A stretch of 64,000 bases of DNA from Candidatus Levyibacteriota bacterium (lineage in GTDB: Bacteria; Patescibacteriota; Microgenomatia; Levybacterales; UBA12049), in the NCBI GenBank assembly GCA_016214555.1, contig JACROF010000004.1, positions 276-64,275 on the forward strand, written 5' to 3'. Positions 1-64,000 of the stretch are shown here, piece by piece (within the stretch, counting starts at the first letter, position 1; each line of letters begins with the position of its first letter). The position numbers were made by a program, and so were the translations under genes. The notes beneath the pieces were generated by a model. That model saw nothing but the letters and a program-made list of their open reading frames with translations, did not search any database and had not been told where the DNA came from.

Positions 1-24
1 CATGATCTCGCCGCATTTACTGCA

Positions 25-558
25 TTGAGCTATGTTATGGTCACTACTCCTTTCAAAGAAATTACTCTTGCTACAGCAATTGTTGCGTTTACGGCAAATA
101 TGGTTGGAGGATTGGCTCCAGACCTTGATCAATCGACAGCAAGTCTTTGGCATAGAGTAAGAGGAGGAAGTATGTTGGGGAAAATTATAGCACCACTTTT
201 GGGAGGACATCGCTTTCTTTCTCATTCGTTAGTTGGCATTTTTATTGCAGGAATTTTAGCTCGTATGTTTTTACAAGTTGCTAGTTCTGTTCTTTATGTT
301 GACATTGATATCGTATGGTGGGCATTTATGATTGGGTTCATATCCCATCTTTTTATGGATCTATTTACTCATGATGGGATACCATTATTATTTCCTATTC
401 CACTAAAATTAGGAATTCCACCATTGAGTTTTTTGCGCATTAAAACAGGAGGTTTGGTTGAAAAATCTTTCGTATTTCCTGTTCTTCTTTTTATTACGAT
501 TTGCCTCTATTATTTTAATTATCATGATGTATTACATATACTGCGTAATTTATCCTAA
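25..558 (+). CDS. Membrane-bound metal-dependent hydrolase (YdjM/DUF457-like); may be 5'-truncated at the window edge
   Basis: Multi-TM protein with His-rich motifs (HRFLSHSLVG, HLFMDLFTHDG) typical of LexA-regulon YdjM-type hydrolases. The ORF starts at a TTG and the frame is open back to position 1. Confidence 0.4.
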   Translation: MSYVMVTTPFKEITLATAIVAFTANMVGGLAPDLDQSTASLWHRVRGGSMLGKIIAPLLGGHRFLSHSLVGIFIAGILARMFLQVASSVLYVDIDIVWWAFMIGFISHLFMDLFTHDGIPLLFPIPLKLGIPPLSFLRIKTGGLVEKSFVFPVLLFITICLYYFNYHDVLHILRNLS

Positions 559-577
559 GTCATAATACAATCATCAT

Positions 578-1762
578 ATGCTACAGACACTTAAAAACTA
601 TTACCACCTGATTCAGGGAGTTGTTGCTGTTTCATTTCGTATGAATCCAACTCGTGGAATGACAGTTATAGGTGTTACGGGTACCGATGGGAAGACGACA
701 ACTTCCAGCCTTATCTACCACATACTAACAAAGATAGGTTATAAAGTAGCACTTATTTCAACAATTGGTGCATATATTGATGGAAAAAAGTTAGATACAG
801 GTCTTCATGTATCGACCCCCAACAGTTTTCAACTTCAGAGATATATAACTTTAGCAAAAGAAAAAGGAGTAACTCATATCATACTTGAAGTGACATCTCA
901 CGCAATTGACCAACATAGAATTTATGGCATTCCATTTGACATTGGTGTAGTTACCAACATAACAAGAGAGCATCTGGATTATCACAAGTCAATGAAAAGA
1001 TATATGGAAACCAAAGCAAAGTTGTTACAAAAATCACGTGTCGCTATCCTTAATAAGGACGATGGTTCCTATATCTTCCTTAAGCAAAGGCTGGCAGGAC
1101 ATAGGATAATTACATACGGACTTGAAGATGCTGAAGTTACTCCAAAAAATCATCCATTCAAGCAAAAACATGTAGGGTTATTTCATACCTATAACTCACT
1201 TGCAGCGCTTTCAGTGTGTGATGAAATTGGTGTTGATCCTAAAGCAGCTGCAGAAGCGCTTGAAAGTTTTAATCTGCCCGAGGGGAGATCGGAAGTTGTT
1301 TATAGAAATGGATTCACCATTATAATCGATTTTGCTCACACACCTCAGGCCATTGAAAGCGTTCTTTCGGCAATTAATGCTCAAAAAAAAGGTGGGCGTC
1401 TAATTCATGTGTTTGGGTGCGCAGGTGAGCGAGACAAGGGCAAAAGACCTTTAATGGGATCAGCTTCAGCAAAGTATGCGGATTGCATTATTCTTACCTC
1501 AGAAGATCCAAGATCTGAAGATGCAAACGAAATAGCAAATGAGATTAGGAAAGGAGTTCCAGATGGGAAAGATGTTATTACAGAGATTGATCGGGGAAAA
1601 GCGATAGAAAAAGCAATTTCTAAAGCGAAAAAGGGTGATGTTATTATTGTTACTGGCAAAGGCCATGAGAAGTCCATAAACTTTGGTAAAGGTGAAATAG
1701 GTTGGAGTGAGCATAAAGCGGTTGAGAATGCCCTTTTATCACAAGGAATCGTAAAGAAATAA
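578..1762 (+). CDS. murE: Mur ligase, MurE-like (UDP-MurNAc-tripeptide synthetase), lacking the usual N-terminal domain 1
   Basis: P-loop GVTGTDGKTTT within 40 residues of the start. MurE hallmarks GCAGERDKGKRPLMG and TSEDPRSED. Only 394 aa, against about 490 for a typical MurE. Confidence 0.7.
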   Translation: MLQTLKNYYHLIQGVVAVSFRMNPTRGMTVIGVTGTDGKTTTSSLIYHILTKIGYKVALISTIGAYIDGKKLDTGLHVSTPNSFQLQRYITLAKEKGVTHIILEVTSHAIDQHRIYGIPFDIGVVTNITREHLDYHKSMKRYMETKAKLLQKSRVAILNKDDGSYIFLKQRLAGHRIITYGLEDAEVTPKNHPFKQKHVGLFHTYNSLAALSVCDEIGVDPKAAAEALESFNLPEGRSEVVYRNGFTIIIDFAHTPQAIESVLSAINAQKKGGRLIHVFGCAGERDKGKRPLMGSASAKYADCIILTSEDPRSEDANEIANEIRKGVPDGKDVITEIDRGKAIEKAISKAKKGDVIIVTGKGHEKSINFGKGEIGWSEHKAVENALLSQGIVKK

Positions 1763-3186
1763 TGAAAAAAGTACGATCAATTCATTTTGTTGGAATAAAA
1801 GGTGTTGGTCTGACGCCACTTGCAATCATTGCCAAACAGGCAGGGATTAGCGTGACGGGGAGTGATGTTAGTGAGGAATTTATTACAAGCAAAACACTTG
1901 AGGAGTGTGGTATCACTATCTACAATGGTTTTTCACCTGATCATGTATCGCCAACTATTGATCTTGTTATTACTACAGGAGCACATGACGGTTTGCAAAA
2001 TGTTGAGGTTCTTGAGGCAATAAAACAACGAATTCCTGTTATGACAAAAGGGCAAGCGGTTGGTGAGTTTATGAAAGGAGAGATCGTGGGGAGGTCGTTT
2101 TCAGGAATCGCTATCGCTGGATCTCATGGAAAGACTACTACAACTGCGATGCTTACAATGCTGTTGCAATCTAACGGATTGGATCCAACATACACAGTTG
2201 GAACTGGATCATTGGGTGATGGGATTCCTCCAGGACACCTTGGGAAAGGAAAATACTTCGTTGCAGAATCAGATGAATACGCAACAGATCCGCAAACCGA
2301 TCATAAGCCTCAATTTATGTGGCTAAAGCCTGAGATAATTGTTTTAACAAATATCGAACATGATCACCCCGATCTTTATCCTACGATCGAAGATGTAGAA
2401 ATGGCATTTTCTAATTTTAGTACAAATATAACACCAAACGGTTTTATTATTGGGAATGGTGATGATGCTCGAGTAGCAAAAATATTAGCAAGGCATATAG
2501 GGAAGGGGATCTCATTTGGGTTTTCAGAAAAAAATGATTACGTTTTGCACAGAATTCACACTTCGGGATCTCAAACTTTTTTTCATGTGCGTTCAAAAGG
2601 TACTGAGCTTGGAGAATTTAGATTATCTGTTGCAGGTCAACATAATGCCATGAATGCGTTAGCAGCAGCAATTGTTGGATTGGAAGTCGGGCTTTCTTTG
2701 GAAAAAGTAAAAAAGGGCCTTTCTGAATTTAAAGGATCAAAAAGAAGACTAGAATTTAAAGGCCAATTGATAACGGGCGCGTACGTTTTTGACGACTATG
2801 CTCATCATCCAACTGAAATTAAAGCTACACTTCGTGCGTTAAGGGATAGTTATCCAAAACACTCACTCGTTGCTATTTTTCAACCTCATACTTATTCGCG
2901 AACAAAGGCTTTTATAGAGGATTTTGTCACTTGTTTCGATGAGGCAGAAAGTGTCATGTTAGTTGATATTTTTTCTTCTGCAAGAGAGCAAAAAGACGAT
3001 ACAGTAAATTCAGAACTTCTAGCTAAAAAAATTTCATTGCGTCATCCTTCATCAATTTTTGTTCCCGACATGAACCTCCTTCCATCAATCCTTTCTCATC
3101 AAAGATTAAGAGACAATGTTGTGGTTGTAGTTATGGGAGCAGGTAATATATATAAAATAATTGATAACCTACCATTGGTTTCTTAG
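1762..3186 (+). CDS. murC: UDP-N-acetylmuramate--L-alanine ligase
   Basis: IHFVGIKGVGLTPLA...SGSD N-terminal Rossmann domain, IAIAGSHGKTTTTAM P-loop and DDYAHHPTEI motif. Start ATG overlaps the murE stop (TAATG). Confidence 0.9.
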   Translation: MKKVRSIHFVGIKGVGLTPLAIIAKQAGISVTGSDVSEEFITSKTLEECGITIYNGFSPDHVSPTIDLVITTGAHDGLQNVEVLEAIKQRIPVMTKGQAVGEFMKGEIVGRSFSGIAIAGSHGKTTTTAMLTMLLQSNGLDPTYTVGTGSLGDGIPPGHLGKGKYFVAESDEYATDPQTDHKPQFMWLKPEIIVLTNIEHDHPDLYPTIEDVEMAFSNFSTNITPNGFIIGNGDDARVAKILARHIGKGISFGFSEKNDYVLHRIHTSGSQTFFHVRSKGTELGEFRLSVAGQHNAMNALAAAIVGLEVGLSLEKVKKGLSEFKGSKRRLEFKGQLITGAYVFDDYAHHPTEIKATLRALRDSYPKHSLVAIFQPHTYSRTKAFIEDFVTCFDEAESVMLVDIFSSAREQKDDTVNSELLAKKISLRHPSSIFVPDMNLLPSILSHQRLRDNVVVVVMGAGNIYKIIDNLPLVS

Positions 3187-3222
3187 TTTTGAGATCAAAC
3201 AAAAATCAAGTATAATAAACGA

Positions 3223-4545
3223 ATGAAAAATTTTGTGATCACTGGTGGAAACAGACTTAATGGTACAACAATTATTTCAGGCGCAAAGAACGTTAGTTTA
3301 AAAGTGCTTGTTGCTGCTTGTCTTACCGATGAGGAAGTAATAATTCACAATATTCCCTTAATTTCTGATGTCATGGTAATGCTTGATATTATTCGAGAAT
3401 TGGGCGGTGAGGTACACCTAGAAGAGCATACTGTTAAGATCAAGATGGAGCATTTTGCAACTGACACTATTACTCTTGACAGGGCATCGCATATCAGAAC
3501 ATCATCAATGTTTTTGGCTCCTCTTCTTATCAGAAATCATAGTGCGATTATTCCAAATCCAGGAGGTTGTCGTATAGGAGCACGTCCAATTGACTGGACT
3601 ATAGAGGGGTTAAAGCTTATGGGAGCTGATATTGATTACGAAAGTCTTGACGGATATTTTCATGCTCGTGCAGAAAAGCTAGAGGGAATAACATACCGTT
3701 TTAAAAAAAATACCCACACAGGTACTGAGACATTAATACTTGCTAGTGTTTGTGCAAATGGAAAGACAATATTAGAGAATGCAGCATTAGAACCCGAAGT
3801 CGATGAGTTAATAACATTCCTCAATACGATGGGAGCATCAATTAAGCGAACAGGAGAGAGGACAATAGAAATTGAGGGAGTTGAAAAACTTCATAGCACC
3901 TCCTTTACTATATCAGCTGACCGAAATGAGATAGTTACTTTTGCAATTGCAGCCTATGTAACACAGGGGGATATTTTTGTTTCTGGTGCGAAAAGAAAAG
4001 ATATAGATATTTTCCTAGACAAACTTGATGAAGTTGGTGCTGCATACGAAGAAAAAGAAGATGGAATAAGGTTTTACCATACGGGGGGACTTAGGGCAAC
4101 TGATGTTATCACTGCACCTTATCCCGGATTCATGACAGATTGGCAAGCACCATGGGCAGTGTTGATGAGTGTCTGCAGTGGAAAGGCATCAATACATGAG
4201 GCAGTTTTTTCTAATAGATTTGGATATGTAAAAGAGTTGCGAAAAATGGGTGCAAAAATTTCGTTCTACCATCCGCATGTAGAAAATCCTTCAAATTTTT
4301 ATAATTTTGATGTGGATGTAAATGAAAAAAATCCTCATGCTATTTATATTGAGGGGCCAGTTAAGCTCCATGATGCTATTGTATCTATCTCAGATCTTCG
4401 TGCAGGTGCTTCGTTGGTGCTTGCAGCATTAGCAGCAACCGGAGAAACAGTGATCCATGGTGTAGAGTTGATTGACAGGGGTTATGAAGATTTTCAAGAG
4501 CGATTGTCACATCTTGGGGCAAGGATTAGGAGAGAAGATGAATAG
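3223..4545 (+). CDS. murA: UDP-N-acetylglucosamine 1-carboxyvinyltransferase
   Basis: ISGAKNVSLKVLVAACL, PGGCRIGARPID and the double EPSP-synthase fold layout. Full length, 440 aa. Confidence 0.9.
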   Translation: MKNFVITGGNRLNGTTIISGAKNVSLKVLVAACLTDEEVIIHNIPLISDVMVMLDIIRELGGEVHLEEHTVKIKMEHFATDTITLDRASHIRTSSMFLAPLLIRNHSAIIPNPGGCRIGARPIDWTIEGLKLMGADIDYESLDGYFHARAEKLEGITYRFKKNTHTGTETLILASVCANGKTILENAALEPEVDELITFLNTMGASIKRTGERTIEIEGVEKLHSTSFTISADRNEIVTFAIAAYVTQGDIFVSGAKRKDIDIFLDKLDEVGAAYEEKEDGIRFYHTGGLRATDVITAPYPGFMTDWQAPWAVLMSVCSGKASIHEAVFSNRFGYVKELRKMGAKISFYHPHVENPSNFYNFDVDVNEKNPHAIYIEGPVKLHDAIVSISDLRAGASLVLAALAATGETVIHGVELIDRGYEDFQERLSHLGARIRREDE

Positions 4546-5305
4546 TAATTATTCTGATCGAAAAATTGCGGCAATAATACTTGCTGCTGGAGAAGGAAAG
4601 CGAATGCGAAGCGAAACAGGTGAGAACAAAGTGATTTCATTATTGGCTAACAAGCCAATGATAGTTCACATTGTTGAATTTATGAGTAAAATTGCTATTG
4701 ATCAAATTATAGTCGTTGTTGGTCATGCTAAAGATTCGGTTAAAAAAGCCCTTCATGGATATAACGTTTCGTATGCTGTGCAAGTTGAGCAGCATGGAAC
4801 GGGTGATGCGGTGAAAGTTGCGCTTACATCTTTGTTGTCAGATATTACAGATGTGGTTGTTGTTTATGGAGATGATGCAGTATTGTATAGCAAGGAAAAT
4901 ACTATGCTGTTCTCAGATCTTATTAAAAGTCATATCAGTCATCAGACGGCTGTGACTTTTTTGACTATAGAGCAAGAGAATCCATTTGGACTTGGTAGAA
5001 TCTTAAGGGATAGGGAAAATCGTGTGGTAGGGATTGTGGAGGAGAAGGATGCGACAGAAGAGCAGAAGAGAATTACTGAAATTAATCCAGGAAGCTTTGT
5101 GTTTAGTGTTGATTTTCTCAAAAAGTATCTCCCTTTGATTCAAAAAAGTGAAGCCACTGGTGAATATTACTTAACAAGTCTTATTGATATTGCGCTAGAA
5201 AATGGAGAGAGAGTTGAGGCCATTAAAGGTGGAGCTATTCCTTGGAGAGGAGTAAATACACCTGAAGAGCTTGTCATGGCTGAAAAACTTATGTCAAAAG
5301 AATAG
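4538..5305 (+). CDS. GlmU-like sugar-1-phosphate nucleotidyltransferase domain only (no LbetaH acetyltransferase domain)
   Basis: ILAAGEGKRMRS and IVEEKDATEEQKRITEINPG align closely with the E. coli GlmU N-terminal domain (LAAGKGTRM..., [20 protein letters not shown]). An SD (AGGAGAG) sits 8 nt upstream of an ATG that overlaps the murA stop. The ORF ends after about 255 aa. Confidence 0.8.
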   Translation: MNSNYSDRKIAAIILAAGEGKRMRSETGENKVISLLANKPMIVHIVEFMSKIAIDQIIVVVGHAKDSVKKALHGYNVSYAVQVEQHGTGDAVKVALTSLLSDITDVVVVYGDDAVLYSKENTMLFSDLIKSHISHQTAVTFLTIEQENPFGLGRILRDRENRVVGIVEEKDATEEQKRITEINPGSFVFSVDFLKKYLPLIQKSEATGEYYLTSLIDIALENGERVEAIKGGAIPWRGVNTPEELVMAEKLMSKE

Positions 5306-5307
5306 AT

Positions 5308-5760
5308 ATGAATATAGTTATCCAAGAACTTAAAACATTTACTAAAGAAGAGGCTGATAGCATAAGAAAGTTAGCAAAGATGATTGGTCATAATTATAAA
5401 GAATTAACAGATGCTGATCTTTGGGAAATTGTTGATTCTCAAAATACATATCTATTTATAGCAAGAGAGATAGAAAGCAATAGTATTGTTGGAATGGCTT
5501 TGTTGCTTGTCTATCGCATCCCTTATGTTCGTAAAGCGTACCTTGATGACCTTGTGGTTGATGAAGAACATCGTGGTCGGGGGATAGGGTCACAGCTTCT
5601 TCAGAAAGTAGTCGACACTGCAAGAGAAAAGAAGGCCGCATATTTAGACTTCTCATCAAGGCCTCGACGAGAAGAGGGAAATAATTTGTATGAAAAATTT
5701 GGATTTGTAAAGCGAGATGCGAATGTTTATCGTCAGGTAATCGATTATGGAGAAGTCTAA
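5308..5760 (+). CDS. GNAT-family N-acetyltransferase
   Basis: Acetyl-CoA binding motif VDEEHRGRGIGSQLLQKVV, 150 aa. Confidence 0.7.
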   Translation: MNIVIQELKTFTKEEADSIRKLAKMIGHNYKELTDADLWEIVDSQNTYLFIAREIESNSIVGMALLLVYRIPYVRKAYLDDLVVDEEHRGRGIGSQLLQKVVDTAREKKAAYLDFSSRPRREEGNNLYEKFGFVKRDANVYRQVIDYGEV

Positions 5761-6406
5761 GAAAATTGTTTTTTTTGATATTGATTATACTCTTTTCGAT
5801 ACTGACGCTTACCGAAGAATTTTGTACCCAAGGCTCGCTCATGAACTAGGTATAGATGAGGAATTGCTTAAAATTTTCCGTCGAGAGTTTGAGCCTGAAA
5901 TGAAAAAAAAATTCGGTCATTTCAGTCCAACATTTTTTTTACAAAAAATATTACCTCTTGCTAAAAAAAATACTTCACTTGAGGCTTTAGAGCAGATCTT
6001 TTGGGATAAAGCAATATATGCTAGCGTACTAGATAGCAAAGGGAAAGAGCTTTTTGAGCAATTAACAAATAAAAATGTTACTATTGGTTTGTTATCAACT
6101 GGTGATACAAAACACCAACTGGCAAAAATAGACTCATTACTCACATTTCTTCCTAGTGATCATCACCATATCTTTTCAAATAAAATCGAATCTCTTGAAA
6201 CTGTACTTGAAAAATATCATGAATTTAAGATATATATAATTGATGATCTTCCTGAAGTTTTGCATGCAGTTAAGCAGTTAAATCCAAATGTCATAACGAT
6301 TTTTAAAAAAACAAACAAAGTTTTTGAATCAACAAATACAATTCAAAATTTTAATCCAGATTTTGAAATTGATGATTTAATGGAGATTTTGGAAATCGTT
6401 ATGTAA
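5747..6406 (+). CDS. HAD-superfamily hydrolase (phosphatase or phosphomutase fold)
   Basis: Motif I FFDIDYTLFD (DxDxT), motif II LLSTGD and motif IV IIDDLPE. Confidence 0.6.
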   Translation: MEKSKKIVFFDIDYTLFDTDAYRRILYPRLAHELGIDEELLKIFRREFEPEMKKKFGHFSPTFFLQKILPLAKKNTSLEALEQIFWDKAIYASVLDSKGKELFEQLTNKNVTIGLLSTGDTKHQLAKIDSLLTFLPSDHHHIFSNKIESLETVLEKYHEFKIYIIDDLPEVLHAVKQLNPNVITIFKKTNKVFESTNTIQNFNPDFEIDDLMEILEIVM

Positions 6407-6414
6407 TAAGTATT

Positions 6415-9225
6415 ATGTGTGGAATTTTTGGTTATGTTGGTAAAAAAAATACTGCCTCTTCACTTATTCTTTCTGGTCTCAAACTCCTTGAATATCGTGG
6501 TTATGATTCGTGGGGAATTGCTGTCGCATCTGAAAAAGGGATTGTAACTCAAAAGGAAATTGGAAAGATTGGTCATATAACCCTCAAAATGCCAAAAAGC
6601 AATATTGGTATTGGCCATACTCGTTGGGCGACTCATGGGGGGGTAACTAAGGCAAATGCTCATCCTCATCATGATTGCAACAATGAAATTGCAATTATTC
6701 ATAATGGGATTATTGAAAACTATCTTCAAATAAAAGAGAGTCTCTTAAAAAAGAATCACGTTTTTTTATCAGAGACTGATACGGAAGTAGTTCCTCACTT
6801 AATTGAAGAATACATTTCATCAGGAAAAAGTTTTGTAGAGGCATTTAGAAAAGCATGTCTTGAGTGTAGGGGCCTGAATGCAATTGTGGCTTTTAGTGCA
6901 AAAACAAATGAAATAATCGCTGCCAAAACAGGTTCTCCTCTTATCATAGGTTTTGGGGAAAATGAATATTTTATTGCCTCTGATGCATCTGGAATAGTTG
7001 GTCATACCAAGAAACTAATTTTTATGGAAGATGATCAGATGGTTTTGTTGAATGATGAAATTTTACTTTTTTCATTAAAAGATGGAAAGAAAAAAAATCT
7101 TTCCATTGAGGAGGTTGATTGGAAAATAGATGATGTTAAGAAGGGTCAGTATCCCCATTTTATGATAAAAGAAATAATAGAACAGTCTGCGATTATTCAA
7201 AATATTGCAACAACATATGATGATCAGATTAAAGACATGGCAAAACTTATTGACAAAGCTTTCGGAACCTTTTTAATTGGAGCAGGTACCGCATATTTTG
7301 CAACACTTGCAGGAACATATCTTTTTTCAAAAATTGCACATAAGCATGTTAATACAGCTCCTGCGTCTGAATTTAATTATCTTGAAGATTTTATTACAAA
7401 AAAAAGTCTCATTATTGCTCTGTCACAATCCGGTGAAACAATAGATGTTATTGAGCCACTGAATCGTGCAAGAGATAAAGGTAGTACAATTGCTTCTCTT
7501 GTCAATGTATTAGGATCATCAATTTATCGAATGTCTGATAGAAAGATTTTACTTGGGGTTGGTCCAGAAAAAGCTGTCGCCTCGACAAAGGCATATACTG
7601 CGAAATTAAGTATGCTTATCCTGTTATCATATGCGCTTGTCAATAATGTTAAAGAAGGAAAAAAAGAGTTGCTCCTTGCAGCTAAAGAAATTAAGAAAAT
7701 TATGGATAATAGATCAGCCCTTGATAGTCTTGCAGATAAGGTCAAAAATACGGACCATATTTACCTTGTTGGGAGAGGAAAATCTTATGCCACAGCTCTT
7801 GAAGGCGCATTAAAAATAAAAGAAGTTAGCTATATTCATGCAGAAGGCATGGCGGGCGGAGAATTAAAACATGGTCCAATAGCACTTATTACCAAGGGTA
7901 CTCCCTGCATTGTTATCGCACCTGATGATGAGACGTATGATGCGATTATCTCTAATGCAATGGAAATTAAGGCGCGAGGAGGGTATATTATTGGGATTGC
8001 TGCAAGAAAAGAATTGGTTTTTGATACATGGATTCCCGTAAAGGACTGTGGTAATGCTTCGGTTATTTCCCATGTTGTCCCATTGCAGTATCTAGCATAC
8101 GCTTTGGCTTTAGCTTTTATTGTTTGGTCGTTACGATCTACTTTTTATTGGGTAGATTTTTGGGATCAGCATGCATACCAGAACTTTTCTTTAACAAAAA
8201 TTACATACGCGTTATTTAGCTCAGTATTTTCTGCATCAAATATAGTTTCTTGGCTTACTGTTGTTCTTGTTCTTGTATTTCTTATTAACGATACCCATGC
8301 AATTTTTTCTGAGATAGCGATATCTATCTTGATGGTTGGAAAAACACTGTATGTCCTATTTAGCGAGAAGAAAAGGTTTTTTCCAACAAATTTTTATTTA
8401 TGGAAAAAAAGCGTAATGGTATTAATCAGTCTTTTTTTGATATCTCTCGCTTTTACTTTTCCACTCGCAGAGAGATTTGTTTGGATATTATTTATCGATC
8501 GAATTCTTTTTTTAATCGTACTCCTAGCATTGACAATTAGTTTTTTTCCAATAGAGATCTACTCAGATGTTAAAGTGACGAAAGCTGCATCGCACATAAC
8601 AAAAATTAAGCATTTATCTTCAATAATTTTTGTAGGCGATAACTCATCCGAAACTGTTTCATTGTCATTATCTCTTTTAAAAGATGATTTTAACGTATTA
8701 CCTCTTTATGCTTCGTCTCCTCAAAGGCCAGAAGTTTTTGATCAAATAACTTCACAGGTTAGTTTTAACACAGAGTTACTTTTACTTTCAGTGGATGATG
8801 CGCACATTGATAACCTTTTATTGTTAATGCAGGAATTACATCCATTATTTCTTTTTCTTCCGGTGGAATATGTAGGAAATGAAAAATATATGAGACGCCT
8901 TCATAGTGAGGTAGCAACTCGGAGTACAAAAATTATTCTTCATGGAAATGATTTTCTTGTCAAAAAAGTATTACATATAGCAAATTCTAGGAAAAATGTG
9001 TCAATCAAAACTGAAATTGTTGCAAAAGCAATTAAATTGCATAAGAGAAAGGATACAAACACAATAGACGTTATTTTAGGTTCAAGAACGATACAGCTAC
9101 CTATTAGTTTTGATGAAACATTTATCAATCAATCTTTTCTTCCCGCAATTTTTCTCTCTGATGAGATGGGTGTTTCTGACAAGAAGATAAAAACTTCTTT
9201 AAAATCCTATTTTCTTACAGATTGA
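6415..9225 (+). CDS. glmS: Glutamine--fructose-6-phosphate aminotransferase (GlmS) fused in frame to about 4 TM helices and a C-terminal soluble domain of about 235 aa
   Basis: MCGIFGY N-terminal nucleophile Cys, class II glutaminase and two SIS domains run up to ...VPLQYLAYALALAF. The frame then continues through a hydrophobic stretch and a soluble tail with no stop codon until 9225. Confidence 0.75.
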   Translation: MCGIFGYVGKKNTASSLILSGLKLLEYRGYDSWGIAVASEKGIVTQKEIGKIGHITLKMPKSNIGIGHTRWATHGGVTKANAHPHHDCNNEIAIIHNGIIENYLQIKESLLKKNHVFLSETDTEVVPHLIEEYISSGKSFVEAFRKACLECRGLNAIVAFSAKTNEIIAAKTGSPLIIGFGENEYFIASDASGIVGHTKKLIFMEDDQMVLLNDEILLFSLKDGKKKNLSIEEVDWKIDDVKKGQYPHFMIKEIIEQSAIIQNIATTYDDQIKDMAKLIDKAFGTFLIGAGTAYFATLAGTYLFSKIAHKHVNTAPASEFNYLEDFITKKSLIIALSQSGETIDVIEPLNRARDKGSTIASLVNVLGSSIYRMSDRKILLGVGPEKAVASTKAYTAKLSMLILLSYALVNNVKEGKKELLLAAKEIKKIMDNRSALDSLADKVKNTDHIYLVGRGKSYATALEGALKIKEVSYIHAEGMAGGELKHGPIALITKGTPCIVIAPDDETYDAIISNAMEIKARGGYIIGIAARKELVFDTWIPVKDCGNASVISHVVPLQYLAYALALAFIVWSLRSTFYWVDFWDQHAYQNFSLTKITYALFSSVFSASNIVSWLTVVLVLVFLINDTHAIFSEIAISILMVGKTLYVLFSEKKRFFPTNFYLWKKSVMVLISLFLISLAFTFPLAERFVWILFIDRILFLIVLLALTISFFPIEIYSDVKVTKAASHITKIKHLSSIIFVGDNSSETVSLSLSLLKDDFNVLPLYASSPQRPEVFDQITSQVSFNTELLLLSVDDAHIDNLLLLMQELHPLFLFLPVEYVGNEKYMRRLHSEVATRSTKIILHGNDFLVKKVLHIANSRKNVSIKTEIVAKAIKLHKRKDTNTIDVILGSRTIQLPISFDETFINQSFLPAIFLSDEMGVSDKKIKTSLKSYFLTD

Positions 9226-9269
9226 GACGTTGATTGATCTGTTGTAAAAGGGAGAGTATAATATCTTCT

Positions 9270-10283
9270 ATGGCATTCTTATTGGGGCTTACCATCATGT
9301 CTTTTTTCATTTCAATCATCCTTCTGATTCCATTTATCGATTTTTTGTATAGAGCTAAGCTTCGTCGGCAGCATCAAATAACAAAAGACATGTTTAATCA
9401 GCATACTCCAATGTTTGATAAATACCATAAGTGGAAAGTAGGGACACCAGTTGGGGGAGGGATATTGGTGATTGTGATTACGACAGTACTAACGTTATGG
9501 TCTTATGGGATTCTTTCCATTCCTGTAAAAGCTTGGGAGCTTTTTGTAATCTTTTTTTCATTTATTGGATTTGGAATCTTAGGTTTTTTTGATGATTGGA
9601 AGAAATTATCTAATTCAGGTAAAGAAAATGTATTTTTTGGAATTCGTTTTAGGCACAAATTCATTATTCAATGGGCTTTGGCTTTAGTAATTGCATCAGT
9701 GTTTTATTTTCAACTTGGGTATTCTTTTCTCTACATACATGGTATTGGGCTAGTGGGTGTTGGAGCATTTTTTATACCATTTGCCGCTTTCGTCATAGTT
9801 TCTTTTGTTAACGCAGTTAACATCGCTGATGGACTTGATGGTCTCGCATCTGGTTTGTTAGTAATTTGTTTGTTTGGCTTTTTAGCGATTAATTCGACAC
9901 AGATTGATAGATCACTTGGGGTATTTATTGCAGTGTTACTAGGTTCAGTTATGGCATTTTTGTATTTTAATATTTATAAAGCAAGGCTTTGGATTGGGGA
10001 TGTGGGAGCGCTTTCTCTTGGCGCAGCCCTTGCGGTTATCGGACTTCTCACCGGAAAAACTTTGACTCTTGCAGTAATTGGTGGTGTATTTATTATCGAA
10101 ATAGCATCATCACTTCTTCAGATACTCAGTAAAAAATATTTTAACAAGAAACTATTCCCCGCAGCACCTTTTCATCTCTATCTTCAGTTGAGAGGTTGGG
10201 AAGAGCCAAAAATAGTTATGAGAGCATGGCTTGTTGGAATATTTTTTGCAGTTCTTGGTGTATATCTTGCATTTCTTACCTGA
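9270..10283 (+). CDS. mraY: Phospho-N-acetylmuramoyl-pentapeptide transferase
   Basis: NAVNIADGLDGLASG signature and polytopic topology. ATG at 9270 is preferred over the upstream TTG because a GGGAGAG SD precedes it. Confidence 0.9.
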   Translation: MAFLLGLTIMSFFISIILLIPFIDFLYRAKLRRQHQITKDMFNQHTPMFDKYHKWKVGTPVGGGILVIVITTVLTLWSYGILSIPVKAWELFVIFFSFIGFGILGFFDDWKKLSNSGKENVFFGIRFRHKFIIQWALALVIASVFYFQLGYSFLYIHGIGLVGVGAFFIPFAAFVIVSFVNAVNIADGLDGLASGLLVICLFGFLAINSTQIDRSLGVFIAVLLGSVMAFLYFNIYKARLWIGDVGALSLGAALAVIGLLTGKTLTLAVIGGVFIIEIASSLLQILSKKYFNKKLFPAAPFHLYLQLRGWEEPKIVMRAWLVGIFFAVLGVYLAFLT

Positions 10284-10324
10284 CCTCCTCGCATCATCGC
10301 TTTTTTTGCTATAGAATAGAATGT

Positions 10325-11389
10325 ATGCGCAACATTGATCACGTTCTTCTTGCTGTAGTTGCATTTTTGACAATTTTTGGCCTTTTTATGATATACGATG
10401 CCTCATCTGTTATCGCATTTAGGGATTTTGGAGACAAATATCATTATATTAAGGAGCAGTGTATCAATGCAGTGTTAGGAATAATAGCATTAGGTTTTTT
10501 TACGTTTTTTGATTACAAAAAACTCTACAACCTATCAGTCCCCATCCTCTTGATAGCTATCGGAATGTTGATTGCTGTCTTTATTCCTGGAATTGGTATC
10601 TATGCATTAGGTGCCCATCGCTGGATTAATTTAGGAGTGACAGTTCTTCAGCCTGCTGAATTTGTGAAATTGAGTTTGGCTATCTATCTTTCAGCATGGT
10701 TTTCCACAAAAGAGAGAGGGAGACTTCCAGCATTTGGTCTTTTAATGGGATTTGTTCTTCTTCTTATCATGGCTCAACCTGATATGGGTACAGCGTCAAT
10801 AATAATGTTTGAAGCCGTTCTGCTATATTTTTTATCTGGTGCAACAATAGCGCATTTTTTGATGTTGATTCCTGTTTTGGGTATTGGTGGAGTAGTGCTT
10901 ATTCTTATTGCTCCATATCGACTCGCGAGGCTTACTTCCTTTCTTCATGCAGGAGATAATTTTGAAGGAACATCATATCACGTTAGGCAAATTTTGATAG
11001 CTCTTGGCTCAGGAGGACTTTTTGGAGTTGGAGCAGGAAATTCTCTCCAGAAATTTGCATATCTTCCAGAGAATGTTACTGACTCTATCTTTGCTATTAT
11101 TGCAGAAGAGTTCGGCTTTATTGGATCATTTGGACTCATTCTTTTATTTGTTATGATTATGTGGAGGGGATTTGTTATATCGGCTCGGTCAAAAGATACT
11201 TTTGGAAAATTATTATCAGCAGGAATAATTTGTTTTTTAGGTGTGCAAGCAGTTATTAATTTTGCAGCAATGACTGCACTTATTCCGTTGACAGGAGTGC
11301 CTTTGCCATTTATTTCCTATGGAGGATCAGCGCTTATTGTTGATCTTGCAGCTATTGGTATTGTATTAAATATCTCAAAACAACACTAA
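10325..11389 (+). CDS. ftsW: SEDS-family peptidoglycan glycosyltransferase, FtsW-like
   Basis: Polytopic protein ending ...GVPLPFISYGGSALIVDLAAIGIVLN. Its position between mraY and murG supports the call. ATG at 10325 is chosen to avoid a 90-nt out-of-frame overlap with mraY. Confidence 0.8.
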   Translation: MRNIDHVLLAVVAFLTIFGLFMIYDASSVIAFRDFGDKYHYIKEQCINAVLGIIALGFFTFFDYKKLYNLSVPILLIAIGMLIAVFIPGIGIYALGAHRWINLGVTVLQPAEFVKLSLAIYLSAWFSTKERGRLPAFGLLMGFVLLLIMAQPDMGTASIIMFEAVLLYFLSGATIAHFLMLIPVLGIGGVVLILIAPYRLARLTSFLHAGDNFEGTSYHVRQILIALGSGGLFGVGAGNSLQKFAYLPENVTDSIFAIIAEEFGFIGSFGLILLFVMIMWRGFVISARSKDTFGKLLSAGIICFLGVQAVINFAAMTALIPLTGVPLPFISYGGSALIVDLAAIGIVLNISKQH

Positions 11390-11391
11390 AT

Positions 11392-12510
11392 ATGAAAATT
11401 GTTATAGTAGGTGGTCATTTATCTCCAGCTCTTGCAATTATAGACGCCCTTCCTGAGGGGGTGGATGTCCGATTTATTGGTCGAAAAACGGCAGTTGAGG
11501 GTGACCAGTCAACATCTTTGGAGTATCGTGAAATTACCTCTAGAAACATCTCCTTTTTCCCCTTAACAACAGCCAGGGTACAAAGATCATTAAGTAGGCA
11601 TACCTTCCCGTCTATTATAAGGTTGCCGATAGGGATGTATCAGGCAGTAGAATATCTTCGAAGAGAAAAACCTGACGTTGTACTATCATTTGGAGGATAT
11701 CTTTCGGTGCCAGTTGGATTTGCTGCAAAGATACTTGGTATTCCGCTTGTAATTCATGAGCAAACTTTTCATGTCGGCTTAGCCAATAAAGTATTATCAT
11801 CGTTTGCTTCCAGAATCTGTATATCTTGGGAATCATCAAAAAAATACTTTCCTCAAAGCAAGACTGTACTTACGGGTAATCCTATGCGAAAATTTGAAAT
11901 GAAAAATTTTCCCTATGTTTTCTCAACAAGTGATGAGAAGTTACCTCTTGTTTACATTACTGGAGGAAGTACTGGATCTCATGTAATAAATGTACTTGTT
12001 GAGGAATCAATCAAAGATCTTCTTACTAGTTCGCGAGTTATTCATCAAACAGGCGACACAAAAGAATTTGGAGATTATGATAAGCTAAATAATTTCCGAA
12101 AAAATCTTACTGAAAAAGAAAAAGGAAGATACATTATTGAGAAATTTATTAAACCCGATACAACAGGGATAATAATGAAAAATGCCGATCTAGTTGTAAG
12201 TAGAGCTGGAATGAACACAATAACAGAGTTGTTATATTTTGAGACACCAGCGCTCCTTATTCCTCTTCAAACAGGTCAGAAAAATGAACAGATTCTTAAT
12301 GCGAAGTTTTTTGCATCACTTGACGTGGGTGAGAATTTATTTCAAAAAGGATCAAGTGGTAAGAATTTTTATATGCTCTTAACAAGAATGTTATCTGAGC
12401 TTAGTAGGTATCAAAAAGGATTTGAAAAAGCTCATAAGCTTATCATTGAAGATGCAGCAAAGCAGGTTATTGCGCAGATGTTCTATGTGGTCAAGAAAAA
12501 GACTTCTTAA
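11392..12510 (+). CDS. murG: UDP-GlcNAc:lipid I GlcNAc transferase
   Basis: MKIVIVGGHLSPALAI N-terminus and GT28 two-domain layout. Confidence 0.9.
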   Translation: MKIVIVGGHLSPALAIIDALPEGVDVRFIGRKTAVEGDQSTSLEYREITSRNISFFPLTTARVQRSLSRHTFPSIIRLPIGMYQAVEYLRREKPDVVLSFGGYLSVPVGFAAKILGIPLVIHEQTFHVGLANKVLSSFASRICISWESSKKYFPQSKTVLTGNPMRKFEMKNFPYVFSTSDEKLPLVYITGGSTGSHVINVLVEESIKDLLTSSRVIHQTGDTKEFGDYDKLNNFRKNLTEKEKGRYIIEKFIKPDTTGIIMKNADLVVSRAGMNTITELLYFETPALLIPLQTGQKNEQILNAKFFASLDVGENLFQKGSSGKNFYMLLTRMLSELSRYQKGFEKAHKLIIEDAAKQVIAQMFYVVKKKTS

Positions 12511-12925
12511 AAAAGAGAAAAGACATCATAATAAAAAGAAAATTTTACTCCTAAGTTTATTTTTTGGATTAATCGGAGTGTTTTTTATTGCTGTTGGGGC
12601 ATTGATATTGTCAAGGGAGCCTATATTTACTAGCCCTTTGCCGTTACTTAGGACTTTTGGCGCAAGTACAGATAAGAATGAAGACAAAGCGGCAATCGAA
12701 AGCTTTCTTTCTAAGAATCATATTACCTATAAAAAATTGGAGCAAGTAGGATCTTCAGATTTTCGTCTTCAGACTCAATTAGGGGTAGTGTTTTTAACAT
12801 CAAATCGAGATTTGTCCGTGCAATTAACCTCTTTACAAAGAATCCTCTCTCGCCTTACAATGGAAGGTAAGAAGTTTGTAAGGCTTGATCTCCGCTTTGA
12901 CAAGCCTGTTATTGTATTGCAATGA
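12485..12925 (+). CDS. Short bitopic membrane protein, FtsQ/DivIB-like by position
   Basis: Basic N-terminus, a single TM (ILLLSLFFGLIGVFFIAVGALIL) and a beta-rich extracytoplasmic domain. It sits between murG and ftsA, where ftsQ normally lies. Only about 147 aa. Confidence 0.35.
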   Translation: MWSRKRLLKKEKRHHNKKKILLLSLFFGLIGVFFIAVGALILSREPIFTSPLPLLRTFGASTDKNEDKAAIESFLSKNHITYKKLEQVGSSDFRLQTQLGVVFLTSNRDLSVQLTSLQRILSRLTMEGKKFVRLDLRFDKPVIVLQ

Positions 12926-14223
12926 AACAATCACCATCAGAAGGAAGAATAATTGTAGGTATAGACGTTGGTACATCCAAGATAGTTACTCTTATTGCTA
13001 AAATAGATGAGTCGGTTAATATCCTCGGGGTTTCAGAAGTTAAATCTGCTGGAATTAGGAAAGGACAAATTGTTGACATCGAAGAGGCAGTAAACGCGAT
13101 CAATACGTCAATTGAGGCTAGTGAGCGTATGGCTGGATACTCTGTGTCTCATGTCTTTGCTTCTATTGGAGGTAGTCAAATTGACAGTCAAAATTCCCGT
13201 GGAGTTGTTGCAGTTTCAACACCGCAAGGAGAGATAACACCGAGTGATTTAAGTCGCGTAATCGATGCGGCAAAAGCAATTTCACTTCCGTCAACAAGGG
13301 AGATTATCCATGTTTTGCCACGAAATTATACCGTTGATGGACAGGAAGGTATTAAAGATCCGATTGGTATGTCTGGAGTGAGACTTGAGGTTGATACACA
13401 CATTATTACAGCAAACAGCATTGCTGTTCGTAACCTTGATAAAGCGTTTTCTGAGGTAGGAGTAGATGTTAGTAGCTATGTTTTTAATGGCTATGCTAGC
13501 TCTCTTGCAGTTTTATCAGATACAGAAAGGGAATTGGGCGTGGTATTAGTAGATATTGGCGCTGGAACAACTGATATTTCTATTTATACGGAAGGATCAG
13601 TCGCTTATTCGTCAGTACTTGCCATTGGAGCACGTCACATCACTAACGATTTGGCGATAGGGCTTCGAATTTCCCTTGAGAGCGCAGAAAAAATTAAAGT
13701 CTTCCTTTCAAAGCAAGCAAGTAAAAGAGTTCTAAGACCTGAAGAAGATGAAAAAACAAGAGAAGCCAAGCCATCAGACGAAATAGATCTTTCATCTCTT
13801 AATCTTCCAGAGGAAGTTCGGAAAGTGTCATATAAAACATTGGTAGATGGCATAATCAGGCCGCGAATGAATGAAATTTTTACTATGGTAGGAATTGAGA
13901 TTAAAAAAAGTGGTTATGGTGGTCAGACCCCCGCTGGACTTGTAATTACAGGCGGCGGAGCACTTACTGTTGGGATTAAGGATGCTGCAAAAAGAATGCT
14001 AGCTATGCCAGTAAGAGTAGGGTTGCCTACAGACCTTAAAGGTATTGTTGATGAAGTTCAGACACCCTCATACGCAAGCGTTGTAGGGCTTTTAATGTAT
14101 GGAGCAAAAAATGATCCAGGAGCTCGCTCAGGATCTTTTGGTTTTGCTATGCCTAAGCTACCTGGATCCTCAAATAAAATGATTAAAAAACTTTTTGACC
14201 TCATCAAATCTTTTATTCCATAG
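12922..14223 (+). CDS. ftsA: Cell division protein FtsA
   Basis: IVGIDVGTSKIV actin-fold phosphate-1 motif and VVLVDIGAGTTDISIY phosphate-2 motif. Confidence 0.9.
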   Translation: MKQSPSEGRIIVGIDVGTSKIVTLIAKIDESVNILGVSEVKSAGIRKGQIVDIEEAVNAINTSIEASERMAGYSVSHVFASIGGSQIDSQNSRGVVAVSTPQGEITPSDLSRVIDAAKAISLPSTREIIHVLPRNYTVDGQEGIKDPIGMSGVRLEVDTHIITANSIAVRNLDKAFSEVGVDVSSYVFNGYASSLAVLSDTERELGVVLVDIGAGTTDISIYTEGSVAYSSVLAIGARHITNDLAIGLRISLESAEKIKVFLSKQASKRVLRPEEDEKTREAKPSDEIDLSSLNLPEEVRKVSYKTLVDGIIRPRMNEIFTMVGIEIKKSGYGGQTPAGLVITGGGALTVGIKDAAKRMLAMPVRVGLPTDLKGIVDEVQTPSYASVVGLLMYGAKNDPGARSGSFGFAMPKLPGSSNKMIKKLFDLIKSFIP

Positions 14224-14275
14224 TATTCCACTGTCCCTTGCAAATAGTAGTATCTTCTGCTAGGATTTACCCACG

Positions 14276-15451
14276 ATGCTCATTCGGCCTCAAACCACAA
14301 ATTTTGCAAAAATTCGAGTCATTGGTGTAGGTGGTGGAGGATGTAATGCAATTGCCTCAATGATCACCCACAACAATATTCAGGGAGTTGATTTTGTTGC
14401 CATCAATACAGATGCTCAGGCCCTTCTACGTAACCCCGCAATAACAAAAGTTCAAATTGGTGAAAATCTTACTAAAGGTCTCGGGTCGGGAGGAGATCCA
14501 GAAATTGGGAGACAAGCTGCTGAGGAATCAGCCGAAAAAATAAAAGATATGCTGGAGGGGTCGGACATGGTCTTTTTGACGTGTGGGATGGGTGGTGGAT
14601 CAGGAACAGGCGCAACACCAATTGTAGCCAAAGTTGCAAAGGAAGTTGGGGCTCTTACAATCGCTGTTGTTACCAAGCCTTTTTCTTTTGAGGGAACACG
14701 TCGTATGGTTGTTGCTGAGGAGGGAATTGAGAGTCTTAAAGATAAAGTTGATACGCTTATTGTCATCCCAAATCAGAGGATCATGGATGTAGTAGATCGA
14801 AAATTGTCGCTTCTTGAAGCATTTAAAGTAGCTGATTCAGTCCTATCCCAAGGTGTTCAGGGAATTTCTGAGATCATCACCTTGCCAGGTCTTATCAATG
14901 TTGACTTTGCTGACGTCAGAACAATTATGTCAAATGCGGGCTCTGCTCTTATGGGTATTGGCACAGGGATTGGAGAGAATAGGGCACAGGCGGCTGCAAG
15001 GGCTGCTATAGCATCACCTTTGCTTGAGGTCACCATGGATGGAGCTCGTGGTGTCCTTTTCAATATTGTAGGAGGTAATGATTTGACTATGACAGAGGTA
15101 GATGAAGCAGCAAAAATTATCTCAAGCTCTGCAGATCCTGATGCAAATATTATTTTTGGAGCAACTATTGATGAGTCGATGCATGACCAAATCCGTATTA
15201 CAGTTGTGGCAACAGGTTTTGATCAGACAAAACAACGCCTACAGCAATTTGTCGCTCCTCATTACCAAAGACAACAGCCTGAGGTAAAGGAATACAATAG
15301 TCCATTTGTAACATCAAATGGTTATCAGTCAGAGGAAGAAGAGCAGTCATCTCAGCAAGATCAAGCTCCCTCTGTAGCGAGTCAGCCAGTTAAAAAAGAG
15401 ACAGAGGAAGATGAGTGGGACATACCAGCCTTCTTAAGACAAAGAAACTAA
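14276..15451 (+). CDS. ftsZ: Cell division GTPase FtsZ
   Basis: [20 protein letters not shown] tubulin signature and acidic C-terminal tail. Confidence 0.95.
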
Positions 15452-15464
15452 AAAGTACCTGCCC

Positions 15465-16097
15465 ATGATGAAAAACATGGACGCAGTATTAACTCCACTA
15501 ACTCAATTTTTCTTTAACGTTATCCCTGGTTCTTTGTTTCTCTATGTTGTTTATGTATTTAACTTAATTCCATACGCGTGGAAAACAAGTTACATTGACC
15601 CCGCCTTGGGAAAAAATGAAGTTTTTATACTTGCACTACTCCTAATTGTAGGTGGGGGAATGGGATTCGTATTTCAGGCAATTACAAAATTAGTAAGGGA
15701 ATGGTTCAAGTTAGATGAGCTCATTACTATGAAAGTGTTGTGTGATAATAAGGATGGGATGAAGATGAAAAAAATATGGACAAGACTTAGATTTACTCCA
15801 AATGTACATGAAAGAATTCAAGTAAGAAAAGCCTTCTTTCTTATGGATTGTTATTTAAGAGCAGAAGGAAAAGCACATATTATTTTTCATTTTAGTACAC
15901 GATTTGCTTTTTGGTCTAATATTCTTGTTGCATTAATTCTTCTTGGAATTATACAAGCTTTTGCAGGCATAAATGGTGTGTCTGATCAGATATTCTCTTG
16001 GTATTACTTACTGGTTATTTTAGTGATTTGTGTTTGCTACTATCACTTCAGGTCTCTATATGATGTGGTTTTTAAAACTTTTGCAACTTCCAAATAA
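15465..16097 (+). CDS. Hypothetical polytopic membrane protein
   Basis: Four to five predicted TM helices and no recognisable motif. It lies immediately downstream of ftsZ. Confidence 0.4.
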   Translation: MMKNMDAVLTPLTQFFFNVIPGSLFLYVVYVFNLIPYAWKTSYIDPALGKNEVFILALLLIVGGGMGFVFQAITKLVREWFKLDELITMKVLCDNKDGMKMKKIWTRLRFTPNVHERIQVRKAFFLMDCYLRAEGKAHIIFHFSTRFAFWSNILVALILLGIIQAFAGINGVSDQIFSWYYLLVILVICVCYYHFRSLYDVVFKTFATSK

Positions 16098-16196
16098 TTT
16101 TTATTAGATCGTAGAATCTTTGAAATGCGACGCATGAGGATAAATTCACTCTAAAACTCATCAAGAGTAAGTCAGTAGATATGTTATACTTTTCGC

Positions 16197-17042
16197 ATGA
16201 GCGACTTCATCCACTTCCTAAACGGAAAGTTTGTAAAAGAAGATGAATTATCTATTTCCCCATGGGATTTAGGATTTGTTAGAGGTTATGCTGTAGCTGA
16301 TTTTTTAGTAACTCATCAGCAGATACCTTTCAAGCTCTCTGAACACGTCGATAGACTCTTCAAATCTGCAGAAATAATTGGCCTTCAAGTCCCTTGGACT
16401 AAAACACAAATTGTAGGCTGGGCAAATGAGACGCTGGACAAAAACGATAACAAGATTGAAAAGACATTGAAGATTGTTCTCTCAGGTGGCAAGTCTCACT
16501 CGATGCATCAATCGCCAGTCCCTACTTTAGTTATGATGGTTAGTCAGTATGAGCCTCCAGCACCAAGTTACTACGAGAATGGGGTAAAAGCCATAGCTGT
16601 AAATTATAAACGTCAATATCCTGAAGCCAAACACACTCATTACGTAGAGGCAATACGGCAGCTCTCCAAAGCCCAAGACAAAGATATTGATGAAGTAATC
16701 TACTATGACGAGTCTCAGGTGTTTGAAGGAGCAGGATGCAACTTATTTGCTGTTATTGATAATAAACTCGTTACTACCAAATCAAATATCGTAGAGGGAA
16801 TAACACGAAACGTTTTACTAGAAATTCTTCGATTAGATATTCCTACTGAAGTCAGAGACTTTACCTTTGATGAATTACAAAGCGCCACAGAAGTCTTTTT
16901 GACAGGTAGCAGTAAAAAAGTAAGAGGAGTTATCGAAATAAATGGAAAAACTGTTGGGGATGGAAAAGTAGGAGAAGTTACAAAAGAAGCATCGAAACAA
17001 TTTGAGAGCTATATTGAAAAAGTAGCCTCATCCACTGCATAA
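16197..17042 (+). CDS. PLP fold-type IV aminotransferase (D-amino-acid / branched-chain aminotransferase family)
   Basis: FLNGKFVKEDELSISPWDLGFVRGYAVAD N-terminus and the EGAGCNLFAV motif. Confidence 0.75.
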   Translation: MSDFIHFLNGKFVKEDELSISPWDLGFVRGYAVADFLVTHQQIPFKLSEHVDRLFKSAEIIGLQVPWTKTQIVGWANETLDKNDNKIEKTLKIVLSGGKSHSMHQSPVPTLVMMVSQYEPPAPSYYENGVKAIAVNYKRQYPEAKHTHYVEAIRQLSKAQDKDIDEVIYYDESQVFEGAGCNLFAVIDNKLVTTKSNIVEGITRNVLLEILRLDIPTEVRDFTFDELQSATEVFLTGSSKKVRGVIEINGKTVGDGKVGEVTKEASKQFESYIEKVASSTA

Positions 17043-17170
17043 CGTCCGATGCGTTTACCCCTATTGCTAAACTTTTAGTCGCGCGCTAATATTGTGGGGA
17101 TTATGGAAACTAAAGTTCAATTGCGTTGTCTTAGAAATGCGGGAATATCTGAGATAAAGGGATTAGTCTA

Positions 17171-17195
17171 TGCCTAGCATAGGCAGTATTTTTAA
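17171..17195 (+). terminator. Putative intrinsic terminator (6-bp stem tgccta/taggca plus a T-run)
   Basis: tgcctaGCAtaggca followed by gtattttta, located between convergent genes. Confidence 0.3.
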
Positions 17196-18272
17196 TTAGA
17201 TAATAATGAGCTTTAGGAATTCTTTGTACCCTCTCTTAAATTTCATCCGCGTCACTACTTCAAAGGAAAGTTCGATCATTGCAGCAAGTAATAACCAATA
17301 AACAAAAATTGCAATTTTCTCACCGTAATAGTTGTTACCAAACACAGAAGAGATAAGTGATAGGCATATTAATATGCCTGCAACAAAAAATGTCGCTTCA
17401 CTTCTCAGACGATATATAACAACGCTCATTACCCAAAAAATTCCAAAGATACGAAAGTCCTGGAGTACAAGAGAGTTAAATTCAGCTGAGGAAGCTATTA
17501 ATATGACAAAAATTGAAAAGCAACCATAGTATATTTTGGCGCCTAGCTTGTTGTTAAAAAGTGCAAAAAATAGGTAAAAAATGAGAGGAGTAAGGATAAG
17601 TAATTGCTGAAGTGAATCTTTTAGATGTGCAGAGGGATTTATGGCCTTTTTTTGAAGAAAATTAGCAGTATCGATGATATTTGTCGCTGCATATTTAATA
17701 GAATATTTATAACTCGTAATAAAAATTGGCTGATCCGGAGAGACATAGACTGCATCATTCTTTTTTCCTAAAGTTGATTCGATTTCAAAATCATATGTTT
17801 TACTTTTGGAATTTGTAACAACTGGGAATCCGAAGGTGAATAGTTGATTATCTTGAAATTGATCAACTTTATAATTTGCTTGATAGTACCAATTCTTTTC
17901 AACATTTTCTTTTATTCTAAATACAAGAATGTCATTACCTGCTCTTTTATATGTGCCAAACCGTATAGAAAGAACCCCTAAATTGTTAGACTGAGCAACA
18001 AATTTCCCAGTTATTTTTTCACCCTTCATAAGAGGTTTTTCTATCGGCTTAATGTTATCTTTATGAGTTTGTGGGTAAGTAGCAATCGATATTGGGCCGC
18101 TTGAATTAAGTGAAAGAGCAAGGAGAAGACCAAGCCCTAGAAGTATGCCTGGAATAACGAGCCATTTAAAGAATACATAAGAAAAACGGTGCGCTTTTAT
18201 TGCCTGCAGCAATTGTTGTAATTTTTGCTGATGTGATGTCGAACGTTTCATTTTACTTGTTTTGTTAGGCAT
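17196..18272 (-). CDS. Hypothetical membrane protein (N-terminal TM, extracytoplasmic beta-rich domain, C-terminal multi-TM block)
   Basis: Hydropathy pattern only. No motif recognised. Confidence 0.45.
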   Translation of the reverse strand: MPNKTSKMKRSTSHQQKLQQLLQAIKAHRFSYVFFKWLVIPGILLGLGLLLALSLNSSGPISIATYPQTHKDNIKPIEKPLMKGEKITGKFVAQSNNLGVLSIRFGTYKRAGNDILVFRIKENVEKNWYYQANYKVDQFQDNQLFTFGFPVVTNSKSKTYDFEIESTLGKKNDAVYVSPDQPIFITSYKYSIKYAATNIIDTANFLQKKAINPSAHLKDSLQQLLILTPLIFYLFFALFNNKLGAKIYYGCFSIFVILIASSAEFNSLVLQDFRIFGIFWVMSVVIYRLRSEATFFVAGILICLSLISSVFGNNYYGEKIAIFVYWLLLAAMIELSFEVVTRMKFKRGYKEFLKLIII

Positions 18273-18310
18273 TATCGTTATGTTACTATTTATTATGCTA
18301 TCATAATTTC

Positions 18311-19789
18311 ATGAAAATGTTTATCGATTTTCTTAAGAAAAATTTTTATACTCTTTTACTTCTCGCAGTTTTATCCAGCATATTTAGAATCTTCTTTATG
18401 GAGAATATTCAGTTTGCATCTGATCAATCATTGAGTTTTTATACTGTATATTCCTTTGTTGTTAATCACCAATTTCCATCAATTGGAATGATGTCAAGCG
18501 CAGGATTCTATAATTTTCCATTATTTCTCTATTTTATGTCATTTCTTTCCTTTATTTACACCGAAATAAAATTTTTGACATTTGAGATTGCTATGCTCAA
18601 TGTATTTGCAGTTTTAGGATTTTATTATTTTGCTAGAAAATTTTACTCTCAATTTGTTGCAGTTTCCTCTTCTCTTTTGCTTGCTCTTGCACCTTGGCCT
18701 ATTCTTTTTTCACGCGTTATTTGGCAGCAGGATGTTATCATAGTGTTTCTACTTCCATTTCTTTATTTCTTTCATCGTCTTATTTATCTTAAAGATAAAA
18801 AATCCACTCTTGCAACATTCTTTTTCGGTGTTTTACTCATGCAAATTCATACATCCTGCATATTTTTTATTGCAATCAGCATAGTATATGCATATTCTCA
18901 AAAAGTTAAATTTAAAAAACTCTATGCTATTTTAGGAACGGTTTTAGGGCTTATACCAGCTATACCTTATTTGCGATACCAATTTTTCTCAGGTATTTTT
19001 TGTGCGGATTGTTCCAGACTAGCTCAGAGTCGTTCAAATACGTTTACTCTTGATATGTTTAATTTTTTACGACCTCTTGAGCTGTTTACGACGTTTAATT
19101 TTGATTTTCAACTAGGAAAGAGTTATCAAGAATTTGTTAGCTCTAGTTTTTTAATCATCCCTATACAGATTATTACGTTATTTAGTAGTGTTTTGGTGCT
19201 TATGGGAATTTACTTTGTAAGTAGGAAAAATAAGAAATATAGCTTACTTGCCGCCTATTCTGTATTTTTACCTATTTTATATTTTTTTGCAGGTAATGTT
19301 GCCTACATGCATTACTTTGCAGTAATTGTACCAGTTGTAGCATTGCTTGCAGGTCTTGGGTTTGAGTATTTGGTAAAAATAACAAAAAGATCAGTAGTCA
19401 GAAAATTTTTTTATGTCCTGTTTTCATTAGTCTTATTAAGCTTCTTCCTTTTTGAAGTCTTGTTTAATTCGTTTCTCTCAACAAAAAAGCAAGTATTAGG
19501 TGATTATGCACGCATTTGGGAAGTTGGGGAAAATATAATAACTCGTCGCTTGCAACCTTATGAAGGTGAGCCTTATTATACAGACCTAAAATACTTTTCA
19601 TCTGTGTACATCTATAGTAGTTTGTTTCACTTAATTGTGGGGGATTACTTAATGGCAAAAAATAATGTTGAAGGAGCTATTAATGAATACTCGCAGTATT
19701 TGAATGGCACATCTGATTTGCAAGGCACACCTGGGGATACACAGATAAGAGAAAGATTAGACAATCTCAAAAAACAGTTGCACAAATAA
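18311..19789 (+). CDS. Polytopic membrane protein, GT-C-fold glycosyltransferase-like
   Basis: About 12 TM helices and a size and architecture like ArnT/PMT-type transferases. Paralogous to other large membrane ORFs in this window. Confidence 0.4.
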   Translation: MKMFIDFLKKNFYTLLLLAVLSSIFRIFFMENIQFASDQSLSFYTVYSFVVNHQFPSIGMMSSAGFYNFPLFLYFMSFLSFIYTEIKFLTFEIAMLNVFAVLGFYYFARKFYSQFVAVSSSLLLALAPWPILFSRVIWQQDVIIVFLLPFLYFFHRLIYLKDKKSTLATFFFGVLLMQIHTSCIFFIAISIVYAYSQKVKFKKLYAILGTVLGLIPAIPYLRYQFFSGIFCADCSRLAQSRSNTFTLDMFNFLRPLELFTTFNFDFQLGKSYQEFVSSSFLIIPIQIITLFSSVLVLMGIYFVSRKNKKYSLLAAYSVFLPILYFFAGNVAYMHYFAVIVPVVALLAGLGFEYLVKITKRSVVRKFFYVLFSLVLLSFFLFEVLFNSFLSTKKQVLGDYARIWEVGENIITRRLQPYEGEPYYTDLKYFSSVYIYSSLFHLIVGDYLMAKNNVEGAINEYSQYLNGTSDLQGTPGDTQIRERLDNLKKQLHK

Positions 19790-19923
19790 GATAGTTGTTT
19801 TTTGCTAAATCGGCATTATTTATATCTTCATACATTTTTATCTCTGAGTGGTTTGTACGATATTAACGTTCTCTTCTTTTATTTTCAATATTTTAATTTA
19901 ACACAGTATGAGGTAGAGTATTT

Positions 19924-21849
19924 GTGATGAAAGAAAGAGTATCTTTTTTAGATGGCTTGAGAGGATTTGCAGCTATCAGTGTGGTCATTGGTCATCTTCA
20001 TCTTGAAACTGTCTCTTATACTCACATTCCAATTCTATCTTATCTTTTTTATTTTATTTCCAACGGTGTAAATGCTGTACAAATATTTTTTGTACTGAGC
20101 GGTTTTTTAATGGCTTATTTATACCCAACTATTTCATCACCATTTCTCTTTATTAAAAGAAGATATGCTCGTATTTTCCCTCTTTTAGGAGTGATAGTTT
20201 TGATGATAGGGATTAGCACATTTTTGGAAATAAATCTTTGGTACCAGCAGTTGTTACTTTTGATACTCATTGCATTAATAACTGCTTTTGCTTGGAGGAT
20301 ACTTAAAAATACGAAAAATGTCGGAAATATAATTTTTTTACTATTTATTGCTCTTCAAGTGACGATAGGATCAATTTATTTTTTGATGTCCATAACTTCC
20401 TCAATGCAAAATCCTGACAATATGTTATTACCAACAATGGCAAACTTAACCCTTACAACGCCGCTTTTATCAATAGCTGAGCCATTCAGAAGTCCATTTT
20501 GGAGTCTTGCTCCTGAAGTTTTGTTTTATCTTGTGTATCCATTTTTTGTTATTCCGCTAATAAATTATGGCAAGAAGAAAGGTTTACTTTTTAACATCGT
20601 TATGGTTGTCATAGTAACAAAAATTCTATTTGATTTAGATAGCGCAGTCATTTCGTTAGCAAATCTTCAGACCATGCATATCGGTAGGTCATCAGGTTTT
20701 ATAGTTGGAGTACTTGTCGGATCTATCTATAGCGTTCAAGGAAAATCTTGGATGTTTTTAAAGGAAAAACTTGCAATTCCAAAAGTGGATTTAGTCGTTC
20801 TTGCTCTTTTTATTTTCATGCAGACAAATTACTTTCATATTACTGATTTGAACGATTATATTTCTACCAATCTTTATTTTCTTATCTCAAGCATTATTAT
20901 TGGACTAACGATACTTTGTGCACTTTCGGAAAATAATATTATTAACAAAATTTTTACTCATAAAGTTTTGATGTTTTTAGGAGTTATAAGTTATTCACTT
21001 TACATCGTTCATCAAGATGTTATTAATTGGATGACTAGTATTTTTCCTAAATTATCAAATAATGATGTGCAAAGTATTGTTTTTTCTCTTATTGCTATTG
21101 CTGTCACAATTGGTATTGCATTTTTTCTAAATAGAGTGGTTGAATCTCTCTACTTTTCATCTAAAAAATCGATAAAACTTAACAAAACAAAAGAAAGCAT
21201 AAAGCAAGACAAAAGCTTTTTATATGTAAGTATGAAGTTAGTAATTCTTATGATATTTCTCCTTGTAATATACGTTGCCAGATATTCACCTTCATTTTTT
21301 ATTCACAGGCATAATGTATCAAAAAGTCTGCTTTCATCAAAAAAAGCACTTATTCATGAGCCATATGAGATCACTTTTTATTCATCGCATAATAATTTGA
21401 GTATTGTATCGTTGGACATGAAATATAAAAAAAGCGCTAGCGAAACCCAAGCCACTATTAAAAAGCCGGCGATTCTTCAATTTGAGCTTTATGACTCAAA
21501 GAATATTTTAATATCCAATTCAAAACGTGCAGCATATTTGGTAGAAGGTGCACCACATTTTGATTTTGGTTTTTCACCTATTCATGATTCAGCAAGCAAA
21601 AACTATAAAATTAAACTTATTTTAGAAGGTGGATCTCGATTTGATCAGGTATTTTTAGATACATCTTCAACAAGTATGGTTACAAAGTACATAATTCCCG
21701 TAAAAATATCATCAGCTGTTTTCTCATTAATTCTCAATAGGTTGGTATTTTTTGCTAACACTATTCCTGCGATCTTTGCTTTGATATTTTTTGCTGTGAT
21801 TTTTATCCTAGACAAAAAAATTCCTACATACCCTAGTAAGGGAAAATAA
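19924..21849 (+). CDS. Acyltransferase family 3 (OafA/YrhL-like O-acyltransferase) with a C-terminal extracytoplasmic domain
   Basis: SFLDGLRGFAAISVVIGHL N-terminal signature of PF01757-type acyltransferases, 10 TM helices, then a soluble domain of about 200 aa. Confidence 0.7.
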   Translation: MMKERVSFLDGLRGFAAISVVIGHLHLETVSYTHIPILSYLFYFISNGVNAVQIFFVLSGFLMAYLYPTISSPFLFIKRRYARIFPLLGVIVLMIGISTFLEINLWYQQLLLLILIALITAFAWRILKNTKNVGNIIFLLFIALQVTIGSIYFLMSITSSMQNPDNMLLPTMANLTLTTPLLSIAEPFRSPFWSLAPEVLFYLVYPFFVIPLINYGKKKGLLFNIVMVVIVTKILFDLDSAVISLANLQTMHIGRSSGFIVGVLVGSIYSVQGKSWMFLKEKLAIPKVDLVVLALFIFMQTNYFHITDLNDYISTNLYFLISSIIIGLTILCALSENNIINKIFTHKVLMFLGVISYSLYIVHQDVINWMTSIFPKLSNNDVQSIVFSLIAIAVTIGIAFFLNRVVESLYFSSKKSIKLNKTKESIKQDKSFLYVSMKLVILMIFLLVIYVARYSPSFFIHRHNVSKSLLSSKKALIHEPYEITFYSSHNNLSIVSLDMKYKKSASETQATIKKPAILQFELYDSKNILISNSKRAAYLVEGAPHFDFGFSPIHDSASKNYKIKLILEGGSRFDQVFLDTSSTSMVTKYIIPVKISSAVFSLILNRLVFFANTIPAIFALIFFAVIFILDKKIPTYPSKGK

Positions 21850-21871
21850 TTGAGAAAAATAATGACCCTTT

Positions 21872-23419
21872 GTGTTATTGAGATTGATTTGGAATAATAA
21901 TTCTATGCCGCAAAGAGCAAAAGTTGTTATAGAGATTTTTGTTGTACTTTTTGTTTCGTATTGCATATATCTTTCTGCTTTGTTCGTGATTAATGGTGAA
22001 GTGCATTTAACAAATGATATTGGTCGGGATTTTCTCCTGCTTCAAGAGCTTGATCAAAAAAAGATTGTGCTTATTGGTCCAAGAACTAATATTCAAGGAG
22101 TTTTTCATGGAGTCTTGTGGACATATCTCAATTACCCAGCCTACCTGATTGGTCGTGGAGATCCAGTAGTCGTTGCGTGGTTTTGGGTAATGATTGAAGC
22201 AGTTTATCTTATTACAAGCTATATTATTTTTTCAAAATTGTTTGGGAGGATAATTGCGCTTATTGGCATCGTGCTGCTTGCAATTATTTCTTTGCAAATG
22301 ACCAATAGTCTTTTTGGTCAGCTAATGAGTTTTTATCTTATGCCAGCGTTCGTGTTTACACTTTATAGATATTTTCAAACAAAAAATGTAAGGTATGTTG
22401 TTTTTCACTTGCTGATACTCGGATGCATAATCCAGTTCAATGTCGGAGTTGGCGGATTAGTAGCTGTTTTAACAATCATTTTGATTGGAGGGTTTATATA
22501 TAGACATTCATTATGGAAACATATTTTTTCTCTAGTAGTTTTGCCATTTAGCCTTGTAAATTTTGTCATATTCGAAACAAAACACAATTTTTCTATGACA
22601 AAAGCATTGGTAGAGATGGGAGGATCATCAAAATTTATTATCCCAGTTCATGCATGGGTTTTTAATAGAATTGAAAATACAATATCTCTTCAACTCCTCC
22701 CAAACCTCCATCAGGGTTTGAAGATTGGTATTTTTGCAGCTGTGATATTTTTAAGCATTTTAGAATTAAGAAAGAAAGAGAAAAATTCACTTTTACTAAT
22801 AATTGTTTTTTTCTATTTTGGCTACATTCTATTAACTTATTTTAATAAGGGAATTATTTTAGTTGATCATATCGTTCTACTTTCACCTATCGCATTGATG
22901 TGGTTATTGACTTTAACAAAGGGTACCTATAAATTTCTTTCTGCTTTTATTTTATTTGTTATTGTTGGAGTAAATTTTTTTACCACAAGAAATCAGGTAA
23001 TGTATGCAATACATAATCAGCTTGGAAAATCACAAGATTCGTGGTTAGCTCTAAAGGAAGTGGCAATGACAGTTGTAGATGAACAAGACGGGAAAAATTT
23101 TGGCTATTATGTTTATTCACCAGACTCTTTTGCATATCAACAGCGGTACGCAATGCTTTATTATTTTCGAAAAACCAATGCGTCAGCGAGTGAGTATGTG
23201 AAAAAACCTGAGACATATATTATTATCTCTGCTCCCCCGCCTGATAATCGCTACATGACTCATGAGTGGTGGGTAAAAAATAAGGCAAATATAACATCAA
23301 CACCAAAAGAAAAGAGGATTTTTCAAAGTGGGTATAAGATTGAGAAATATTTTCTAGATAAAAACGAGCAAAAAATTCCTCATAATCCAGATATAGAATT
23401 AGGCATACATTTTAGATAG
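21872..23419 (+). CDS. Polytopic membrane protein, GT-C-like
   Basis: Hydropathy and size only. Grouped with the GT-C-like paralogs by context. Confidence 0.35.
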   Translation: MLLRLIWNNNSMPQRAKVVIEIFVVLFVSYCIYLSALFVINGEVHLTNDIGRDFLLLQELDQKKIVLIGPRTNIQGVFHGVLWTYLNYPAYLIGRGDPVVVAWFWVMIEAVYLITSYIIFSKLFGRIIALIGIVLLAIISLQMTNSLFGQLMSFYLMPAFVFTLYRYFQTKNVRYVVFHLLILGCIIQFNVGVGGLVAVLTIILIGGFIYRHSLWKHIFSLVVLPFSLVNFVIFETKHNFSMTKALVEMGGSSKFIIPVHAWVFNRIENTISLQLLPNLHQGLKIGIFAAVIFLSILELRKKEKNSLLLIIVFFYFGYILLTYFNKGIILVDHIVLLSPIALMWLLTLTKGTYKFLSAFILFVIVGVNFFTTRNQVMYAIHNQLGKSQDSWLALKEVAMTVVDEQDGKNFGYYVYSPDSFAYQQRYAMLYYFRKTNASASEYVKKPETYIIISAPPPDNRYMTHEWWVKNKANITSTPKEKRIFQSGYKIEKYFLDKNEQKIPHNPDIELGIHFR

Positions 23420-23461
23420 GGCTCCCGCTTATTAGTATAAAGAAATCTTTGAAAATTCTTA

Positions 23462-23490
23462 TTGACACAATTGTTATAAGTAGTTATAGT
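23462..23490 (+). promoter_or_regulatory. Sigma70-type promoter TTGACA-17-TATAGT
   Basis: TTGACA at 23462-23467, a 17-nt spacer, TATAGT at 23485-23490, and ATG at 23504. Confidence 0.4.
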
Positions 23491-23503
23491 TTTGGTTGAA
23501 TAG

Positions 23504-24646
23504 ATGAGCAATTTGCTAGAAACAAGTCCACGTATTGACCCCTCAGTTAAAGAACAAGCAGATGCTATTCTCGCATCGCTCCCTAAAGATAGAGAGGCAG
23601 CAACGGCTCGATGGGAAGAAGTTGGCAGACAAGATAAGGCGTCACTTTCTCTTCGAGCTCGAGAGATAGCTACGCTTGGATTTTTTCCATCAATTCTTGT
23701 CGAGGAGACCAAGCCAGATATGTTTGTTAATAAAGAAGATGAACAGCCACCCCAGTATCGACGAGCTATCTGGGTTCAGGGACCTGAAAGAGACCCCGAG
23801 ACTGGCTTTGGGTATGCAGGTGCGGTCGTTATGGATGACGAAGGAACTCTCTGGAAAGGATTTGCAGGTCGTGATGGAGGCGGCGAGATAGATTCATTTG
23901 GATTTGAGTCAGCTCAGGAAGTTCACCTTGAGGATTACCCAGGATACGCTGTTCATGCACGAAATTCGATGCAAGCACTTCTTGAAGAGAGGACCGGGAT
24001 TGCTGCTAGAAGGTGGGAAAAAGAACAAGCAGAGAGATTAGTGCGTGATAAACAGAGTATAGAAAAAGAAAATGAAAAATATGTTGGGAAGACTGACTTA
24101 AGGGAAGGAAACACAGATGATATTGGAGAAAAGGCAAATGAGCATATGGTGCAAATTGCTAAAATGAGTGAAATGGTTAAGTCTCCTAATTCGGCCATTA
24201 CTCCAGAGCAGTATGTAAATATTCTTGGTCATATTTTGTCTGCCCAAGATTTTTCTGAGTTTCCTGGTTCAGATATGGTAATGAGTACTGGGGCAAGAGA
24301 GCTTGGATTTGTCGCAGGATCATTAGTTGCTGTCTTGGATGAGGACTTAGGCAAAGAGCTTTATGCTCTTATGAAGGAGATGTGGGAGTCATTTGCTGGA
24401 AGTACTTATCGAATACGAAGAGTTTTTCAAACACCGTTGCAGGATACACCTGAGGATGGAAGAATTTATACTGCTTTTGGATGGCATGCATATGATAGGC
24501 AATCATCAGGAGATAGTTTTTTTTCTCTCCCAGAATTTGGAGAGCTTCCAGATGCTTTTAGGGTAGGTGAAGATGGTACTATTTCAATTGAAGAGGTTAC
24601 CGACTGGCTTCTGAATACATCACCCCCATCTTTGCAGGAAGAGTAA
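23504..24646 (+). CDS. Hypothetical acidic soluble protein; compositionally atypical (about 50% GC)
   Basis: 380 aa with no TM and no motif recognised. GC is far above neighbouring genes, and the minus-strand shadow ORFs appear only here. Confidence 0.5.
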   Translation: MSNLLETSPRIDPSVKEQADAILASLPKDREAATARWEEVGRQDKASLSLRAREIATLGFFPSILVEETKPDMFVNKEDEQPPQYRRAIWVQGPERDPETGFGYAGAVVMDDEGTLWKGFAGRDGGGEIDSFGFESAQEVHLEDYPGYAVHARNSMQALLEERTGIAARRWEKEQAERLVRDKQSIEKENEKYVGKTDLREGNTDDIGEKANEHMVQIAKMSEMVKSPNSAITPEQYVNILGHILSAQDFSEFPGSDMVMSTGARELGFVAGSLVAVLDEDLGKELYALMKEMWESFAGSTYRIRRVFQTPLQDTPEDGRIYTAFGWHAYDRQSSGDSFFSLPEFGELPDAFRVGEDGTISIEEVTDWLLNTSPPSLQEE

Positions 24647-24657
24647 GCTTTTGCTTC

Positions 24658-26136
24658 ATGAAATTTTTACTTAAGAAGCAACATCTTACAAAATTATTAT
24701 TCCTTTTTTTTGCATTTCTTTACTACATCTTTTTTGCAAATAAAATTCTTTCTCTCTTTGATGAGGGGTATTTTGCTCACTTAGCGCAAAGAATATCAAT
24801 TGGGGAAGTTCCATATAAGGATTTTTCCTTACAGTACGGTCCAACGTATATATATCTGCTTGCGGGATTATATAAAATTTTTGGAACATCACTTATCGTT
24901 GGAAGATATCTGAATATTATTATCTGCGTATTTATCGTTGGTTTTGTTTTTGCGATTTTGAACAGAATCCATATTGGCAACAAAAAAGTATGGATACTAT
25001 CTTTTTTATCACTAATTTCTTTTGGATACCCGTTAATCAACATCACACATCTTATCTGGGCGAGTGTTTTGTCTGTCACACTTTCTATTTATCTGGCAAT
25101 TTGCATTTTAACATCTCAAGAAAGAAAAATTCGACTTGAGGTTCTTCTTGGAATATCAATAGCAGTGTCTCTTTCTCTTAAGCAAAATTTCGGCATATTT
25201 TTAATTGTCGCAATACTCCCATATTTATATTTTATGACTACATATTCACTTAGCGAAAAAATTAAATCTCTACTTACAATATCAAGCGTTGTTGTTGTCC
25301 TGACATTTTTTTGGCTTTACCTTTTCTTTTTTGCAGATAACATACAGGGATTAAGGGATTTTTACGTTTTCAGCAAAACTTTTGCTCAGAAAATGATGTT
25401 TAGCTATCCACCTCTTTCTATCGCGCTGCAACCATTTGGAGTATTTAAGTTGATTCCTTACTATCTTCCGTTGATCCTTGTTCCTATTATTTTCGTTGGT
25501 TTAATTAAGAAAACATTTAACAAATCAATTCTTCTTTTTTCGATAATCTCAGTTGGTTGTTTTATTGTATCTGTGTATCCACAAAGTGATCTTATCCATT
25601 GTTACCCGTTTTTTGGACTTGTTCTTGTCTCGATACTTCTTTTGTCATATCAGTCCACATGGAGACTTGTTGCAATCCCTGTTGTTTTCTTATCGATCAT
25701 TATTGGTTTTTATCTTACATTTTTTACTAAAGCTTATCGATATGAAAGCTATTACTTTGAGAAAAGCACAACATTACCTTTTGAAAGAGCAAGAGGGATA
25801 AGTCTTGATGTTATTAACGCAAAAACCATCACAGAAGCAGGTAATTATATTCAAGCTCACACAACAAAAGATGATTATATTTTTTCTTATCCTCATGAAC
25901 CAATGTTTTATTTTCTTCTTGACCGAAAAAATCCATCCAGGGATATAGTTTATTTTCTTCGTTATTGGCATTTTTATGACGATGAGGTAATAATTAATGA
26001 AATCTTATCTAAAAAAACAAAATATATTATTGCGTCTGGGAATTATGTAAATGATTCAAAGCTTTCAAGTTTTATACAACAACAGAAAATTGTTTATAAA
26101 ACAAGGGGGTACACTATTTTTTCCATAGGATATTGA
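24658..26136 (+). CDS. GT-C glycosyltransferase, ArnT/PMT-like
   Basis: FDEGYFAHLAQ (DE motif) in the first extracytoplasmic loop, with about 11 TM helices. Confidence 0.5.
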   Translation: MKFLLKKQHLTKLLFLFFAFLYYIFFANKILSLFDEGYFAHLAQRISIGEVPYKDFSLQYGPTYIYLLAGLYKIFGTSLIVGRYLNIIICVFIVGFVFAILNRIHIGNKKVWILSFLSLISFGYPLINITHLIWASVLSVTLSIYLAICILTSQERKIRLEVLLGISIAVSLSLKQNFGIFLIVAILPYLYFMTTYSLSEKIKSLLTISSVVVVLTFFWLYLFFFADNIQGLRDFYVFSKTFAQKMMFSYPPLSIALQPFGVFKLIPYYLPLILVPIIFVGLIKKTFNKSILLFSIISVGCFIVSVYPQSDLIHCYPFFGLVLVSILLLSYQSTWRLVAIPVVFLSIIIGFYLTFFTKAYRYESYYFEKSTTLPFERARGISLDVINAKTITEAGNYIQAHTTKDDYIFSYPHEPMFYFLLDRKNPSRDIVYFLRYWHFYDDEVIINEILSKKTKYIIASGNYVNDSKLSSFIQQQKIVYKTRGYTIFSIGY

Positions 26137-26173
26137 CAGAAAAATTGTTCACTATACAATAGACAATACCTCC

Positions 26174-26833
26174 ATGCATTCAGTCCGTATAGTTAAGTCT
26201 TCTCGAAAAAGTATCTCACTGCAGGTGACGCCAAGTGGCGAGGTTATCGCAAGGGCACCAAAATTTATGCCAGACATTCTCATTAAGGCATTTGTTAAAA
26301 AACAAGAACGTTGGATTGAAGCACACTTGAAGAAAGTTTCTTTATATCCCAAAAGAATTTCTCATACTTATTCAACAGGAGATGAATTTTGGTATCTGGG
26401 CGAAAGAATTTCTTTGACAATTGGTCCGTACAAAAAGATTGAGGTGAGATCTGGCAAGCTTTATTTTCCTGAAATCTTACTTTTTCGAATTAAGAGAGAG
26501 TTAACAGATTTTTATATCAAGAAGGCGCGGGATATAATAACTAACGAAGTTGAAGATTTTACACATAAAATGCATACGACGTATAAAGATATCTCATTTT
26601 CCGATACTAAGTCACAGTGGGGGAGGTGTACTCACGACAATCGACTCCAATTTAGTTGGAAACTTGTCATGTCCCCTCTTTTAACAATTCGCTATGTGGT
26701 GATCCATGAATTGGCTCATACCTTGGAGAAAAATCATTCTAGGGCTTTTTGGAGTAAGGTGAGACAATTTATTCCCTCATATAGGCAACAAATTAAATGG
26801 CTTAAGGAAAATGGCAGATCACTTACTGTCTAG
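26174..26833 (+). CDS. YgjP/DUF45-family metal-dependent hydrolase (M48-like HExxH)
   Basis: VVIHELAHTLEKNHSRAFW motif and a 219-aa length typical of the family. Confidence 0.7.
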   Translation: MHSVRIVKSSRKSISLQVTPSGEVIARAPKFMPDILIKAFVKKQERWIEAHLKKVSLYPKRISHTYSTGDEFWYLGERISLTIGPYKKIEVRSGKLYFPEILLFRIKRELTDFYIKKARDIITNEVEDFTHKMHTTYKDISFSDTKSQWGRCTHDNRLQFSWKLVMSPLLTIRYVVIHELAHTLEKNHSRAFWSKVRQFIPSYRQQIKWLKENGRSLTV

Positions 26834-28167
26834 ATTTCAAAAACCTCAGACATTTTTGGGAGAAATATTTCAAGTCCTGCCTTACTAATTTTTTTCTGAA
26901 GAGCATGTTGTTGAGGCAGTTCTCCGTGTGTGAGATAAACTTTTTTTGCTGTTGCAATGTGTTCAAGCCAAGTAATGAGTTTTGGTTGATCAGCGTGTGA
27001 GCTAAGCGCTTTGATTTCTCTGATGTGTGCTCGTACGGTAACGGATTGCTTCTCGATACGAACATTTTTTGCACCCTCTAAAATTTTCCTTCCAATTGTT
27101 TCTTCAGATTGGTAGCCAACAAAAAGGATCCTTGTTGATGATCTCGGAAGAAATGTAGTTGCATGACGAAGAATTCGTCCGCCTGACATCATTCCTGATC
27201 CTGCAATGATTACCTTAGGATCAGGTTCATGAAGAATATTTTTGCTGTCTTTTGACTCGCTCGTAACTATTGCGCCTTCGAAGTTGAAAGGGATTTCTAT
27301 ATGACTTTGAAGCTCTTCATTGTAAAAATCTTTAAAATCCAAATACACAGTCGTTGCATCAATACCCATGGGTGAATCGAGAAATACTTTTGTGTCGGGG
27401 TGAACTTTTTTGTCCTTCTTTAGATGATTGATTATATGAAGAATTTCTTGTGTTCTTTCAAGTGCAAATGCTGGAATAAGAAGTGTGCCTGGTTTATTTT
27501 CGATTTCATTAATTTCCTCTTGAATTATTTTTGCTGGATTTTCTTTGGGATGTGAGGAATCTCCATAGGTTGACTCCATAACGACTGCATCAGCATTGTC
27601 AAAATAGTCAGTCGGTTTTACGATTGATTGAGGTGAATTTCCTAGATCTCCACTAAAGATGATAGATTTTTTTGACTCGTTATCGGTAATTTTGATACTC
27701 GATGATCCCAGAATATGTCCTGCGTCCTTGAATTCTGCTTTTAAGCTTTTTAGTAGAATTGGATGGTCGTATGAGACTATTTCAATCATTTTTATTGTTT
27801 TCCATACCTCGTCAGTTGTATATAAAGGAGACTTATCTCTATCTTTTTCTGCTATTCTTGCAGCATCCTCAAGAATAATTTGAACAAGAGATGCTGTAGG
27901 TTTGGTCATATATATTTTTCCTTTGAAACCACCAAACACTAAAAGTGGAAGTCTTCCGCAGTGGTCTAAATGTGCGTGCGTTAAGAAAACGGCCTGGAGA
28001 GTGGATGGGTTAAAAGAAAGAGGTTCAAAATTATGCTTTTCAATTTCAGGTCTTCCTTGGAACATACCAAAATCTACGAGTATTTGATTGGTGTCGTCTA
28101 GTGTAACGAGGTAATTTGAGCCAGTAACTTCGCCACCGCTTGCTCCTAAGAATTCAATCTTCATCAC
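26830..28167 (-). CDS. Metallo-beta-lactamase / beta-CASP ribonuclease (CPSF / RNase J-like)
   Basis: LTHAHLDHCGRLP motif II, FLGASGGEVTGSNYLV N-terminus and a beta-CASP segment; 445 aa. Confidence 0.75.
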   Translation of the reverse strand: MMKIEFLGASGGEVTGSNYLVTLDDTNQILVDFGMFQGRPEIEKHNFEPLSFNPSTLQAVFLTHAHLDHCGRLPLLVFGGFKGKIYMTKPTASLVQIILEDAARIAEKDRDKSPLYTTDEVWKTIKMIEIVSYDHPILLKSLKAEFKDAGHILGSSSIKITDNESKKSIIFSGDLGNSPQSIVKPTDYFDNADAVVMESTYGDSSHPKENPAKIIQEEINEIENKPGTLLIPAFALERTQEILHIINHLKKDKKVHPDTKVFLDSPMGIDATTVYLDFKDFYNEELQSHIEIPFNFEGAIVTSESKDSKNILHEPDPKVIIAGSGMMSGGRILRHATTFLPRSSTRILFVGYQSEETIGRKILEGAKNVRIEKQSVTVRAHIREIKALSSHADQPKLITWLEHIATAKKVYLTHGELPQQHALQKKISKAGLEIFLPKMSEVFEI

Positions 28168-28222
28168 CCCCAGTATACTTATTCCTGCAAAAATTTACTA
28201 GAGAAATTATATAACCTATAGT

Positions 28223-28252
28223 TTGATATTATCTTCTTGTCCTGTTATAATT
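28223..28252 (+). promoter_or_regulatory. Promoter TTGATA-18-TGnTATAAT lying 5 nt upstream of the start codon
   Basis: ttgata at 28223-28228 and tgttataat at 28244-28252. The ATG is at 28258, so the transcript is leaderless or nearly so. Confidence 0.4.
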
Positions 28253-28257
28253 TAGGT

Positions 28258-28860
28258 ATGAATAGATATGTTATTGGTGTTGTAGGAGGTGCTTCAACAG
28301 GCAAAGGAGAAATTACTGACTTTCTTAGAAAACAAGAAATTATTCATTTTAATGATATTTCACTTTCAGATATTTTGCGTGAACTTGCAACACAAGAAGG
28401 AAAATCTCATAAAAGAGAGGATCTTGAAGCTGTCGGGACAGCCCATAGAGAACAATTTGGGGATGATTTTTTGGCAAGAATTGCAGTAGATATATTATGT
28501 GCAAATCCTGCTGAGAATTATATTGTTGAGAGCATTAAGCACCCAGATGAAATAAGAACACTTAAGAGCGAGGTCAACGCGCTTATTCTTGGTGTGACTA
28601 TGTCTCCAGAGCGAAGATTTGCTTTTATGCAGGAGAGAGCAAGAGAAGGGGACTCTGTAAAATGGGCAGCTTTTCACAATTTATTATTACTTGAGAAAAG
28701 CTCGACTGGCCATGGCATCCGAGTTGATGATGCTTTGAGAGAGGCGGATGTTCTGATTGACAACGATGGGACCCTTGATGATCTACATAGAAAAGTAGCA
28801 AAGGTTTTACTGGAGAGAGGGATTTATCTTGAAGGTAGACCCCCACACAAAGAGCGGTAA
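28258..28860 (+). CDS. P-loop NTPase, small nucleotide/nucleoside kinase-like
   Basis: Walker A GVVGGASTGKGE at the N-terminus and a size of about 200 aa. The family is not resolved. Confidence 0.45.
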   Translation: MNRYVIGVVGGASTGKGEITDFLRKQEIIHFNDISLSDILRELATQEGKSHKREDLEAVGTAHREQFGDDFLARIAVDILCANPAENYIVESIKHPDEIRTLKSEVNALILGVTMSPERRFAFMQERAREGDSVKWAAFHNLLLLEKSSTGHGIRVDDALREADVLIDNDGTLDDLHRKVAKVLLERGIYLEGRPPHKER

Positions 28861-28907
28861 CAAGCTATCCTCTTGCATCCCAAGCAAAACAGTGCTATAA
28901 GCTGATT

Positions 28908-29678
28908 ATGCAGCAGCAGTCATTAGTAAAATTTCTCAGCAGTATTATTGTTATTGTCATAATTGTATTGATAATTGGTGTTTTGTCTCCGGTTGTTATC
29001 ATAGGAGCAGGTCAAAGAGGTGTAGTCTTCAATAATACTACAGGAATTGAAAGCCGTATTTTATCAGAGGGAATTCACTTTCGTATACCTCTTGTTCAAA
29101 CAGTAACTAAGGTTTCAGTCAGAGTTCAAAAAACAGATGTTAAGGCAGAAGCAGCATCAAAAGACCTACAGACAGTAAATACTGATGTTGTGGTTAATTG
29201 GCACATGGATTCTTTAAAAGTTAATAAAATTTATCAGGAGGTAGGAAATGAAGGGGCTGTTGAGGATCGGATACTGGCTCCAGCAGTGAATGAAGTAGTA
29301 AAAGCTGCAACGGCGCAAAAAACCGCGAGCGAAATTTTGGCAAAAAGACCTGAGTTGAAAGGCGATATTGACACAGCCCTTTCTAAAAGATTAAAACGCT
29401 ACAATATCATCCTTGATGATGTTTCTATAACCAACGTAGCATTTTCTCAAGAATTTAATCGTGCGATTGAAGATAAGCAGATCGCTCAACAGCAAGCAGA
29501 GCAAGCAAAATTTTTGGTTGAAAAGGCGAAAAGTGAAGCTGAAGCAAATGCTATAAAACAAAGTTCAATTACCCCTCAAATTCTACAACAGAGGGCTCTT
29601 GAGAAATGGGACGGCCATTTCCCTACATATTGGGGAGCAGGAAGTCTTCCTTTTATTAATATTGCTCCAGGTCAATAA
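28908..29678 (+). CDS. SPFH/band-7 (prohibitin-like) membrane protein
   Basis: N-terminal TM followed by an SPFH domain and a coiled-coil tail (QQAEQAKFLVEKAKSEAEANA). Confidence 0.75.
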   Translation: MQQQSLVKFLSSIIVIVIIVLIIGVLSPVVIIGAGQRGVVFNNTTGIESRILSEGIHFRIPLVQTVTKVSVRVQKTDVKAEAASKDLQTVNTDVVVNWHMDSLKVNKIYQEVGNEGAVEDRILAPAVNEVVKAATAQKTASEILAKRPELKGDIDTALSKRLKRYNIILDDVSITNVAFSQEFNRAIEDKQIAQQQAEQAKFLVEKAKSEAEANAIKQSSITPQILQQRALEKWDGHFPTYWGAGSLPFINIAPGQ

Positions 29679-29705
29679 TTGATCAATCCTCATTTTTCAG
29701 CTACA

Positions 29706-32525
29706 ATGAGGCTTATGTTCAAGCCTGTTTCTCCAAAAATTACTTTCCCGGAACTTGAAGAGGAAGTTCAAAAATTCTGGAAAGAACACGATATCTTTAA
29801 AAAATCCATTGAAAACCGACCAGAGGATAAAAAGTGGACTTTTCTTGACGGTCCGCCTTTTGTCACCGGTATGCCACATTATGGTTCACTTCTTTCTAGT
29901 ATCCCAAAAGATATTTTTGGTCGTTATTATACGATGAAAGGCTATCGCGTTAGGCGTGTATGGGGTTGGGATGGACATGGACTGCCAATTGAGAACAAGG
30001 TTGAGAACAAATTAGAGATTAAAAGCAAAAGAGACATAGAGGATGTGATCGGTGTTAAGACATTTATTGAGGAGTGTAAGAAATACGTCGAAGAGATTTC
30101 TGGAGAGTGGGAGTGGTATGTAGATCATATTGGTCGTTGGGTTGATTTTCAAAACGCATATAAAACGTGGGACACGCCCTACATGGAGTCAGTCATGTGG
30201 GTTTTTAAGCAAATGTATGATAAAGGCCATATCTATAAAGGACTTAAAGTCACTCTTTATTGTCCACACTGTGCTACGCCAATTTCAAATTTCGAAGTAG
30301 CTATGGATGCTGACAATTACAAGGAAGTACCTGATGCCGCAACTACGTACAAGTATCAATTAGCAGATGACAAAGATACCTATATCCTTGCCTGGTCCAC
30401 CACTCCTTGGAACAAGATTGTTACTCCAGCTTTAGCGGTCAATCCAGAACTTACCTATGTCAAAGTTAAGCAAGGTGATGAGTATTATATTCTGGCCAAG
30501 CCAACACTTAAAATTCTTGAAGGTAAATATGAAGTAATAGAGGAAATGAAAGGCCAGGAATTAATCGGTACTAAATTTGTTCCGCATTACGACTACTATC
30601 AAATCAAAGAAGGAGAGAAGGCTTTTATAATAATTGGTGGTGATTTCGTAACAGCTGAAGAGGGTACAGGTGTCGTAACCATCGCTGCATACGGCGAAGA
30701 AGATTTGATTGTCATGCTTAAAGAGAATATTCATGTCGAAATGCATGTTGATGAGGAAGGAATTATCAAGTCGGATGTGCCTAAATTTGGCGGCATGTAT
30801 TACCTTAAAGCCAATAAAGCTGTCAATGAAGATTTAAACGCTCGTGGTCTTATTTATAAAGATGAAGAAGTGCCTCACAATGTTCCACTGTGTTGGCGTT
30901 GTCATACTCGTCTCTACCATGCTCCGATCAATGCATGGTACGTAAACGTGCAAAATATGAAAAGTATGCTCAAAGACAACAACGAAAAAGTTAATTGGTT
31001 CCCTAGTCATTTTAAATATGGTCGCTTTTTAAAAAGTTTAGAAAATGCACCGGATTGGAATATCTCCCGTAATCGATATTGGGGATCGCCCGTTCCTGTC
31101 TGGGAGTGTACTTGCGGTGAACGTTTTGTCCCAGGATCTATTAAGGAGCTTGAGGAAAAATCAGGAAAAGAGATCAAAGATCTGCATAAGCCTGAGATCG
31201 ATGAGGTCACAGTCCCTTGCGATAAGTGTAGTAAGGAAATGCATCGAGTATCTGAAGTCTTGGATAGTTGGATTGAAGCAGGGAGTGCTTCTTTTGCCGA
31301 AAGACATTTTCCATTTAATTCCATTGAAAAGTTGGAAGACTTTTTTCCGCCAGATTATATCGCTGAGTACACCGGCCAAATCAGAGCCTGGTTCTACGTC
31401 CTCCATATTATTGGAGGTGCTCTTTATGACTCACCAGCATTTAAAAATGTTTCGGTGACTGGGGTTATTTTAGGTACTGATGGACGCAAGATGAGTAAGA
31501 ACTTTAAGAACTATCCAGATCCCAAGGAGATGCTTGAAAAATTTGGGGGAGATGCCCTCAGACTTTATCTGATGGGAAGTCCTGTCATGAATGGGGAAGA
31601 TATCCTTATCTCAGAAGAGCAATATCGCAACCAAGTACGTGGCATGATGCTTATTTTGTGGAACATCTATAATTTCTTCATCCAGAATGCCTTGATTGAT
31701 AATTGGGAATTATCCGGAGATATTACTTCAACCAATGTTTTGGATCAGTGGCTTGAGTCTTTGCTTAATCGTTTAGTCAAAGATGTGACAAAGGCTCTTG
31801 ATAGCTACGATACCGTCTCTGCAATTGATGGAATAAAATCATTTACTGATAATTTCTCTACGTGGTATCTTAGGCGCAGTCGAGATAGGGTAGGACCAAA
31901 TGTAGAAAATGAGTCAGATAGAAATGCTTTTTACTCGACAACTTTTCATGCCTTAGTGACTGTTAGTAAGTTACTTGCGCCGATTGCACCATTTATCTCA
32001 GAGTCTATGTATCAGAATTTAACCGGAGAAGAGTCAGTTCATTTAGCTGACTGGCCAAATTTTGATGAGGCAAGAATTAACAAAGATCTCGAAGAGCAAA
32101 TGCATTTTGTTCGTAAAATTGTTGAAGTGGGCCATTCTGCGAGAAAGAGAGATTCATTACGAGTTAGACAGCCATTATCAAAGGCAACTATTATTCTTGG
32201 CAAAGACCCAGTAAAGTTTAAGGAAAATCTTGATTATCTCATCAAGGCTGAGCTAAATGTGAAAGCATTAGTGTTTGAAAACAGTGGAGAAGAGTTAAGA
32301 GTTGATTTTGATACTGTTCTTACGCAAGATCTTAAAAATGAAGGAGAGGCACGAGAAATCATGAGGAAAATTCAGGATGAAAGAAAAAAACTTGGAACAT
32401 CACCTACTGAGGAAATTATGGTATCTCTTGAGGAGTGGCCTGTAATGTTTGAGGATGAAATTAAGAAAAAAACTTTCACCAAGCAGCTTGTAAAAGGTAA
32501 ATTCTCAGTTAACCGTCTTTCATGA
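29706..32525 (+). CDS. ileS: Isoleucyl-tRNA synthetase (type 2, eukaryote-like)
   Basis: PPFVTGMPHYGSLL (HIGH-region analog), GRKMSKNFKNYPDP (KMSKS) and a CP1 editing domain. The ORF finder begins at a TTG at 29679 that directly abuts the upstream stop. The first ATGs are at 29706 and 29715. Confidence 0.85.
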   Translation: MRLMFKPVSPKITFPELEEEVQKFWKEHDIFKKSIENRPEDKKWTFLDGPPFVTGMPHYGSLLSSIPKDIFGRYYTMKGYRVRRVWGWDGHGLPIENKVENKLEIKSKRDIEDVIGVKTFIEECKKYVEEISGEWEWYVDHIGRWVDFQNAYKTWDTPYMESVMWVFKQMYDKGHIYKGLKVTLYCPHCATPISNFEVAMDADNYKEVPDAATTYKYQLADDKDTYILAWSTTPWNKIVTPALAVNPELTYVKVKQGDEYYILAKPTLKILEGKYEVIEEMKGQELIGTKFVPHYDYYQIKEGEKAFIIIGGDFVTAEEGTGVVTIAAYGEEDLIVMLKENIHVEMHVDEEGIIKSDVPKFGGMYYLKANKAVNEDLNARGLIYKDEEVPHNVPLCWRCHTRLYHAPINAWYVNVQNMKSMLKDNNEKVNWFPSHFKYGRFLKSLENAPDWNISRNRYWGSPVPVWECTCGERFVPGSIKELEEKSGKEIKDLHKPEIDEVTVPCDKCSKEMHRVSEVLDSWIEAGSASFAERHFPFNSIEKLEDFFPPDYIAEYTGQIRAWFYVLHIIGGALYDSPAFKNVSVTGVILGTDGRKMSKNFKNYPDPKEMLEKFGGDALRLYLMGSPVMNGEDILISEEQYRNQVRGMMLILWNIYNFFIQNALIDNWELSGDITSTNVLDQWLESLLNRLVKDVTKALDSYDTVSAIDGIKSFTDNFSTWYLRRSRDRVGPNVENESDRNAFYSTTFHALVTVSKLLAPIAPFISESMYQNLTGEESVHLADWPNFDEARINKDLEEQMHFVRKIVEVGHSARKRDSLRVRQPLSKATIILGKDPVKFKENLDYLIKAELNVKALVFENSGEELRVDFDTVLTQDLKNEGEAREIMRKIQDERKKLGTSPTEEIMVSLEEWPVMFEDEIKKKTFTKQLVKGKFSVNRLS

Positions 32526-33604
32526 AAAAAAGATCCCTGCTTAGCATTGATTATTGGCTCATAGTTCCTGTAGTTGCATTGGTCACTGTAGGTTTAGTTA
32601 CACTTCTCTCCTTAAATACGAGTCTTTTTTTGAATCAATTATTTACATTGTCGCTTGGAATTCTCAGTTTTTTGATTGTATCTAGAGTGAGAGCTGAGAC
32701 GTTTCAGTATCTCTACAAGCCAATATATTTTATATCAATTTTTTTACTTTTTATCGTTTTTTTTATCGGGTATGAGAGTCATGGTGCTATTAGATGGGTG
32801 TCTATTTTGGGGTTTCCAATTCAATTTTCTGAAGTTCTCAAGCCATTCTTGTCATTAGCATTTGCAGCATATCTTGTAAAAAAAAATAATACATCATTTC
32901 GAGCATTTGTAACGGTACTTTTTCTTCTTGTTCCAATATTTCTTCTTATTGCGCTTCAACCAGATCTTGGTAATGCGCTCATTTATGCAGCTGTAACCTT
33001 CATCACCCTTCTTACATATGGTTTTCCATTTAGATTTTTTGGTTTTTTATTTCTTCCTTTTCTTGCTGTGTCCCCGATTATTTGGGAGCTTCTACATGAC
33101 TATCAAAGAAATAGACTTTTAACTTTTATTAATCCAACAAGTGATCCACTTGGAACTTCATATAACGTCATTCAAGCCATTATTGCTGTTGGCTCGGGGA
33201 ATTTTTTGGGTAAGGGGCTTAGTCAAGGAACACAATCGGGTCTTCGTTTTTTACCGGAGAGGCACACTGACTTTATTTTCGCGACATTGTCTGAAGGGTT
33301 AGGGTTTGTTGGATCATTTATTGTTCTTTCTTGTTTTGTTTTGCTTTGTCTTAAAATTTTTCAAATATTCTCTCAAATGGAAAATCCTTTCGCAAAAGTT
33401 TTTGCTGTTGCGACCTTCGGTTTTATCCTTGTTCATTTTTTTGTCAATATCGGAATGAACGTTGGACTTTTACCAATTGTCGGCGTTACTTTACCTTTTG
33501 TTTCGTATGGGGGAAATTCACTTCTTTCGAATCTAGTTATGCTTGGTATACTTTCTTCTTTATCCTCAGCCTATTCAAAGAGAAGGGTTCTAGAAATAAA
33601 GTAG
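32522..33604 (+). CDS. rodA: SEDS-family protein, RodA-like (second SEDS paralog in the window)
   Basis: ERHTDFIFATLSEGLGFVGS and GVTLPFVSYGGNSLL motifs. Its ATGA start/stop overlaps the ileS stop. Confidence 0.8.
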   Translation: MKKRSLLSIDYWLIVPVVALVTVGLVTLLSLNTSLFLNQLFTLSLGILSFLIVSRVRAETFQYLYKPIYFISIFLLFIVFFIGYESHGAIRWVSILGFPIQFSEVLKPFLSLAFAAYLVKKNNTSFRAFVTVLFLLVPIFLLIALQPDLGNALIYAAVTFITLLTYGFPFRFFGFLFLPFLAVSPIIWELLHDYQRNRLLTFINPTSDPLGTSYNVIQAIIAVGSGNFLGKGLSQGTQSGLRFLPERHTDFIFATLSEGLGFVGSFIVLSCFVLLCLKIFQIFSQMENPFAKVFAVATFGFILVHFFVNIGMNVGLLPIVGVTLPFVSYGGNSLLSNLVMLGILSSLSSAYSKRRVLEIK

Positions 33605-33610
33605 AAAATC

Positions 33611-33619
33611 TGTTATAAT
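33611..33619 (+). promoter_or_regulatory. Extended -10 element TGTTATAAT 8 nt upstream of the rplU ATG
   Basis: tgttataat at 33611-33619, with the ATG at 33628. Confidence 0.35.
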
Positions 33620-33627
33620 ACCCAAGT

Positions 33628-33993
33628 ATGAATTACGCTGTTATCAAGACAGGTGGAAAACAATATCGAGTCTCTGAGGGAGATGTTATTTCTATAGAGA
33701 GAGTTCCCGGAGAGGTTAATGACCAAATCACATTTAGCCAAGTGCTTTTAGTTACTAAAGAAGACGAAAGCATTTTTGGCGATCCTTTTGTGTCGGGATT
33801 GAGTGTTACTGGGAAAGTTGTTGAGCACCTCAAAGGAGAAAAGATCAGAGTTGCCAAATATAAGGCAAAAGCTCGTTATCGAAGAGTAACTGGTCATAGG
33901 CAGCTTCTTTCAAAGGTGCAGATATCCTCAATAGGAGACAAAAAAACAGAAAAAAAGGTACCACCAAAAGCAAAAACACCTACAAAAAAATAA
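33628..33993 (+). CDS. rplU: 50S ribosomal protein L21 with a Lys-rich C-terminal extension
   Basis: MNYAVIKTGGKQYRVSEGDVI N-terminus; the tail is KKTEKKVPPKAKTPTKK. Confidence 0.9.
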   Translation: MNYAVIKTGGKQYRVSEGDVISIERVPGEVNDQITFSQVLLVTKEDESIFGDPFVSGLSVTGKVVEHLKGEKIRVAKYKAKARYRRVTGHRQLLSKVQISSIGDKKTEKKVPPKAKTPTKK

Positions 33994-33996
33994 CTA

Positions 33997-34040
33997 TTGA
34001 CATCTGTGAAAACAAGAACTATTATATGAATGTTTTCACA
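33997..34040 (+). promoter_or_regulatory. Consensus promoter TTGACA-17-TATTAT with a perfect 10-bp inverted repeat flanking the -10 element
   Basis: TTGACA at 33997-34002 and TATTAT at 34020-34025. The inverted-repeat arms are tgtgaaaaca (34005-34014) and tgttttcaca (34031-34040). Confidence 0.45.
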
Positions 34041-34061
34041 ATTACATAATTTTTACGAAAT

Positions 34062-34313
34062 ATGGCACATACAAAATCACAAGGAGCGGTAAAAGGAAAT
34101 AGAGACTCAATTGCAAAACGTCTTGGGGTAAAGATATATGGCGGAGGTCATGTTATTCCGGGAAATATTATCGTACGACAAAAAGGCTCTAAATTCAATG
34201 CAGGAAATGGTGTGCAGATGGGGAGAGACTTTACGCTTTTTGCTATTAGAGAAGGCAAAGTTAACTTTAAAACTCATCTTGGCAAAAAAATTGTAGAAGT
34301 AATTCATGGATAA
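34062..34313 (+). CDS. rpmA: 50S ribosomal protein L27
   Basis: [29 protein letters not shown]...[13 protein letters not shown]. Confidence 0.95.
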
Positions 34314-35184
34314 TAGACAAGCTGGTCAAATGACCGAACTCGAGACATCGCAACTTCAATCGAACCCTCTTCAACCCCGTGGTGTTATACTCCAAGACTC
34401 ATTAACAGATCTCGTAGAGTCAATTCGAGAACAGGGAATACTCGAGCCCATCGTTGTTGCTAGAACGCCTGCTGGATATCAAATTATTGCTGGTGAGAGA
34501 AGGTGGAGAGCAGCGAAAATTTTAGGCCTTCAAACAGTTCCTGTAGTTATTAAAGAAACAACGCCACAAGGTATGCTTGAAATGTCTATTGTTGAGAATG
34601 TTCAACGTGAAGACCTTAATCCTATTGAAAAAGCCCTAGCTTATAAAAGACTTATTGATGAATTCGGATTGGGAACAAATGAAGTTGCAAAGAGGGTTGG
34701 AAAAAGTGCTCCAGCTGTATCAAATACAATTCGTCTTCTTTCGCTTCCTGATGCTATAAAAGATGCATTAGTAGCCGGGGTTATTACAGAAGGTCACGTA
34801 CGACCTCTCATATCTCTTGGAGATCCTAAGCTGATGCTTGAGCTATTTAAAAGAATTTTAAGAGATAATCTGACAGTTCGTCAAACAGAAGAAATTTCCA
34901 GAAAAGTAAAGGGAGAGGTTCAGCAGAGAGAGCCAATGAACAAAAAAGATAGATTATGGGTTCCAGAGCAGGATACCATGGCACAACAAATTTTGGAGAA
35001 ATACCAAGTTGACGATGTAAAGATTTTTCAATCAAGTAAGTTAGCTAGGATGACAATCGTGATAAAAGGTGATGTGGATGTAACAACAAAAAAGCTCAAA
35101 CAGATTCATGAGATTCTTCAAGGATCTTCAGTTTCAGAGGACTCTGAACCAAGTAACGCTTCAGAGCAGCTCATTTCTCAGTAG
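34306..35184 (+). CDS. parB: ParB/Spo0J partition protein
   Basis: [15 protein letters not shown] ParB box and an HTH. Overlaps the rpmA stop by 8 nt. Confidence 0.85.
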
Positions 35185-35185
35185 A

Positions 35186-35752
35186 TTAGAATGGATTTTG
35201 TACAAAGTGTGCTTCTGAAATCGGCCAATATACCAGAAAAGTTTTTCCAATAACATCTTTTTTATTTAGAAATCCCCACTCTCTACTGTCAGAACTCGAT
35301 TGTCTATTGTCTCCCATTACAAATACATGATCCTTTGGGATTGTAATTTTTTCCTTGTCATTTAAAAAAGACCCTCCATAGGTTCTTGTATCAGCAGGAA
35401 GATAGGTATTTTCGTTAAGTTTCTTTCCATTCAGAAATACATATCCATCCCTTAATTCTATACTCTCTCCCTCAAAACCAATAACTCTTTTAATGAAGTC
35501 TCGTGAATGGTCAGTGGGAGCTTCAAAGACTACTACATCGCCTCGTTTTAGCTCTCCAAGCTTTAGGCCAACGATATTAGTGAATACATATTCTTTGTCC
35601 TTATAGGTGGGATACATCGACTCTCCGCTTACTTGAAATGGTCGTGCAACAAAAAAATAAATTACAGAAAAAATTGCCAAAGCCATGAGAAATGTTTGAA
35701 GAGTATCTGAAAGCCATCCCGGGGATTTTTTTTGAATGTTCTCTTTTTCCAT
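35186..35752 (-). CDS. lepB: Signal peptidase I
   Basis: GESMYPT (Ser box), KRVIG and GDNRQSSSDSREWG boxes. Confidence 0.85.
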   Translation of the reverse strand: MEKENIQKKSPGWLSDTLQTFLMALAIFSVIYFFVARPFQVSGESMYPTYKDKEYVFTNIVGLKLGELKRGDVVVFEAPTDHSRDFIKRVIGFEGESIELRDGYVFLNGKKLNENTYLPADTRTYGGSFLNDKEKITIPKDHVFVMGDNRQSSSDSREWGFLNKKDVIGKTFLVYWPISEAHFVQNPF

Positions 35753-35884
35753 GAATTTGAATATTATTCTTTAATTACGTATCTTTGTCAACGAGAAGTA
35801 TTGCTATCCGGTACTTAAATGGACCATTTTCTTAAATTAAGAGTGTTTAAGCATAGATACAAAACTCATATCCTAAAATTCTTG

Positions 35885-36430
35885 TTATGATGCTTGATTA
35901 GCTCTAATCTTTCTGTAAAACAGTAGAAGACTGTCTGATATTCCTGCAAGAAAATTTTTTCTCAGCACATCGTTTCCAAAGATTTTCATCTGGTCTTTTA
36001 TTGAGTAATAAATCAATGGATTGCACTCGTAAAGATCAACTAGGATGTCAGAAAGTGACTTATTTTCAGGCGAAGGATCTACCATAAGGCTGTCCCAGGT
36101 CTCAGTACTTGGCAATGGATTTGCTAACAAATCATTTCTTGATGAAATTCCATTAGCAAAGTCAGGTTCATCGAAAGCAATTTCCGATGACTGTTCTCCT
36201 AGAGCTTCATGTGTTATTGAAAGTCCAAAGATTACCCCTTGTGTATAGACAGGTTTATTTACTCTTCCGCTATGGGCGGTACCACTTAAGAAAAAATCTA
36301 ACCCTCTATGATTGTAAAATTTTTTAACTACTGCAAAATAAGGAGCTAAGTCATCCGTGTTTCTAACATACAATGCAGTATGTTGATCAAGTTGTTCTTG
36401 AGAAATATTAATTTTTCTATCTTCAACCAT
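35885..36430 (-). CDS. Hypothetical protein
   Basis: 181 aa, soluble, with no motif recognised. Same strand as lepB. Confidence 0.35.
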   Translation of the reverse strand: MVEDRKINISQEQLDQHTALYVRNTDDLAPYFAVVKKFYNHRGLDFFLSGTAHSGRVNKPVYTQGVIFGLSITHEALGEQSSEIAFDEPDFANGISSRNDLLANPLPSTETWDSLMVDPSPENKSLSDILVDLYECNPLIYYSIKDQMKIFGNDVLRKNFLAGISDSLLLFYRKIRANQAS

Positions 36431-36508
36431 AATCTAATTATATCAAATGTAAAACGTGATAGGAAAAATTATCCAAATTTACTATAATGACAAGATAATT
36501 AGAGCTTT

Positions 36509-37543
36509 ATGAAGAGAAAATCTACACTTAAAAAAATAGTGTTTCTTACAAGATCATATTATCCAAATATAGGAGGAGTTGAAAAACATATTTATGAAGT
36601 TTGTAAAAATTTAGATGGAAAAAAATATGCAATTCTTATCATCACTGAATCATTAACAATAAAGAAAAAATCTGAAATTGAATTTTATCATCTTCCCCAT
36701 GTGCAAGTGGTGAGAATTCCCATTAAAAAGCGAAACTGGTTCTTAAAGTTTCATATATGGAAATGGATGTGGGATCATAGAAGTCTATTTCGCGATGCGG
36801 ATGTAATTCATTGTCATGATGTCTTTTTTTGGTATGTGCATCTTGCATGTCTATATCCATTGAAAAATGTGTATACAACTTTTCATGGATATGAAGGTTA
36901 TCCCATAAGCCTAAAGGCAGTTATATACAGAAAAGTATTTGAGTATATGTCAAACAGAACAATTTGTGTGGGTGACTTTATGAAAAAGTGGTATCATGCA
37001 AAGCCAACACTTGTAATATACGGTGGAGTAAATGAGAAAAAAATTGTAAAGAAATTTAAGAAAAATTCAGCAGTTTTTATTGGAAGATTAGATGAGCATA
37101 CAGGAATTCTTGAGTACGCTCATGCAGTAAATATTATAAGGAAAAAAATTCCTAAATTTACTTTAACAATATATGGGGAGGGAAAATATAAAAACAAACT
37201 TGAGGGTGATGGAATCATTGTAAAAGACTCTAATATTTTTGCTGATGACATAATTTCTCAGTATGAATACGCATTTGTGTCTCGTTACCTTTCAATTTTA
37301 GAGTCACTTGCCTCTCAGAGGAGCGTATATGCAATTTATGATAACCCTCTTAAAAAAGACTACTTAGCTCTTTCTGTTTTTTCAAAGCATATTTCCATAG
37401 TTAAAAATCCAGAAGAAATTGCTTATAAGATTCTTCATGATGATAAAAGCCAGAAAAAAAGTTTGAGCGGTTATCTTTTATCAAAAAAATTAACTTGGAA
37501 AAAGGTTGCGAAAGATTATGAAAATCTTTGGGGATTTAATTAG
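36509..37543 (+). CDS. GT-B glycosyltransferase (GT4-like)
   Basis: FLTRSYYPNIGGVEKHIYEV N-terminal motif. Confidence 0.55.
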   Translation: MKRKSTLKKIVFLTRSYYPNIGGVEKHIYEVCKNLDGKKYAILIITESLTIKKKSEIEFYHLPHVQVVRIPIKKRNWFLKFHIWKWMWDHRSLFRDADVIHCHDVFFWYVHLACLYPLKNVYTTFHGYEGYPISLKAVIYRKVFEYMSNRTICVGDFMKKWYHAKPTLVIYGGVNEKKIVKKFKKNSAVFIGRLDEHTGILEYAHAVNIIRKKIPKFTLTIYGEGKYKNKLEGDGIIVKDSNIFADDIISQYEYAFVSRYLSILESLASQRSVYAIYDNPLKKDYLALSVFSKHISIVKNPEEIAYKILHDDKSQKKSLSGYLLSKKLTWKKVAKDYENLWGFN

Positions 37544-37584
37544 TAATTGCGATTGGCATTGGTATACCATACAATTGCATGTAA

Positions 37585-38310
37585 ATGATTAAGAATGCAG
37601 CGATTATTATCCCCACCTATAATGCAAAACAGCATATTAAAAAAACAATTGATGATATTTTTTCAATCTCACCTTTTCTAAATATTTTTGTTGTTGACGA
37701 TAATTCACCTGACAATACATCGTCTGAAGTAAAACTGTTAATTAAAAAATATAAGAGATTACAACTAATCAACAGGAGCAAAAAAGATGGCAGAGGATCT
37801 GCAGTTCTTGAAGGATTTAGACAAGCAAAAAATAACAAAGATATACTCTATTTTATAGAAATGGATGCAGACCTCTGTCATAATCCAGAATACATTCCAC
37901 AAATGATTAAAAAATGCGAGAAGTCAGATGTTGTTATCGCATCAAGGTACCTTCCAAGTTCTCGAATTATCGGATGGACGATAAAAAGAAAAATCATGAG
38001 CTTCTCAATGAATTTGTTTGCGAGAATTTGTCTTGGAATTCCAATCACTGATTATACTGATGGGTTTAGGTGCTATTCGCGAAGGGCTGTAGAGTTAATT
38101 CTTTCAAGGAAGATTTCGTCAAAGGGTTATGTTGTGCTTTCAGAAATTGCTTATGTTTGCTACAGAAACAACATGAAATTTTCTGAAATACCTATTGATT
38201 TTTATTTTGATTCAACGTTAAAATCAAATCTTGATATAGGTGTTATCAAAGAAGCGGTTAAGACTTTAATCCTATTAAGAATATATGGCAAAAAAAAGTA
38301 TAAAAAATAA
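37585..38310 (+). CDS. GT2 polyprenyl-phosphate sugar synthase (Dpm1/ArnC/GtrB-like)
   Basis: IIIPTYNA, VVDDNSPDNT and MDADLCHNPEYIP motifs. Confidence 0.8.
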   Translation: MIKNAAIIIPTYNAKQHIKKTIDDIFSISPFLNIFVVDDNSPDNTSSEVKLLIKKYKRLQLINRSKKDGRGSAVLEGFRQAKNNKDILYFIEMDADLCHNPEYIPQMIKKCEKSDVVIASRYLPSSRIIGWTIKRKIMSFSMNLFARICLGIPITDYTDGFRCYSRRAVELILSRKISSKGYVVLSEIAYVCYRNNMKFSEIPIDFYFDSTLKSNLDIGVIKEAVKTLILLRIYGKKKYKK

Positions 38311-39106
38311 AATAAATTCAAGAAAAAAAATAGAGGGCTATTTTAGAAGGTATTTGCGCATTGGTCCTTTAGGGTTGGCACTATGGAGATCTGTTGAGGC
38401 AAAGCATCTTGGCAATACTGTTTTAAAAAGACCAATACTTGATATCGGATGTGGTTTTGGTGAGTTTGCAATCGCATATAATGAGTTTATTGAAATGGGT
38501 ATTGATAATTGTAGTAAAGATTTATACATTGCTTCAAAAACAAATCTGTATAAAAATTTAACACTTGCTGATGCGCGAGATTTGCCTTTTTCAGATAATT
38601 CATATGCATCTATTTTTTCCATAAGCACACTAGAGCATATTGAAAATCCAGATAAAGTTTTGCGAGAAGCATATAGAGTGCTAAAGCCAGGAGGACTCCT
38701 TTTTCTCACATTAGAAACTGATGAAGTTGACGATGCAACATTTTACAGACCACTATTTCAGAGAATAGGACTGAAATCGCTTAGAGATCTTACAACAGAT
38801 ATGTATAATGATATCTTTCATCGTCACACGTTATTGCCAAAGGAGGACTGGAGGAATAAAGTTGAAAAGGCAGGTTTTATCATAAAAGAATCAAGAGATA
38901 TTATTTCTCCCAAAGTAAATAAAATGTTTGACATATTACTTATTTTCGCTTGGCCTTCACAGCTTTTTAGACCAATTGTAGGGAAAAGAGTTGTATTTCG
39001 ACCAAAATTTGTAGAAGATTTTTTGGTTTCCAAATTCTTAAAATATGTTACCGAAGATGAAAAAGAAGGTACCAATCTTCTTATACTTGCAAAAAAGCCT
39101 TTATAG
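38285..39106 (+). CDS. Class I SAM-dependent methyltransferase
   Basis: ILDIGCGFGEF motif I and VLKPGGLLFL. Confidence 0.75.
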   Translation: MAKKSIKNKINSRKKIEGYFRRYLRIGPLGLALWRSVEAKHLGNTVLKRPILDIGCGFGEFAIAYNEFIEMGIDNCSKDLYIASKTNLYKNLTLADARDLPFSDNSYASIFSISTLEHIENPDKVLREAYRVLKPGGLLFLTLETDEVDDATFYRPLFQRIGLKSLRDLTTDMYNDIFHRHTLLPKEDWRNKVEKAGFIIKESRDIISPKVNKMFDILLIFAWPSQLFRPIVGKRVVFRPKFVEDFLVSKFLKYVTEDEKEGTNLLILAKKPL

Positions 39107-40580
39107 CATTTTTGTACTAAATAAGTACAAATATAATATACGACTACTATTTTGGGCTGGAATTATAACCACTATCCTATTGACTTCAATAGCGTTTGAT
39201 TTATCACCATTACTACGCGGACCTGCACCATATTACCCTGATTGGAGATGGACGTATCATCCATCTTTTGCACTTGGCAAACTGTGGGCGCCGTCGTTAG
39301 TATTTGTAACAATTCTGTGGCTTTATACGTATTATGAAAAAAAAATAGCAGAGGAAAGAGTTGTATCTATACCTAAGTTACTAGCTGTATTTGTTGGACT
39401 ATCATTTTTATTTCAAATCTCAATACTTTTTTATAATCAAGCTGGAATAAGTGTTTTATTGCATAGAATTATCAACCAGGATATAAGCGGATATTTTACA
39501 TCTTCTCTTACGATATCATCATTTTCAGCTTTTATTTCACATTATAACGAAAATGTTGGACTATACCCGATGTTTGCAAGGTTTCATCCGCCAGCTTCTA
39601 TAATTTTGCTTTGGATCCCAACAGTTGTTTTTTCACATTTCCAATCATATCTGACTGTTTTTTCAAAAATAACTCCTACTCATACGGATGTAGCATTTGT
39701 GTGGACTCATCTTGAAAATTATCAAAGAGCATCCGCTGTTTTCTCAGCTTTATTTATTCCACTATTATCAAGCATGGCAATAGTACCTTTATATTTCTTA
39801 ACATCAATGCTCTATGGATCACTAATTGCTATTAGAGCTCTCCCGCTATATATGGTTATTCCGTCGATGGTGTCTTTTAATCCTCTCAATGACGGAATGT
39901 TTTCATTTTTATCAATTACTCTCATATATGTATTTTTTCTAGCCATCAAGCGGAAGAGCGTAGCATTTTTTATTTTGACTGGATTTTTTTACGCGATATG
40001 TATCTATTTTACATTAACTTTTATTCCATTTATTCTTTTTTTTGTAACTTATCTTGTTATTTATTTCTCCAAAAGAAAAAATTTCTACTTAAATACCATT
40101 AATTCATTTTTTGCTCTATCTTTTGGAGCTCTTATAATACCTTTTTTGTTATTTGTTCTTTATCAGTTTGACACGATTCAAATGGTGCAGGCCGTCATGA
40201 AATATCATGAGATCGCAAGAAATGGAAGAGAGTATTTAGTATGGTTTTTTTATAATATATACGATACGCTTCTGTTTTTTGGAATTCCTCTTTCTTGTAT
40301 TTTCATATGGTCACTTTTTGATTTTTTTAAAAAAAGGAGAAGCCTTATAAAAAATAACATACTTGTATCGTTTTTATTTATGATTTGTTTTGTAAATTTT
40401 AGCGGTGCTACAAGGGGAGAAACAGCAAGAGTATGGATTCCTTATTTGCCTTTAATGTTTCTTGTTATAATCCATTTTATAGATATAAAAAGGTTTACAA
40501 AAAATCAAATATTATTCCTTATCGTTCTACAAGGGATTCAAGTTTTTATTTTTCAGTCCGTTTTAGTTACCCTATCATGA
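39045..40580 (+). CDS. Polytopic membrane protein, GT-C-like
   Basis: Hydropathy only. The start is uncertain because the ATG at 39045 overlaps the upstream gene by 62 nt. Confidence 0.35.
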   Translation: MLPKMKKKVPIFLYLQKSLYSIFVLNKYKYNIRLLFWAGIITTILLTSIAFDLSPLLRGPAPYYPDWRWTYHPSFALGKLWAPSLVFVTILWLYTYYEKKIAEERVVSIPKLLAVFVGLSFLFQISILFYNQAGISVLLHRIINQDISGYFTSSLTISSFSAFISHYNENVGLYPMFARFHPPASIILLWIPTVVFSHFQSYLTVFSKITPTHTDVAFVWTHLENYQRASAVFSALFIPLLSSMAIVPLYFLTSMLYGSLIAIRALPLYMVIPSMVSFNPLNDGMFSFLSITLIYVFFLAIKRKSVAFFILTGFFYAICIYFTLTFIPFILFFVTYLVIYFSKRKNFYLNTINSFFALSFGALIIPFLLFVLYQFDTIQMVQAVMKYHEIARNGREYLVWFFYNIYDTLLFFGIPLSCIFIWSLFDFFKKRRSLIKNNILVSFLFMICFVNFSGATRGETARVWIPYLPLMFLVIIHFIDIKRFTKNQILFLIVLQGIQVFIFQSVLVTLS

Positions 40581-42332
40581 TCATTGCTTTCTTTTTGGGT
40601 TGTACAGCAAGATCTTTCCGTAATAAAAAAATAAAAATAACAGTATGCTAAAAAATGTTGCAAAGCTGATTTGTTTAATTATTTTGTAAAGAGGGACATC
40701 ATTGTATGTCACTTCAATATAATTGATTCCACTATGTATGGAAAAATTTATCAGAGAATTATTTTCATAAGAAATTTTTGTTTCTTTTCCATTTACTTTT
40801 ACAATCCACCCTGGAAAGTACATCGTATTCTCTCTAAGCGATAGTTCTTTATCTGAGTATGTAATATAAGTATGCATTGTTGATGTCCTACTGATTTCCT
40901 TTAGTATTCCTTTGCCAGAAACAATTTCAAGAGGCTTTCTTGGTGGTGTTAAAAACCATGGATTGTCTTTATCAGCCCATCTCGAGTTTGCATAGTAATG
41001 ACCTTCTCCGCGTGCCGTGCTTTCTGGGAGAGATTTTATTAGATCAGCATCAGTGATAGATGGAAGAACTCTTCTCTGTCCCCAGTTTAGAACTGTTGAC
41101 AAAATAGCTATCGCTAACAGTAGGTATATAATAGGCTTTTTTTTGTATGCAAGAGTAAAGTATCCAGCAAGAACAGAGCAGGTAAATGCTGTGAGTAGGA
41201 GTAGTCTGTGATTTCCTACGTTTCTAACAAACGGAATTTGATACCAAATAAAATCAGAGTAGTTAGTTATTAAATAAATCAAGACAAATGTTGAAAAGAG
41301 CCAAAATAGTATACTTTTATTGTATTTTATTGATAATTTGTGTCTTAATAGCAAATAGCACAAAATCCCCAAAATAATTACGTGAGGGTACCCGATAAGA
41401 TTTGAGATTTCACCATATGGACCTTGAAATAGCAGACCTAGTCTCCATGGGGAATAGAGGAGTTCTTTAAGTGACAAGGATAAAACATGATTTTCAATTG
41501 CTTTTTCATATATTGTAAATTTTGAAAGAAAAAAGGGTGGCAACCATAAGTATATTGACGATAATGCACCAAGGAGATATGAAAGTAATAGTTTTAGATA
41601 AAGGTTGCTCTTCAAAATCTTTTTTTTATATACGATAACAACAAACATTGTTGACAGCATTGTTACAAAAAAAGCTATGACGACATGACTCATAATAAGA
41701 AGGCTAAGTAGTAGTCCAGAGGTAAGAATATGAATTTTTCTCCCTTCAACCATTTTTTGTAAAAAGATAAAATAAAGTGGTAAAAGAGTAAAAAGAAGTA
41801 TTTCGCCAATTACAATTTTAAAATGAATATCGATAAGATGGTAGGGTGCAAACAAGTAAAAAACTGAAGAAGAAAATGCTGCAAGATCGTTTTTAAGAAT
41901 TTTTTTTGAGAATAAATACATAAAGATCCCAGAAAGGATTATGTTTGCTGCTAAAAACAATTTCATACTAAATATGTATGAAAATCCGAGAAAATGAATA
42001 AAACTTAAGAGATAGTAAGGTAGTGTGTAGTTGAAGATAAAAAGAGGGTAACCGTAATTTGCATTTAGATTAGAAGACCATGAAGGCATAAATATGCCTT
42101 CGCTTAATGAGTCAAAAAACGAGATTGTTCTATAAAGATGGATTGTGAAATCACCACTTTCGTAAATTCCTTTTCTAAACACGCTCAGCGAGAGTATGAG
42201 CCCAAGAATAACAATGATCGTGAGAAAGCTTACATTTTTTTTAGGATATATAAATCGATAAAAAAGAAATCCTAGAGTACAAAAGGAGAGTGCTAGAACG
42301 TTGATAACAATCATTTTATAAGGATCAAGCAT
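40581..42332 (-). CDS. Polytopic membrane protein, GT-C-like, with a C-terminal extracytoplasmic domain
   Basis: About 13 TM helices and then a soluble domain of about 140 aa. Confidence 0.4.
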   Translation of the reverse strand: MLDPYKMIVINVLALSFCTLGFLFYRFIYPKKNVSFLTIIVILGLILSLSVFRKGIYESGDFTIHLYRTISFFDSLSEGIFMPSWSSNLNANYGYPLFIFNYTLPYYLLSFIHFLGFSYIFSMKLFLAANIILSGIFMYLFSKKILKNDLAAFSSSVFYLFAPYHLIDIHFKIVIGEILLFTLLPLYFIFLQKMVEGRKIHILTSGLLLSLLIMSHVVIAFFVTMLSTMFVVIVYKKKILKSNLYLKLLLSYLLGALSSIYLWLPPFFLSKFTIYEKAIENHVLSLSLKELLYSPWRLGLLFQGPYGEISNLIGYPHVIILGILCYLLLRHKLSIKYNKSILFWLFSTFVLIYLITNYSDFIWYQIPFVRNVGNHRLLLLTAFTCSVLAGYFTLAYKKKPIIYLLLAIAILSTVLNWGQRRVLPSITDADLIKSLPESTARGEGHYYANSRWADKDNPWFLTPPRKPLEIVSGKGILKEISRTSTMHTYITYSDKELSLRENTMYFPGWIVKVNGKETKISYENNSLINFSIHSGINYIEVTYNDVPLYKIIKQISFATFFSILLFLFFYYGKILLYNPKRKQ

Positions 42333-42389
42333 ATAGATGATATGATAACTTGGAAGTGTTCTGTCTACAAGTGCTAGCTAATATAAATT

Positions 42390-43619
42390 TCAAATTACTT
42401 CTAGGATTGGTAATGGGAAGATGAAGTGACCACCATTTTCAAGATATTTTCTTTCTCTTCTAATAAATTCCTGCTTAAAAAACCATGGAAGTACAAGCAT
42501 ATAATCAGGTTTTTCTTTTCTTGCTTGTTCTTCAGAGATAATTTCAATTCCAACAGACGCAATTTTTTTCCCCCATTTTTCAGGATTTCGTTCAACTGCA
42601 TAAGGTATCAGTTTTTTATCAATTCCAAAATATTGTAAAAGAGTATTTCCTCTTGTCGATGCTCCATACAAATACACTGATTTATTTTGAGTTCTTTGCT
42701 CTTTAAGGAATTTTTGAACTTGCTTTTTATTTTGTTTTATTTTTTTTGAAAAGTCTGCGTAAACTTTTTTTCTATTTAAGTTGATAAGTTTTTCAAGTTC
42801 AAATTGTTCATATACTGCAGTAGAAATTGTTCTTTCACCTTTTCTTGCAATATATGTTCGAAAACTTCCTCCATTTAATTCCCTCAGCTCTAGGTGAAAA
42901 ACTTCAAGGCCATGTCTATCAAGGAGATGCTGTAGGGATATGAGAGAATAATATTCAATATGCTCATGAACAATATTATCAAACGCATTTTGCGTCAGCA
43001 TTTTTACGAGGTAATTTTGCTGTATAACAAAAATGCCATTCACATTAAGACATTTGACCACATCAGCAACAAATTCATTTGGATCTTCCATATCATAAAA
43101 ACATGAAATTGCAGAAATGATATCTGCCTTTTTTGTTTTTAGTGTCTTATTGGCTGTTTCATAACGAAAAAAATCATTTATAACAATATCTGCATACTGT
43201 TTACATTCTTTTGCAAGTTTTTTAACGGGTTCAACTCCAATTTTTTTAACATAGGAAGGATAATATTTCAGAAGTGTACCGTCGTTTGCTCCGATATCTA
43301 TTGCAATAATTTTTTTTCTATCTGAGTCTAGTATTTTTAAAGATTCTTCTGCAATTCCTTTTAATTCGTCTTTCATTGTTTGATTTATACCTGATTTATA
43401 CCCATAGTGTTCAGTGTAGAGAAGAGATGATGGTGTTGTGTGTTTGAGTTGTACGAGGAAGCATTTAGTACAGAGAACAAGAACTAACGGATACTTTGGA
43501 GGCTTGATGTCATTATCAGCAAAATCAGATAGTGCAATATTTCCCAATGAAAGAATCGTTGTTATTTTTGGAGATTTACATGATCTACATTTTGTTATTG
43601 GTGCAATTTTTCCTGTCAT
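42390..43619 (-). CDS. SAM-dependent methyltransferase with an N-terminal Zn ribbon and a C-methyltransferase-type C-terminal domain (TylCIII-like architecture)
   Basis: CRSCKSPK...CTKC ribbon, IDIGANDGTLL motif I, and a C-terminal domain of about 100 aa. Paralog of the gene at 49545. Confidence 0.65.
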   Translation of the reverse strand: MTGKIAPITKCRSCKSPKITTILSLGNIALSDFADNDIKPPKYPLVLVLCTKCFLVQLKHTTPSSLLYTEHYGYKSGINQTMKDELKGIAEESLKILDSDRKKIIAIDIGANDGTLLKYYPSYVKKIGVEPVKKLAKECKQYADIVINDFFRYETANKTLKTKKADIISAISCFYDMEDPNEFVADVVKCLNVNGIFVIQQNYLVKMLTQNAFDNIVHEHIEYYSLISLQHLLDRHGLEVFHLELRELNGGSFRTYIARKGERTISTAVYEQFELEKLINLNRKKVYADFSKKIKQNKKQVQKFLKEQRTQNKSVYLYGASTRGNTLLQYFGIDKKLIPYAVERNPEKWGKKIASVGIEIISEEQARKEKPDYMLVLPWFFKQEFIRRERKYLENGGHFIFPLPILEVI

Positions 43620-43710
43620 ATAGATCTAAACAATTATAAACGAATAATTGTTATAATTGCAATATAAATCATTAGAGGAATATATAACAATTTTTTATCA
43701 TAATTTAGAC

Positions 43711-46278
43711 ATGAAAGTAGCAGTAATTCTTACCGTCTTCAACGAAAGTAAATCCATTAAAAAATTTCTCGACTCATTGATTGATCAAACAGAATCGCCT
43801 GATGAAGTTGTAATTGTTGATGGCGGTTCTAGTGATGATACTGTGGACCTAATTAAAAATTATTTTTTGACACAAAAAAAGCATGAACAGATTACATTTG
43901 AAATAAAGGTTTTTGTTAAAAAAGGAAACCGGTCAGTTGGAAGAAATGAAGCAATTAAAAAAACTTCTTCGGAGTTTATTCTTATTACTGATGCAGGATG
44001 CTATCTTCATAGAAAATGGGTTGAGTTTATGAAGAGGAAATTTGAAAGTACCAACGCAGATGTTGTAGCAGGATACTATTCTGGAAAAGCTAAAAATATT
44101 TTTCAAAAAGCTCTTCTTCCTTATGTTTTTGTCATGCCAGACAAAATTAGTAAAGATGTTTTTCTTCCTGCTACAAGATCGATGGGAATAAAAAAACAGG
44201 TTTGGAAAGAAATGAATGGGTTTGATACAAGATATTCACACAACGAGGACTATGTGTTTGCAAACAAGTTAATAAAAAACAAAAAAAAGATTGTTTTTGA
44301 ACGAAAAGCAATAGTATATTGGATTCCAAGAAAAAATATTATGGCGGCAGCAAATATGTTTTACAGATTTGCGTTAGGAGATGTAGAAGCAGGAATTATC
44401 AGACCAAAGGTAATTTTAATTTTTGCCAGGTATTTTCTATTTCTTTATTTAGCTTTTTACACATTTGTGTCATCTTCTCTTCTTTACTTTTTAATATCTT
44501 TAACACTACCAATTATTTATCTTTTGTACATTTATTGGAAAAATAGAAAATATGTTTCAATAGCAAAAAGTTTGTATGTTCTTCCATTGATACAAATCAC
44601 ATCAGATTTGTCAGTGATGGTGGGTTCCGGAATGGGTTTGATTAAAAGATGTTATTTATTTTTGAGGAAGTTTTCGTTTCAAAATAATTTATGGACAATA
44701 TTAATTGTTCTTTTTTATTTATTAATGACTTTGCCATTTCTTTCGTGGGGAGTTCCAAATTTATATCATCCGTTTTTTTACCAAATGGACGAGTGGCATA
44801 GTCTTCAGTCAGTAAGGCATTTTTTTTCTGAAGGTACAGTGAATGTTCCAGGAGCAGCATATGGAATGGCATTTTTTTATTTTCTATCTGGAGTGTTTCT
44901 AATTCCTTTTTACATTCTTGGATTGGTTGATCCATTTCAAATATCTTCATCAGTAGGATCACTTGAGATGCAGGAGATGTTAGCAATAATCTTACGGATC
45001 AGCACTGTGCTGTATGGAATAGGTAGTATAATACTTCTCGCGTTTATTATCAGAAAATATATAGGTCTAAATTACATATTTGGAGTTTTATTATTCGTTC
45101 TAACTCCTATCTGGATTACGCTTAGTATTTTATTTAAATATGATGTTGCTGTTGTTTTTTGGATATTGTTGTGTGTTTACTTTTCATTTTTATTGATTGA
45201 GTCTCCCTCAAGACGAAATTTTTTCTACCTTACAGCAGTTAGCGCTTTTGCATTAACAGTAAAAATTAGTGTATTGCCAGCTATCCCGATATTAGTTGCG
45301 GCATATTTTTTGTTTGTTCCAAAATCTATCAGGAGAATAAAAGATATGTCCTTTGCTATAGCATTATTTTTACTAATACTTTTTCTATTTGGAACTCCTG
45401 ATGTTATTGATCACTACAGAGACTATTATAATCTTGTTTACCTCAATACTGTTGATGGACCTAAGGCTATGAAGGAATATATTCTTCCGGGGTCTCAATT
45501 TTATTATCTTGTTTCTTATGAGTACCCGGCAATTTTTGGTAATGTTTTTTATGCCTTATTTTTGTTTTCATGTGTATTACTGTTTATCCACACAAGTAAG
45601 TCCATAATTGTGTCTGGGATTAAAAAGGTTAAAAAAGAAACTTTTTTGTTAATTAGTTTGTCCATGTATGCAATAAGTCTTGTGCCATTGGGTCTTGGAG
45701 GTGGAACAAATAGAGCACTTGTCCTATTACCCTTCATGGTGCTAATAGTCATATTTTCATGGAATAAGTTTGTTACTCCAGTTATTAAAAACAGTCTCTT
45801 TATTGGCATTCTCATTACTCTTATTGTTTTAAGTCAGGCGTTCTTAACAATTGGTTGGCAAAGCATAAGATTTTTTGATGATCCAAGAATTTCATCTTCA
45901 ACATGGATTATAAAAAACGTTGAAAAGGGAAGTGAGGTAGGTATTGAGAATATCCCTATTTATCAGATGCTTCCTGATGTTTTGGTGGCTGGTTTTTATA
46001 ATGGATCTGAAAAAAATAGATATAAGTTGTCTGTTATTAACTCAGGTACAAAATTCCTACCTAGTTATGTTGTCGTATCAGGAGGAGATAGCATTTCTCT
46101 ATTTTTAAAAAATTCAGAGAAACAGAAATTAATAAACCGTCTTAAAAAAGATGGCTATAGATCTGTTAAAACATTTACTCCTAATTTTACCTATTTTGAA
46201 TTATTCGCTGAAAAAAGAGAGTTTGTTCTTGCTAATCTAATTCCTATGCCAACTTCAATTACTATTTATAAAAAATAG
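43711..46278 (+). CDS. Fusion of a GT2 catalytic domain with a polytopic GT-C-like membrane domain
   Basis: N-terminus MKVAVILTVFNE...VVIVDGGSSDDT...ITDAGC (GT2) is followed by about 600 aa of membrane domain with MDEWHSL in the first loop. Confidence 0.6.
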   Translation: MKVAVILTVFNESKSIKKFLDSLIDQTESPDEVVIVDGGSSDDTVDLIKNYFLTQKKHEQITFEIKVFVKKGNRSVGRNEAIKKTSSEFILITDAGCYLHRKWVEFMKRKFESTNADVVAGYYSGKAKNIFQKALLPYVFVMPDKISKDVFLPATRSMGIKKQVWKEMNGFDTRYSHNEDYVFANKLIKNKKKIVFERKAIVYWIPRKNIMAAANMFYRFALGDVEAGIIRPKVILIFARYFLFLYLAFYTFVSSSLLYFLISLTLPIIYLLYIYWKNRKYVSIAKSLYVLPLIQITSDLSVMVGSGMGLIKRCYLFLRKFSFQNNLWTILIVLFYLLMTLPFLSWGVPNLYHPFFYQMDEWHSLQSVRHFFSEGTVNVPGAAYGMAFFYFLSGVFLIPFYILGLVDPFQISSSVGSLEMQEMLAIILRISTVLYGIGSIILLAFIIRKYIGLNYIFGVLLFVLTPIWITLSILFKYDVAVVFWILLCVYFSFLLIESPSRRNFFYLTAVSAFALTVKISVLPAIPILVAAYFLFVPKSIRRIKDMSFAIALFLLILFLFGTPDVIDHYRDYYNLVYLNTVDGPKAMKEYILPGSQFYYLVSYEYPAIFGNVFYALFLFSCVLLFIHTSKSIIVSGIKKVKKETFLLISLSMYAISLVPLGLGGGTNRALVLLPFMVLIVIFSWNKFVTPVIKNSLFIGILITLIVLSQAFLTIGWQSIRFFDDPRISSSTWIIKNVEKGSEVGIENIPIYQMLPDVLVAGFYNGSEKNRYKLSVINSGTKFLPSYVVVSGGDSISLFLKNSEKQKLINRLKKDGYRSVKTFTPNFTYFELFAEKREFVLANLIPMPTSITIYKK

Positions 46279-46923
46279 TTACTTATTTGCAATAAACATG
46301 TGGTTTAGGCCCCATTGAGTAATAAAATATTTTTTTCTTATGTTCTTAAACCCTCCCTTTTTTAACAAAGTAGTAATTTCCTTATCAGTTAAGTAATAGC
46401 TTTCGTCGTGATGCATACCTCTTTCCCCATCAACATCAAATGAGGTATGAAAATATTTGTCGTAGAAATGCACTAGCTTATGTACTGCGATTTCAGCGAT
46501 AGGATTTCCCATGGTGATAATTATTTTTCCTTTATTTGATAAGCAGCGATAAGATTCTTTAATTTCAAGTAATCTTTCCTTTTTGGGAATATGATTTATT
46601 GTTGCAATAAATGTTACTGTGCTAAACTCTCCCGAAGAGAATGGGAAAACTGTTAGTGATTGAAATACTTGCTCCTTACTTAATCCTTTATAGTGAAAAA
46701 CGTCGATACCCTTTCCATTTCCCCTCCTAAATTTTTTGATAAAAAGATTGTCATTCCCGCAGCCTACATCAAGGCATCTTCCAACAACTTCTTTCGATAC
46801 ATAAAAATATCTTTCAGACCGTAAAGAGCAAAAAATAAAAAAGTCTTTATCAAACAGAGTTAATGCTCTAATAGGAAAAAATAAAAAATCTAAGATGGAA
46901 TGAAAAAATGATCGTTTAGGCAT
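46279..46923 (-). CDS. Class I SAM-dependent methyltransferase
   Basis: CLDVGCGNDN motif I. Confidence 0.6.
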   Translation of the reverse strand: MPKRSFFHSILDFLFFPIRALTLFDKDFFIFCSLRSERYFYVSKEVVGRCLDVGCGNDNLFIKKFRRGNGKGIDVFHYKGLSKEQVFQSLTVFPFSSGEFSTVTFIATINHIPKKERLLEIKESYRCLSNKGKIIITMGNPIAEIAVHKLVHFYDKYFHTSFDVDGERGMHHDESYYLTDKEITTLLKKGGFKNIRKKYFITQWGLNHMFIANK

Positions 46924-47264
46924 TATTTTTTCTTGATTCCTTTTAAGGAATCGTGTCGAATAATTTCAGTAATATTCTTTTCAATGCGTTCAATAATTGA
47001 TAAGATTTTATAAATGAACACTAACAAAATAATAAAACCGAAAAGTACTAGAGAATTTTTATCATTTTTTGCACCAAGTAGTTGCATGAGATGATCATAT
47101 GTTGATGGAATCAGTGTTATGATTATTATTCCTCCCCAAATAAATAATGTAGTAAAAATTTTGAGTAAAGATTGTCGTGGTTCTTTATTAATTCTTTTTT
47201 TTAACCTATCAACAATAAATACTAGACAAATTATGACTATGATAATTTTGTAAAGCTCAATCAT
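46923..47264 (-). CDS. Small membrane protein, DUF2304-like (GtrA-position partner of a polyprenyl-P GT2)
   Basis: 113 aa with 3 TM helices and a charged C-terminus. Its ATGA start/stop overlaps the downstream gene. Confidence 0.4.
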   Translation of the reverse strand: MIELYKIIIVIICLVFIVDRLKKRINKEPRQSLLKIFTTLFIWGGIIIITLIPSTYDHLMQLLGAKNDKNSLVLFGFIILLVFIYKILSIIERIEKNITEIIRHDSLKGIKKK

Positions 47265-47265
47265 A

Positions 47266-47934
47266 CTATAATGATTTTATCATTCTGTATATCATTTTTA
47301 ATCCATTAATTGGGTGCTGCTTGTATTTTTTTTGAGTGGAGTATTTTGTGTATTTTGTTGATACTTTGACCTGAGAGTATCGCAATTTTTTATGCTTGAT
47401 CTCCTTGATAATTTCGCTGTCAAATTCGTAAAAATCAGCGTGTGTCTCTATCTTATCAATCGCATTTGACGAGTATGCTCTGAATCCGCACTGACTATCT
47501 TTGACATAAATTCCGTAAAGCATCCACACAAAAATGTTTGCTATTTTATTTGATACAATTTTTAATAATGGCATTTGTTTACTTTCAAAATTTCTATAAC
47601 CAAGAACAACATCATATCCTTTCTCCAATTCTCTAAGTAATTTTGGGATATCCACAACATCGTGTTGTCCATCACCGTCCATTGTAATCACAGAAGTAGC
47701 TTTGAGTATTTTTGCTGCCTCAAGTCCTGTTTTGATTGCTGCGCCTTTTCCTCTATTGATCGCATGGCGAACGTATATAATGTCTGCTTTCTCTATGGTA
47801 GATTCAGTTTTGTCTGTAGAGCCGTCATCGACAACGATAACATTTTTGTATCCTTTCGAATTTAGATCAAACAAAATTTTATTTATAATTTTATACTCGT
47901 TAAATATTGGGATTATGATAAAGATTTTGTTCAT
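47266..47934 (-). CDS. GT2 polyprenyl-phosphate sugar synthase (GtrB/ArnC/Dpm1-like)
   Basis: IIIPIFNE, VVDDGSTDKT and MDGDGQHD motifs. Confidence 0.8.
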   Translation of the reverse strand: MNKIFIIIPIFNEYKIINKILFDLNSKGYKNVIVVDDGSTDKTESTIEKADIIYVRHAINRGKGAAIKTGLEAAKILKATSVITMDGDGQHDVVDIPKLLRELEKGYDVVLGYRNFESKQMPLLKIVSNKIANIFVWMLYGIYVKDSQCGFRAYSSNAIDKIETHADFYEFDSEIIKEIKHKKLRYSQVKVSTKYTKYSTQKKYKQHPINGLKMIYRMIKSL

Positions 47935-48008
47935 AAATAACTTTAAATATTATACATCTAGTATTTAAATCTGGAATTACTCGACTGCAAGAACTATAAT
48001 GCAAATCT

Positions 48009-49118
48009 ATGAAGATTGCAGTATATCACGAATTACCTCTTGGGGGAGCAAGAAGAGCAATTAATGAATTTTCTAAGGTGCTAAAAACCAAACATAAGGT
48101 AGATCTTTATGTCCTGGATGAAGTGAGACATCCAGAGGAGGTTTTTTACTCTAAAACATTTTCTTTCATTTTTAAATCAAAAGCTTGGAGAGGGGGAGAC
48201 CCACTTGTAAAACTTTATAAAGATTTTGTAGAGGTAATGTTGTTGTATTTTTTTACTAAAAAGATTGCTGCAGTAATCAATATAAGAAAATATGACATTG
48301 TTATTGTAAGCGCATCTCGATATATAGAGACCCCATTTATCACAAGGTTTATTCGTAGTCCTTTAGTATTTTATTGCTCTGACCCAAATTATAGATTCGT
48401 ATATGACAATTTGGTGTTTCTTGATAAAAAAATTGGAAATATCAGGTATTATTATGAGATTTTTAAAAGAGTTATATATAAAAAATTAGATCGAGATAAT
48501 GTTCAGAAAGCGATGCTATGTCTTGCTCCTTCTCATTTTATAGCAAGCAAATTTAGTAAAACATACAATGTCCCAAATACCCCAGTGCATTATGGCGTAG
48601 ATACCTCATTTTTTACACCGGGAAAGATAAGAAAAGATATAGACATTTTATATATTGGATCGAAAGCTAAAGTAGACGGTATAGATTTATTAGAAAAAGT
48701 GATTAGATTTTTACCTAGGAAAACTGTTGTTAAGAAAATTTTAATCGAGGAGGAGTGGATTTCTGATGATCTTATTTTAAGGGAGTATTATAGGAGATCA
48801 AAGATCGTTTTTTGTCCTGCGCGAAAAGAAGGGCTTGGTGCTGTTCCGATGGAGGCGATGTCCTGTGGTTGTGTTGTTGTTGCAGTAGATGAGGCAGGTC
48901 ATAAAGAAACAATAGTCAACGGTGTTACTGGATATTTAGTACCACGGAATCCTAAAATCATTGCAGAAAGAATGCGTTTACAACTTGTTAATCCTCAAAT
49001 AAGGAGAAAGGTTGGGAAGAAAGGAAGAGAAATTATGGAAAAAATGTGGTCTTGGGAAAAAAGAGGAGAAGTTTTTGAAAAGACAATCGTACAATTTGTT
49101 AACGATACTAAGCTGTAG
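48009..49118 (+). CDS. GT-B glycosyltransferase (GT4)
   Basis: C-terminal EGLGAVPMEAMSCGCVVVA motif. Confidence 0.7.
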   Translation: MKIAVYHELPLGGARRAINEFSKVLKTKHKVDLYVLDEVRHPEEVFYSKTFSFIFKSKAWRGGDPLVKLYKDFVEVMLLYFFTKKIAAVINIRKYDIVIVSASRYIETPFITRFIRSPLVFYCSDPNYRFVYDNLVFLDKKIGNIRYYYEIFKRVIYKKLDRDNVQKAMLCLAPSHFIASKFSKTYNVPNTPVHYGVDTSFFTPGKIRKDIDILYIGSKAKVDGIDLLEKVIRFLPRKTVVKKILIEEEWISDDLILREYYRRSKIVFCPARKEGLGAVPMEAMSCGCVVVAVDEAGHKETIVNGVTGYLVPRNPKIIAERMRLQLVNPQIRRKVGKKGREIMEKMWSWEKRGEVFEKTIVQFVNDTKL

Positions 49119-49212
49119 CTTGACCATAAAGTATATCTTTGCTATTATTTTTTCTATTGTGAAAAGTCCTGTTAAAACAATAAAACCATTCTTTTCAGAC
49201 AGTAGGGGAGAA

Positions 49213-49548
49213 ATGTCACACCTCCTCGATGGAAATGAGAAGTTCACAAGCGCAGTTTTAATTACATGTAATAAAGGCGCAGTTCGTGCAAATCATTGGC
49301 ATAAAAAAGATACCCATTATTCATACATGATTGAAGGTAGCATGGAATATACTTATCGCCAGGTAGACGAAGACGATTCTAAAAAGAAAACACTTTTAGT
49401 CAAAAAGGGAGACATAGTTTGCACACCTCCAAAAACAGTTCATGCAATGAGGTTTTTGGAGAAGTCTGTATTTATTGCATTAACGACCGAGGAGCGAGAT
49501 CAATCCCAGTATGAAAAAGATACGGTAAGGATAAGGCTGATTGAATGA
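49213..49548 (+). CDS. Small cupin, FdtA/WxcM-like sugar ketoisomerase-type
   Basis: RANHWHKKDTHYSYMIEGSMEY cupin His cluster. AGGGGAG SD upstream of the ATG at 49213. The longer ORF from 49012 overlaps the GT4 out of frame. Confidence 0.45.
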   Translation: MSHLLDGNEKFTSAVLITCNKGAVRANHWHKKDTHYSYMIEGSMEYTYRQVDEDDSKKKTLLVKKGDIVCTPPKTVHAMRFLEKSVFIALTTEERDQSQYEKDTVRIRLIE

Positions 49549-50792
49549 AGAGTTCGGCTATCTTTTTATTAAAGTATTGTAGAGTTTGTAAAGAAAAAAA
49601 TGTTGAGAAAGTAGCTTCATTTGGTCCAACCCCACTTGCTAATGCCTTTTTAAAATCTTCAGAGGTTGATTTACCAGAATGTTATTATCCATTAGATTTA
49701 TATTTTTGTAATTCTTGTGGTTTTTTACAGCTTGGGCACGTTGTCAATCCCTCTCTTCTTTTTAAAAATTATGTTTATGCTTCATCAACCTCACAGGTTT
49801 TTATTAAGCATTTTCAAGACTTTGCTTCAAAAATTGTTGGAGAATTTTCTTTGAACAAAGATTCATTAGCGGTCGATATTGGGAGTAATGATGGAATACT
49901 TCTTAAACCGTTTAAAAATCTTGGAATAAAAATATTAGGAGTGGACCCAGCTGAAGAAATCAGTAAAAAAGCAAATAGGGAAGGTATCCCAACTCTTATT
50001 GAGTTTTTTGATTCAAAAATTGCGAAAAAAATAAAAAAAACATATGGTAGTGCAGATATAATAACTGCTACAAATGCCTTTGCACATATTCATGACCTTG
50101 ATGAGATTATTAAGGGACTAAAAATATTACTTAAAGATCAAGGTGTGTTTATTATTGAAGCTCCCTACATTATAGACTTTCTTAAAAATAAGTATTTTGA
50201 CCTAGTCTATCACGAACATTTATCATACTGGTCTGTCCGTTCACTTATTACTTTATTTCATAGATTCGACATGAAGGTTTTCGATGTTGAAAAAGTTGGA
50301 GTTCACGGGGGGTCATTGAGAGTATTTGTAGCATTAAATAGTAGTGATTACAAGATTAAAAAAAATGTAAGAAGTTTCTTGAAACAGGAAAAATTAGCAC
50401 GAGTTGATAAAAAAGAGACATACGTTATTTTTGGTTCGACAATTCAGAAGAGCAAATTAGCGCTTATTAAGCTACTTGCAAAAATAAAGTCTAAAAACAA
50501 GATTATTGCTGGATATGGAGCACCAGCGAAAGGGAATACTCTGCTTAATTTTTTTGGTATTGGAAATGAAACAATTGATTATATTGTGGACGATAGCCCA
50601 CTAAAACAGGGGCTTTTCTCACCTGGTAAAAAAATTCCAATTGTTTCACCAGAGTATGTTAGGCTACATAAACCTGATTACCTTTTTATCTTAGCATGGA
50701 ATTTTGCTGATTCAATTATTGAGAGGTATGGTGATTTTAGAAAAAAAGGCGGAAAATTTATCATTCCTTTCCCTACCCCAAAAATTGTTTAA
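49545..50792 (+). CDS. SAM methyltransferase with N-terminal Zn ribbon, TylCIII-like C-methyltransferase architecture
   Basis: CRVCKEK...CNSC ribbon and VDIGSNDGILL motif I. Paralog of the gene at 42390-43619. Confidence 0.65.
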   Translation: MKSSAIFLLKYCRVCKEKNVEKVASFGPTPLANAFLKSSEVDLPECYYPLDLYFCNSCGFLQLGHVVNPSLLFKNYVYASSTSQVFIKHFQDFASKIVGEFSLNKDSLAVDIGSNDGILLKPFKNLGIKILGVDPAEEISKKANREGIPTLIEFFDSKIAKKIKKTYGSADIITATNAFAHIHDLDEIIKGLKILLKDQGVFIIEAPYIIDFLKNKYFDLVYHEHLSYWSVRSLITLFHRFDMKVFDVEKVGVHGGSLRVFVALNSSDYKIKKNVRSFLKQEKLARVDKKETYVIFGSTIQKSKLALIKLLAKIKSKNKIIAGYGAPAKGNTLLNFFGIGNETIDYIVDDSPLKQGLFSPGKKIPIVSPEYVRLHKPDYLFILAWNFADSIIERYGDFRKKGGKFIIPFPTPKIV

Positions 50793-50832
50793 CAGCTACA
50801 TGGGCTACACATGTGTATAATTTGATATAGAT

Positions 50833-51777
50833 ATGATACATCTTGCAATAATTGGTGCTGGCCGTTTTGGATCGCGATATTTGGAGACAATAGAGCAGAT
50901 GCATGGAGTAATAGTAAAGTATGTCTGTGTAACAACTCCTGGAAAACATAAAGACCTTAATAAGCGATACGTAGTTTTAGATGATTACAAAAAACTTTTT
51001 GCCTATAAGGATGTGGATGGGGTAATTATTGCTACTCCAGCGTCTACACACGCACAAATTGCCTTTGACTTTATTGAAAAAAAATGGCCTATACTCATTG
51101 AAAAACCGATGACGACGTCTCTTTCAGATGCTTTGCATTTATATACCTGTTGGAAAAAGAGAAAAGGGATTGTTTTTGTAGGACATATCCATTTGTACAA
51201 TCCTGCATTTATTGCGATGTCAAACTTGCTTAGTAAAATAGGAGATGTAGAAAGAATTGATGGTGTTGCAGGAAATTGGGGGCCGATTAGAGTAGATACG
51301 ACTCTTCTTTGGGATTGGGCAATTCATGAGATCTCAATGGTCAATTATTTACTAAACAAAACCCCAATTACCGTACAAGCTTTTGTTGACAATTTGCCTG
51401 CATATAATTACGTAACTATTAAAATGAAGTATAAAGGCAAATTAACAACAGTTATCACAAATAGTTGGAGTTTTTCTGAGAAAGTAAGAAAGATGACAAT
51501 CGTAGGAAAGAAAGGGATTGTTAGTTTTGATGATATTTCTGACAAAAAGTTAATTTTTCATGAAAGATCAGGAACTACTTTAAAAAAAACCACATACCCT
51601 ACTTACTTAGATAAGAAGCCGTTACAGAATGAACTAGAGAATTTTATTACCTGTATTAAAAAAAATATTCAACCAACATCAAATATTGCATTTGCATTAA
51701 ACACTATTAAAGTTTTAGATGCAGCTGAGAGATCCTTGCTTGAAGAGGGAAAAGTAGTAAAAATTTCTCATGTATAA
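50833..51777 (+). CDS. Gfo/Idh/MocA-family NAD(P)-dependent oxidoreductase
   Basis: LAIIGAGRFGSRYLE Rossmann fold and EKPMTTS. Confidence 0.75.
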   Translation: MIHLAIIGAGRFGSRYLETIEQMHGVIVKYVCVTTPGKHKDLNKRYVVLDDYKKLFAYKDVDGVIIATPASTHAQIAFDFIEKKWPILIEKPMTTSLSDALHLYTCWKKRKGIVFVGHIHLYNPAFIAMSNLLSKIGDVERIDGVAGNWGPIRVDTTLLWDWAIHEISMVNYLLNKTPITVQAFVDNLPAYNYVTIKMKYKGKLTTVITNSWSFSEKVRKMTIVGKKGIVSFDDISDKKLIFHERSGTTLKKTTYPTYLDKKPLQNELENFITCIKKNIQPTSNIAFALNTIKVLDAAERSLLEEGKVVKISHV

Positions 51778-51797
51778 TAAATTCATGCTCAGAAAAT

Positions 51798-53039
51798 ATG
51801 AGTTATCTTAAAAAAACTGTTATTGGGGTTTCTTGGGTAAGTGGTTTTCGAGTCTCGAGTAGAGTAATTACATTTTTTAGAATTATTGTTTTAGCAAGGA
51901 TTCTTTCACCTTCTCAATTTGGATTGTTTGGTATAGCGACGCTTGTTCTTGCATTTTTAGAGATTTTGACAGAAACAGGAATAAATGTTTTTCTGGTTCA
52001 GCAGGATGATGAAATTGATCACTACATAGATAATGCATGGTTAATTTCTATATTGCGTGGAACCGTCATTTTTTTTGCAATCCTTTTATTGTCTCCGCTT
52101 ATTGCAATGTTTTTTAACAGCCCCCACGTTGTATCGCTTTTACAACTTATTAGCCTTGTTCCTCTTATAAGAGGTTTTATTAATCCGTCTATTGTAAAAT
52201 ATCAAAAAAATTTTCATTTCCAAAAAGAGTTTTACTATCGTTTAGTCATATTTTTGTTTGATTCATTTGTGGCAGTCACCTTGGCTGTTCTAACAAAAGA
52301 CGCTTCGAGTTTTGTTTGGGGATTGGTCGCTGGAGCTATCTTGGAGGTTTTTTTGTCTTTTATTTTTTTACACCCTAGGCCGCATTTTACAACCAACTTT
52401 ACTCATGTCAAAAGAATTATCCATTCAGGAAAATGGGTTACATTGTTTGGGGTGTTTAATTTTATTGCTCAAAAAGGTGACAACATCATGGTAGGAAGAA
52501 TAATGGGAACGACAAGCTTGGGAATCTATGAAATGGGATATAACCTGTCAACTTTGCCAATTAGTGAAGTCTCCGATGTTGTGAACAAGGTCGTTTTTCC
52601 TATATATGTAAAAATCAGAAACGACTATCAAAGGTTGAGAATCGCATTTTTTAAAATTATGCTTATAGTCTCATCTGTTGTTATTTTATTTAGTACAACA
52701 ATTTTTTTGCTTCCAAAAGAAGTAATAATCTTGTTTCTGGGAGAAAAATGGTTGGATGTATTTCCTATTTTAAAAATTTTAGCAATATACGGTTTGTTAA
52801 GGGGAATTCTTGGTACAACTGCCTCATTATTTTTATCATTAAAAAAACAACGCTATGTTGCAATTATGACATTTGTTCGTGTAATAACGTTAATGGTGTT
52901 AGTTTATCCATTCACAATGCAGTGGGGTCTGCATGGAACGAGCATGTCTGCATTGCTGTCTGTAGTAGCAGAAGTACCAATTGCGCTGTATTACATTGAC
53001 AAAATCTTTCTAAAAACAAATAGACATGAAAAAAAATAA
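51798..53039 (+). CDS. wzx: Wzx-type oligosaccharide flippase (MOP superfamily)
   Basis: 12 TM helices with a polysaccharide-biosynthesis-protein N-terminal pattern (RIIVLARILSPSQFGLFG). Confidence 0.65.
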   Translation: MSYLKKTVIGVSWVSGFRVSSRVITFFRIIVLARILSPSQFGLFGIATLVLAFLEILTETGINVFLVQQDDEIDHYIDNAWLISILRGTVIFFAILLLSPLIAMFFNSPHVVSLLQLISLVPLIRGFINPSIVKYQKNFHFQKEFYYRLVIFLFDSFVAVTLAVLTKDASSFVWGLVAGAILEVFLSFIFLHPRPHFTTNFTHVKRIIHSGKWVTLFGVFNFIAQKGDNIMVGRIMGTTSLGIYEMGYNLSTLPISEVSDVVNKVVFPIYVKIRNDYQRLRIAFFKIMLIVSSVVILFSTTIFLLPKEVIILFLGEKWLDVFPILKILAIYGLLRGILGTTASLFLSLKKQRYVAIMTFVRVITLMVLVYPFTMQWGLHGTSMSALLSVVAEVPIALYYIDKIFLKTNRHEKK

Positions 53040-55227
53040 TATTACAGTATCAATCATTATTGTTAACTATAGAGTTGAGGATAAGCTTAGAGACTGCATA
53101 AAGTCAATAATAAAATGTACCAAAAGTATATCCTATGAAATTATTGTAGTAGACAACGATGAAGAGCAGCGATTGTCCATATCATTCAAAAATGACTTTC
53201 CATTCGTTAAGATCATTAACAACATAAATACAGGTTTTGGTGCAGGAAACAATCTTGGATCAAAATACGCTCATGGGAAATATCTTTTTTTTCTCAATCC
53301 AGACACAAGGTTTTTGAGTAACGCGGTTAAGAATCTATATGACTATCTTGATAAAAATGAAGAAGTCGGTCTTGTTGCACCGCAATTATTTCATCCAGGT
53401 AACAAAATATTTAAACTACAAGGGATGACTGTATTAACACCGCTAAAAGCAATCTTTTCGTTGTCTTTTCTTTATAGACTTTTCCCAAATAATAGAATAG
53501 CAAATAATTACTTTCTTTCTCATTGGAACAAGAAGAAAGTTAAATTTGTTGATGTTGTTCCTGGTACAGCATTTATGATCAGGAAAGAGCTGTTTTATAG
53601 AGTTGGAAAATTCGACGAAACCTTTTTCTTGTATTTTGAAGAGTTTGATTTATGCAAAAGATTGAAGGAGTTAGGTTACAAAGCGTGTATTATTCCACAG
53701 GCAAAAATCATTCATTACTGGGGAGAGAGTACAGCGCACAGAAAAGATATTTCTCGTATTTTTAGTAAGAGCAGATTTTTTTATTTTAAAAAGCACTACG
53801 GCTTTTTAATGGCGCTTCTTGTTGAGAGTTTTTTACGAGTAAATAAAGCATCTTTAGTACTCCTTGCTGCTTTGTCTATTAGCTTATTATTAATGTTGTA
53901 TAGGATTGATTCGCTTATGGTTTTTATAGGTGACCAGGCTTGGTTTTATTTATCAGCGAGAGATCTTTTGATTCAACATACTGTCCCTCTTGTTGGGATC
54001 GCCTCAAGCCACCCATGGCTTCATCAAGGCGCATACTGGACATATGTATTGGCATTTTCATTTTTCGTCGGAGGTTATGATCCACTTGTGGGTGCATATG
54101 CTTCAATGTTGTTTACTTTGGCCACAGGAGTGTTGCTTTATATAGTTACTAAAAAAATGTTTTATCAAAGAATAGCTCTTTTTACAGTGGTAATGTACTT
54201 ATTTTCTCCATTGATACTTTTTTATGCACGAATGCCTTATCACACGGTGCCAATTCCATTATTTATAGTATGTATGATATACACAGTTTATCAGTGGGTA
54301 AATAATAATTCTAAGAAATCGTTTTATGCATCATTTCTATTTTTGGGAGTTTTATATAATTTTGAGTTAGTAACAGTATTCTTATTTGGACTGCTCTTGT
54401 TGATTTTCATTTTCGGACTCGTAGCGAAAAAAGAATTTACAACGATTCTTTCTAAGAAGGATTTTGCTATTGCATTTACTTTTTTTATTATCCCACTTAT
54501 TCCTATTATTATTTATGATTTAACTCATGGTTTTAAACAAACAATCATTTTTGGTGGGTGGATTGTTTACCATCTCGGCAGAAGTGTTTTTGCAATTTTT
54601 AGCTCAAGTACCTCAATAGATGGATATAGTGAAATAATTGTATTTCTTGCAAGCAGCATAAGGAGATTAATTTTTCTTCCTAATTTGCTTACTTCGTTGA
54701 TTATTCTTCTTTCATCACTTCTATGTATCATCAAGAACATATTTGCAAAAAGAGGAAATGAATATAAAAATGCAGAATTTGTCATTCTTGGTTTTTTTCT
54801 GTTGCCACTTTTTATTATTTTATTCAACAAAGTTCCATCTGATGCCTATCTTCCGGTAGTATTTCCCAGTGTTTTCATAATGGTTGGATATTTATTAAAT
54901 ACTCTATTTCAATATGCTCAAAAACCTACAATTATATGCTTCATCGCAATTCTTAGTTTAAATGCTTTAACGCTTGTTTTTACTGATTATGGAGTTGATC
55001 TATCCTACGAGGAAAAGAAAAATACAGTTCAGCAAATGATGAAAGACGCTAAAAGTGAACAATTTTCAATAAAAGGAGTTGGTCAAGGTAGTGAATTTGA
55101 TAGTTTTATTATGCCGTATGAATATATCTTATGGTATTATGGCCATTCTTCGGTGAAAAATTCTCACCTTGTTTTTGAGGTTCAAGAATTCAAAAATAAC
55201 GTTATAATAAAGAAGTCTTATGATTAG
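53026..55227 (+). CDS. GT2 (WbbL/rhamnosyltransferase-like) fused to a large polytopic membrane domain
   Basis: VSIIIVNYR...VVDNDEEQ...GFGAGNNLG...FLNPDTRF is followed by about 450 aa with 10 or more TM helices. Confidence 0.6.
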   Translation: MKKNNITVSIIIVNYRVEDKLRDCIKSIIKCTKSISYEIIVVDNDEEQRLSISFKNDFPFVKIINNINTGFGAGNNLGSKYAHGKYLFFLNPDTRFLSNAVKNLYDYLDKNEEVGLVAPQLFHPGNKIFKLQGMTVLTPLKAIFSLSFLYRLFPNNRIANNYFLSHWNKKKVKFVDVVPGTAFMIRKELFYRVGKFDETFFLYFEEFDLCKRLKELGYKACIIPQAKIIHYWGESTAHRKDISRIFSKSRFFYFKKHYGFLMALLVESFLRVNKASLVLLAALSISLLLMLYRIDSLMVFIGDQAWFYLSARDLLIQHTVPLVGIASSHPWLHQGAYWTYVLAFSFFVGGYDPLVGAYASMLFTLATGVLLYIVTKKMFYQRIALFTVVMYLFSPLILFYARMPYHTVPIPLFIVCMIYTVYQWVNNNSKKSFYASFLFLGVLYNFELVTVFLFGLLLLIFIFGLVAKKEFTTILSKKDFAIAFTFFIIPLIPIIIYDLTHGFKQTIIFGGWIVYHLGRSVFAIFSSSTSIDGYSEIIVFLASSIRRLIFLPNLLTSLIILLSSLLCIIKNIFAKRGNEYKNAEFVILGFFLLPLFIILFNKVPSDAYLPVVFPSVFIMVGYLLNTLFQYAQKPTIICFIAILSLNALTLVFTDYGVDLSYEEKKNTVQQMMKDAKSEQFSIKGVGQGSEFDSFIMPYEYILWYYGHSSVKNSHLVFEVQEFKNNVIIKKSYD

Positions 55228-55987
55228 TGCTATTGTTCTTGTTAAGAATCAATCACACCAGTTAGAAAAATGTCTTAATTCTCTTTTATGGTGTGATGAA
55301 ATTATTGTCATTGATGATAATTCAGTTGATGATTCTATCGAAGTTGCAAAAGTTCAAGGTGCAAGAATCTTTACAAGAAGTTTGAATAACAATTTTTCAT
55401 CCCAAAGACAATTTGGACTCTCAAAGGCAAAGAATGAGTGGGTTTTGTATGTTGATGCTGATGAGATAGTTACACCAGAGTTAGCAAACGAAATTTATCA
55501 GCAAATCACACAATTTTTGAGTCCGGTAAACGGTTATTTCATAAAAAGAAAAGATGTTTTATGGGGGAAAACAATTAAATTTGGAGATGCTGGAAGAACA
55601 AAACTCTTAAGATTAGCTAGAAAAAATAAAGCAACCTGGTCAGGAGATGTGCATGAAAAATGGACTGTTCTTGGTGAAACAGGAACATTTAAAAGTACTT
55701 TAATTCATTATCCGCATCAGTCAGTAAGAGAGTTTTTAAGTGAAATTGACTATTATTCAACAATCAGAGCAAAAGAGTTAAAAAATAAAAATGTAAAATC
55801 TGATATTATTCGTTGTCTTTTTTATCCATTAGGAAAGTTTTTATATCTTTATTTTTATAAGTTGGGATTCTTAGATGGCGTTGCTGGTATTATCTCAGCA
55901 ATTATGATGAGCTTTTATACATTTTTGGTTGCTGGAAAACTCTGGATGCTATATCAAGAAAAGAAAACGTATGATTTTGGATATTGA
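55220..55987 (+). CDS. GT2 glycosyltransferase
   Basis: AIVLVKNQ...VIDDNSVDDS...VDADEIV. Confidence 0.75.
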   Translation: MISAIVLVKNQSHQLEKCLNSLLWCDEIIVIDDNSVDDSIEVAKVQGARIFTRSLNNNFSSQRQFGLSKAKNEWVLYVDADEIVTPELANEIYQQITQFLSPVNGYFIKRKDVLWGKTIKFGDAGRTKLLRLARKNKATWSGDVHEKWTVLGETGTFKSTLIHYPHQSVREFLSEIDYYSTIRAKELKNKNVKSDIIRCLFYPLGKFLYLYFYKLGFLDGVAGIISAIMMSFYTFLVAGKLWMLYQEKKTYDFGY

Positions 55988-56094
55988 CCTCTTTTGTTGC
56001 TTCATATGAGAAATTATAGAAGTGTTATTTTTGTAATCTGGTGTATTTTATTGCTGGTTTTGTATATTTATTTTTTATTTTGTAAAAATGGGAT

Positions 56095-57858
56095 ATGTTT
56101 AAGAATATAAAGCAACGTTTACTTATCACCTATTTTCTTGTTTGTGCATTTTTTCTGCTTACTTCATTGTTTATAACAAATCCACTTATCTTTCACTTAT
56201 CAACAAAAGCAACAGGTGTAGGTGATGAGCTTTTGTTATCATGGATTCAGACTTGGGTGTCTCATATCGTTTTTTCTGACCCACTAAAATTATTTGATGC
56301 ACCGTCTTTTTTTCCTTTTCATAACTCCCTTGCATACTCCGATTCTTTAATATCCTCAAGTATTATATTTTATCCATTTTATGTAATTTTTCACCAACCA
56401 ATTGTTTTTCAAAATGCTACACTCATTACATCACTATGGCTTTTAGGTTTTTCATCATACTTACTTTGCTTCTATCTCTTTAGAAGGCATATTCCAGCTA
56501 TTATTTCAGGTCTCATGGTTGTTTTCTCACCAGTTGTTCTTGATAAGTATGTTCATCTTCAAGTGCTTTTTGTTTTTTTTGTGCCACTAGCCTTTTTGTC
56601 GTTTATGCACTATTTAAAATCTCAAAAGAAAACCTATCTTATTTTAGCAATGTTATGTTTTATATTGCAGACTCTTAATAGCTTTCTTCCAGGCTACTTT
56701 ATTATATTTGGGTTCGTTGGGATTCTCTTAGCATTTGCTATCTTCGAAAAAAAGAAATTAGATAAAAAATACTTTATAAAAATATTTTTTGCACTAGTAA
56801 TAAGTATTGCAATCTTGATTCCATTTATTCTGCCATACTATAAAGTTTCATCAGACTTTGCCTATACGCGAGACATAAGGGATTCTATTCATTTTGCCTT
56901 ACAGCCTGAAGATTTGTATTATGCAAATTCATTTACCAGACTTTCACCAATGCTTGAATTTATTAATGTTAAAAGTAATTTTTCACAAAATCCGTCTTTT
57001 AAAAACGGTTATCCTGGATTGCTATTACTTATTGGATCAATATTGTCGATTTTCTATATAGTTAAAAATTGGAAAAAAGAAAGGTATGAAGTGAAGTCAT
57101 TATTTATCATTGGGATAGGTGGATTGATCCTGAGCCTAGGGCCTTTTCTTCATATTGGTAGACAAACAATTCATCACCCATTTCCTGTGCCACTCCCTTA
57201 TTTGCTACTTTATTACTTAGTTCCAGGATTTAATGGGTTAAGAAATTCAGCAAGATGGGAGGTCCTCTTTGTTTTGTGCATGTCGATTTTAGCTGGGTAT
57301 TATATTGGAATTTTTTTTTCAAAATATAAAGGCGTTCATAAACACATACTAGCTATTCTTTTTGTCTCAATAATTTTTGTTGAGTATAAACCGTCATTTC
57401 ATCTGGTAGATATTTTACCAAGGGAGAAATTCCCACAGGAGTATCATTGGCTCAGCAAGCAATCTCAAAATGCTGTAGTTGTTGAAATGCCAGTCTACAA
57501 CTGGAACACATTCCCTTACGCTACAAGAGAACTTCAGAGACAATATTATTCAACAGCACATTTTCTCAGAACTGTTAATGGAGCGAGTGGTTTTTCTCCG
57601 CCTCCATGGCAATTGTTATCAGTCAAGCTCTTAAAAGAATTTCCATCTAGTAAATCGATTGACACATTGAAAAATCTTGGAGTAAATTTTATTATCGTGC
57701 ACTTTGATGAATATGATTTGTTGCATCATGATAATTATAAAGTAGAAGGACTTATCAAAGCTCCCTCATCTGCAGAGATTAAGAAAATTATTTCAACAAA
57801 TGCCACATTAAGAGAAGTTGTAAAATTTGATAACACAGTAATATATGTAATTAAGTAA
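56095..57858 (+). CDS. Polytopic membrane protein, GT-C-like
   Basis: GVGDELLLSWIQTW (DE motif) in the first loop. Confidence 0.4.
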   Translation: MFKNIKQRLLITYFLVCAFFLLTSLFITNPLIFHLSTKATGVGDELLLSWIQTWVSHIVFSDPLKLFDAPSFFPFHNSLAYSDSLISSSIIFYPFYVIFHQPIVFQNATLITSLWLLGFSSYLLCFYLFRRHIPAIISGLMVVFSPVVLDKYVHLQVLFVFFVPLAFLSFMHYLKSQKKTYLILAMLCFILQTLNSFLPGYFIIFGFVGILLAFAIFEKKKLDKKYFIKIFFALVISIAILIPFILPYYKVSSDFAYTRDIRDSIHFALQPEDLYYANSFTRLSPMLEFINVKSNFSQNPSFKNGYPGLLLLIGSILSIFYIVKNWKKERYEVKSLFIIGIGGLILSLGPFLHIGRQTIHHPFPVPLPYLLLYYLVPGFNGLRNSARWEVLFVLCMSILAGYYIGIFFSKYKGVHKHILAILFVSIIFVEYKPSFHLVDILPREKFPQEYHWLSKQSQNAVVVEMPVYNWNTFPYATRELQRQYYSTAHFLRTVNGASGFSPPPWQLLSVKLLKEFPSSKSIDTLKNLGVNFIIVHFDEYDLLHHDNYKVEGLIKAPSSAEIKKIISTNATLREVVKFDNTVIYVIK

Positions 57859-57860
57859 AT

Positions 57861-59453
57861 ATGTTCGGAATTGCTTTTCTATTGGGATTATTTGGTAACG
57901 TTATTTTTGCTTTTGGTATTCTTCAAGAATATGAATTTTTGAGCTTACTTGCGATTACTTGTATATTTGGTTTTCTTAGTATTATTTTTTGGGATAAATT
58001 TGAAAAAAAAATATCGATAAAAAATATCGCAAAAAATATTAAGGAGATATTATTTGAATATCCATATATTTTTTGCTTTATCATAGCAAGCTTAGGTCTT
58101 ATGTTGGTGGGTGCTCTTGGACCAGAACTCGCCTTTGACTCGCTATGGTATCATCTGACGATCCCAAAAATTTATTTAGAAAACGGAGGAATATCATATA
58201 TTCCAGGGGGTCTTTTGTATTATTCAACGATGCCAAAACTTGGTGAAATGTTGTACATACCGGCATTAGCATTAAGTGGCGAAGTTTTGGTGAAAATAGT
58301 CCATATGACTTTTGCATTGCTAACTGCAATTGCAACATATCAGCTTAGTAGAAAATTCGCCTCAGTATTTTATTCATTAATTTCAGTAGTAATTCTTTTT
58401 ACGAACATTGTTTTTTTGTGGGAAGGTACAACTGCATATATTGATTTGATTAGAACGTTTTTTGAAGTAATGGCTCTCTTCGGATTGATCGAATATTTTA
58501 ATACAAAAAAAAGTAAATGGTTAATCGAATCAGCATTCCTTATGGGGCTTTCAATAGAGACAAAGCTTATATCGTTAGCAACATTTTTAGTACTCATTAT
58601 CTTAATTGCAGTTTTTGATAGGAGAGGCATAAATACCTTCAAAAAAATTATTATGTACGGTGTAATTTCTTTGTTTGTTCCTTTAGGGTGGTTTGTGTTT
58701 TCCTTTTTAAGTACAAGTAATCCCTTTTACCCTCTTTTTTCTGTGTATAATATTCATTTTGAAAAAGATGTTTTGGTATTCCCTTCGATCTTTTTTGATA
58801 TTTTTACTATTTTTATTTCGTCATCAGATCCAATCTCGCCCTTTTACCTTATAATCGCGCCAATTTATTTTATGATAAGAAATAAGATTCCATCTAAGAC
58901 AAATGTTATTTTCTTATTTTGTATATTGGCACTTTTGGTTTGGACTATTACACCCAAAACTGGAGGAGGAAGATTTTTGCTTCCATATCTCCCTGCATTT
59001 TCGATAGCATCAGCAGTTATTCTTGAGACAATTAAAAAATATAAAAATTATTATCGAGTATTAATCATTGTTCTCATATTCGTTTGTGTTGTAGCCTTGT
59101 TGTATAGGGGATTAGCTGTCAGCAAATATATGCCAGCTATTTTTGGTAAGGAATCAAAAGAATCATTTCTTATGAGTCATCTCAATTTCAAATTTGGTGA
59201 CTTTTATGATGAGGATCATAGTATTAAAAAAATTGTCGGAGATAAAAATGTCTTGCTATATGGATTTCATAATTTGTATTATGTGGATTTTCCATTTATT
59301 GATTCATCATGGGTAAAAAAAGGTGACACATTTGAATTTATTGCGACCCAAAATACGTCGTTGCCAAAAAGATTTCAGTACTGGAATGTAATTTACTCAA
59401 ATGACACAACCGGTGTTAAGCTTTATACTACAAACACAAGATGGATATATTAA
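57861..59453 (+). CDS. Polytopic membrane protein, GT-C (PMT/ArnT-like)
   Basis: Hydropathy, with AFDSLWYHLTIPK in the first loop. Confidence 0.4.
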   Translation: MFGIAFLLGLFGNVIFAFGILQEYEFLSLLAITCIFGFLSIIFWDKFEKKISIKNIAKNIKEILFEYPYIFCFIIASLGLMLVGALGPELAFDSLWYHLTIPKIYLENGGISYIPGGLLYYSTMPKLGEMLYIPALALSGEVLVKIVHMTFALLTAIATYQLSRKFASVFYSLISVVILFTNIVFLWEGTTAYIDLIRTFFEVMALFGLIEYFNTKKSKWLIESAFLMGLSIETKLISLATFLVLIILIAVFDRRGINTFKKIIMYGVISLFVPLGWFVFSFLSTSNPFYPLFSVYNIHFEKDVLVFPSIFFDIFTIFISSSDPISPFYLIIAPIYFMIRNKIPSKTNVIFLFCILALLVWTITPKTGGGRFLLPYLPAFSIASAVILETIKKYKNYYRVLIIVLIFVCVVALLYRGLAVSKYMPAIFGKESKESFLMSHLNFKFGDFYDEDHSIKKIVGDKNVLLYGFHNLYYVDFPFIDSSWVKKGDTFEFIATQNTSLPKRFQYWNVIYSNDTTGVKLYTTNTRWIY

Positions 59454-60556
59454 AAAAAGCTATTTCAATAACTATTTTTCTTGTTTTACTTATTTGGCTT
59501 TGTAAAGCGTTAACACTTGGGAATTATCCTGATTTTAATGTATTTTATGGAGGGCTAAAGGCTTATCTTGCAGGAGGTAATCCTTATAAAGATGTGATTG
59601 GATCGTCAATGAAATTTTTGTATCCACCTATTGCATTATTCTTTTTTCTTCCCGTGGCATTTTTTGAAAGAGCTGAGGCGAGTATTATTTGGACTGTACT
59701 TTCAATTATTCTCTTTATCACAAGCATAGTTTTTCTTTTTAAAACTGAAAAAAGAAAAATCTTTTCGAATGAATTTTTTATTCTTTCTAGCTTTTCTTTT
59801 CTTATGTTTCCATTGAAGTTCAACTTGGGAATGGGACAATTTAATAATGTAAATCTTTTCTTACTTTCACTATTTTTGCTTTTAACGTCGAGGGGAAGAT
59901 TTGCTCTTTCTGGAACAGCAGTTGGTCTTTCATTGATCCTTAAAGTATTTCCAGTGCTACTTCTTCCGTACTTGCTTATCATCAAGCAATTTAAGGCATT
60001 TCAATTATCAGTTTTAGTGGTTATAGCAGGGGTAGCAATTGGCTTTGTGGTGGTTAGGCAAGAGTTGACAGAATATTTTTTTGGCTCTTCGCTACTTGGA
60101 ACACTACGAAGCTGGCCTCTTGATTATTATAATCAAGCTCTTTCAGGACTCTTGGGTCGATGGCTTGGTGTTTCGTTTACTACTCTATGTATAAAGTATT
60201 TTCTAACGTTTTTGTTAATCGGTGCGTCATTTTTTATTTACTGGAAGAAACGATCTGTAAAATCAATACATCTTCTTGCTGCGTCGAGCATTTTCCCTTT
60301 ATCGCTCATAACACTAACATTTTCGTGGCAACACTATTTCGTGTTAACTATGCCAGCCTATCTTCTTTTATACTTTCGTTTTAGGAAAAAGAAGAGATCA
60401 ACTAAAAAATATTTTTTGTTATTTACCTCATATGTTTTAGTTGCTTTAAATCTTGCACATCCTTCATCTTTTCCACTTATTTTTCAGTGGCATGTTTTTT
60501 ATGGAACACTGCTATTGTTAGCTCTGCAGCTTGAGGAGATCTACCATGCTAAGTAA
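59441..60556 (+). CDS. Polytopic membrane protein (DUF2029/GT87-like)
   Basis: KVFPVLLLPYLL-type motif and hydropathy. Confidence 0.3.
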   Translation: MDILKKAISITIFLVLLIWLCKALTLGNYPDFNVFYGGLKAYLAGGNPYKDVIGSSMKFLYPPIALFFFLPVAFFERAEASIIWTVLSIILFITSIVFLFKTEKRKIFSNEFFILSSFSFLMFPLKFNLGMGQFNNVNLFLLSLFLLLTSRGRFALSGTAVGLSLILKVFPVLLLPYLLIIKQFKAFQLSVLVVIAGVAIGFVVVRQELTEYFFGSSLLGTLRSWPLDYYNQALSGLLGRWLGVSFTTLCIKYFLTFLLIGASFFIYWKKRSVKSIHLLAASSIFPLSLITLTFSWQHYFVLTMPAYLLLYFRFRKKKRSTKKYFLLFTSYVLVALNLAHPSSFPLIFQWHVFYGTLLLLALQLEEIYHAK

Positions 60557-61742
60557 ATTTTTGATTTGTTTTTTAACACTAGCTTTTATATGCGGACAAG
60601 TTGTTCGTTTGCAAATAGGGGATATTGGGATAACATTTTTTGATATATCGATTACATTAATTGTTGTAGTATGGTTTTTGTATAAAGGAGGAAATAAAAA
60701 GTGGAACTCAATTTTTGGTAAAAATCTTTATAAGAAATTTTTAGTGTTTATCGCTGTTGGAGTGTTGTCGCTTAGTTTAGCATATGCTAAAAATAATCAG
60801 ATTGATATTGTTACTTCAATACTTTATCCTATACGACTTGTTTTGATATCGCTTTTATATTTTCCTCTTAGGTTACTCTCTCAAAAAAATAAGCAATTTT
60901 TAATTCTTGATATGATTTTTGGAGGGGTTTGTATACTTGTAATTGGTTTTGTCCAGTTTTTTTTCTATCCATATTTAGGAAATCTTTATCACTTAGGTTG
61001 GGATGACCATCTTTTTCGTTTGTTTTCGACTTTTCTGGACCCAAATTTTGCCGCTGCATTTTTTAGTATTTTCTTAGTATTTATCCTCGAATTATTTTTT
61101 AATCACAGAGGACGAGCAAGAATTCTTTTCAGCGCTCTTATGATAGCCACCTTTACTGCGATACTTCTTACGTATTCAAGAACAGGTATCTTGATGATGA
61201 TTATTTCCGTCTCAATATATTTATTGCTAACTCAATCAAAGAAGGTGGTGTTTGCGGGTATTGGAATTTGCATGCTTTTTTTTATTCTATCTGCAAACAC
61301 CAAGATTGAAGGGCTTAACCCTCTGAGAGTCGCTTCTACGACAGCAAGAATACAGTCTGCAGAGATTGCCACAAAGATATTTCTTTCAGAGCCATTACTC
61401 GGAGTTGGTTTTAATGCATATAGATATGCTCAGCAAGAGAGAGGGTATAGGAGTATTGCTCCAAGAGTACAAAGTCATGCAGATTCTGGAACAGACAATA
61501 GTTATCTTTTTATCTTAGCAACTACAGGAATCGTTGGCATGGGCACTGCACTATTTTTTCTTTATGGAATATACTTTGAACTGAGAAAGTCAGTCGCAAA
61601 AAATATGTTCTTATCAAAATCTTTTTTTGCTGCATTTCTTGCAGTACTTATTGGAAGCATATTTTTGAATGTAGGTTTCTATTCAATGATTTTATGCTTC
61701 TTGATAGCTTTTAGTTCACTTATTCAGCAAAAGAAACCTTAA
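60546..61742 (+). CDS. Wzy/O-antigen-ligase-like membrane protein
   Basis: LLTYSRTGILMM and a large outside loop with conserved R and H residues. The start could instead be 60531. Confidence 0.4.
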   Translation: MLSKFLICFLTLAFICGQVVRLQIGDIGITFFDISITLIVVVWFLYKGGNKKWNSIFGKNLYKKFLVFIAVGVLSLSLAYAKNNQIDIVTSILYPIRLVLISLLYFPLRLLSQKNKQFLILDMIFGGVCILVIGFVQFFFYPYLGNLYHLGWDDHLFRLFSTFLDPNFAAAFFSIFLVFILELFFNHRGRARILFSALMIATFTAILLTYSRTGILMMIISVSIYLLLTQSKKVVFAGIGICMLFFILSANTKIEGLNPLRVASTTARIQSAEIATKIFLSEPLLGVGFNAYRYAQQERGYRSIAPRVQSHADSGTDNSYLFILATTGIVGMGTALFFLYGIYFELRKSVAKNMFLSKSFFAAFLAVLIGSIFLNVGFYSMILCFLIAFSSLIQQKKP

Positions 61743-62424
61743 GAGTTTTTTCAGCTTTATTCCCAGCTTCATCAATGGCCTGGACTCTTATTTCATTATC
61801 ACCGCCCTTAAGAGATAAGTTATAGTAAAAATTTCCTTGTCCATCAACTACCGCCCAGAAATCATTTACCGTTACCTTTACGTTTTGATCAGTTTTTCCT
61901 GTAATCTTTAGTGGGTTATGATCCTTGTTAAATGATTGACCATCATTTGGAGAAATAATCGAAAGCTCCGGAGCTTTGTTGGAGTAGGTAATAATAGTTG
62001 TTTCTGAGAACTTACTTTCCTTGTTATCTTTATTCACAAATTTTGCTTTAATACTATTTTCGCCAGGTGTAAGTTTGATTCGCCGAAATGAAAAGGTATT
62101 ATCGCTTTGTATGTCAGCCTTTTTGACCTGCTTGCCATTCACAAAAAGCTTTATATATCCATCACTTTCTCCAGATCCAGTAATGTCAATTTCGGCGCTG
62201 TTTGTTGCATCAGCAATATAGTCAAGAGAGGGAGGTGCCACAAAAGTGTCCACTTGTTCTTGGGCTGTTGCAGACTCTCTTTCTACAAGCAAACTGAATT
62301 TTACTAGTAGATTTGTGCCAAAAATTAAAAAAAGTGCAAGAAGCACGCATGATCCAAGCGCGATAATGATTATATTGCGTTTTGCTTGACGAGCTTGTCT
62401 TTGATTTAGTCGCGATCGAGGCAT
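61720..62424 (-). CDS. Membrane-anchored protein with two tandem Ig-like beta-sandwich repeats
   Basis: N-terminal TM followed by repeats ITGSGESDGYIKLFVNG... and ITGKTDQNVKVTVND.... Confidence 0.5.
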   Translation of the reverse strand: MPRSRLNQRQARQAKRNIIIIALGSCVLLALFLIFGTNLLVKFSLLVERESATAQEQVDTFVAPPSLDYIADATNSAEIDITGSGESDGYIKLFVNGKQVKKADIQSDNTFSFRRIKLTPGENSIKAKFVNKDNKESKFSETTIITYSNKAPELSIISPNDGQSFNKDHNPLKITGKTDQNVKVTVNDFWAVVDGQGNFYYNLSLKGGDNEIRVQAIDEAGNKAEKTLKVSFAE

Positions 62425-62434
62425 ATATTCTATG

Positions 62435-62507
62435 AGCCAACGGTCGGATTCGGACCGACGACCTGCTGTTTACGATACAGCTGCTCTACCAGCTGAGCTA
62501 CGTTGGC
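62435..62507 (-). tRNA. tRNA-Thr (anticodon CGU)
   Basis: Minus-strand sequence GCCAACGTAGCTCAGCTGGTAGAGCAGCTGTATCGTAAACAGCAGGTCGTCGGTCCGAATCCGACCGTTGGCT folds as a cloverleaf. The 7-bp acceptor, D arm, anticodon stem/loop and T arm all pair. CCA is not encoded. The T-loop reads TCCGAAT, so position 55 is C. Confidence 0.8.
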
Positions 62508-62540
62508 AAGTCAGATCCATTTCACAACTGATAGTTACTC

Positions 62541-62569
62541 ATTGTATGAAATTTTGAAAATAAATTCAA
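62541..62569 (-). promoter_or_regulatory. Promoter TTGAAT-17-TACAAT for tRNA-Thr
   Basis: The reverse complement of 62564-62569 is TTGAAT and that of 62541-62546 is TACAAT. The -35 overlaps the stop codon of the upstream PRTase gene. Confidence 0.4.
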
Positions 62570-63186
62570 TGTTCATGCTGCTCTTGCATTTTCCCGTGTC
62601 CAAGATCAGTATTTATTGGCACGTTATGTTCGCAGAGCGCACAATTTTTTGGATCGTAAATAACTGTTGGTAACCTTTCTAAGTAGATATAGTCTGCATC
62701 AATTGCATCTGCTGCTGGTTTGTTTAGGGGACTTCTGTCAAGCATTGCAGCAACTATTCTCACATCAGCATCTAGTTCTCTTGTAGCAGCTATCACTTCA
62801 TTGACAGATTTACCAGTTGTAACTAAGTCTTCAACAATCGCAACATTTCTTCCCTTAATAGTTTCAATTCCTCTTCGAAAGTATTGTACGCCTTCCTCAT
62901 TCTTTTCAGTATTAGTAAAGAGAACATCCATTTCATAGGCGGTCCATTGAGCAAGGATAATGCCACCGATAGCAGGTCCTACAATGACCTCAACGCCTTC
63001 TGTTAACTCTCCAATGGCTGATGCTAGCCTTTTGCCAATTTCCTTTGCGACACGAGGCTTTTCATAAAGCTTGTTTTTGGCTATATAAAGTTCTCCGTGG
63101 TTACCTGAGGTATAAATGTAGTGACCTTTTTGTACTGCCTGATTATCCTCCAGCAGTTGGATAATTGGCATATCGAGTTCAGTCAT
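62566..63186 (-). CDS. Type I phosphoribosyltransferase (orotate-PRTase-like)
   Basis: VAIVEDLVTTGKSV PRPP-binding motif and a GHYIYTSGNHGELYI N-terminal region. The internal ATG at 63186 is preferred over the TTG at 63228. Confidence 0.6.
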   Translation of the reverse strand: MTELDMPIIQLLEDNQAVQKGHYIYTSGNHGELYIAKNKLYEKPRVAKEIGKRLASAIGELTEGVEVIVGPAIGGIILAQWTAYEMDVLFTNTEKNEEGVQYFRRGIETIKGRNVAIVEDLVTTGKSVNEVIAATRELDADVRIVAAMLDRSPLNKPAADAIDADYIYLERLPTVIYDPKNCALCEHNVPINTDLGHGKMQEQHEH

Positions 63187-63190
63187 GGAG

Positions 63191-63601
63191 CTAGACGTGT
63201 TTTCGTTTACGTGCAACTTTAAGTTCAAGGATAGCTCTTCTCATTTCAGCTTGAGCGATAGCAAGGTCCTGCTCGGTTGTATGCTCTGATTTCTTTTTTA
63301 AGATCTCCTCAGCTCTTTTTTGTGCTTCTAGTGCCTTTTGCGCATTGATTTTTTCTGAATGGACAGCGTAATCGGCCAGAAGGGTAAGAGTGTCTTTGTT
63401 GATTTGTAGAAAGCCACCTGTTATAGCAATATGTTCTTGCTTACCCTTATTTTTTATAACTAGTTCGCCATCTGAGACTTGCGTGAGAAGATCTATGTGG
63501 TGTGGGAGAATAGCAATTTCACCGGTAATCGTTGGAACTATAAGTTCGTCTATATCGCCCTCAAAGGTTATTTTTTCAGGAGTTAATATTTTGAGATTCA
63601 T
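63191..63601 (-). CDS. atpC: F1 ATP synthase epsilon subunit
   Basis: MNLKILTPEKITFEGDIDELIVPTITGEIAILPHH. Confidence 0.85.
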   Translation of the reverse strand: MNLKILTPEKITFEGDIDELIVPTITGEIAILPHHIDLLTQVSDGELVIKNKGKQEHIAITGGFLQINKDTLTLLADYAVHSEKINAQKALEAQKRAEEILKKKSEHTTEQDLAIAQAEMRRAILELKVARKRKHV

Positions 63602-63628
63602 ATTTCATCAAGTTCAGTGCAAGATTCA

Positions 63629-64000
<372 letters not shown>

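What the first reader, a model, noticed from the sequence alone, without database searches (positions are those of the whole stretch)
4538..6406. UDP-GlcNAc block with a GlmU nucleotidyltransferase domain alone, flanked by a GNAT and a HAD enzyme
What the sequence shows. The GlmU homolog ends after the uridyltransferase domain, about 255 aa, and has no left-handed beta-helix acetyltransferase domain. It is followed directly, in a 2-nt intergenic gap, by a GNAT acetyltransferase. After that come a HAD-fold hydrolase and then glmS.

Established background. In bacteria GlcN-1-P acetylation is carried out by the LbetaH domain of GlmU. In eukaryotes a GNAT enzyme (GNA1) acetylates GlcN-6-P, and the pyrophosphorylase is a separate enzyme.

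Inference. The arrangement looks like a eukaryote-style split. The GNAT may replace the missing acetyltransferase domain, and the HAD enzyme could be a phosphosugar mutase or phosphatase in the same route.
Basis: partly seen in the sequence, partly recalled or inferred. Interest (0 to 1): 0.6.

Follow-up and report, generated by a model that had tools for sequence, protein, structure and literature searches.

The report
GNAT replaces GlmU's acetyltransferase half
In this candidate-phylum (Levybacteria) bacterium the enzyme that makes the cell-wall sugar UDP-GlcNAc has lost its acetyltransferase half, and an unrelated GNAT acetyltransferase gene sits exactly where relatives keep that half, next to a conserved HAD enzyme that may supply the pathway's missing mutase step.

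Summary
The window holds an N-domain-only GlmU (4538-5305, 255 aa), a GNAT after a 2-nt gap (5308-5760), a HAD enzyme (5747-6406) and glmS (from 6415), inside a murC-murA…mraY-ftsW-murG operon of a Candidatus Levybacteria genome.

I collected 107 related loci, some redundant. The gene just upstream of the HAD gene is this GNAT in 52. In 48 it is a GlmU-C-type LβH acetyltransferase, either fused to GlmU-N or encoded as a separate gene. The two never occur together. The GNAT therefore looks like an in-situ, non-orthologous replacement of the missing acetyltransferase domain.

The "eukaryote-style" GlcN-6-P order is not specifically supported. The GNAT is not a clear GNA1 member, and replacing a GlcN-1-P enzyme in place favours the bacterial order. 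Neither order is proven.

The HAD enzyme accompanies both acetyltransferase types. In some relatives it is fused to GlmU or to the GNAT, and all four catalytic motifs are intact. It may be the missing GlcN-6-P/GlcN-1-P mutase, but a phosphatase or pyrophosphatase role is not excluded.

I could not test whether glmM or an LβH gene lies elsewhere in the genome. Monofunctional GlmU is already known; I found no description of the GNAT replacement or the HAD partner.

The parts
1762..3186 (+). murC (UDP-MurNAc--L-Ala ligase), an upstream member of the same co-directional gene row
   Evidence: ORF. It lies in the conserved position murC-murA-glmU_N in the related loci.
3223..4545 (+). murA (UDP-GlcNAc enolpyruvyl transferase), the first consumer of UDP-GlcNAc
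   Evidence: ORF. EPSP_synthase family in the orthologous loci. It overlaps the glmU_N start by 8 nt. The best promoter-like match in 1-16500 (11/12) lies at 3189-3216, but the total count of such matches is no higher than in shuffles.
4538..5305 (+). glmU_N: stand-alone GlcNAc-1-P uridylyltransferase domain of GlmU (255 aa), with no LβH domain
   Evidence: NCBIfam GlmU models match profile positions 2-238 of about 450, E 6e-61, below the full-length cut-offs; Pfam finds NTP_transferase only. The alignment to the solved GlmU 5vmk keeps LAAGxGxRM, xKV, QxGTGxA, YGD, GxGR, ExKDAT, EINxG, GEYYLT and GVN. All 120 best homologs are 240-275 aa with no Hexapep.
5308..5760 (+). GNAT N-acetyltransferase (150 aa), proposed replacement of the GlmU C-terminal acetyltransferase
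   Evidence: Pfam Acetyltransf_1, 59.6 bits. The AF2 model has pLDDT 89.5 and a GNAT fold. Family alignment A1 has the invariant residues R70, K76, D81, R89, G92, Y112, R121, N125, Y128 and R142. The gene sits in the slot that relatives fill with an LβH gene, and it never occurs together with LβH.
5747..6406 (+). HAD-superfamily phosphotransferase (219 aa, with a C1 cap): candidate phosphoglucosamine mutase, or a phosphatase
   Evidence: Invariant D11xD13xT15, S117/G119, K146 and D166-D167. The AF2 model has pLDDT 95.3 and shows a Rossmann-like core plus a helical cap. Foldseek gives generic HAD-IA hits. Orthologs lie directly after the acetyltransferase gene in 100 of 107 loci, and some are fused to GlmU or to the GNAT.
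6415..8112 (+). glmS portion (GlmS residues 1-566) of the 936-aa fusion ORF; the last ~19 residues of GlmS are missing
   Evidence: NF001484 gives 604 bits, aligning residues 1-566 to profile positions 1-582 of 601. No tail is present in any frame. The relatives L007 and L008 end ...DKPRNLAKSVTVK. About 108 nt are deleted relative to L007.
8113..9225 (+). membrane-spanning, degenerate MurF-like portion of the fusion ORF
   Evidence: 40% identical to the separate 378-aa gene of L007 and 23% identical to the 397-aa Mur_ligase_M proteins of L001/L003. The P-loop GSxGKS is replaced by GDNSSE.
9234..10283 (+). mraY, the next gene of the operon
   Evidence: ORF. Glycos_transf_4 family in the orthologous loci. 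65-95% identical across loci.

Best explanation
The block is a UDP-GlcNAc supply module built into the cell-wall/division operon murC-murA-glmU_N-GNAT-HAD-glmS-(murF-like)-mraY-ftsW-murG of a Candidatus Levybacteria (Patescibacteria/CPR) genome.

Shown:
- GlmU here is only the uridylyltransferase domain, with its catalytic motifs intact.
- The GNAT is a conserved, lineage-specific family.
- Relatives carry a GlmU-C-type LβH acetyltransferase at the same position, fused to GlmU_N or as its own gene, and never together with the GNAT.
- The HAD enzyme follows the acetyltransferase gene in both versions and is sometimes fused to GlmU or to the GNAT.

Inferred:
- glmU first split into two genes, and the LβH gene was then replaced in place by a GNAT. 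The GNAT now performs the amino-sugar-phosphate N-acetylation.
- The most parsimonious reaction is GlcN-1-P + acetyl-CoA -> GlcNAc-1-P, which GlmU_N uridylylates and MurA then uses. GlcN-6-P as the acceptor is not excluded.
- The operon encodes every step from fructose-6-P to UDP-GlcNAc except the 6-P/1-P mutase, and the HAD enzyme is its only unassigned catalyst. It lies between glmS and the acetyltransferase in reverse pathway order. I therefore propose it is an aspartyl-phosphate-based phosphoglucosamine mutase.

My confidence is about 0.75 for the GNAT role and about 0.35 for the HAD-as-mutase step.
For: 1. N-only GlmU. Searches show domain coverage of 2-238 of about 450 and no Hexapep. 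One search shows the active-site motifs aligned to the solved GlmU. In one search the 120 best homologs are all 240-275 aa. In one search most of the 150 best cluster representatives are 240-260 aa.

2. Synteny. Searches give called genes with Pfam domains. Searches show 19 GTDB species representatives with murA-glmU_N-GNAT-HAD.

3. Positional replacement.
- In L033 the order is murA, glmU_N (256 aa), LβH (213 aa), short HAD.
- That LβH protein matches the acetyltransferase half of archaeal-type GlmU (TIGR03992 positions 216-390, E 3e-46) and S. tokodaii ST0452 (2ggo, E 4e-23).
- The HAD-anchored scan and its classification give 52 loci with the GNAT and 48 with LβH directly upstream of the HAD gene.
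- Of the 48 LβH loci, 20 are fused to GlmU_N, 14 are split, and in 14 no GlmU_N was detected.
- No locus has both types (57 GNAT loci, 645 kb; 50 LβH loci, 327 kb).
- In the NJ tree of GlmU_N, the split-LβH forms are basal to and interspersed among the GNAT forms, apart from the fused full-length clade.

4. Functional coupling.
- glmS follows the HAD gene in 30 of 52 GNAT loci.
- Three species carry GNAT-HAD-glmS-yvcK away from the dcw cluster, with YvcK/GlmR (TIGR01826) at 305-330 bits against a cut-off of 196.
- Fusions: P0213 = GlmU_N+HAD+GNAT; L092, L109 and L113 = NTP-transferase+LβH+HAD; L079 = GNAT+HAD.

5. GNAT chemistry.
- Y128 aligns with the catalytic Tyr127 of C. parvum GNA1, and R142 with its essential Arg141.
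- S116 aligns with Thr117, and R75/K76 with Arg73/Lys74 (alignment; residue roles from PMC7587441).
- Further invariant or near-invariant basic residues (R70, R118, R121, R136) fit an anionic acceptor.

6. HAD chemistry. All four motifs are invariant and the model is confident.
Against: - No biochemical data exist for any of the three proteins.
- Whole genomes could not be searched, so a glmM, an LβH acetyltransferase or an anomeric kinase may lie elsewhere. I looked only at the 64-kb window and about 1 Mb of related loci.
- The GNAT has no specific family assignment. Its best NCBIfam hits (RimI, ArsN1, AAC(6')) are all far below their cut-offs, and its best PDB matches are generic GNATs.
- Three GNAT loci lack the HAD gene at the site: L015 and L024, both from contigs over 1 Mb, and L021. 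The HAD gene is therefore either relocated or dispensable.
- Orthologous HADs come with and without the cap domain. Known HAD mutases need a cap, so the capless forms argue for a phosphatase.
- Fold hits to β-phosphoglucomutase are poor (TM 0.46-0.51), while HAD phosphatases such as NANP and YfnB fit better.
- The P0213 and L079 fusions are each known from one short contig.
- The NJ tree is a quick distance tree without support values.
Confidence: 0.7

Rival explanations
1. Eukaryote-style order. The GNAT is a GNA1-like GlcN-6-P N-acetyltransferase. The HAD enzyme, or another mutase, then converts GlcNAc-6-P to GlcNAc-1-P for GlmU_N.
For: - GNA1 structures are among the best fold matches by TM-score and rmsd: C. 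parvum GNA1 6yug (TM 0.77/0.80, rmsd 2.4), T. brucei 3fb3 and yeast 1i1d.
- The family profile aligns with 6yug over almost its full length (E 1.3e-9).
- The catalytic Tyr and the Arg141 equivalent are invariant.
- The tight GNAT-HAD-glmS linkage, even away from glmU_N (L019, L020, L022), places the GNAT next to the enzyme that makes GlcN-6-P.
Against: - Non-GNA1 GNATs score as well or better: 3pp9, 1z4e and polyamine acetyltransferases, NatC and HPA2.
- The C. parvum GNA1 GlcN6P-binding residues Arg113, His81 and Glu119 are not conserved; they align with Y112, D81 and R118.
- The GNAT replaces a GlcN-1-P-specific LβH enzyme in an otherwise identical operon, and close relatives alternate between the two. 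Changing the substrate would also require the mutase to change substrate.
Confidence: 0.25
2. Salvage or auxotrophy, as in Capnocytophaga canimorsus. The monofunctional GlmU uses GlcNAc-1-P derived from scavenged GlcNAc. The HAD enzyme is a sugar-phosphate phosphatase, for example acting on GlcNAc-6-P as MupP acts on MurNAc-6-P, and works with an anomeric kinase. Alternatively it is a pyrophosphatase or nucleotidase that pulls the uridylyltransferase or MraY reaction.
For: - Monofunctional GlmU with GlcNAc auxotrophy is documented in Bacteroidetes (PMC4358021).
- A relative carries a GlmU_N fused to an APH-type kinase (P0191), which suggests an anomeric-kinase route exists in related lineages.
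- MupP is a HAD phosphatase acting before AmgK and MurU (PMC5371407).
- Capless HAD orthologs and better fold matches to phosphatases such as NANP and YfnB/YjjG favour hydrolysis over mutase chemistry.
- 16 GNAT loci have no glmS at the site.
Against: - A scavenger of GlcNAc needs no N-acetyltransferase, yet the GNAT or an LβH gene is directly upstream of the HAD gene in 100 of 107 loci.
- glmS and the GlmS regulator YvcK are linked to GNAT-HAD, which indicates de novo synthesis.
- With a canonical GlcN-1-P-specific LβH GlmU, which has the same HAD partner, a GlcNAc-6-P phosphatase has no obvious role.
- No APH kinase is found in about 0.5 Mb of these loci apart from L032 itself.
Confidence: 0.25
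3. The GNAT is unrelated to amino-sugar synthesis, for example a RimI-like protein acetyltransferase or a small-molecule or antibiotic acetyltransferase that happens to be co-transcribed. The real GlcN-1-P acetyltransferase is encoded elsewhere.
For: The best NCBIfam hits are RimI, ArsN1 and AAC(6'). JGI annotates homologs as 'RimI-like'. Whole genomes were not searched.
Against: - All those hits are far below their cut-offs (33 vs 86 bits, 32 vs 170, 30 vs 140).
- The family is confined to this operon position in this lineage.
- It is mutually exclusive with LβH at the same slot in 107 loci.
- It overlaps the HAD gene by 14 nt, and a GNAT domain is fused to GlmU_N-HAD in P0213.
Confidence: 0.07

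Closest known systems
Bifunctional bacterial GlmU (E. coli / S. pneumoniae type; TIGR01173)
   Same: The N-terminal uridylyltransferase domain is clearly homologous (E 9e-61) and keeps the catalytic and GlcNAc-binding motifs. It has the same place in the pathway, feeding MurA.
   Different: The protein ends in the linker helix and has no LβH acetyltransferase or trimerisation domain. It scores 206 bits against the 366.85 cut-off.
Archaeal-type GlmU / Sulfolobus tokodaii ST0452 (TIGR03992; PDB 2ggo), and its split form in CPR relatives
   Same: Relatives of this operon carry an ST0452-like LβH acetyltransferase between the uridylyltransferase and the HAD gene, exactly where the window has the GNAT.
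   Different: The window gene has a different fold (GNAT, not LβH) and shows no sequence relationship to it.
GNA1, glucosamine-6-phosphate N-acetyltransferase (eukaryotic and the independent apicomplexan family; PDB 1i1d, 2huz, 6yug)
   Same: GNAT fold, similar size and the same catalytic Tyr position. An invariant Arg matches CpGNA1 Arg141, and a Ser/Thr matches Thr117. Both make a stand-alone acetylation step upstream of a separate uridylyltransferase.
   Different: There is no specific sequence membership, because other GNATs score as well or better. Several GlcN6P-binding residues are not shared. The context suggests replacement of a GlcN-1-P enzyme.
Monofunctional GlcNAc-1-P uridylyltransferase GlmU_Cc of Capnocytophaga canimorsus and other Bacteroidetes (PMC4358021); N-only GlmU noted in NagU-bearing bacteria (bioRxiv 10.64898/2026.06.23.733835)
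   Same: A uridylyltransferase without the acetyltransferase domain. The 2026 preprint explicitly postulates 'an unidentified acetyltransferase' for N-only GlmU species.
   Different: In Capnocytophaga the loss means GlcNAc auxotrophy. Here glmS, a GNAT and a HAD enzyme are co-encoded, which points to de novo synthesis with a substitute acetyltransferase.
MupP-AmgK-MurU peptidoglycan-sugar salvage (Pseudomonas; PMC5371407)
   Same: A HAD-family enzyme acts on an N-acetyl-amino-sugar phosphate upstream of an LβH-less uridylyltransferase that feeds peptidoglycan synthesis.
   Different: No AmgK-type kinase is seen in the loci. The uridylyltransferase here is GlmU-type, not MurU. murA is present, so UDP-MurNAc is made de novo.
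HAD-superfamily phosphomutases (β-phosphoglucomutase; eukaryotic phosphomannomutase)
   Same: The DxDxT nucleophile and general acid/base motif, and a C1 helical cap in the window protein.
   Different: Scores are far below the family cut-offs (TIGR02009 17 vs 153 bits; TIGR01990 14 vs 189), and the structural superposition is poor (TM 0.46-0.51). Many orthologs lack the cap altogether.

Membership tests
Bifunctional GlmU (TIGR01173 / NF010934) | N-terminal GlcNAc-1-P uridylyltransferase domain with the LxxGxGxRM signature and sugar-binding motifs | tested here: met
   Profile positions 2-238 matched at E 6e-61 to 9e-61. The motifs align with the solved GlmU 5vmk.
Bifunctional GlmU (TIGR01173 / NF010934) | C-terminal left-handed β-helix GlcN-1-P acetyltransferase domain | tested here: not met
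   The protein ends at residue 255. There are no Hexapep or Hexapep_GlmU hits. The next ORF is a GNAT.
Bifunctional GlmU (TIGR01173 / NF010934) | Whole-protein score above the curated cut-off | tested here: not met
   206.1 bits against a cut-off of 366.85; 206.2 against 450.
GNAT superfamily (PF00583) | Acetyl-CoA-binding R/Q-x-x-G-x-G/A motif and the GNAT fold | tested here: met
   59.6 bits against a cut-off of 20.7. R89-G-R-G92-I-G94 is conserved. The AF2 model has pLDDT 89.5, and 890 PDB GNAT matches have E<=0.001.
GNA1 (glucosamine-6-phosphate N-acetyltransferase, EC 2.3.1.4) | Specific sequence or profile relationship to GNA1 families, closer than to other GNATs | tested here: not met
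   With a single sequence, human GNA1 scores E 0.02-0.03 and T. brucei GNA1 7.7e-4, behind SSAT and 1vkc. With the profile, 6yug scores 1.3e-9, 3fb3 7.4e-8 and 4ag7 1.8e-5, but 3pp9, 1z4e and 8a9o score better.
GNA1 (glucosamine-6-phosphate N-acetyltransferase, EC 2.3.1.4) | Catalytic Tyr and the phosphate-contacting Arg near the C-terminus (CpGNA1 Tyr127, Arg141) | tested here: met
   Y128 and R142 are invariant and align with Tyr127 and Arg141. Residue roles come from PMC7587441.
GNA1 (glucosamine-6-phosphate N-acetyltransferase, EC 2.3.1.4) | Remaining GlcN6P-binding residues (CpGNA1 Arg73, His81, Arg113, Thr117, Glu119) | tested here: inconclusive
   Arg73 aligns with R75 and Thr117 with S116/T, so these two are shared. 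His81, Arg113 and Glu119 align with D81, Y112 and R118, so these three are not.
GNA1 (glucosamine-6-phosphate N-acetyltransferase, EC 2.3.1.4) | Acetylation of GlcN-6-P (not GlcN-1-P) in vitro | not testable with these tools
   This needs an enzyme assay.
HAD superfamily (PF00702 / PF13419) | Four catalytic motifs (DxDxT, S/T, K, DD) on a Rossmann-like core | tested here: met
   D11, D13, T15, S117, G119, K146, D166 and D167 are invariant or nearly invariant in 25 sequences. The AF2 model has pLDDT 95.3. Pfam scores are just below gathering for the window protein (22.0 vs 26.4) and above for the relatives L007 and L008 (28.0 and 28.8 vs 23.8).
HAD phosphomutases (β-PGM family TIGR02009 / TIGR01990) | Family-level score; cap-borne distal phosphate site | tested here: not met
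   17.4 bits against a cut-off of 153; 14.2 against 189. TM to β-PGM is 0.46-0.51. Many orthologs lack the cap.
GlmM (α-D-phosphohexomutase phosphoglucosamine mutase) | PGM_PMM domains with the phosphoserine loop [ST]ASHNP | tested here: not met
   No such motif occurs in any frame of the window or of about 490 kb of related loci. Whole genomes were not searchable.
GlmS (TIGR01135) | Glutaminase plus two SIS domains, above the cut-off | tested here: met
   583.8 bits against a cut-off of 418.
GlmS (TIGR01135) | Conserved C-terminal tail (...PRNLAKSVTV[EK]) that closes the isomerase site | tested here: not met
   The alignment stops at profile position 588 of 607. No tail is present in any frame. 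The tail is present in L007 and L008. There is a ~108-nt deletion.

The most novel reading that the evidence does not exclude
The HAD enzyme is a new, non-homologous phosphoglucosamine mutase: a HAD-superfamily analog of GlmM, working even in capless form and possibly inside a GlmU/acetyltransferase/HAD complex. Together with the GNAT it gives these CPR bacteria a UDP-GlcNAc pathway in which two of the four canonical bacterial activities are carried out by unrelated folds.
Probability: 0.3. Interest if true: 0.85.

Novelty: new variant of a known kind. Interest (0 to 1): 0.68.

Why it matters
Bifunctional GlmU is widely treated as universal and essential in bacteria and is pursued as an antibiotic target. 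Monofunctional GlmU has been read as a sign of GlcNAc auxotrophy (Capnocytophaga, PMC4358021). A 2026 preprint (10.64898/2026.06.23.733835) states that N-only GlmU species must have an unidentified acetyltransferase.

This locus offers a concrete, testable candidate for that enzyme, supported by a natural experiment: the same operon slot is filled by LβH or by GNAT in otherwise matching operons.

It also flags a HAD enzyme that is repeatedly linked and fused to GlmU as a possible substitute for GlmM. If that holds, metabolic reconstructions of Patescibacteria that score UDP-GlcNAc or peptidoglycan synthesis as incomplete would need revision. The three small proteins are also easy to express and assay.

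Tried and rejected
- Frameshift check on GlmS. I looked for the missing tail in the other frames and found none. The cause is a ~108-nt deletion that fuses two genes.
- GNA1 membership by sequence, profile and fold. It is compatible but not specific, so I did not file the GNAT as a GNA1.
- Specific HAD subfamily by NCBIfam, Pfam, PDB sequence and Foldseek. Only generic HAD-IA similarity emerged. The best structural match, 2p11, has no known function.
- Search for glmM-type phosphoserine motifs, LβH repeats and APH kinases in the window and all fetched loci. None were found near the operon, apart from MraY false positives for the repeat pattern. This says nothing about the rest of the genomes.
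- Whole-genome search. The tools return at most ±10 kb around a match and the collection scans are capped, so the >1-Mb Levybacteria contigs (OZ246394.1, CAZDOJ010000001.1, ERZ28653421 scaffold_5) could not be searched.
- Literature searches for GlmU or GlmM in CPR/Patescibacteria found nothing relevant.
- The promoter/terminator scan found no more sites than in shuffled sequence, so I use it only for context.
- Pfam scan of ten unassigned window ORFs. No mutase, LβH or sugar kinase was found.

Full report
**What is in the window.**

Positions 1-16000 carry one co-directional cell-wall/division gene row:

| Gene | Coordinates |
|---|---|
| YdjM-like gene | 25-558 |
| short Mur ligase | 578-1762 |
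| murC | 1762-3186 |
| murA | 3223-4545 |
| glmU homolog | 4538-5305 |
| GNAT | 5308-5760 |
| HAD enzyme | 5747-6406 |
| 936-aa ORF beginning with glmS | 6415-9225 |
| mraY, ftsW, murG, ftsQ-like gene, ftsA, ftsZ | downstream |

The GNAT, HAD and GlmU-N proteins are identical to NCBI proteins annotated from a Candidatus Levybacteria MAG, recorded on contigs of 81,107 nt (GNAT, HAD) and 71,647 nt (GlmU-N). The organism is therefore a member of the Patescibacteria/CPR.

- The 255-aa GlmU homolog matches eleven NCBIfam GlmU equivalog models, but only over their first ~238 of ~450 positions (E down to 6e-61). Its scores are below every full-length cut-off.
- Pfam sees only nucleotidyl-transferase domains and no hexapeptide repeats.
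- Against solved GlmU structures the match is again confined to the N-terminal domain. The motifs LAAGxGxRM, xKV, QxGTGxA, YGD, GxGR, ExKDAT, EINxG, GEYYLT and GVN are all kept, so it should be an active uridylyltransferase.
- The ATG at 4538 has an AGGAGAG ribosome-binding site just upstream.
- The GNAT follows after 2 nt. The HAD gene overlaps the GNAT by 14 nt. glmS follows after 8 nt.

**The short GlmU is a family trait, not a truncation.**

All 120 best homologs among 5.8 billion proteins are 240-275 aa and lack Hexapep. In an exhaustive phmmer search of 1.84 billion cluster representatives, most of the best 150 are 240-260 aa and about 13 are canonical 457-487-aa GlmUs. The rest include fusions.

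**The gene order is conserved.**

- Gene calls around GNAT homologs on long contigs show murA, glmU_N (252-257 aa), GNAT (150-153 aa), then a 160-230-aa ORF, then optionally glmS and a murF-like gene, then mraY.
- The 160-168-aa "no-Pfam" ORF is the same HAD enzyme without its cap domain. It has the same N-terminal KKIxLFDIDxTLF motif and the same C-terminal core.
- A scan of one genome per GTDB species found the GNAT family in 19 species-level genomes. They are Levybacteria-like by gene content, although many NCBI titles say otherwise.
- tblastn of the window proteins against those loci shows glmU_N next to the GNAT in most of them and the HAD gene after the GNAT in most of them.
- The exceptions are L015, L024 and L021, which have no HAD gene at the site, and L019, L020 and L022, where GNAT-HAD-glmS lies away from the dcw cluster.
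- In those last three loci the next gene is YvcK/GlmR. It matches TIGR01826, named "UDP-GlcNAc-binding protein YvcK", at 305-330 bits against a cut-off of 196. From my own knowledge, this protein regulates GlmS in Bacillus.

**The key comparison.**

A 45%-identical N-only GlmU (P0187) sits on a contig ordered murA, glmU_N, a 213-aa LβH protein, then a 156-aa HAD that is 45-52% identical to the Levybacteria short HADs.

That LβH protein matches the acetyltransferase half of archaeal-type GlmU (TIGR03992 positions 216-390, E 3e-46). It also matches the C-terminal domain of Sulfolobus tokodaii ST0452 (PDB 2ggo, E 4e-23), including an HLNYIGDS motif.

I therefore used the HAD family as an anchor and scanned JGI metagenome contigs. 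This found 160 relatives, of which 80 loci were kept. I classified the neighbours by tblastn and ORF structure. Over all 107 HAD-bearing loci, some of them redundant:

| Gene directly upstream of HAD | Loci | Relation to GlmU_N |
|---|---|---|
| this GNAT | 52 | separate N-only ORF in all 43 loci where GlmU_N was seen; not seen in 9 |
| GlmU-C-type LβH | 48 | same ORF in 20 (full-length GlmU), separate gene in 14, GlmU_N not detected in 14 |
| none found or contig cut | 7 | - |

- No locus has both types: 57 loci (645 kb) have the GNAT, 50 loci (327 kb) have LβH, and none has both.
- The flanks are otherwise the same: murC-murA upstream, and HAD-glmS(-yvcK)…mraY downstream.
- A neighbour-joining tree of the GlmU_N domains separates a clade of fused full-length GlmUs from a clade of N-only proteins. 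In the N-only clade the split-LβH form is basal (L033), and other split-LβH forms (L083, L059, L101, L091/95/96) are scattered among the GNAT forms. This tree has no support values.

The simplest history is fission of glmU, followed by replacement of the LβH gene by a GNAT in place, possibly more than once.

**What the GNAT is.**

- It forms a tight family (47-76% identity to the window protein) with the invariant residues R70, K76, D81, R89, G92, Y112, R121, N125, Y128 and R142.
- It has no specific assignment. RimI, ArsN1 and AAC(6') models hit at 30-33 bits against cut-offs of 86-170.
- Its closest PDB sequences are generic GNATs.
- The AlphaFold model (pLDDT 89.5) matches hundreds of GNATs. 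GNA1 structures are among the best by TM-score and rmsd (6yug 0.77/0.80 at 2.4 Å; 3fb3; 1i1d) but do not stand out.
- In the profile alignment to C. parvum GNA1, using the residue roles described in PMC7587441, Y128 matches the catalytic Tyr127 and R142 the essential Arg141. S116 matches Thr117, and R75/K76 match Arg73/Lys74.
- His81, Arg113 and Glu119 are not conserved.

The many invariant basic residues fit a phosphorylated acceptor. They do not tell a 1-phosphate from a 6-phosphate. Because the GNAT takes the place of a GlcN-1-P acetyltransferase in an unchanged operon, I consider GlcN-1-P the more parsimonious acceptor.

**What the HAD enzyme is.**

- All four HAD motifs are invariant (D11xD13xT15, S117/G119, K146, D166-D167), and Q124 and K127 are also invariant.
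- The model (pLDDT 95.3) has a Rossmann-like core and a helical C1 cap at about residues 19-108.
- Many orthologs lack the cap cleanly, and both forms occur with both acetyltransferase types.
- Family and fold searches give only generic HAD-IA similarity. The best match is 2p11 (function unknown, TM 0.77), followed by PH1655, the Neu5Ac-9-P phosphatase NANP and YfnB. β-phosphoglucomutases superpose poorly.
- Its link to UDP-GlcNAc synthesis is strong. It is adjacent to the acetyltransferase gene in 100 of 107 loci.
- It occurs in single ORFs of 579-595 aa combining an NTP-transferase, LβH and HAD (L092, L109, L113).
- It also occurs in a 387-aa GNAT+HAD ORF (L079).
- A 626-aa protein, P0213, combines GlmU_N with a HAD of this family (hhalign probability 98.7%, E 1.7e-16). 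It ends in a C-terminal GNAT domain (Acetyltransf_1 24.1 bits against a cut-off of 20.7).
- P0213 and L079 each rest on a single contig.

The operon encodes GlmS, an acetyltransferase, the uridylyltransferase and MurA, and the only step without a gene is the 6-P/1-P mutase. The HAD gene lies between glmS and the acetyltransferase, so the operon reads in reverse pathway order. That makes a HAD-type phosphoglucosamine mutase an attractive hypothesis.

Several points count against it. Many orthologs are capless, fold matches to phosphatases are better, and the gene is absent from the site in three genomes. The MupP-AmgK-MurU route is a precedent in which a HAD phosphatase plus an anomeric kinase replaces a mutase (PMC5371407). 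One relative has GlmU_N fused to an APH-type kinase (P0191).

**What is known and what is new.**

- Monofunctional GlcNAc-1-P uridylyltransferases are known. In Capnocytophaga canimorsus, loss of GlmM and the acetyltransferase makes the bacterium a GlcNAc auxotroph, and 30 of 45 Bacteroidetes genera have such an enzyme (PMC4358021).
- A June 2026 preprint notes N-only GlmU in some NagU-bearing bacteria and infers "an unidentified acetyltransferase".
- My literature searches found nothing on GlmU or GlmM in CPR bacteria, on a GNAT taking the place of GlmU-C, or on a HAD partner of GlmU.

I therefore rate this a new variant of a known pathway. It would have a categorically new element if the HAD enzyme proves to be a mutase.

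**Limits.**

- Nothing here is biochemical.
- I could not search whole genomes for glmM, a stand-alone LβH gene or an anomeric kinase. Motif and tblastn searches covered only the window and about 1 Mb of related loci.
- The tree is a quick distance tree.
- Many loci are metagenome fragments and some are redundant.

**Side observation on glmS in this window.**

Relatives encode a 585-587-aa GlmS ending ...DKPRNLAKSVTVK, followed by a separate membrane/MurF-like gene. The window lacks about 108 nt spanning the end of glmS, the spacer and the start of the next gene. The result is one 936-aa ORF whose GlmS part lacks the C-terminal tail. Either this genome's GlmS is impaired, or this is an assembly artefact.

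Noticed in passing
window 6415-9225 (junction near 8100-8115): glmS is fused in frame to the downstream membrane/MurF-like gene by a ~108-nt deletion relative to L007. The deletion removes the GlmS C-terminal tail (...DKPRNLAKSVTVK), the spacer and the first ~11 codons of the next gene. The ends of the deleted stretch resemble each other (TATGCACTTGC / TACGCTTTGGC). It could be a real deletion or an assembly collapse.
   Followed up: partly
window 8113-9225; L001 8936-10129; L007 12878-14014; L030 9667-11259: The gene between glmS/HAD and mraY is a MurF-like Mur ligase whose N-terminus is replaced by several transmembrane helices. It ranges from intact (L030: 530 aa, Mur_ligase_M+C), through M-domain only (L001/L003: 397 aa, GSxGKS P-loop), to unrecognisable by Pfam (the L007 378-aa and L008 520-aa genes). 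In the window the P-loop is lost (IFVGDNSSET).
   Followed up: partly
window 3186-3223 versus L001 5153-5815, L003 5247-5909, L030 3689-4681: Several relatives have a murB gene or murB fragment (FAD_binding_4, 220-330 aa) between murC and murA. The window and its closest relative L007 have none there. In L001/L003 the MurB-like ORF is only 220 aa, without MurB_C.
   Followed up: no
P0198, P0219, P0222, P0228, P0257, P0266, P0276 (representative proteins): N-only GlmU domains are repeatedly fused to Mur ligases, in both orders and at 482-758 aa. This ties the short uridylyltransferase to peptidoglycan precursor synthesis in other lineages.
   Followed up: partly
P0191 / L032 938-2662: A 574-aa protein fuses GlmU_N to an APH-family kinase domain (PF01636, E 1e-23) and is followed by a MazG-like gene. 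It may be an anomeric GlcNAc kinase plus uridylyltransferase salvage enzyme.
   Followed up: partly
L019 12939-13949, L020 12896-13933, L022 5218-6216; also L060, L083, L086, L088, L106: A YvcK/GlmR homolog (UDP-GlcNAc-binding GlmS regulator family) lies directly after glmS or the HAD gene in several relatives. No copy was found in the 64-kb window.
   Followed up: partly
A2 alignment; window 5807-6050 (HAD residues ~21-100): The cap domain of the HAD enzyme is present in some orthologs (215-230 aa) and cleanly absent in others (156-168 aa). Both forms occur with GNAT-type and with LβH-type neighbours.
   Followed up: partly
window ~17200-61750: About 45 kb is dominated by large polytopic membrane proteins with no obvious family (many 490-870 aa). 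Interspersed are glycosyltransferases, C-methyltransferase-like genes (42390-43619, 49545-50792), a cupin (49012-49548), a Gfo/Idh/MocA oxidoreductase (50833-51777) and a flippase-like gene (51798-53039). It looks like a very large surface-glycan synthesis region.
   Followed up: no
window 23504-24646: A 380-aa acidic protein with no Pfam match sits between the membrane-protein genes.
   Followed up: no
loci L009, L010, L012, L015-L017, L021, L023-L025 (record titles): Many NCBI records carrying this Levybacteria-type operon are titled 'uncultured Gammaproteobacteria bacterium'. Others are titled Methylomirabilota, Sulfotelmatobacter, Limnocylindrales or Acidiferrales. The titles do not fit the gene content and look like mislabelled or contaminated MAG records.
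   Followed up: no
window 16197-17042: A class IV aminotransferase (D-amino-acid/branched-chain type; PF01063, E 6e-40) lies just after ftsZ and a small membrane protein. It could supply D-Glu or D-Ala for the peptide stem.
   Followed up: no

Follow-up and report, generated by a model that had tools for sequence, protein, structure and literature searches.

We analyzed a window of 64,000 nucleotides (the whole stretch of DNA under study) from an assembly of a Candidatus Levyibacteriota bacterium. An ORF scan of the window found that positions 6415..9225 of the + strand hold a single ATG-to-stop frame of 936 codons (936 aa), as the initial annotation had claimed. The product is 100% identical to NCBI MBI5044704.1 from a Candidatus Levybacteria MAG, and the fusion is therefore not an artefact of the window, since it is present in the deposited record. 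The fusion is carried by this one assembly only. Residues 1-567 are GlmS minus its last 18 residues, and residues 568-936 (hereafter the tail) comprise a five-helix membrane domain followed by a Mur-ligase central domain. The tail frame stays open for 369 codons at 31% GC, for which the chance is about 9e-13 (0 of 20,000 shuffles). The neighbours on both sides of the ORF belong to the same pathway; a neighbouring GNAT gene was considered as a GNA1-type enzyme and rejected, as it has generic GNAT matches only. The reported position directly upstream of mraY, in a window lacking an intact murF or murD, is also correct: besides the ORF, the window encodes MurE and MurC as its only Mur ligases, with neither murD nor murF elsewhere in it. 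The features of the locus are as follows:

5747..6406, + strand: HAD-family gene, the conserved upstream neighbour of glmS by synteny (weak Pfam Hydrolase/HAD_2 matches; NCBI 'HAD family hydrolase' MBI5044703.1)
6415..8114, + strand: glmS-derived part, codons 1-566 and the first two bases of codon 567, with the Cys1 glutaminase domain and two SIS domains
8098..8178, + strand: hybrid first helix, aa 562-588 (AF2 helix 2-28 of the tail; alignment A3)
8113..8115, + strand: deletion junction between 8114 and 8115 in codon 567, GCT (Ala), placed by blastn against the sister contig L012, breakpoint analysis and codon bookkeeping
8115..9225, + strand: downstream-gene-derived part, codons 14-382 and the stop of a 382-aa membrane-anchored, catalytically degenerate MurF orthologue (the L012 gene, P0194)
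8233-8286, + strand: TM2 (hydropathy, AF2)
8299-8364, + strand: TM3 (hydropathy, AF2)
8398-8457, + strand: TM4 (hydropathy, AF2)
8458-8484, + strand: family motif FPLAERFVW, within the TM2-TM5 region 8233..8544
8473-8544, + strand: TM5 (hydropathy, AF2)
8617..9222, + strand: Mur-ligase central-domain fold, aa 735-936, without catalytic motifs (Foldseek, motif alignment, A3 alignment, family profile)
8629-8661, + strand: P-loop replacement FVGDNSSETVS, aa 739-749, at the Mur-ligase P-loop position (motif alignment)
9139-9177, + strand: last helix of the central domain, LPAIFLSDEMGVS, at which the domain ends with no Mur_ligase_C domain following
9270..10283, + strand: mraY, directly downstream of the 936-codon ORF (TIGR00445, E = 2.9e-54)

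The glutaminase and two SIS domains that had been placed at residues 1 to about 565 were confirmed by TIGR01135 and Pfam. TIGR01135 (glmS; NCBIfam) scores 583.8 bits against a cutoff of 418.05 and covers positions 1-588 of the 607 in the model, NF001484 scores 604.2 against a cutoff of 381 for the ORF product, and residues 1-566 match end to end, leaving about 19 final positions of the GlmS model unmatched. The class-II glutaminase domain is present, with MCGIFG at residues 1-6, Pfam GATase_6/7 matches and alignment to E. coli GlmS from residue 1. The isomerase module matches PF01380 in two SIS stretches (Pfam, E = 5.7e-42), and the GELKHG motif is kept. The canonical active-site tail is missing, again in agreement with the initial annotation: the GlmS tail (...PRNLAKSVTVE) occurs neither in the ORF frame nor in the other two frames at 8035-8400, the sequence that replaces it after residue 567 has no similarity to it, and alignment to E. 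coli GlmS places the Lys603 equivalent within the missing stretch. Up to the junction, the chimera is 100% identical to a stand-alone 585-aa GlmS, the sister allele P0073, which keeps the tail, aligns there with E. coli ...NLAKSVTV and ends in ...PRNLAKSVTVK before its stop codon. Its last 18 residues, KNLDPDKPRNLAKSVTVK, are missing from the chimera. Among the best 120 GlmS homologues, none is longer than 607 aa. In GlmS, Lys603 is a catalytic residue (PMC9272926). The C-tail closes over the isomerase site (PMC10087520) and, with Trp74, makes up the ammonia channel (PMC7948480). The window protein is GlmS by descent but, judged by its C-tail, incomplete as an enzyme.

Beyond residue 567, about four hydrophobic helices and a soluble tail had been described. 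The hydrophobic segment and the soluble tail stood up to analysis and the count did not, as there are five helices, the first of which is a GlmS/TM1 hybrid. The last GlmS SIS helix (YALALA) supplies the N-terminal half of this hybrid, and native TM1, FIVWSLRSTFYWVDFWD, with the family W..RS.FYW motif, supplies the remainder. The AF2 model of the tail is confident (pLDDT 86.7). A family-wide positive-inside analysis predicts an N-out/C-in topology, with few K/R residues in the N-terminus and loops 2 and 4 and many in loops 1 and 3 and the linker after TM5. In the soluble part, motif alignment bore out the claim that a stretch of the FVGDNSSETVS type occupies the Mur-ligase P-loop position. Ser stands in place of the Mg-binding Glu of 'ELG' (LLLLSVDD, within 8776-8799). 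Nor is the N..H motif kept, its region not being alignable. The proposed equivalence of SFDETFINQSF...AIFLSDEMGVSD with the MurF C-terminal motifs DDSYNANP/GDMLELG proved wrong: the alignment puts this stretch at the end of the central domain, on its last strand and helix, where its counterpart in E. coli MurF is 'GRHNIANALAAAALSMSVGAT'. The C-domain itself is absent from the window, from P0001/L001 and from L002 (A3 alignment), and across the whole family the UDP-binding N-domain (PF01225) is replaced by the 5-TM bundle.

The relationship of the tail to MurF emerges through its relatives. Compared with Pfam, NCBIfam, PHROGs and PDB sequences, the tail gave no match even at E = 10, and it scores under the threshold of every Mur-ligase HMM. 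A word-indexed protein search with the tail returned nothing, and the same kind of search with the family alignment returned 10 matches only. An exhaustive HMMER (phmmer) search with the tail found 72 stand-alone relatives (best P0001, E = 8e-83), and the tail matches P0014 over its full length (E = 2e-15). P0014 (535 aa) in turn carries Mur_ligase_M (1.6e-22) and Mur_ligase_C (1.2e-10). The family profile has MurF as its best match (E. coli 1gg4, E = 1.3e-34), a profile of the P-loop-less members alone reaches MurF at E = 0.055, and 32 out of 36 family members match TIGR01143 murF. Foldseek with the AF2 model likewise placed MurF first (top matches 2am1, 3zl8 and 4qf5, probability 1.00). The P-loop G-x-x-G-K-[ST] is intact in 18 of the 73 aligned family sequences, that of the window not among them; in locus L005, the same glmS-X-mraY slot is occupied by a P-loop-intact member. 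The view that the tail descends from MurF and is catalytically decayed has indirect support, from transitive homology, the predicted structure and synteny. By the same token, we identify the intact downstream gene as the positional orthologue of murF.

The origin of the fusion became apparent from a near-identical contig that was found via the GlmS part and not via the tail: Logan contig SRR12113407_282241 (L012), from the assembly of run SRR12113407, which represents the same population. Positions 1-61,777 of the window are identical to this contig except for a 110-nt gap and six clustered SNPs, and there are 0 mismatches over 18 kb around the junction. In blastn, the window aligns in two 100% blocks flanking L012 11701-11810, the 110 nt that the window lacks. 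These extra bases carry the GlmS tail with its stop codon, then a spacer of 14 nt, and then the beginning of the next gene, 13 codons of it (12 and two-thirds). The Logan allele is thus two genes, a 585-aa GlmS with its stop and a 382-aa gene at L012 11773-12921. The initial annotation had set a stop near 8100-8200, and hence two separate genes, against its own reading; in substance this is what was seen, in an independent assembly rather than in mapped reads. The fusion is in frame because the two intact genes lie in different frames, offset by 2 (mod 3), and 110 is likewise 2 (mod 3). Codon 567, GCT, is rebuilt from the GC of GlmS Ala567 (GCG) and the T of Cys13 (TGT) of the downstream gene, giving the junction 30-mer (8114|8115) GCTTTGGCTTTAGCTTTTATTGTTTGGTCG. 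The downstream gene is left without its start codon, the spacer upstream of it and 13 N-terminal residues, half of TM1. Neither a simple frameshift nor the mere loss of a stop codon accounts for the fusion, since the GlmS tail is in no frame at 8035-8400 and the gap is 110 nt and not an indel of 1-2 nt. At the junction, scans for internal promoters, terminators and restart sites did not exceed what shuffled sequences give; past it, no in-frame ATG comes before codon 640, and no purine-rich stretch precedes the TTG codons at 557 and 564.

We consider it somewhat more probable than all other accounts taken together that the ORF is a chimera produced by a 110-bp deletion, a real and young strain-level allele in the sampled Levybacteria population rather than a conserved architecture. 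A less probable but substantial alternative is that an assembly, polishing or curation artefact introduced the 110-nt gap during building of the MAG contig, in which case the organism has the normal two genes and makes no fusion protein. This would explain why the SRR12113407 assembly, otherwise identical over 61.8 kb, has both genes intact, as two assemblies that are base-identical over 62 kb fit a single read set passed through two pipelines with one local error. The fusion also occurs in no other assembly, relative or database protein, it destroys conserved functional elements of both genes, and the only other difference between the assemblies is again a small local patch, as is seen with local consensus errors. 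However, the breakpoints show no microhomology, no shared bases and no flanking repeat. A repeat-collapse misassembly is unlikely because the breakpoints share no repeat, and overlap joining offers no explanation either. Further, De Bruijn assemblers output solely k-mers present in the reads, and the window carries no Ns or scaffolding marks. The six SNPs of the other patch are all non-synonymous, which resembles a real selected variant more than noise and suggests the presence of two haplotypes. A diversity-generating retroelement behind this cluster was ruled out, there being no template-repeat copy anywhere in the window. As to how a deletion might arise, a microhomology- or repeat-mediated event was excluded by the lack of shared bases at the breakpoints.

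Related loci were recovered with a five-sequence alignment, the full family alignment being too divergent; this search of genome and metagenome contigs found no relative closer than 40% identity. In each of the 11 related loci (L001-L011), glmS and the MurF-like gene are separate ORFs. In every relative, as in L012, the MurF-like gene stands alone, has a start codon of its own and encodes the whole of TM1, and it lies directly upstream of mraY, the murF position of dcw clusters, in the window and in 10 of the 11 loci, those long enough to show mraY. The view that the ORF is an evolved architecture, either a captured remnant or a membrane-tethered GlmS, does not withstand the two genes of the Logan assembly and of 11 out of 11 relatives. 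An adaptive membrane-tethered GlmS would deliver hexosamine synthesis to the MraY/MurG machinery, with the new sequence taking over the function of the lost tail. We regard this as very improbable. The fusion is in frame with 369 further codons open, the flanking genes on both sides act in the same pathway, and Mur-enzyme fusions exist elsewhere, such as the MurE-MurF fusion 8f5d among the profile matches. Yet such an adaptation would have no evolutionary depth, because neither the near-identical sister assembly nor any of the 11 relatives has the fusion, and an in-frame outcome has a one-in-three chance prior. It would also have deleted the catalytic Lys603 and the channel-forming C-tail in favour of a sequence unlike the tail (PMC9272926, PMC7948480) and attached the enzyme to the normally external end of TM1.

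The stand-alone MurF-like gene has a dN/dS of 0.245 at a dS of 0.15 (unsaturated), compared with 0.033 for mraY and 0.096 for glmS, and on these values (dN/dS about 0.25) we take it to be conserved and under purifying selection. This bears on another reading, that the tail is a non-functional murF pseudogene remnant merely read through from glmS. It is true that no ATP- or Mg-binding motif is left, that the C-terminal domain is missing altogether and that the protein evolves far faster than its neighbours (41.5% aa identity to L001, versus 95.5% for MraY). Nevertheless, we consider this reading very improbable: besides the dN/dS at unsaturated dS, the sister assembly and 11 relatives all have the stand-alone gene intact, an open frame of 369 codons has a chance of about 1e-12 in the AT-rich background, the membrane-domain motifs of the family (W..RS.FYW, FPL.E and DR in alignments A2 and A3) are conserved, and the AF2 fold is confident. 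Of the earlier proposal that a decayed murF was captured onto glmS, MurF descent, catalytic decay and the murF position are supported, and an evolved capture or dying remnant is not. Since the motifs and the C-terminal domain are lost in this clade while purifying selection persists, the intact MurF-like protein most likely serves the MraY-proximal steps of cell-wall synthesis as a membrane partner without catalytic activity.

Under the favoured reading of a deletion allele, a blunt 110-bp deletion at 8114|8115 would have joined glmS to the adjacent membrane-anchored, catalytically dead MurF orthologue, taking out 18 codons at the end of GlmS together with its stop codon, the spacer of 14 nt, and 12 and two-thirds codons at the start of the downstream gene. 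Homologous enzymes suggest that GlcN-6-P synthase activity would be lost or crippled in the fusion, because the C-tail with the Lys603 equivalent, which serves isomerase-site closure and the ammonia channel, is gone. The MurF-like part would be made only as an extension of GlmS, since its own start is deleted and no other in-frame ATG occurs before codon 640. A 567-aa cytoplasmic enzyme would hang on the end of TM1 that normally lies outside the cell, and half of TM1 would be a buried GlmS helix; with the enzyme on the external end and TM1 half replaced, charge bias and the AF2 model indicate that the native membrane topology is probably unattainable. The deletion allele is probably a loss-of-function allele. 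A real, abundant allele of this kind would require tolerance of a dead GlmS.

The public record calls the 936-aa protein plain GlmS, whereas our analysis points to a deletion chimera that probably lacks GlmS activity, and counts of 'GlmS present' or of 'novel domain fusion' in CPR genomes would be misled by MBI5044704.1. The main biological interest lies in the partner gene, a putative conserved membrane-anchored MurF pseudoenzyme. In Patescibacteria of the Levybacteria group, murF appears as a membrane protein in which a 5-TM domain stands in for the UDP-binding domain, and most sampled family members have lost the catalytic motifs while the gene is still conserved beside mraY. This bears on how the stem peptide is completed and handed over to the membrane steps in ultra-small, host-dependent bacteria, and would be a clear example of how a pseudoenzyme can emerge within an essential pathway. 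A bolder and rather unlikely proposal is that a Levybacteria clade retains this motif-less membrane MurF orthologue in the murF slot by mraY under purifying selection and that the 110-bp deletion allele is in addition a real segregating variant. If the clade has no second canonical MurF, D-Ala-D-Ala would then be added by a non-orthologous route or the wall built from tripeptide precursors, with the pseudo-MurF as a membrane scaffold or substrate-handover partner for MraY. If true, a segregating deletion allele would mean that the episymbiont can dispense with GlmS.

A search of the available literature library found no account of a membrane-anchored MurF in CPR/Patescibacteria. Among known systems, the first part of the chimera resembles E. 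coli GlmS, glutamine--fructose-6-phosphate transaminase (EC 2.6.1.16; PDB 4AMV, 2J6H, 1JXA), in the full-length alignment of residues 1-567, with Cys1 (MCGIF), the glutaminase domain, two SIS domains and GELKHG, and the intact allele of the sister assembly is an ordinary 585-aa GlmS; it differs in that the last 18 residues, including the Lys603 equivalent and the C-tail, are replaced by a transmembrane segment. The tail shares with MurF, the UDP-MurNAc-tripeptide--D-alanyl-D-alanine ligase (E. coli 1GG4, T. maritima 3ZL8, A. baumannii 4QF5, S. pneumoniae 2AM1) the central-domain fold, the family-profile match and the gene position upstream of mraY. Its family differs from MurF in having the 5-TM domain in place of the UDP-binding N-domain (PF01225), its clade in lacking the P-loop, Mg-Glu and N..H, and the subclade of the window, L001 and L002 in also lacking the C-terminal domain. 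Closest are the membrane-anchored MurF-like 'hypothetical proteins' of Levybacteria and other Patescibacteria (OGH23936.1/OGH33962.1, 558 aa; P0014, 535 aa; the L005 gene), which form the tail's own family and share its 5-TM domain, motifs, domain order and glmS-X-mraY location. Unlike the tail, they are stand-alone with their own start codon and keep GSYGKSSTKE, Mg-Glu, N..H and Mur_ligase_C, and those with GSYGKSSTKE are presumably active ligases. Precedents for a Mur-ligase fold in a use other than cytoplasmic UDP-MurNAc-peptide ligation are the plant PAP11/MurE-like subunit of plastid RNA polymerase (8R5O, 8QMA), where PAP11 has a structural role, and MurT of the MurT/GatD lipid II amidotransferase (6GS2, 7Q8E), which re-purposes the fold and keeps the ATP site. 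Neither has a membrane domain. Structures of both are among the profile and fold matches, and the relationship shown extends to a shared superfamily.

As the initial annotation had claimed, 6415..9225 (+) holds one ATG-to-stop frame of 936 codons, with the same sequence as NCBI protein MBI5044704.1 ('MAG: glutamine--fructose-6-phosphate transaminase (isomerizing) [Candidatus Levybacteria bacterium]'). Residues 1-566 of this chimera read unmistakably as GlmS, with a TIGR01135 score of 583.8 bits (NCBIfam; cutoff 418) and GATase plus two SIS stretches (Pfam), and are followed by a hydrophobic region and then a soluble domain. The TIGR01135 match halts about 19 model positions short of the model end, and the canonical GlmS tail is encoded in none of the three frames, in agreement with the reported replacement of this tail. 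When we searched with the whole 936-aa protein, the top match was P0073, a GlmS of 585 aa with 100% identity to the chimera across the part they share, and none of the top 120 matches exceeded 607 aa. P0073 is located on an 81-kb Logan contig (SRR12113407_282241, run SRR12113407), where GlmS ends ...ALALAKNLDPDKPRNLAKSVTVK* and, after a 14-nt spacer, a separate MurF-like gene of 382 aa begins with MISEALYIIVAICFIVWSLRS. Window positions 1-8114 and 8115-18062 match this contig with zero mismatches, the sole difference there being 110 nt absent from the window; over window 1-61,777, we found one further difference, six clustered SNPs at 28393-28701. On the glmS side, the deletion takes out the G of Ala567, the last 18 codons and the stop; it then removes the 14 nt spacer and, from the MurF-like gene, the first 12 codons plus the TG of Cys13. 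The two genes are offset by 2 (mod 3), and the deletion places them in a single frame with GCT (Ala) as the junction codon; there is no microhomology between the breakpoints. By comparison with the Logan contig, the fusion is a private 110-bp deletion, and for this reason a captured MurF remnant or a tethered GlmS architecture, the two readings first offered, is unsupported.

We lean slightly towards this fusion being a real, young and probably loss-of-function allele. It is carried by the deposited MAG, its blunt, repeat-free junction is not of the kind that repeat collapse or overlap joining would leave, and the second assembly difference, six SNPs that are all non-synonymous, is suggestive of two haplotypes; all three points speak for a real allele. 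An assembly artefact is possible rather than probable; in its favour, the fusion occurs in one assembly only, the window and the Logan contig agree base for base over 62 kb outside these differences, as assemblies of one read set would, and the change harms both genes. The SNP patch falls in one ORF:

28237..28860: P-loop kinase-like ORF (weak Pfam AAA_17 match)

Five of the six SNPs (K53Q, T142K, E144A, D145A, Q147H and R155S) lie within 41 bp, and the direction is X-to-C in the window for 5/6. Local diversifying selection could explain the patch, as could a local consensus problem; a DGR as its source was rejected, as the window holds no template-repeat copy. An adaptive, functional fusion strikes us as very unlikely, and whichever of these three explanations holds, GlmS-MurF is not a conserved architecture. 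In 11/11 related loci (Levybacteria and other Patescibacteria), glmS and the MurF-like gene are two ORFs side by side, and mraY comes next in every contig that extends far enough. Three of these loci (L002 on CAYWEJ010000001.1, and those on CAZERI010000002.1 and CAYRJZ010000002.1) are titled 'uncultured Gammaproteobacteria bacterium'; they have a Levybacteria/Patescibacteria-specific gene order and 60-98% protein identity to Levybacteria loci, and their organism labels look wrong.

The deletion is predicted to affect both halves of the chimera. In alignment, the lost GlmS segment corresponds to E. coli ...IKGTDVDQPRNLAKSVTV; it contains the C-tail and the equivalent of Lys603, bearing out the earlier claim of a GlmS without its active-site tail. 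Lys603 is one of three isomerase catalytic residues (PMC9272926), and the C-tail orders on Fru-6-P binding, closing the isomerase site (PMC10087520), and forms a sealed ammonia channel with Trp74 (PMC7948480). Because both are deleted, the chimera is predicted to have lost synthase activity; its N-terminal part is GlmS by descent but lacks the C-tail and Lys603. The start codon of the MurF-like part is deleted as well, and no in-frame ATG follows before codon 640, which lies within TM3. Across the MurF-like family, the N-terminus and loops 2 and 4 are almost without K/R, and loops 1 and 3 and the post-TM5 linker are K/R-rich, a consistent charge distribution that points to a topology of five TM helices in which the N-terminus lies outside the cell and the Mur domain inside. 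Given this topology, the deletion would hang a 567-aa cytoplasmic enzyme on the normally external end of TM1, half of which would be replaced by a buried GlmS helix, and native insertion of TM1 looks unlikely.

The tail (aa 561-936) had been proposed to be a decayed MurF. Searched directly against Pfam, NCBIfam, PHROGs and PDB sequences, or in a word-indexed protein search, it gave no match. With HMMER run exhaustively against 1.84 billion cluster representatives, we obtained 72 relatives, stand-alone proteins, either about 380 or about 525 aa long, that start where the tail starts; the best, P0001 (378 aa), shares 41% identity (E 8e-83, 4-374 aligned to 10-376). More distant relatives, such as P0014, carry Mur_ligase_M (1.6e-22), Mur_ligase_C (1.2e-10) and a canonical P-loop, GSYGKSSTK. 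Among solved structures, a profile built from 36 family members matched those of MurF best (E. coli 1gg4, E 1.3e-34), and 32/36 members matched NCBIfam murF; with P-loop-less members alone, MurF still ranked first, at E 0.055 only. A confident AlphaFold2 model of the tail (pLDDT 86.7, pTM 0.75) has a bundle of membrane helices with an alpha/beta domain after it, and Foldseek ranked MurF structures first (2am1, 3zl8 and 4qf5; probability 1.00). Moreover, in locus L005 the position between glmS and mraY is occupied by a 535-aa version with an intact P-loop, making the degenerate genes positional orthologues of a membrane-anchored murF. That the tail is a MurF relative, as proposed, is thus supported by transitive homology, structure and synteny, without direct similarity.

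In the window, the P-loop position reads FVGDN-SSETV, the Mg-binding Glu position is Ser and the N..H motif is gone, which bears out the proposed decay. The tail stops at the final helix of the Mur central domain and, like P0001, has none of the C-terminal domain; 'AIFLSDEMGVSD', initially read as the C-domain GDMLELG motif, instead pairs in the alignment with the 'ALAAAALSMSVGAT' helix of E. coli MurF. The C-terminal part of the chimera is MurF by descent and position, with no catalytic feature retained and no HMM threshold reached.

The MurF-like gene is alive in its stand-alone form, fast-evolving yet clearly constrained. Between loci L001 and L002 its dN/dS is 0.245 (dS 0.15, unsaturated), compared with 0.033 for mraY, 0.096 for glmS and 0.18 for murG, and the probability that a frame of 369 codons stays open by chance at window base composition is about 1e-12. 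The label pseudoenzyme fits the gene best, rather than pseudogene. Between the window (8115-9222) and L001, amino acid identity is 41.5%, compared with 76.5% for GlmS, 81% for MurA, 92% for FtsW and 95.5% for MraY, making it by far the fastest-evolving gene of the cluster.

The surrounding cell-wall genes are as follows:

Upstream of the chimera: MurE, MurC, MurA, the GlmU uridylyltransferase half, GNAT and a HAD protein
5308-5760: GNAT acetyltransferase, a separate gene after the GlmU half
5747-6406: HAD-family protein, after GNAT
Downstream of the chimera: MraY, FtsW and MurG
10313-11389: FtsW, a SEDS protein additional to RodA

On the sister contig, the upstream order is mraZ-rsmH-(93 aa)-PBP-...-MurE-MurC-MurA. 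No murD, murF, murB or ddl was found anywhere in the 64-kb window, matching the initial annotation's report of no intact murF or murD; besides the chimera, the only Mur-ligase-like sequences there are MurE and MurC. The usual place of murD is between mraY and ftsW; it is absent there (9234-11389). MurE (578-1762) is short (394 aa) and is matched by MurE models from about position 89 onward only; in sister contigs Pfam lists just Mur_ligase_M and Mur_ligase_C for it. MurC (1762-3186) has the N-terminal UDP-binding domain, which MurE and the MurF-like protein lack. The UDP-GlcNAc genes at 4538-6406 are also unusual. GlmU consists of the N-terminal uridylyltransferase half only (glmU model positions 2-238 of 452), and the GNAT and HAD genes occupy the place of its left-handed beta-helix acetyltransferase domain, a trio kept in all relatives. 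GNAT, whose PDB matches are generic only, might provide a GNA1-like (eukaryote-style) acetylation route. Elsewhere, a class IV aminotransferase, possibly of D-amino-acid type, lies at 16197-17042, and a second SEDS protein (32522-33604; NCBI name RodA, MBI5044724.1) directly downstream of a tRNA-synthetase gene. From ~36500-61800, Pfam notes on the identical Logan contig list a long run of glycosyltransferase, methyltransferase, Wzx/Wzy-like (Polysacc_synt, Wzy_C), YfhO/PMT_2-like and GT87 genes, which looks like a large surface-glycan locus adjoining the cell-wall cluster.

We consider a conserved membrane-anchored, catalytically dead MurF orthologue beside mraY more worth following than the fusion itself. 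Within the literature searched, we found no paper on membrane-anchored MurF-like proteins. The gene belongs to an unnamed family of such proteins, whose Levybacteria members are annotated 'hypothetical protein' (e.g. OGH23936.1), and its nearest conceptual precedents, both among the matches, are the plant PAP11/MurE-like protein and MurT, non-catalytic or re-purposed Mur-ligase homologues.

Follow-up and report, generated by a model that had tools for sequence, protein, structure and literature searches.

A segment of about 25 kb (positions 36509–61742) within the window, the 64,000-nucleotide stretch of DNA analysed here, is a real, conserved gene cluster whose predicted role is to build the cell-surface sugar coat of uncultured Levybacteria (CPR/Patescibacteria). 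We consider it probable, at roughly three chances in four, that the segment is the main locus for assembling cell-envelope glycan, that its cassettes are exchangeable and that it acts on both membrane faces. The locus is noteworthy because it encodes seven membrane GT-C transferases, two of which are fused to an inside-facing GT2.

Content and conservation of the locus

Position 36509 is the start of a GT4 open reading frame (ORF) and position 61742 the stop of a Wzy_C ORF, and both bounds are exact. Between them lie 21 genes, almost all for glycan synthesis. They are listed below with a second block further upstream, a gene just past the right bound, Pfam scores (curated cut-offs: PMT_2, 26.1 bits; PTPS_related, 26.4 bits; Wzy_C, 31.7 bits) and transmembrane (TM) helices from a simple hydropathy count.

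18311..19789, +, GT-C paralogue (492 aa; weak PMT_2, 18.8 bits)
19924..21849, +, acyltransferase-3 (641 aa, 12 TM; Acyl_transf_3 88.2 bits)
21872..23419, +, GT-C-like protein (515 aa, 9 TM; no Pfam match)
24658..26136, +, probable GT-C (492 aa, 10 TM)
36509..37543, +, GT4 glycosyltransferase GT4a (344 aa, soluble; Glyco_transf_4 60.5 bits)
37585..38310, +, GT2 of Dpm1/GtrB/AglJ type (241 aa; Glycos_transf_2 102 bits)
38285..39106, +, SAM-dependent methyltransferase (273 aa; Methyltransf_11 69.8 bits)
39045..40580, +, GT-C-like membrane protein (511-aa ORF, 12 TM)
40581..42332, -, YfhO/PTPS_related-type GT-C (583 aa, 10 TM; PTPS_related 41.1 bits)
42390..43619, -, sugar C-methyltransferase (409 aa; Methyltransf_14 161 bits, Methyltransf_13 zinc-binding domain, Methyltransf_23)
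43657..46278, +, GT2::GT-C fusion (873-aa ORF, 855 aa from the NCBI start, 13 TM)
46279..46923, -, methyltransferase (214 aa; Methyltransf_23 30.6 bits)
46923..47264, -, DUF2304 small membrane protein (113 aa, 3 TM; DUF2304 49.3 bits)
47266..47934, -, GacI/PpgS-type GT2 (222 aa; Glycos_transf_2 82.3 bits)
48009..49118, +, GT4 glycosyltransferase GT4b (369 aa; Glycos_transf_1 73.7 bits)
49012..49548, +, cupin-fold protein (Cupin_2 30.9 bits; weak FdtA match)
49545..50792, +, sugar C-methyltransferase (415 aa; Methyltransf_14 182.8 bits, Methyltransf_13 74.6 bits)
50833..51777, +, GFO/IDH/MocA oxidoreductase (GFO_IDH_MocA 74.1 bits)
51798..53039, +, Wzx-type (MOP) flippase (413 aa, 8 TM; Polysacc_synt_3 235 bits, Polysacc_synt 121.8 bits)
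53026..55227, +, GT2::GT-C fusion (733 aa, 9 TM; Glycos_transf_2 59.4 bits, PMT_2 33.6 bits, above cut-off)
55220..55987, +, GT2 (255 aa, one C-terminal TM; Glycos_transf_2 63.7 bits)
56095..57858, +, probable GT-C, variable cassette gene (587 aa, 9 TM)
57861..59453, +, conserved PMT_2-like GT-C (530 aa, 11 TM; PMT_2 20 bits, below cut-off)
59441..60556, +, GT87-family GT-C, variable cassette gene (371 aa, 7 TM; GT87 99.4 bits)
60531..61742, +, Wzy_C-domain protein (403 aa, 11 TM; Wzy_C 59 bits)
61720..62424, -, single-pass membrane protein with two Ig-like domains (234 aa; Glucodextran_B 76 bits, Big_6)

The inventory of the 25 kb comprises seven GT-C-like genes (ten across the whole window), five GT2 domains, two of them in the fusions, two GT4 enzymes, four methyltransferases, a 3-dehydrogenase-like oxidoreductase, a cupin, Wzx and Wzy_C. 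Neither a GtrA-family flippase nor a Wzz/PCP gene was found at the locus. The flanking DNA holds a dcw cluster and housekeeping genes. The window matches an 81 kb metagenome contig exactly, and NCBI names the copies of its proteins Candidatus Levybacteria.

The same gene set recurs in the same order in about 40 related genomes, which argues that the cluster is more than a chance grouping. From the left, the common order is GT4, YfhO-like, GT2 with or without GT-C, Wzx, GT4, GT2::GT-C and GT2, followed on the right by variable GT-Cs, a GT-C, Wzy_C, the Ig-fold anchor protein and ATP synthase. The right flank (Ig protein, pyrimidine genes, ATP synthase) is kept across relatives, and the cassettes for sugar precursors and GT-Cs differ from one genome to the next. 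Homologues of GT4a mark the left end in 19 related loci, those of GT4b immediately precede the 733-type gene in 38, and the 255-aa GT2 (49 loci) always comes directly after that gene. Wzx recurs in 39 loci, and the 530-aa GT-C immediately ahead of Wzy_C in 23. Wzy_C itself stands at the right end in 34, and the Ig-fold protein, which has a basic N-terminal tail and then one TM, follows right behind it on the minus strand in 37; this anchor protein is a core gene of the locus, just to the right of the 25 kb. The 273-, 409- and 415-aa methyltransferases have homologues in 23, 17 and 18 loci, respectively, and the 214-aa one has none among the related loci. The 583-aa GT-C is found at the equivalent position in ten related loci. 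Homologues of the 587-aa protein occur in seven loci, and those of the GT87 protein in three to four.

The region had been described in an earlier note as a glycosylation island. A conserved glycan cluster is indeed present, but the word "island" is misleading: with synteny in about 40 related genomes and no obvious import, a foreign origin was rejected, and gene content and order mark it as a chromosomal locus that Levybacteria/Microgenomates conserve in synteny and whose cassettes are swappable.

GT-C membrane proteins and GT2::GT-C fusions

The earlier note had counted at least nine ArnT/PMT-like polytopic proteins. Nine polytopic proteins are present by hydropathy count; seven are GT-C candidates, and the others are Wzx and Wzy_C, which the note had named as separate items and which must be included to arrive at its figure. 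By sequence and structure comparison, the seven are GT-C-fold transferases, and profile searches, proposed earlier as a check, placed the large membrane ORFs in PMT_2, PTPS_related/YfhO and GT87, not in transporter families. Profile–profile comparison (hhalign) interlinked all nine membrane families at 91–100% probability, a score that composition may inflate in TM-rich families; the Wzx family, included as a control, matched none of the nine. In every GT-C-like family, the first outside loop contains an Asp that is invariant or nearly so. The DE motif previously reported there is literal in the 587-aa protein, the GT-C part of the 873-aa fusion (873C) and the 24658 protein of the second block; elsewhere it is a conserved Asp, or Asp/Glu in the 511-aa family.

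Orthologues of the 530-aa protein in L082–L084 carry PMT_2 and/or PMT in precomputed annotation. Its NCBIfam match is weak, to the LA_3751/LA_3752 putative glycosyltransferase family, its family is linked by hhalign to 873C and to the GT-C part of the 733-aa fusion (733C) at 96–97%, and D93 is invariant in 24/24 sequences. The GT87 protein matches NCBIfam mannosyltransferase PRK13375 (1.5e-16, below cut-off) and has an invariant D31, while the 583-aa protein adds a C-terminal YfhO match (23.2 bits in Pfam) and an invariant D61. The 511-aa protein itself has no Pfam match; PMT_2 was detected in 7 of 15 family members (best 1.6e-9), and hhalign links to the 733C, 873C and 530 families reach 91–96%. 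Its true start probably lies about 45 codons downstream, because the NCBI call is 466 aa. PDB-sequence profile searches with the 511-aa and 733C families recovered no GT-C. In Pfam the 587-aa protein matches DUF7657 alone, weakly; hhalign connects it to the YfhO-like 583 family (94.9%, 256 columns), 873C (94.6%) and 733C (91%), and its invariant D44 is part of the DE motif.

The second block noted earlier, three GT-C-like genes plus an acyltransferase-3 at 18.3–26.1 kb, was borne out. The 18311 protein has direct phmmer matches to 733-type GT-C domains (2e-8) and shares with the 733 family an invariant first-loop "DQ". The closest local homologue of the 21872 protein (L046:1089-2537) scores 40.1 bits against PMT_2, and the 21872 family matches 733C at 97.6% (hhalign). 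The 24658 protein and four homologues have no Pfam match; its family aligns with 873C (95%) and the 530 family (92%), and it carries DE at residues 35–36, with the Asp conserved. Homologues of this protein lie within the main locus of L010, L013 and L083, and one of the acyltransferase-3, a candidate glycan O-acyltransferase, within that of L007. Profile–profile scores, topology and the conserved Asp suggest that the 587-aa and 24658 proteins are probably GT-C.

Two of the GT-C genes encode GT2::GT-C fusions, which the earlier note had missed. In the 733-aa protein, a cytoplasmic GT-A domain (about 1–240) is followed by two helices and an ArnT-like GT-C domain (about 274–733). The full-length AF2 model reached pLDDT 94.0 and pTM 0.90, and the GT-C domain modelled alone pLDDT 94.3. 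The top 39 Foldseek matches of this domain in the PDB were all GT-C enzymes, with ArnT best (5f15; TM-score 0.63/0.55) and STT3/PglB/AglB, ALG12/9, AftB/A, PMT and Emb further matches; the GT-A part structurally matched ppGalNAc-T, WrtF, RmlT, TarP and GlfT2. Invariant or near-invariant residues include D43, N44, N91-P92-D93, E205, E206 and D208 in the GT-A part and D303, W306 and H333, among others, in the GT-C part. Among the best 120 of 929 homologues, 119 are 713–771 aa long and one 1092 aa, and the majority have both domains.

The 873-aa protein has the same succession of GT-A domain, two TM helices and GT-C domain (Glycos_transf_2, 75.4 bits, residues 23–140; PMT_2, 25.0 bits, residues 446–578, just below cut-off), and D48 in the first loop of its GT-C part is invariant. 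Its homologues number at least 310, and the top 120 are all 836–883 aa with GT2 plus PMT_2 and/or PMT, and Glyco_transf_21 in some. In relatives this type occurs fused, split-adjacent (L012, L016, L020) or GT2-only (308–321 aa), and the 733 type is split-adjacent in L036, L038, L040 and L051. Of the 150 top-ranking representatives of 50%-identity clusters, 60 have the fusion's GT-C orthologue in fused form and 79 as a stand-alone protein. Judged by these homologues, both fusions are real and conserved members of large Patescibacteria families. Their GT-A domains can be aligned with one another across 204 columns (hhalign) and best match TarP, TarS, RmlT, WrtF, GlfT2 and ppGalNAc-T. The 873-type GT2 has a GtrB-like architecture (GT-A plus two TM helices), aligns with Dpm1-type enzymes in its N-terminal half only, and ranks generic GT2 enzymes above GtrB, ArnC and DPMS.

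Stand-alone GT2 and accessory enzymes

Signatures of polyprenyl-phosphate-sugar synthases had been claimed for three GT2 enzymes. Two carry them, the 241-aa enzyme as DADLCH (residue 94) and the 222-aa enzyme as DGDGQHD (residue 86); the third, of 255 aa, has VDADE. The 241-aa GT2 is a candidate polyprenyl-phosphate-sugar synthase: its best NCBIfam matches are AglJ, PgfS, PpgS and ArnC (all below cut-offs), and its hhalign alignment with the 222-aa family spans the whole protein (E 1.5e-23, 199 columns). The latter enzyme (PpgS 5.9e-37 and AglJ 4.3e-32, both below cut-off) is a candidate HexNAc-P-polyprenol synthase. The family consensus of the 255-aa GT2 presumably resembles WaaE/KdtX-type GT2 enzymes, and the protein is possibly WaaE/KdtX-like.

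The DUF2304 gene lies immediately downstream of the 222-aa GT2. GacJ is likewise a 113-aa, 3-TM DUF2304 protein that stimulates GacI, as Rv3632 stimulates PpgS (bioRxiv 10.1101/180810), and by analogy the protein at this locus may be a GacJ/WpsB/Rv3632-like activator. DUF2304 genes are absent from all related loci examined; among these, only the window has the GacI/GacJ-like pair.

The earlier reports of two GT4 enzymes and a Wzx flippase were upheld, and the "three or more" methyltransferases number four, two of them Methyltransf_13/14 C-methyltransferases. The Wzy/ligase-like protein also stands and may be a polymerase or a ligase/O-oligosaccharyltransferase, since the Wzy_C domain fits either. 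The cupin-fold protein is possibly a sugar keto-isomerase or epimerase, and its true start is probably later than called (its L002 homologue has 131 aa). The oxidoreductase matches NCBIfam UDP-GlcNAc 3-dehydrogenase at 9.1e-42, below cut-off.

Proposed pathway and known parallels

The earlier reading as a surface glycan or glycosylation system is supported, with Dpm1/GtrB/GacI-type GT2s, GT4s, methyltransferases, Wzx and Wzy_C all present. We infer donors, acceptors, step order, priming and end product as follows. Nucleotide sugars, some C-methylated or oxidised by enzymes of the locus, would feed the GT4s and the WbbL/TarP-like GT-A domains (733 N-terminus, 873 N-terminus, 255-aa GT2), and these would assemble, at the cytoplasmic face, an oligosaccharide carried by polyprenyl phosphate. 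Wzx would then flip the lipid-linked glycan. Outside, Wzy_C and the conserved GT-C modules (733C, 530-aa) would polymerise it and/or transfer it to the final acceptor. Side-branch sugars may be added by the strain-variable GT-Cs (GT87, 587, 511, 583, 873C and the three of the second block) from monosaccharide-P-polyprenols made by the 241-aa Dpm1/GtrB-type GT2 and the GacI/GacJ-like pair, and acyl groups by the acyltransferase-3.

No PF00953 or PF02397 gene was found in the 25 kb or in four Pfam-annotated relatives, nor any MraY/WecA homologue in about 54 loci. With no phosphoglycosyl transferase at the locus, priming would be encoded elsewhere or would use a monophosphate carrier, as the lactococcal PSP pathway does. 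The GacI/GacJ-like pair was ruled out as a general primer because, among related loci, DUF2304 is confined to this window.

Precedents exist in the lactococcal PSP pathway and the GacIJKL system (PMC10821137; bioRxiv 10.1101/180810) and in Gram-positive GT-A/flippase/GT-C systems (PMC8035078). Of the known parallels, the closest are the multi-component transmembrane glycosylation systems of Gram-positive bacteria and this same PSP pathway. In the Levybacteria locus, the GT2::GT-C fusions would physically tie a cytoplasmic step to an extracytoplasmic step of one pathway.

Gene content of the locus and its surroundings

The window is bacterial chromosomal DNA of Candidatus Levybacteria (Patescibacteria/CPR, Microgenomates). 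The region from 36509 to 61742 contains 21 genes, and its two limits, taken from the earlier note, coincide exactly with ORF boundaries. Outside the glycan loci, the remainder of the window consists of housekeeping genes.

Genes of the main locus in order (window positions in brackets), followed by the housekeeping segments

1 of 21: GT4 (36509)
2 of 21: GT2, 241 aa
3 of 21: SAM methyltransferase
4 of 21: 511-aa protein, 12 TM (39045-40580)
5 of 21: 583-aa protein, PTPS_related/YfhO, minus strand (40581)
6 of 21: C-methyltransferase, minus strand (42390-43619)
7 of 21: 873-aa protein, GT2 + PMT_2, plus strand (43657-46278)
8 of 21: methyltransferase, minus strand
9 of 21: DUF2304, minus strand (46923-47264)
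10 of 21: GT2, 222 aa, minus strand (47266-47934)
11 of 21: GT4 (48009)
12 of 21: cupin (49012-49548)
13 of 21: second C-methyltransferase, plus strand (49545-50792)
14 of 21: GFO/IDH/MocA oxidoreductase
15 of 21: Wzx
16 of 21: 733-aa protein, GT2 + PMT_2, plus strand (53026-55227)
17 of 21: GT2, 255 aa
18 of 21: 587-aa protein, 9 TM (56095)
19 of 21: 530-aa protein, PMT_2-like (57861)
20 of 21: GT87 (59441)
21 of 21: Wzy_C
0.6-15.5 kb: dcw cluster (Mur ligases, MurA, GlmS, MraY, FtsW, MurG, FtsA, FtsZ)
26.8-35.8 kb: IleRS, RodA, L21, ParB, signal peptidase
Beyond 62.4 kb: tRNA-Thr, phosphoribosyltransferase, ATP synthase epsilon

Within these 25 kb there are indeed nine large polytopic proteins, the minimum proposed in the earlier note. 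Candidates for GT-C enzymes number only seven, because two of the nine are the Wzx and Wzy_C proteins that had been listed separately. The two GT4 enzymes, at least three methyltransferases, Wzx flippase and Wzy/ligase-like protein described before all appear in the gene list, the Wzx/Wzy pair with Pfam matches of 235 bits (Polysacc_synt_3) and 59 bits (Wzy_C). The second block was likewise recovered, with three GT-C-like genes (18311, 21872 and 24658) and an acyltransferase-3 gene (19924; 88 bits). It also holds a 358-aa ORF with 6 TM helices (17196-18272, minus strand) and a 380-aa ORF encoding a soluble protein (23504-24646, plus strand). Neither has a Pfam match or a homologue in the related loci, and the second has no PDB match.

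The starts of the ORFs at 39045-40580, 43657-46278 and 49012-49548 are probably too early. NCBI calls are shorter for the first (466 aa vs 511) and for the second (855 aa vs 873, the longer ORF being read from a TTG), while the 178-aa cupin ORF compares with a homologue of 131 aa. With later starts, the apparent overlaps with the upstream genes vanish. In the dcw cluster, the GlmS ORF (6415-9225, plus strand) is 936 aa long. Its residues 1-566 align with residues 1-590 of the 608 in E. coli GlmS, and the approximately 370 extra residues comprise a hydrophobic, multi-TM-like part and then a soluble tail. An intein was considered and rejected for this extension, which starts with the hydrophobic part and has no recognisable intein junction. 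The ORF is either a genuine fusion of GlmS to a membrane domain or two genes merged by a lost stop codon.

GT-C enzymes and their fusion to GT-A domains

Above the curated Pfam cut-offs, PMT_2 was matched by the 733-aa protein, GT87 by the protein at 59441 and PTPS_related by the protein at 40581. The 873-aa, 530-aa and 18311 proteins matched PMT_2 just below the cut-off, and the other four of the ten candidates (39045, 56095, 21872 and 24658) had no significant Pfam match of their own. Among relatives, seven of the 15 proteins of the 511-aa family match PMT_2 (best 1.6e-9), as does the nearest local homologue of 21872 (40 bits). Profile searches placed none of the membrane ORFs in unrelated families such as transporters. 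No GT-C of the window carries a MIR domain or an STT3-type domain in Pfam. The PMT (PF02366) plus MIR architecture of GT39 is absent from the window proteins, which match PMT_2 only; PF02366 is matched by some relatives of the 873-aa protein.

For profile-to-profile comparison, strict family alignments were built from approximately 80 fetched loci, which prevented profile drift towards the abundant fusion family. Nine families (18311, 21872, 24658, 39045, 40581, 56095, 57861 and the GT-C domains of the 733-aa and 873-aa proteins, hereafter 733C and 873C) were interlinked at 91-100% probability (hhalign). The Wzx family, used as a control for membrane composition, matched none of the nine at ≥50%. 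An Asp in the first loop after TM1, a hallmark of GT-C enzymes, is kept in every candidate family. The DE motif that had been reported for the first outside loop of several proteins is present literally in the 587-aa protein, 873C and 24658. The 587-aa (56095) and 24658 proteins, which are linked to GT-C families at 91-95% (hhalign), are probable GT-C enzymes on profile-profile scores, topology and the conserved Asp.

The fold of 733C was modelled with 118 homologues (pLDDT 94.3, pTM 0.93). Hydropathy indicates 9 TM helices, and the AF2 model has approximately 13 helices across residues 274-652. No fewer than 90% of 118 full-length homologues have D303, as do all 41 domain sequences, and a conserved motif, GDQxWFY, follows it. 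In a Foldseek search against the PDB, ranks 1-39 were all GT-C enzymes, and the first transporter appeared at rank 45 with a probability of 0.06. The best match was ArnT (5f15; E 3.4e-6, TM-score 0.63 by query and 0.55 by target), and the other GT-C matches were STT3, PglB, AglB, ALG12, ALG9, AftB, AftA, PMT and EmbA/B/C. Profile searches of the 511-aa and 733C families against PDB sequences retrieved no GT-C enzyme (one was empty, the other gave a single chance match to CFAP69); the domains have diverged too far to be tied to solved structures by sequence. 733C resembles ArnT (GT83) and PMT (GT39) in its fold, N-in topology, small C-terminal alpha/beta domain, Asp opening the first outside loop and PMT_2 match above the cut-off. 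It differs from ArnT in sequence (approximately 11-12% identity in the structural alignment), and neither ArnT nor PMT has an N-terminal GT-A fusion such as that of the 733-aa protein.

The GT2 domains at the start of the 733-aa and 873-aa proteins had been overlooked in the earlier note. An 81,107-bp metagenome contig (Logan SRR12113407) encodes a residue-for-residue copy of the 733-aa protein, and the NCBI copy is titled 'MAG: glycosyltransferase [Candidatus Levybacteria bacterium]'. The protein has 929 homologues. Among the best 120, which share 40-46% identity with it, 119 are 713-771 aa long and one is 1092 aa, and most carry both GT2 and PMT_2 in precomputed annotation. At least 310 homologues were found for the 873-aa protein, the best 120 being 836-883 aa long with GT2 plus PMT_2 and/or PMT. 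Both halves of the 733-aa protein contain catalytic-type residues that are invariant or near-invariant in its family: the GT-A part has D43, N44, N91-P92-D93, E205, E206 and D208, and the GT-C part has D303, W306 and H333. As modelled over its full length (pLDDT 94.0, pTM 0.90), the protein opens with a GT-A domain, which two helices connect to TM1 of the GT-C domain. Since GT-C enzymes are usually N-in, the modelled GT-A domain would be cytoplasmic and the GT-C active-site loop would lie outside.

Both fusions also exist in natural split forms. An exhaustive search with 733C only, over 1.84 billion cluster representatives, gave 168 matches at E ≤ 1e-30; the best 150 comprise 60 fused proteins (at least 650 aa), 79 stand-alone proteins (400-649 aa) and 11 fragments. 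Among the genome loci fetched for comparison, the 733-type occurs as a fusion in 28, as two adjacent GT2 and GT-C genes in four (L036, L038, L040 and L051) and as the GT-C only in eight. The 873-type is fused in five loci and the window, split into adjacent genes in three (L012, L016 and L020) and represented in 14 loci by a GT2 of 308-321 aa that has two TM helices. Full-length matches among the 80 best genome loci come exclusively from MAGs of Levybacteria, Microgenomates, Gottesmanbacteria and other Patescibacteria, and in other phyla only the GT2 part was matched. Many MAG records labelled 'uncultured Gammaproteobacteria bacterium' (TPA assemblies; L007, L010, L012, L013, L015, L016, L018, L022-L024 and others) bear the Levybacteria-type locus with full synteny, and these labels are evidently placeholders or errors. 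Three long relatives of 733C, P0099 (1092 aa), P0381 (878 aa) and P0398 (859 aa), in which the match starts between residue 267 and approximately residue 400, indicate further domain combinations in this GT-C family.

The GT2 enzymes fall into more than one subtype. Three had been described as polyprenyl-phosphate-sugar synthases by signature. Two bear such signatures, DADLCH at residue 94 of the 241-aa enzyme and DGDGQHD at residue 86 of the 222-aa enzyme, while the third small GT2, of 255 aa, has VDADE; its family consensus may resemble that of WaaE/KdtX-type enzymes. The 241-aa and 222-aa proteins align over their full length (E 1.5e-23, 199 columns; hhalign). In NCBIfam they score best against PpgS (5.9e-37 for the 222-aa protein), AglJ, PgfS and ArnC without reaching any equivalog cut-off, which makes them family members and not orthologues. 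By signature and similarity, both belong to the polyprenyl-phosphate-sugar synthase group. The 222-aa gene is directly followed by the DUF2304 gene (49.3 bits, 113 aa, 3 TM), which is the arrangement of GacI/GacJ, WpsA/WpsB and PpgS/Rv3632, where the synthase is activated by a small protein (bioRxiv 10.1101/180810; PMC10821137). This GacI/J-like pair was found in the window only and in none of the related loci.

The fused GT-A domains and the 255-aa GT2 are not of the Dpm1/GtrB/ArnC/GacI/PpgS type. Their best matches are TarP, TarS, RmlT, WrtF, GlfT2, chondroitin synthase, HpsN and EpsD; for the fused domains ppGalNAc-T is also among the best, and DPMS, GtrB and ArnC rank far lower. Against Dpm1-type families, the GT2 part of the 873-aa protein aligns over approximately 110 N-terminal columns and the 255-aa GT2 over 87-97 (hhalign). 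For the GT-A part of the 733-aa protein, the alignment to the 241-aa family spans 199 columns at a probability of only 83.8%, and that to the GT2 part of the 873-aa protein spans 204 columns (hhalign). A GtrB/Dpm1-type identity was tested for the 873-type GT2 because its stand-alone form is approximately 310 aa long with two TM helices. Sequence evidence did not support it, leaving an architectural hint, as the GT-A-plus-two-TM architecture is all that is shared with GtrB. Some 873-type relatives match Glyco_transf_21. Given this difference in GT-A subtype, the two proteins are not GtrB-GtrC fusions in the simple sense, and on their family matches they are best described as 'elongating'-type GT-A domains joined to GT-C domains.

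Conserved core and possible routes of glycan assembly

The same gene order is shared by approximately 40 genomes.

Gene order shared among the related genomes

1: GT4 (36509 type)
2: YfhO-like GT-C, minus strand
3: 873-type GT2, with or without the GT-C domain
4: Wzx
5: methyltransferases, optional
6: GT4 (48009 type)
7: 733-type GT2::GT-C
8: 255-aa GT2
9: variable GT-C genes (GT87, 587-aa type, 24658 type)
10: 530-aa GT-C
11: Wzy_C
12: 234-272-aa single-pass protein with two Ig-like domains, minus strand
13: pyrimidine genes
14: ATP synthase operon

The single-pass protein at position 12, here called the Ig protein, is a core gene; in 37 related loci it lies immediately after Wzy_C, encoded on the opposite strand. 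The protein has a basic N-terminal tail, one TM helix and two Ig-like Glucodextran_B/Big domains, and might act as co-polymerase, scaffold or acceptor.

Positions of the Ig protein gene in the window and in four Pfam-annotated relatives

Window: 61720-62424, minus strand
L082: 19413-20132
L083: 17379-18095
L084: 18350-19168
L085: 17596-18306

From this gene content, a pathway can be proposed. The cytoplasmic GT4 and GT-A enzymes would extend an oligosaccharide on a polyprenyl-phosphate carrier, and Wzx would flip the lipid-linked product. Outside, Wzy_C and the conserved GT-C modules, 733C and the 530-aa protein, may polymerise the glycan and/or transfer it to an acceptor. The variable GT-Cs would attach branches, drawing on sugar-P-polyprenols supplied by the Dpm1/GacI-type GT2s, and the methyltransferases and acyltransferase-3 may decorate the product.

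One alternative is a classical Wzx/Wzy pathway on undecaprenyl diphosphate, with a WbaP/PglC- or WecA-type primer encoded elsewhere in the genome. The GT-Cs would then be only post-polymerisation decorators, and the fusions mere membrane tethering. Wzx, Wzy_C, two GT4s and several GT2s make up the standard parts list, and the locus resembles O-antigen, capsule and S-layer-glycan loci in the clustering of such genes with sugar-modification genes and in being variable between conserved flanks. Unlinked primers exist in other bacteria. TarP, RmlT, WrtF and GlfT2, which the fused GT-As resemble, act on lipid-linked or polymer acceptors, and roughly half of the sequence clusters have the 733C orthologue with no GT2 domain attached. 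Against this stands the lack of an initiating phosphoglycosyl transferase: no PF02397 or PF00953 gene occurs in the main locus or in four Pfam-annotated relatives (L082-L085), the only PF00953 gene of the window being MraY in the dcw cluster, and no MraY/WecA homologue lies within ±10 kb of the locus in approximately 54 related loci. No Wzz/PCP chain-length regulator was matched in Pfam on any scanned window ORF, and the Ig-fold single-pass protein sits where a co-polymerase might be expected. Unlike in Wzx/Wzy loci, GT-C genes outnumber every other class. Furthermore, conservation of 733C and the 530-aa protein equals that of Wzx and Wzy_C, suggesting that they belong to the core and are not decorative. 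We would give the classical pathway clearly less than even odds.

General protein O-glycosylation is slightly less likely again, although several features are compatible with it. Here, an oligosaccharide would be built on a lipid and flipped by Wzx, and Wzy_C, as a PglL/WsaB-type enzyme, would transfer it en bloc to surface proteins, with pilins, S-layer proteins and other surface proteins as the proposed acceptors; the PMT_2-type GT-Cs would add single sugars to Ser/Thr or extend the protein-bound glycan. Several GT-C genes match PMT_2, with PMT (PF02366) in some relatives, and the 733C model is about equally close to STT3, PglB and AglB and to ArnT. Labelled 'O-antigen ligase' in Pfam, the Wzy_C domain is common to O-antigen ligases, PglL-type O-oligosaccharyltransferases and some polymerases. 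The lack of a Wzz/PCP regulator is also compatible with this reading, and the Ig protein, as the neighbour of Wzy_C, could be the acceptor or a partner. However, the GT-Cs have no MIR or STT3-type Pfam match, no target protein was identified and the Ig protein has no obvious Ser/Thr-rich tract. The number of glycosyltransferases and the presence of Wzy_C fit a polymer equally well.

For the proposed polyprenyl-phosphate route, the closest experimentally grounded parallels are the Gram-positive multi-component transmembrane glycosylation systems and the lactococcal PSP pathway. In the former, the sugar-P-undecaprenol produced by a GT2 at the inner face is carried across the membrane by a flippase, and a PMT_2- or YfhO-type GT-C then attaches its sugar to a wall polymer on the outside (PMC8035078). 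The comparison group includes CsbB/GtcA/YfhO, GtlA/GtlB, Csd and GacI/J/K/L, together with phage Gtr systems. Like the Gram-positive systems, the window has Dpm1/GtrB- and GacI-type GT2s, a GacJ-type DUF2304 protein and PMT_2-like and YfhO-like GT-Cs. The GacK (GAC) and WpsG (PSP) flippases are described as Wzx-type (PMC10821137), and the window flippase is of that type too. Unlike these systems, no GtrA-family flippase was found at the locus, there are seven GT-C genes instead of one per locus, and two of the GT-Cs are fused to GT-A domains that are not of the Dpm1/GtrB subtype.

The PSP pathway comprises WpsA/WpsB, WpsC-F, WpsG, WpsH/I and WpsJ (PMC10821137). WpsA/WpsB make GlcNAc-P-C55, and the unit is extended on the monophosphate lipid and flipped by the Wzx-type flippase; because the unit is built on C55-monophosphate, PSP has no phosphoglycosyl transferase of its own (PMC10821137). 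The role of its GT-Cs outside is a proposal, and the polymerase is given as WpsH or WpsI differently in the text and in the Figure 1 legend (PMC10821137). The Levybacteria loci share with PSP the absence of a phosphoglycosyl-transferase primer. They differ in that the GacI/J-like pair is restricted to the window, where a Wzy_C protein is present and neither rhamnan genes nor any other acceptor polymer can be recognised. By this analogy, the missing primer fits a monophosphate route and is no proof of it, because an unlinked primer is equally possible.

Taken furthest, the polyprenyl-phosphate reading holds that the principal surface glycan of Microgenomates is made with no phosphoglycosyl-transferase primer at all. 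A polyprenyl monophosphate would carry the growing repeat unit, Wzx would move it across the membrane and GT-Cs would polymerise or attach it. At the centre of this route would stand 'two-faced' GT-A::GT-C polypeptides, each catalysing one step on either membrane face, and the Ig protein would be a co-polymerase or acceptor scaffold of a new type. We put the chance of this full version at roughly one in five.

Descent and significance of the locus

Sugar-precursor genes differ among the genomes. The window set comprises two C-methyltransferases, a cupin and a UDP-GlcNAc-3-dehydrogenase-like enzyme, and no NDP-hexose 4,6-dehydratase was seen in the window. The C-methyltransferases match Methyltransf_13/14 and have homologues in 17-18 related loci. 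Their position with the cupin and the dehydrogenase-like oxidoreductase suggests that Levybacteria surface glycans may contain branched-chain (C-methyl) sugars. In L083, a related locus, a cassette at 3016-6672 encodes a GHMP kinase, SIS_2, an NTP-transferase, a HAD phosphatase and a transaldolase, and looks like a nucleotide-heptose pathway. This difference points to cassette exchange inside a conserved locus.

The word 'island', used in the earlier note, is therefore wrong, because the locus is vertically conserved with exchangeable cassettes, like an O-antigen or capsule locus. Acquisition of the region as a foreign glycosylation cassette could draw on its GC content (0.30-0.34 vs approximately 0.36-0.40 in the housekeeping parts of the window), the tRNA-Thr gene at its right edge and the differing gene content of relatives, but it is improbable. 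In the relatives examined, the locus occupies the same chromosomal site, next to the Ig protein gene, the pyrimidine genes and the ATP synthase operon. Core genes are merely 40-50% identical between genomes, as vertical descent predicts, and exchange is apparent only for individual cassettes (the GacI/J-like pair and the sugar-precursor genes). Low GC is expected in genes rich in membrane-protein codons and in surface-glycan loci generally, and is by itself no sign of import. A reading of the membrane ORFs as transporters or other unrelated proteins that cluster by coincidence, in spite of the four of ten candidates with no significant Pfam match and the PDB-sequence searches that retrieved no GT-C, can practically be set aside: Pfam matches are to GT-C and none to transporter families, PMT_2 is matched at the family level, the top Foldseek matches of the 733C model are exclusively GT-C, the catalytic-type Asp is kept in every family and synteny of the membrane genes with GT2, GT4 and Wzx genes extends over approximately 40 genomes.

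All the parts are of known kinds, and a GT-C-rich surface-glycan locus is what a specialist would expect after annotation. Three aspects are new as far as the literature was searched: two lineage-wide GT-A::GT-C fusion families with natural split forms; the density of GT-Cs, ten in 64 kb of a small genome; and a primer-free core of Wzx, Wzy_C, obligatory GT-Cs and an Ig-fold anchor protein. In this search, with its incomplete coverage, no description of GT-A::GT-C or GT2::PMT_2 fusions and nothing relevant on CPR or Levybacteria glycosylation was found.

Bacteria of the CPR/Patescibacteria have small genomes, and many probably live on the surface of host cells, which makes their own surface the site of recognition, attachment and phage attack. 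The only complete chromosome among the related loci, that of a Levyibacteriota MAG (CP066685.1), is 762,565 bp long, and in a genome of that size the locus of approximately 25 kb would amount to about 3%, spent on one glycan pathway. A conserved core combined with swappable cassettes is what one would expect of a major surface antigen that is diversifying. The GT-A::GT-C fusions form a natural 'Rosetta stone' that links specific cytoplasmic steps to specific extracytoplasmic ones. Being single polypeptides, they should lend themselves to expression and assay more readily than multi-protein systems, and they could serve glyco-engineering. The absence of a priming phosphoglycosyl transferase predicts monophosphate-linked intermediates, as in lactococcal PSP. 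If true, the primer-free, two-faced route would be a distinct, lineage-wide architecture for making envelope glycans in CPR bacteria.
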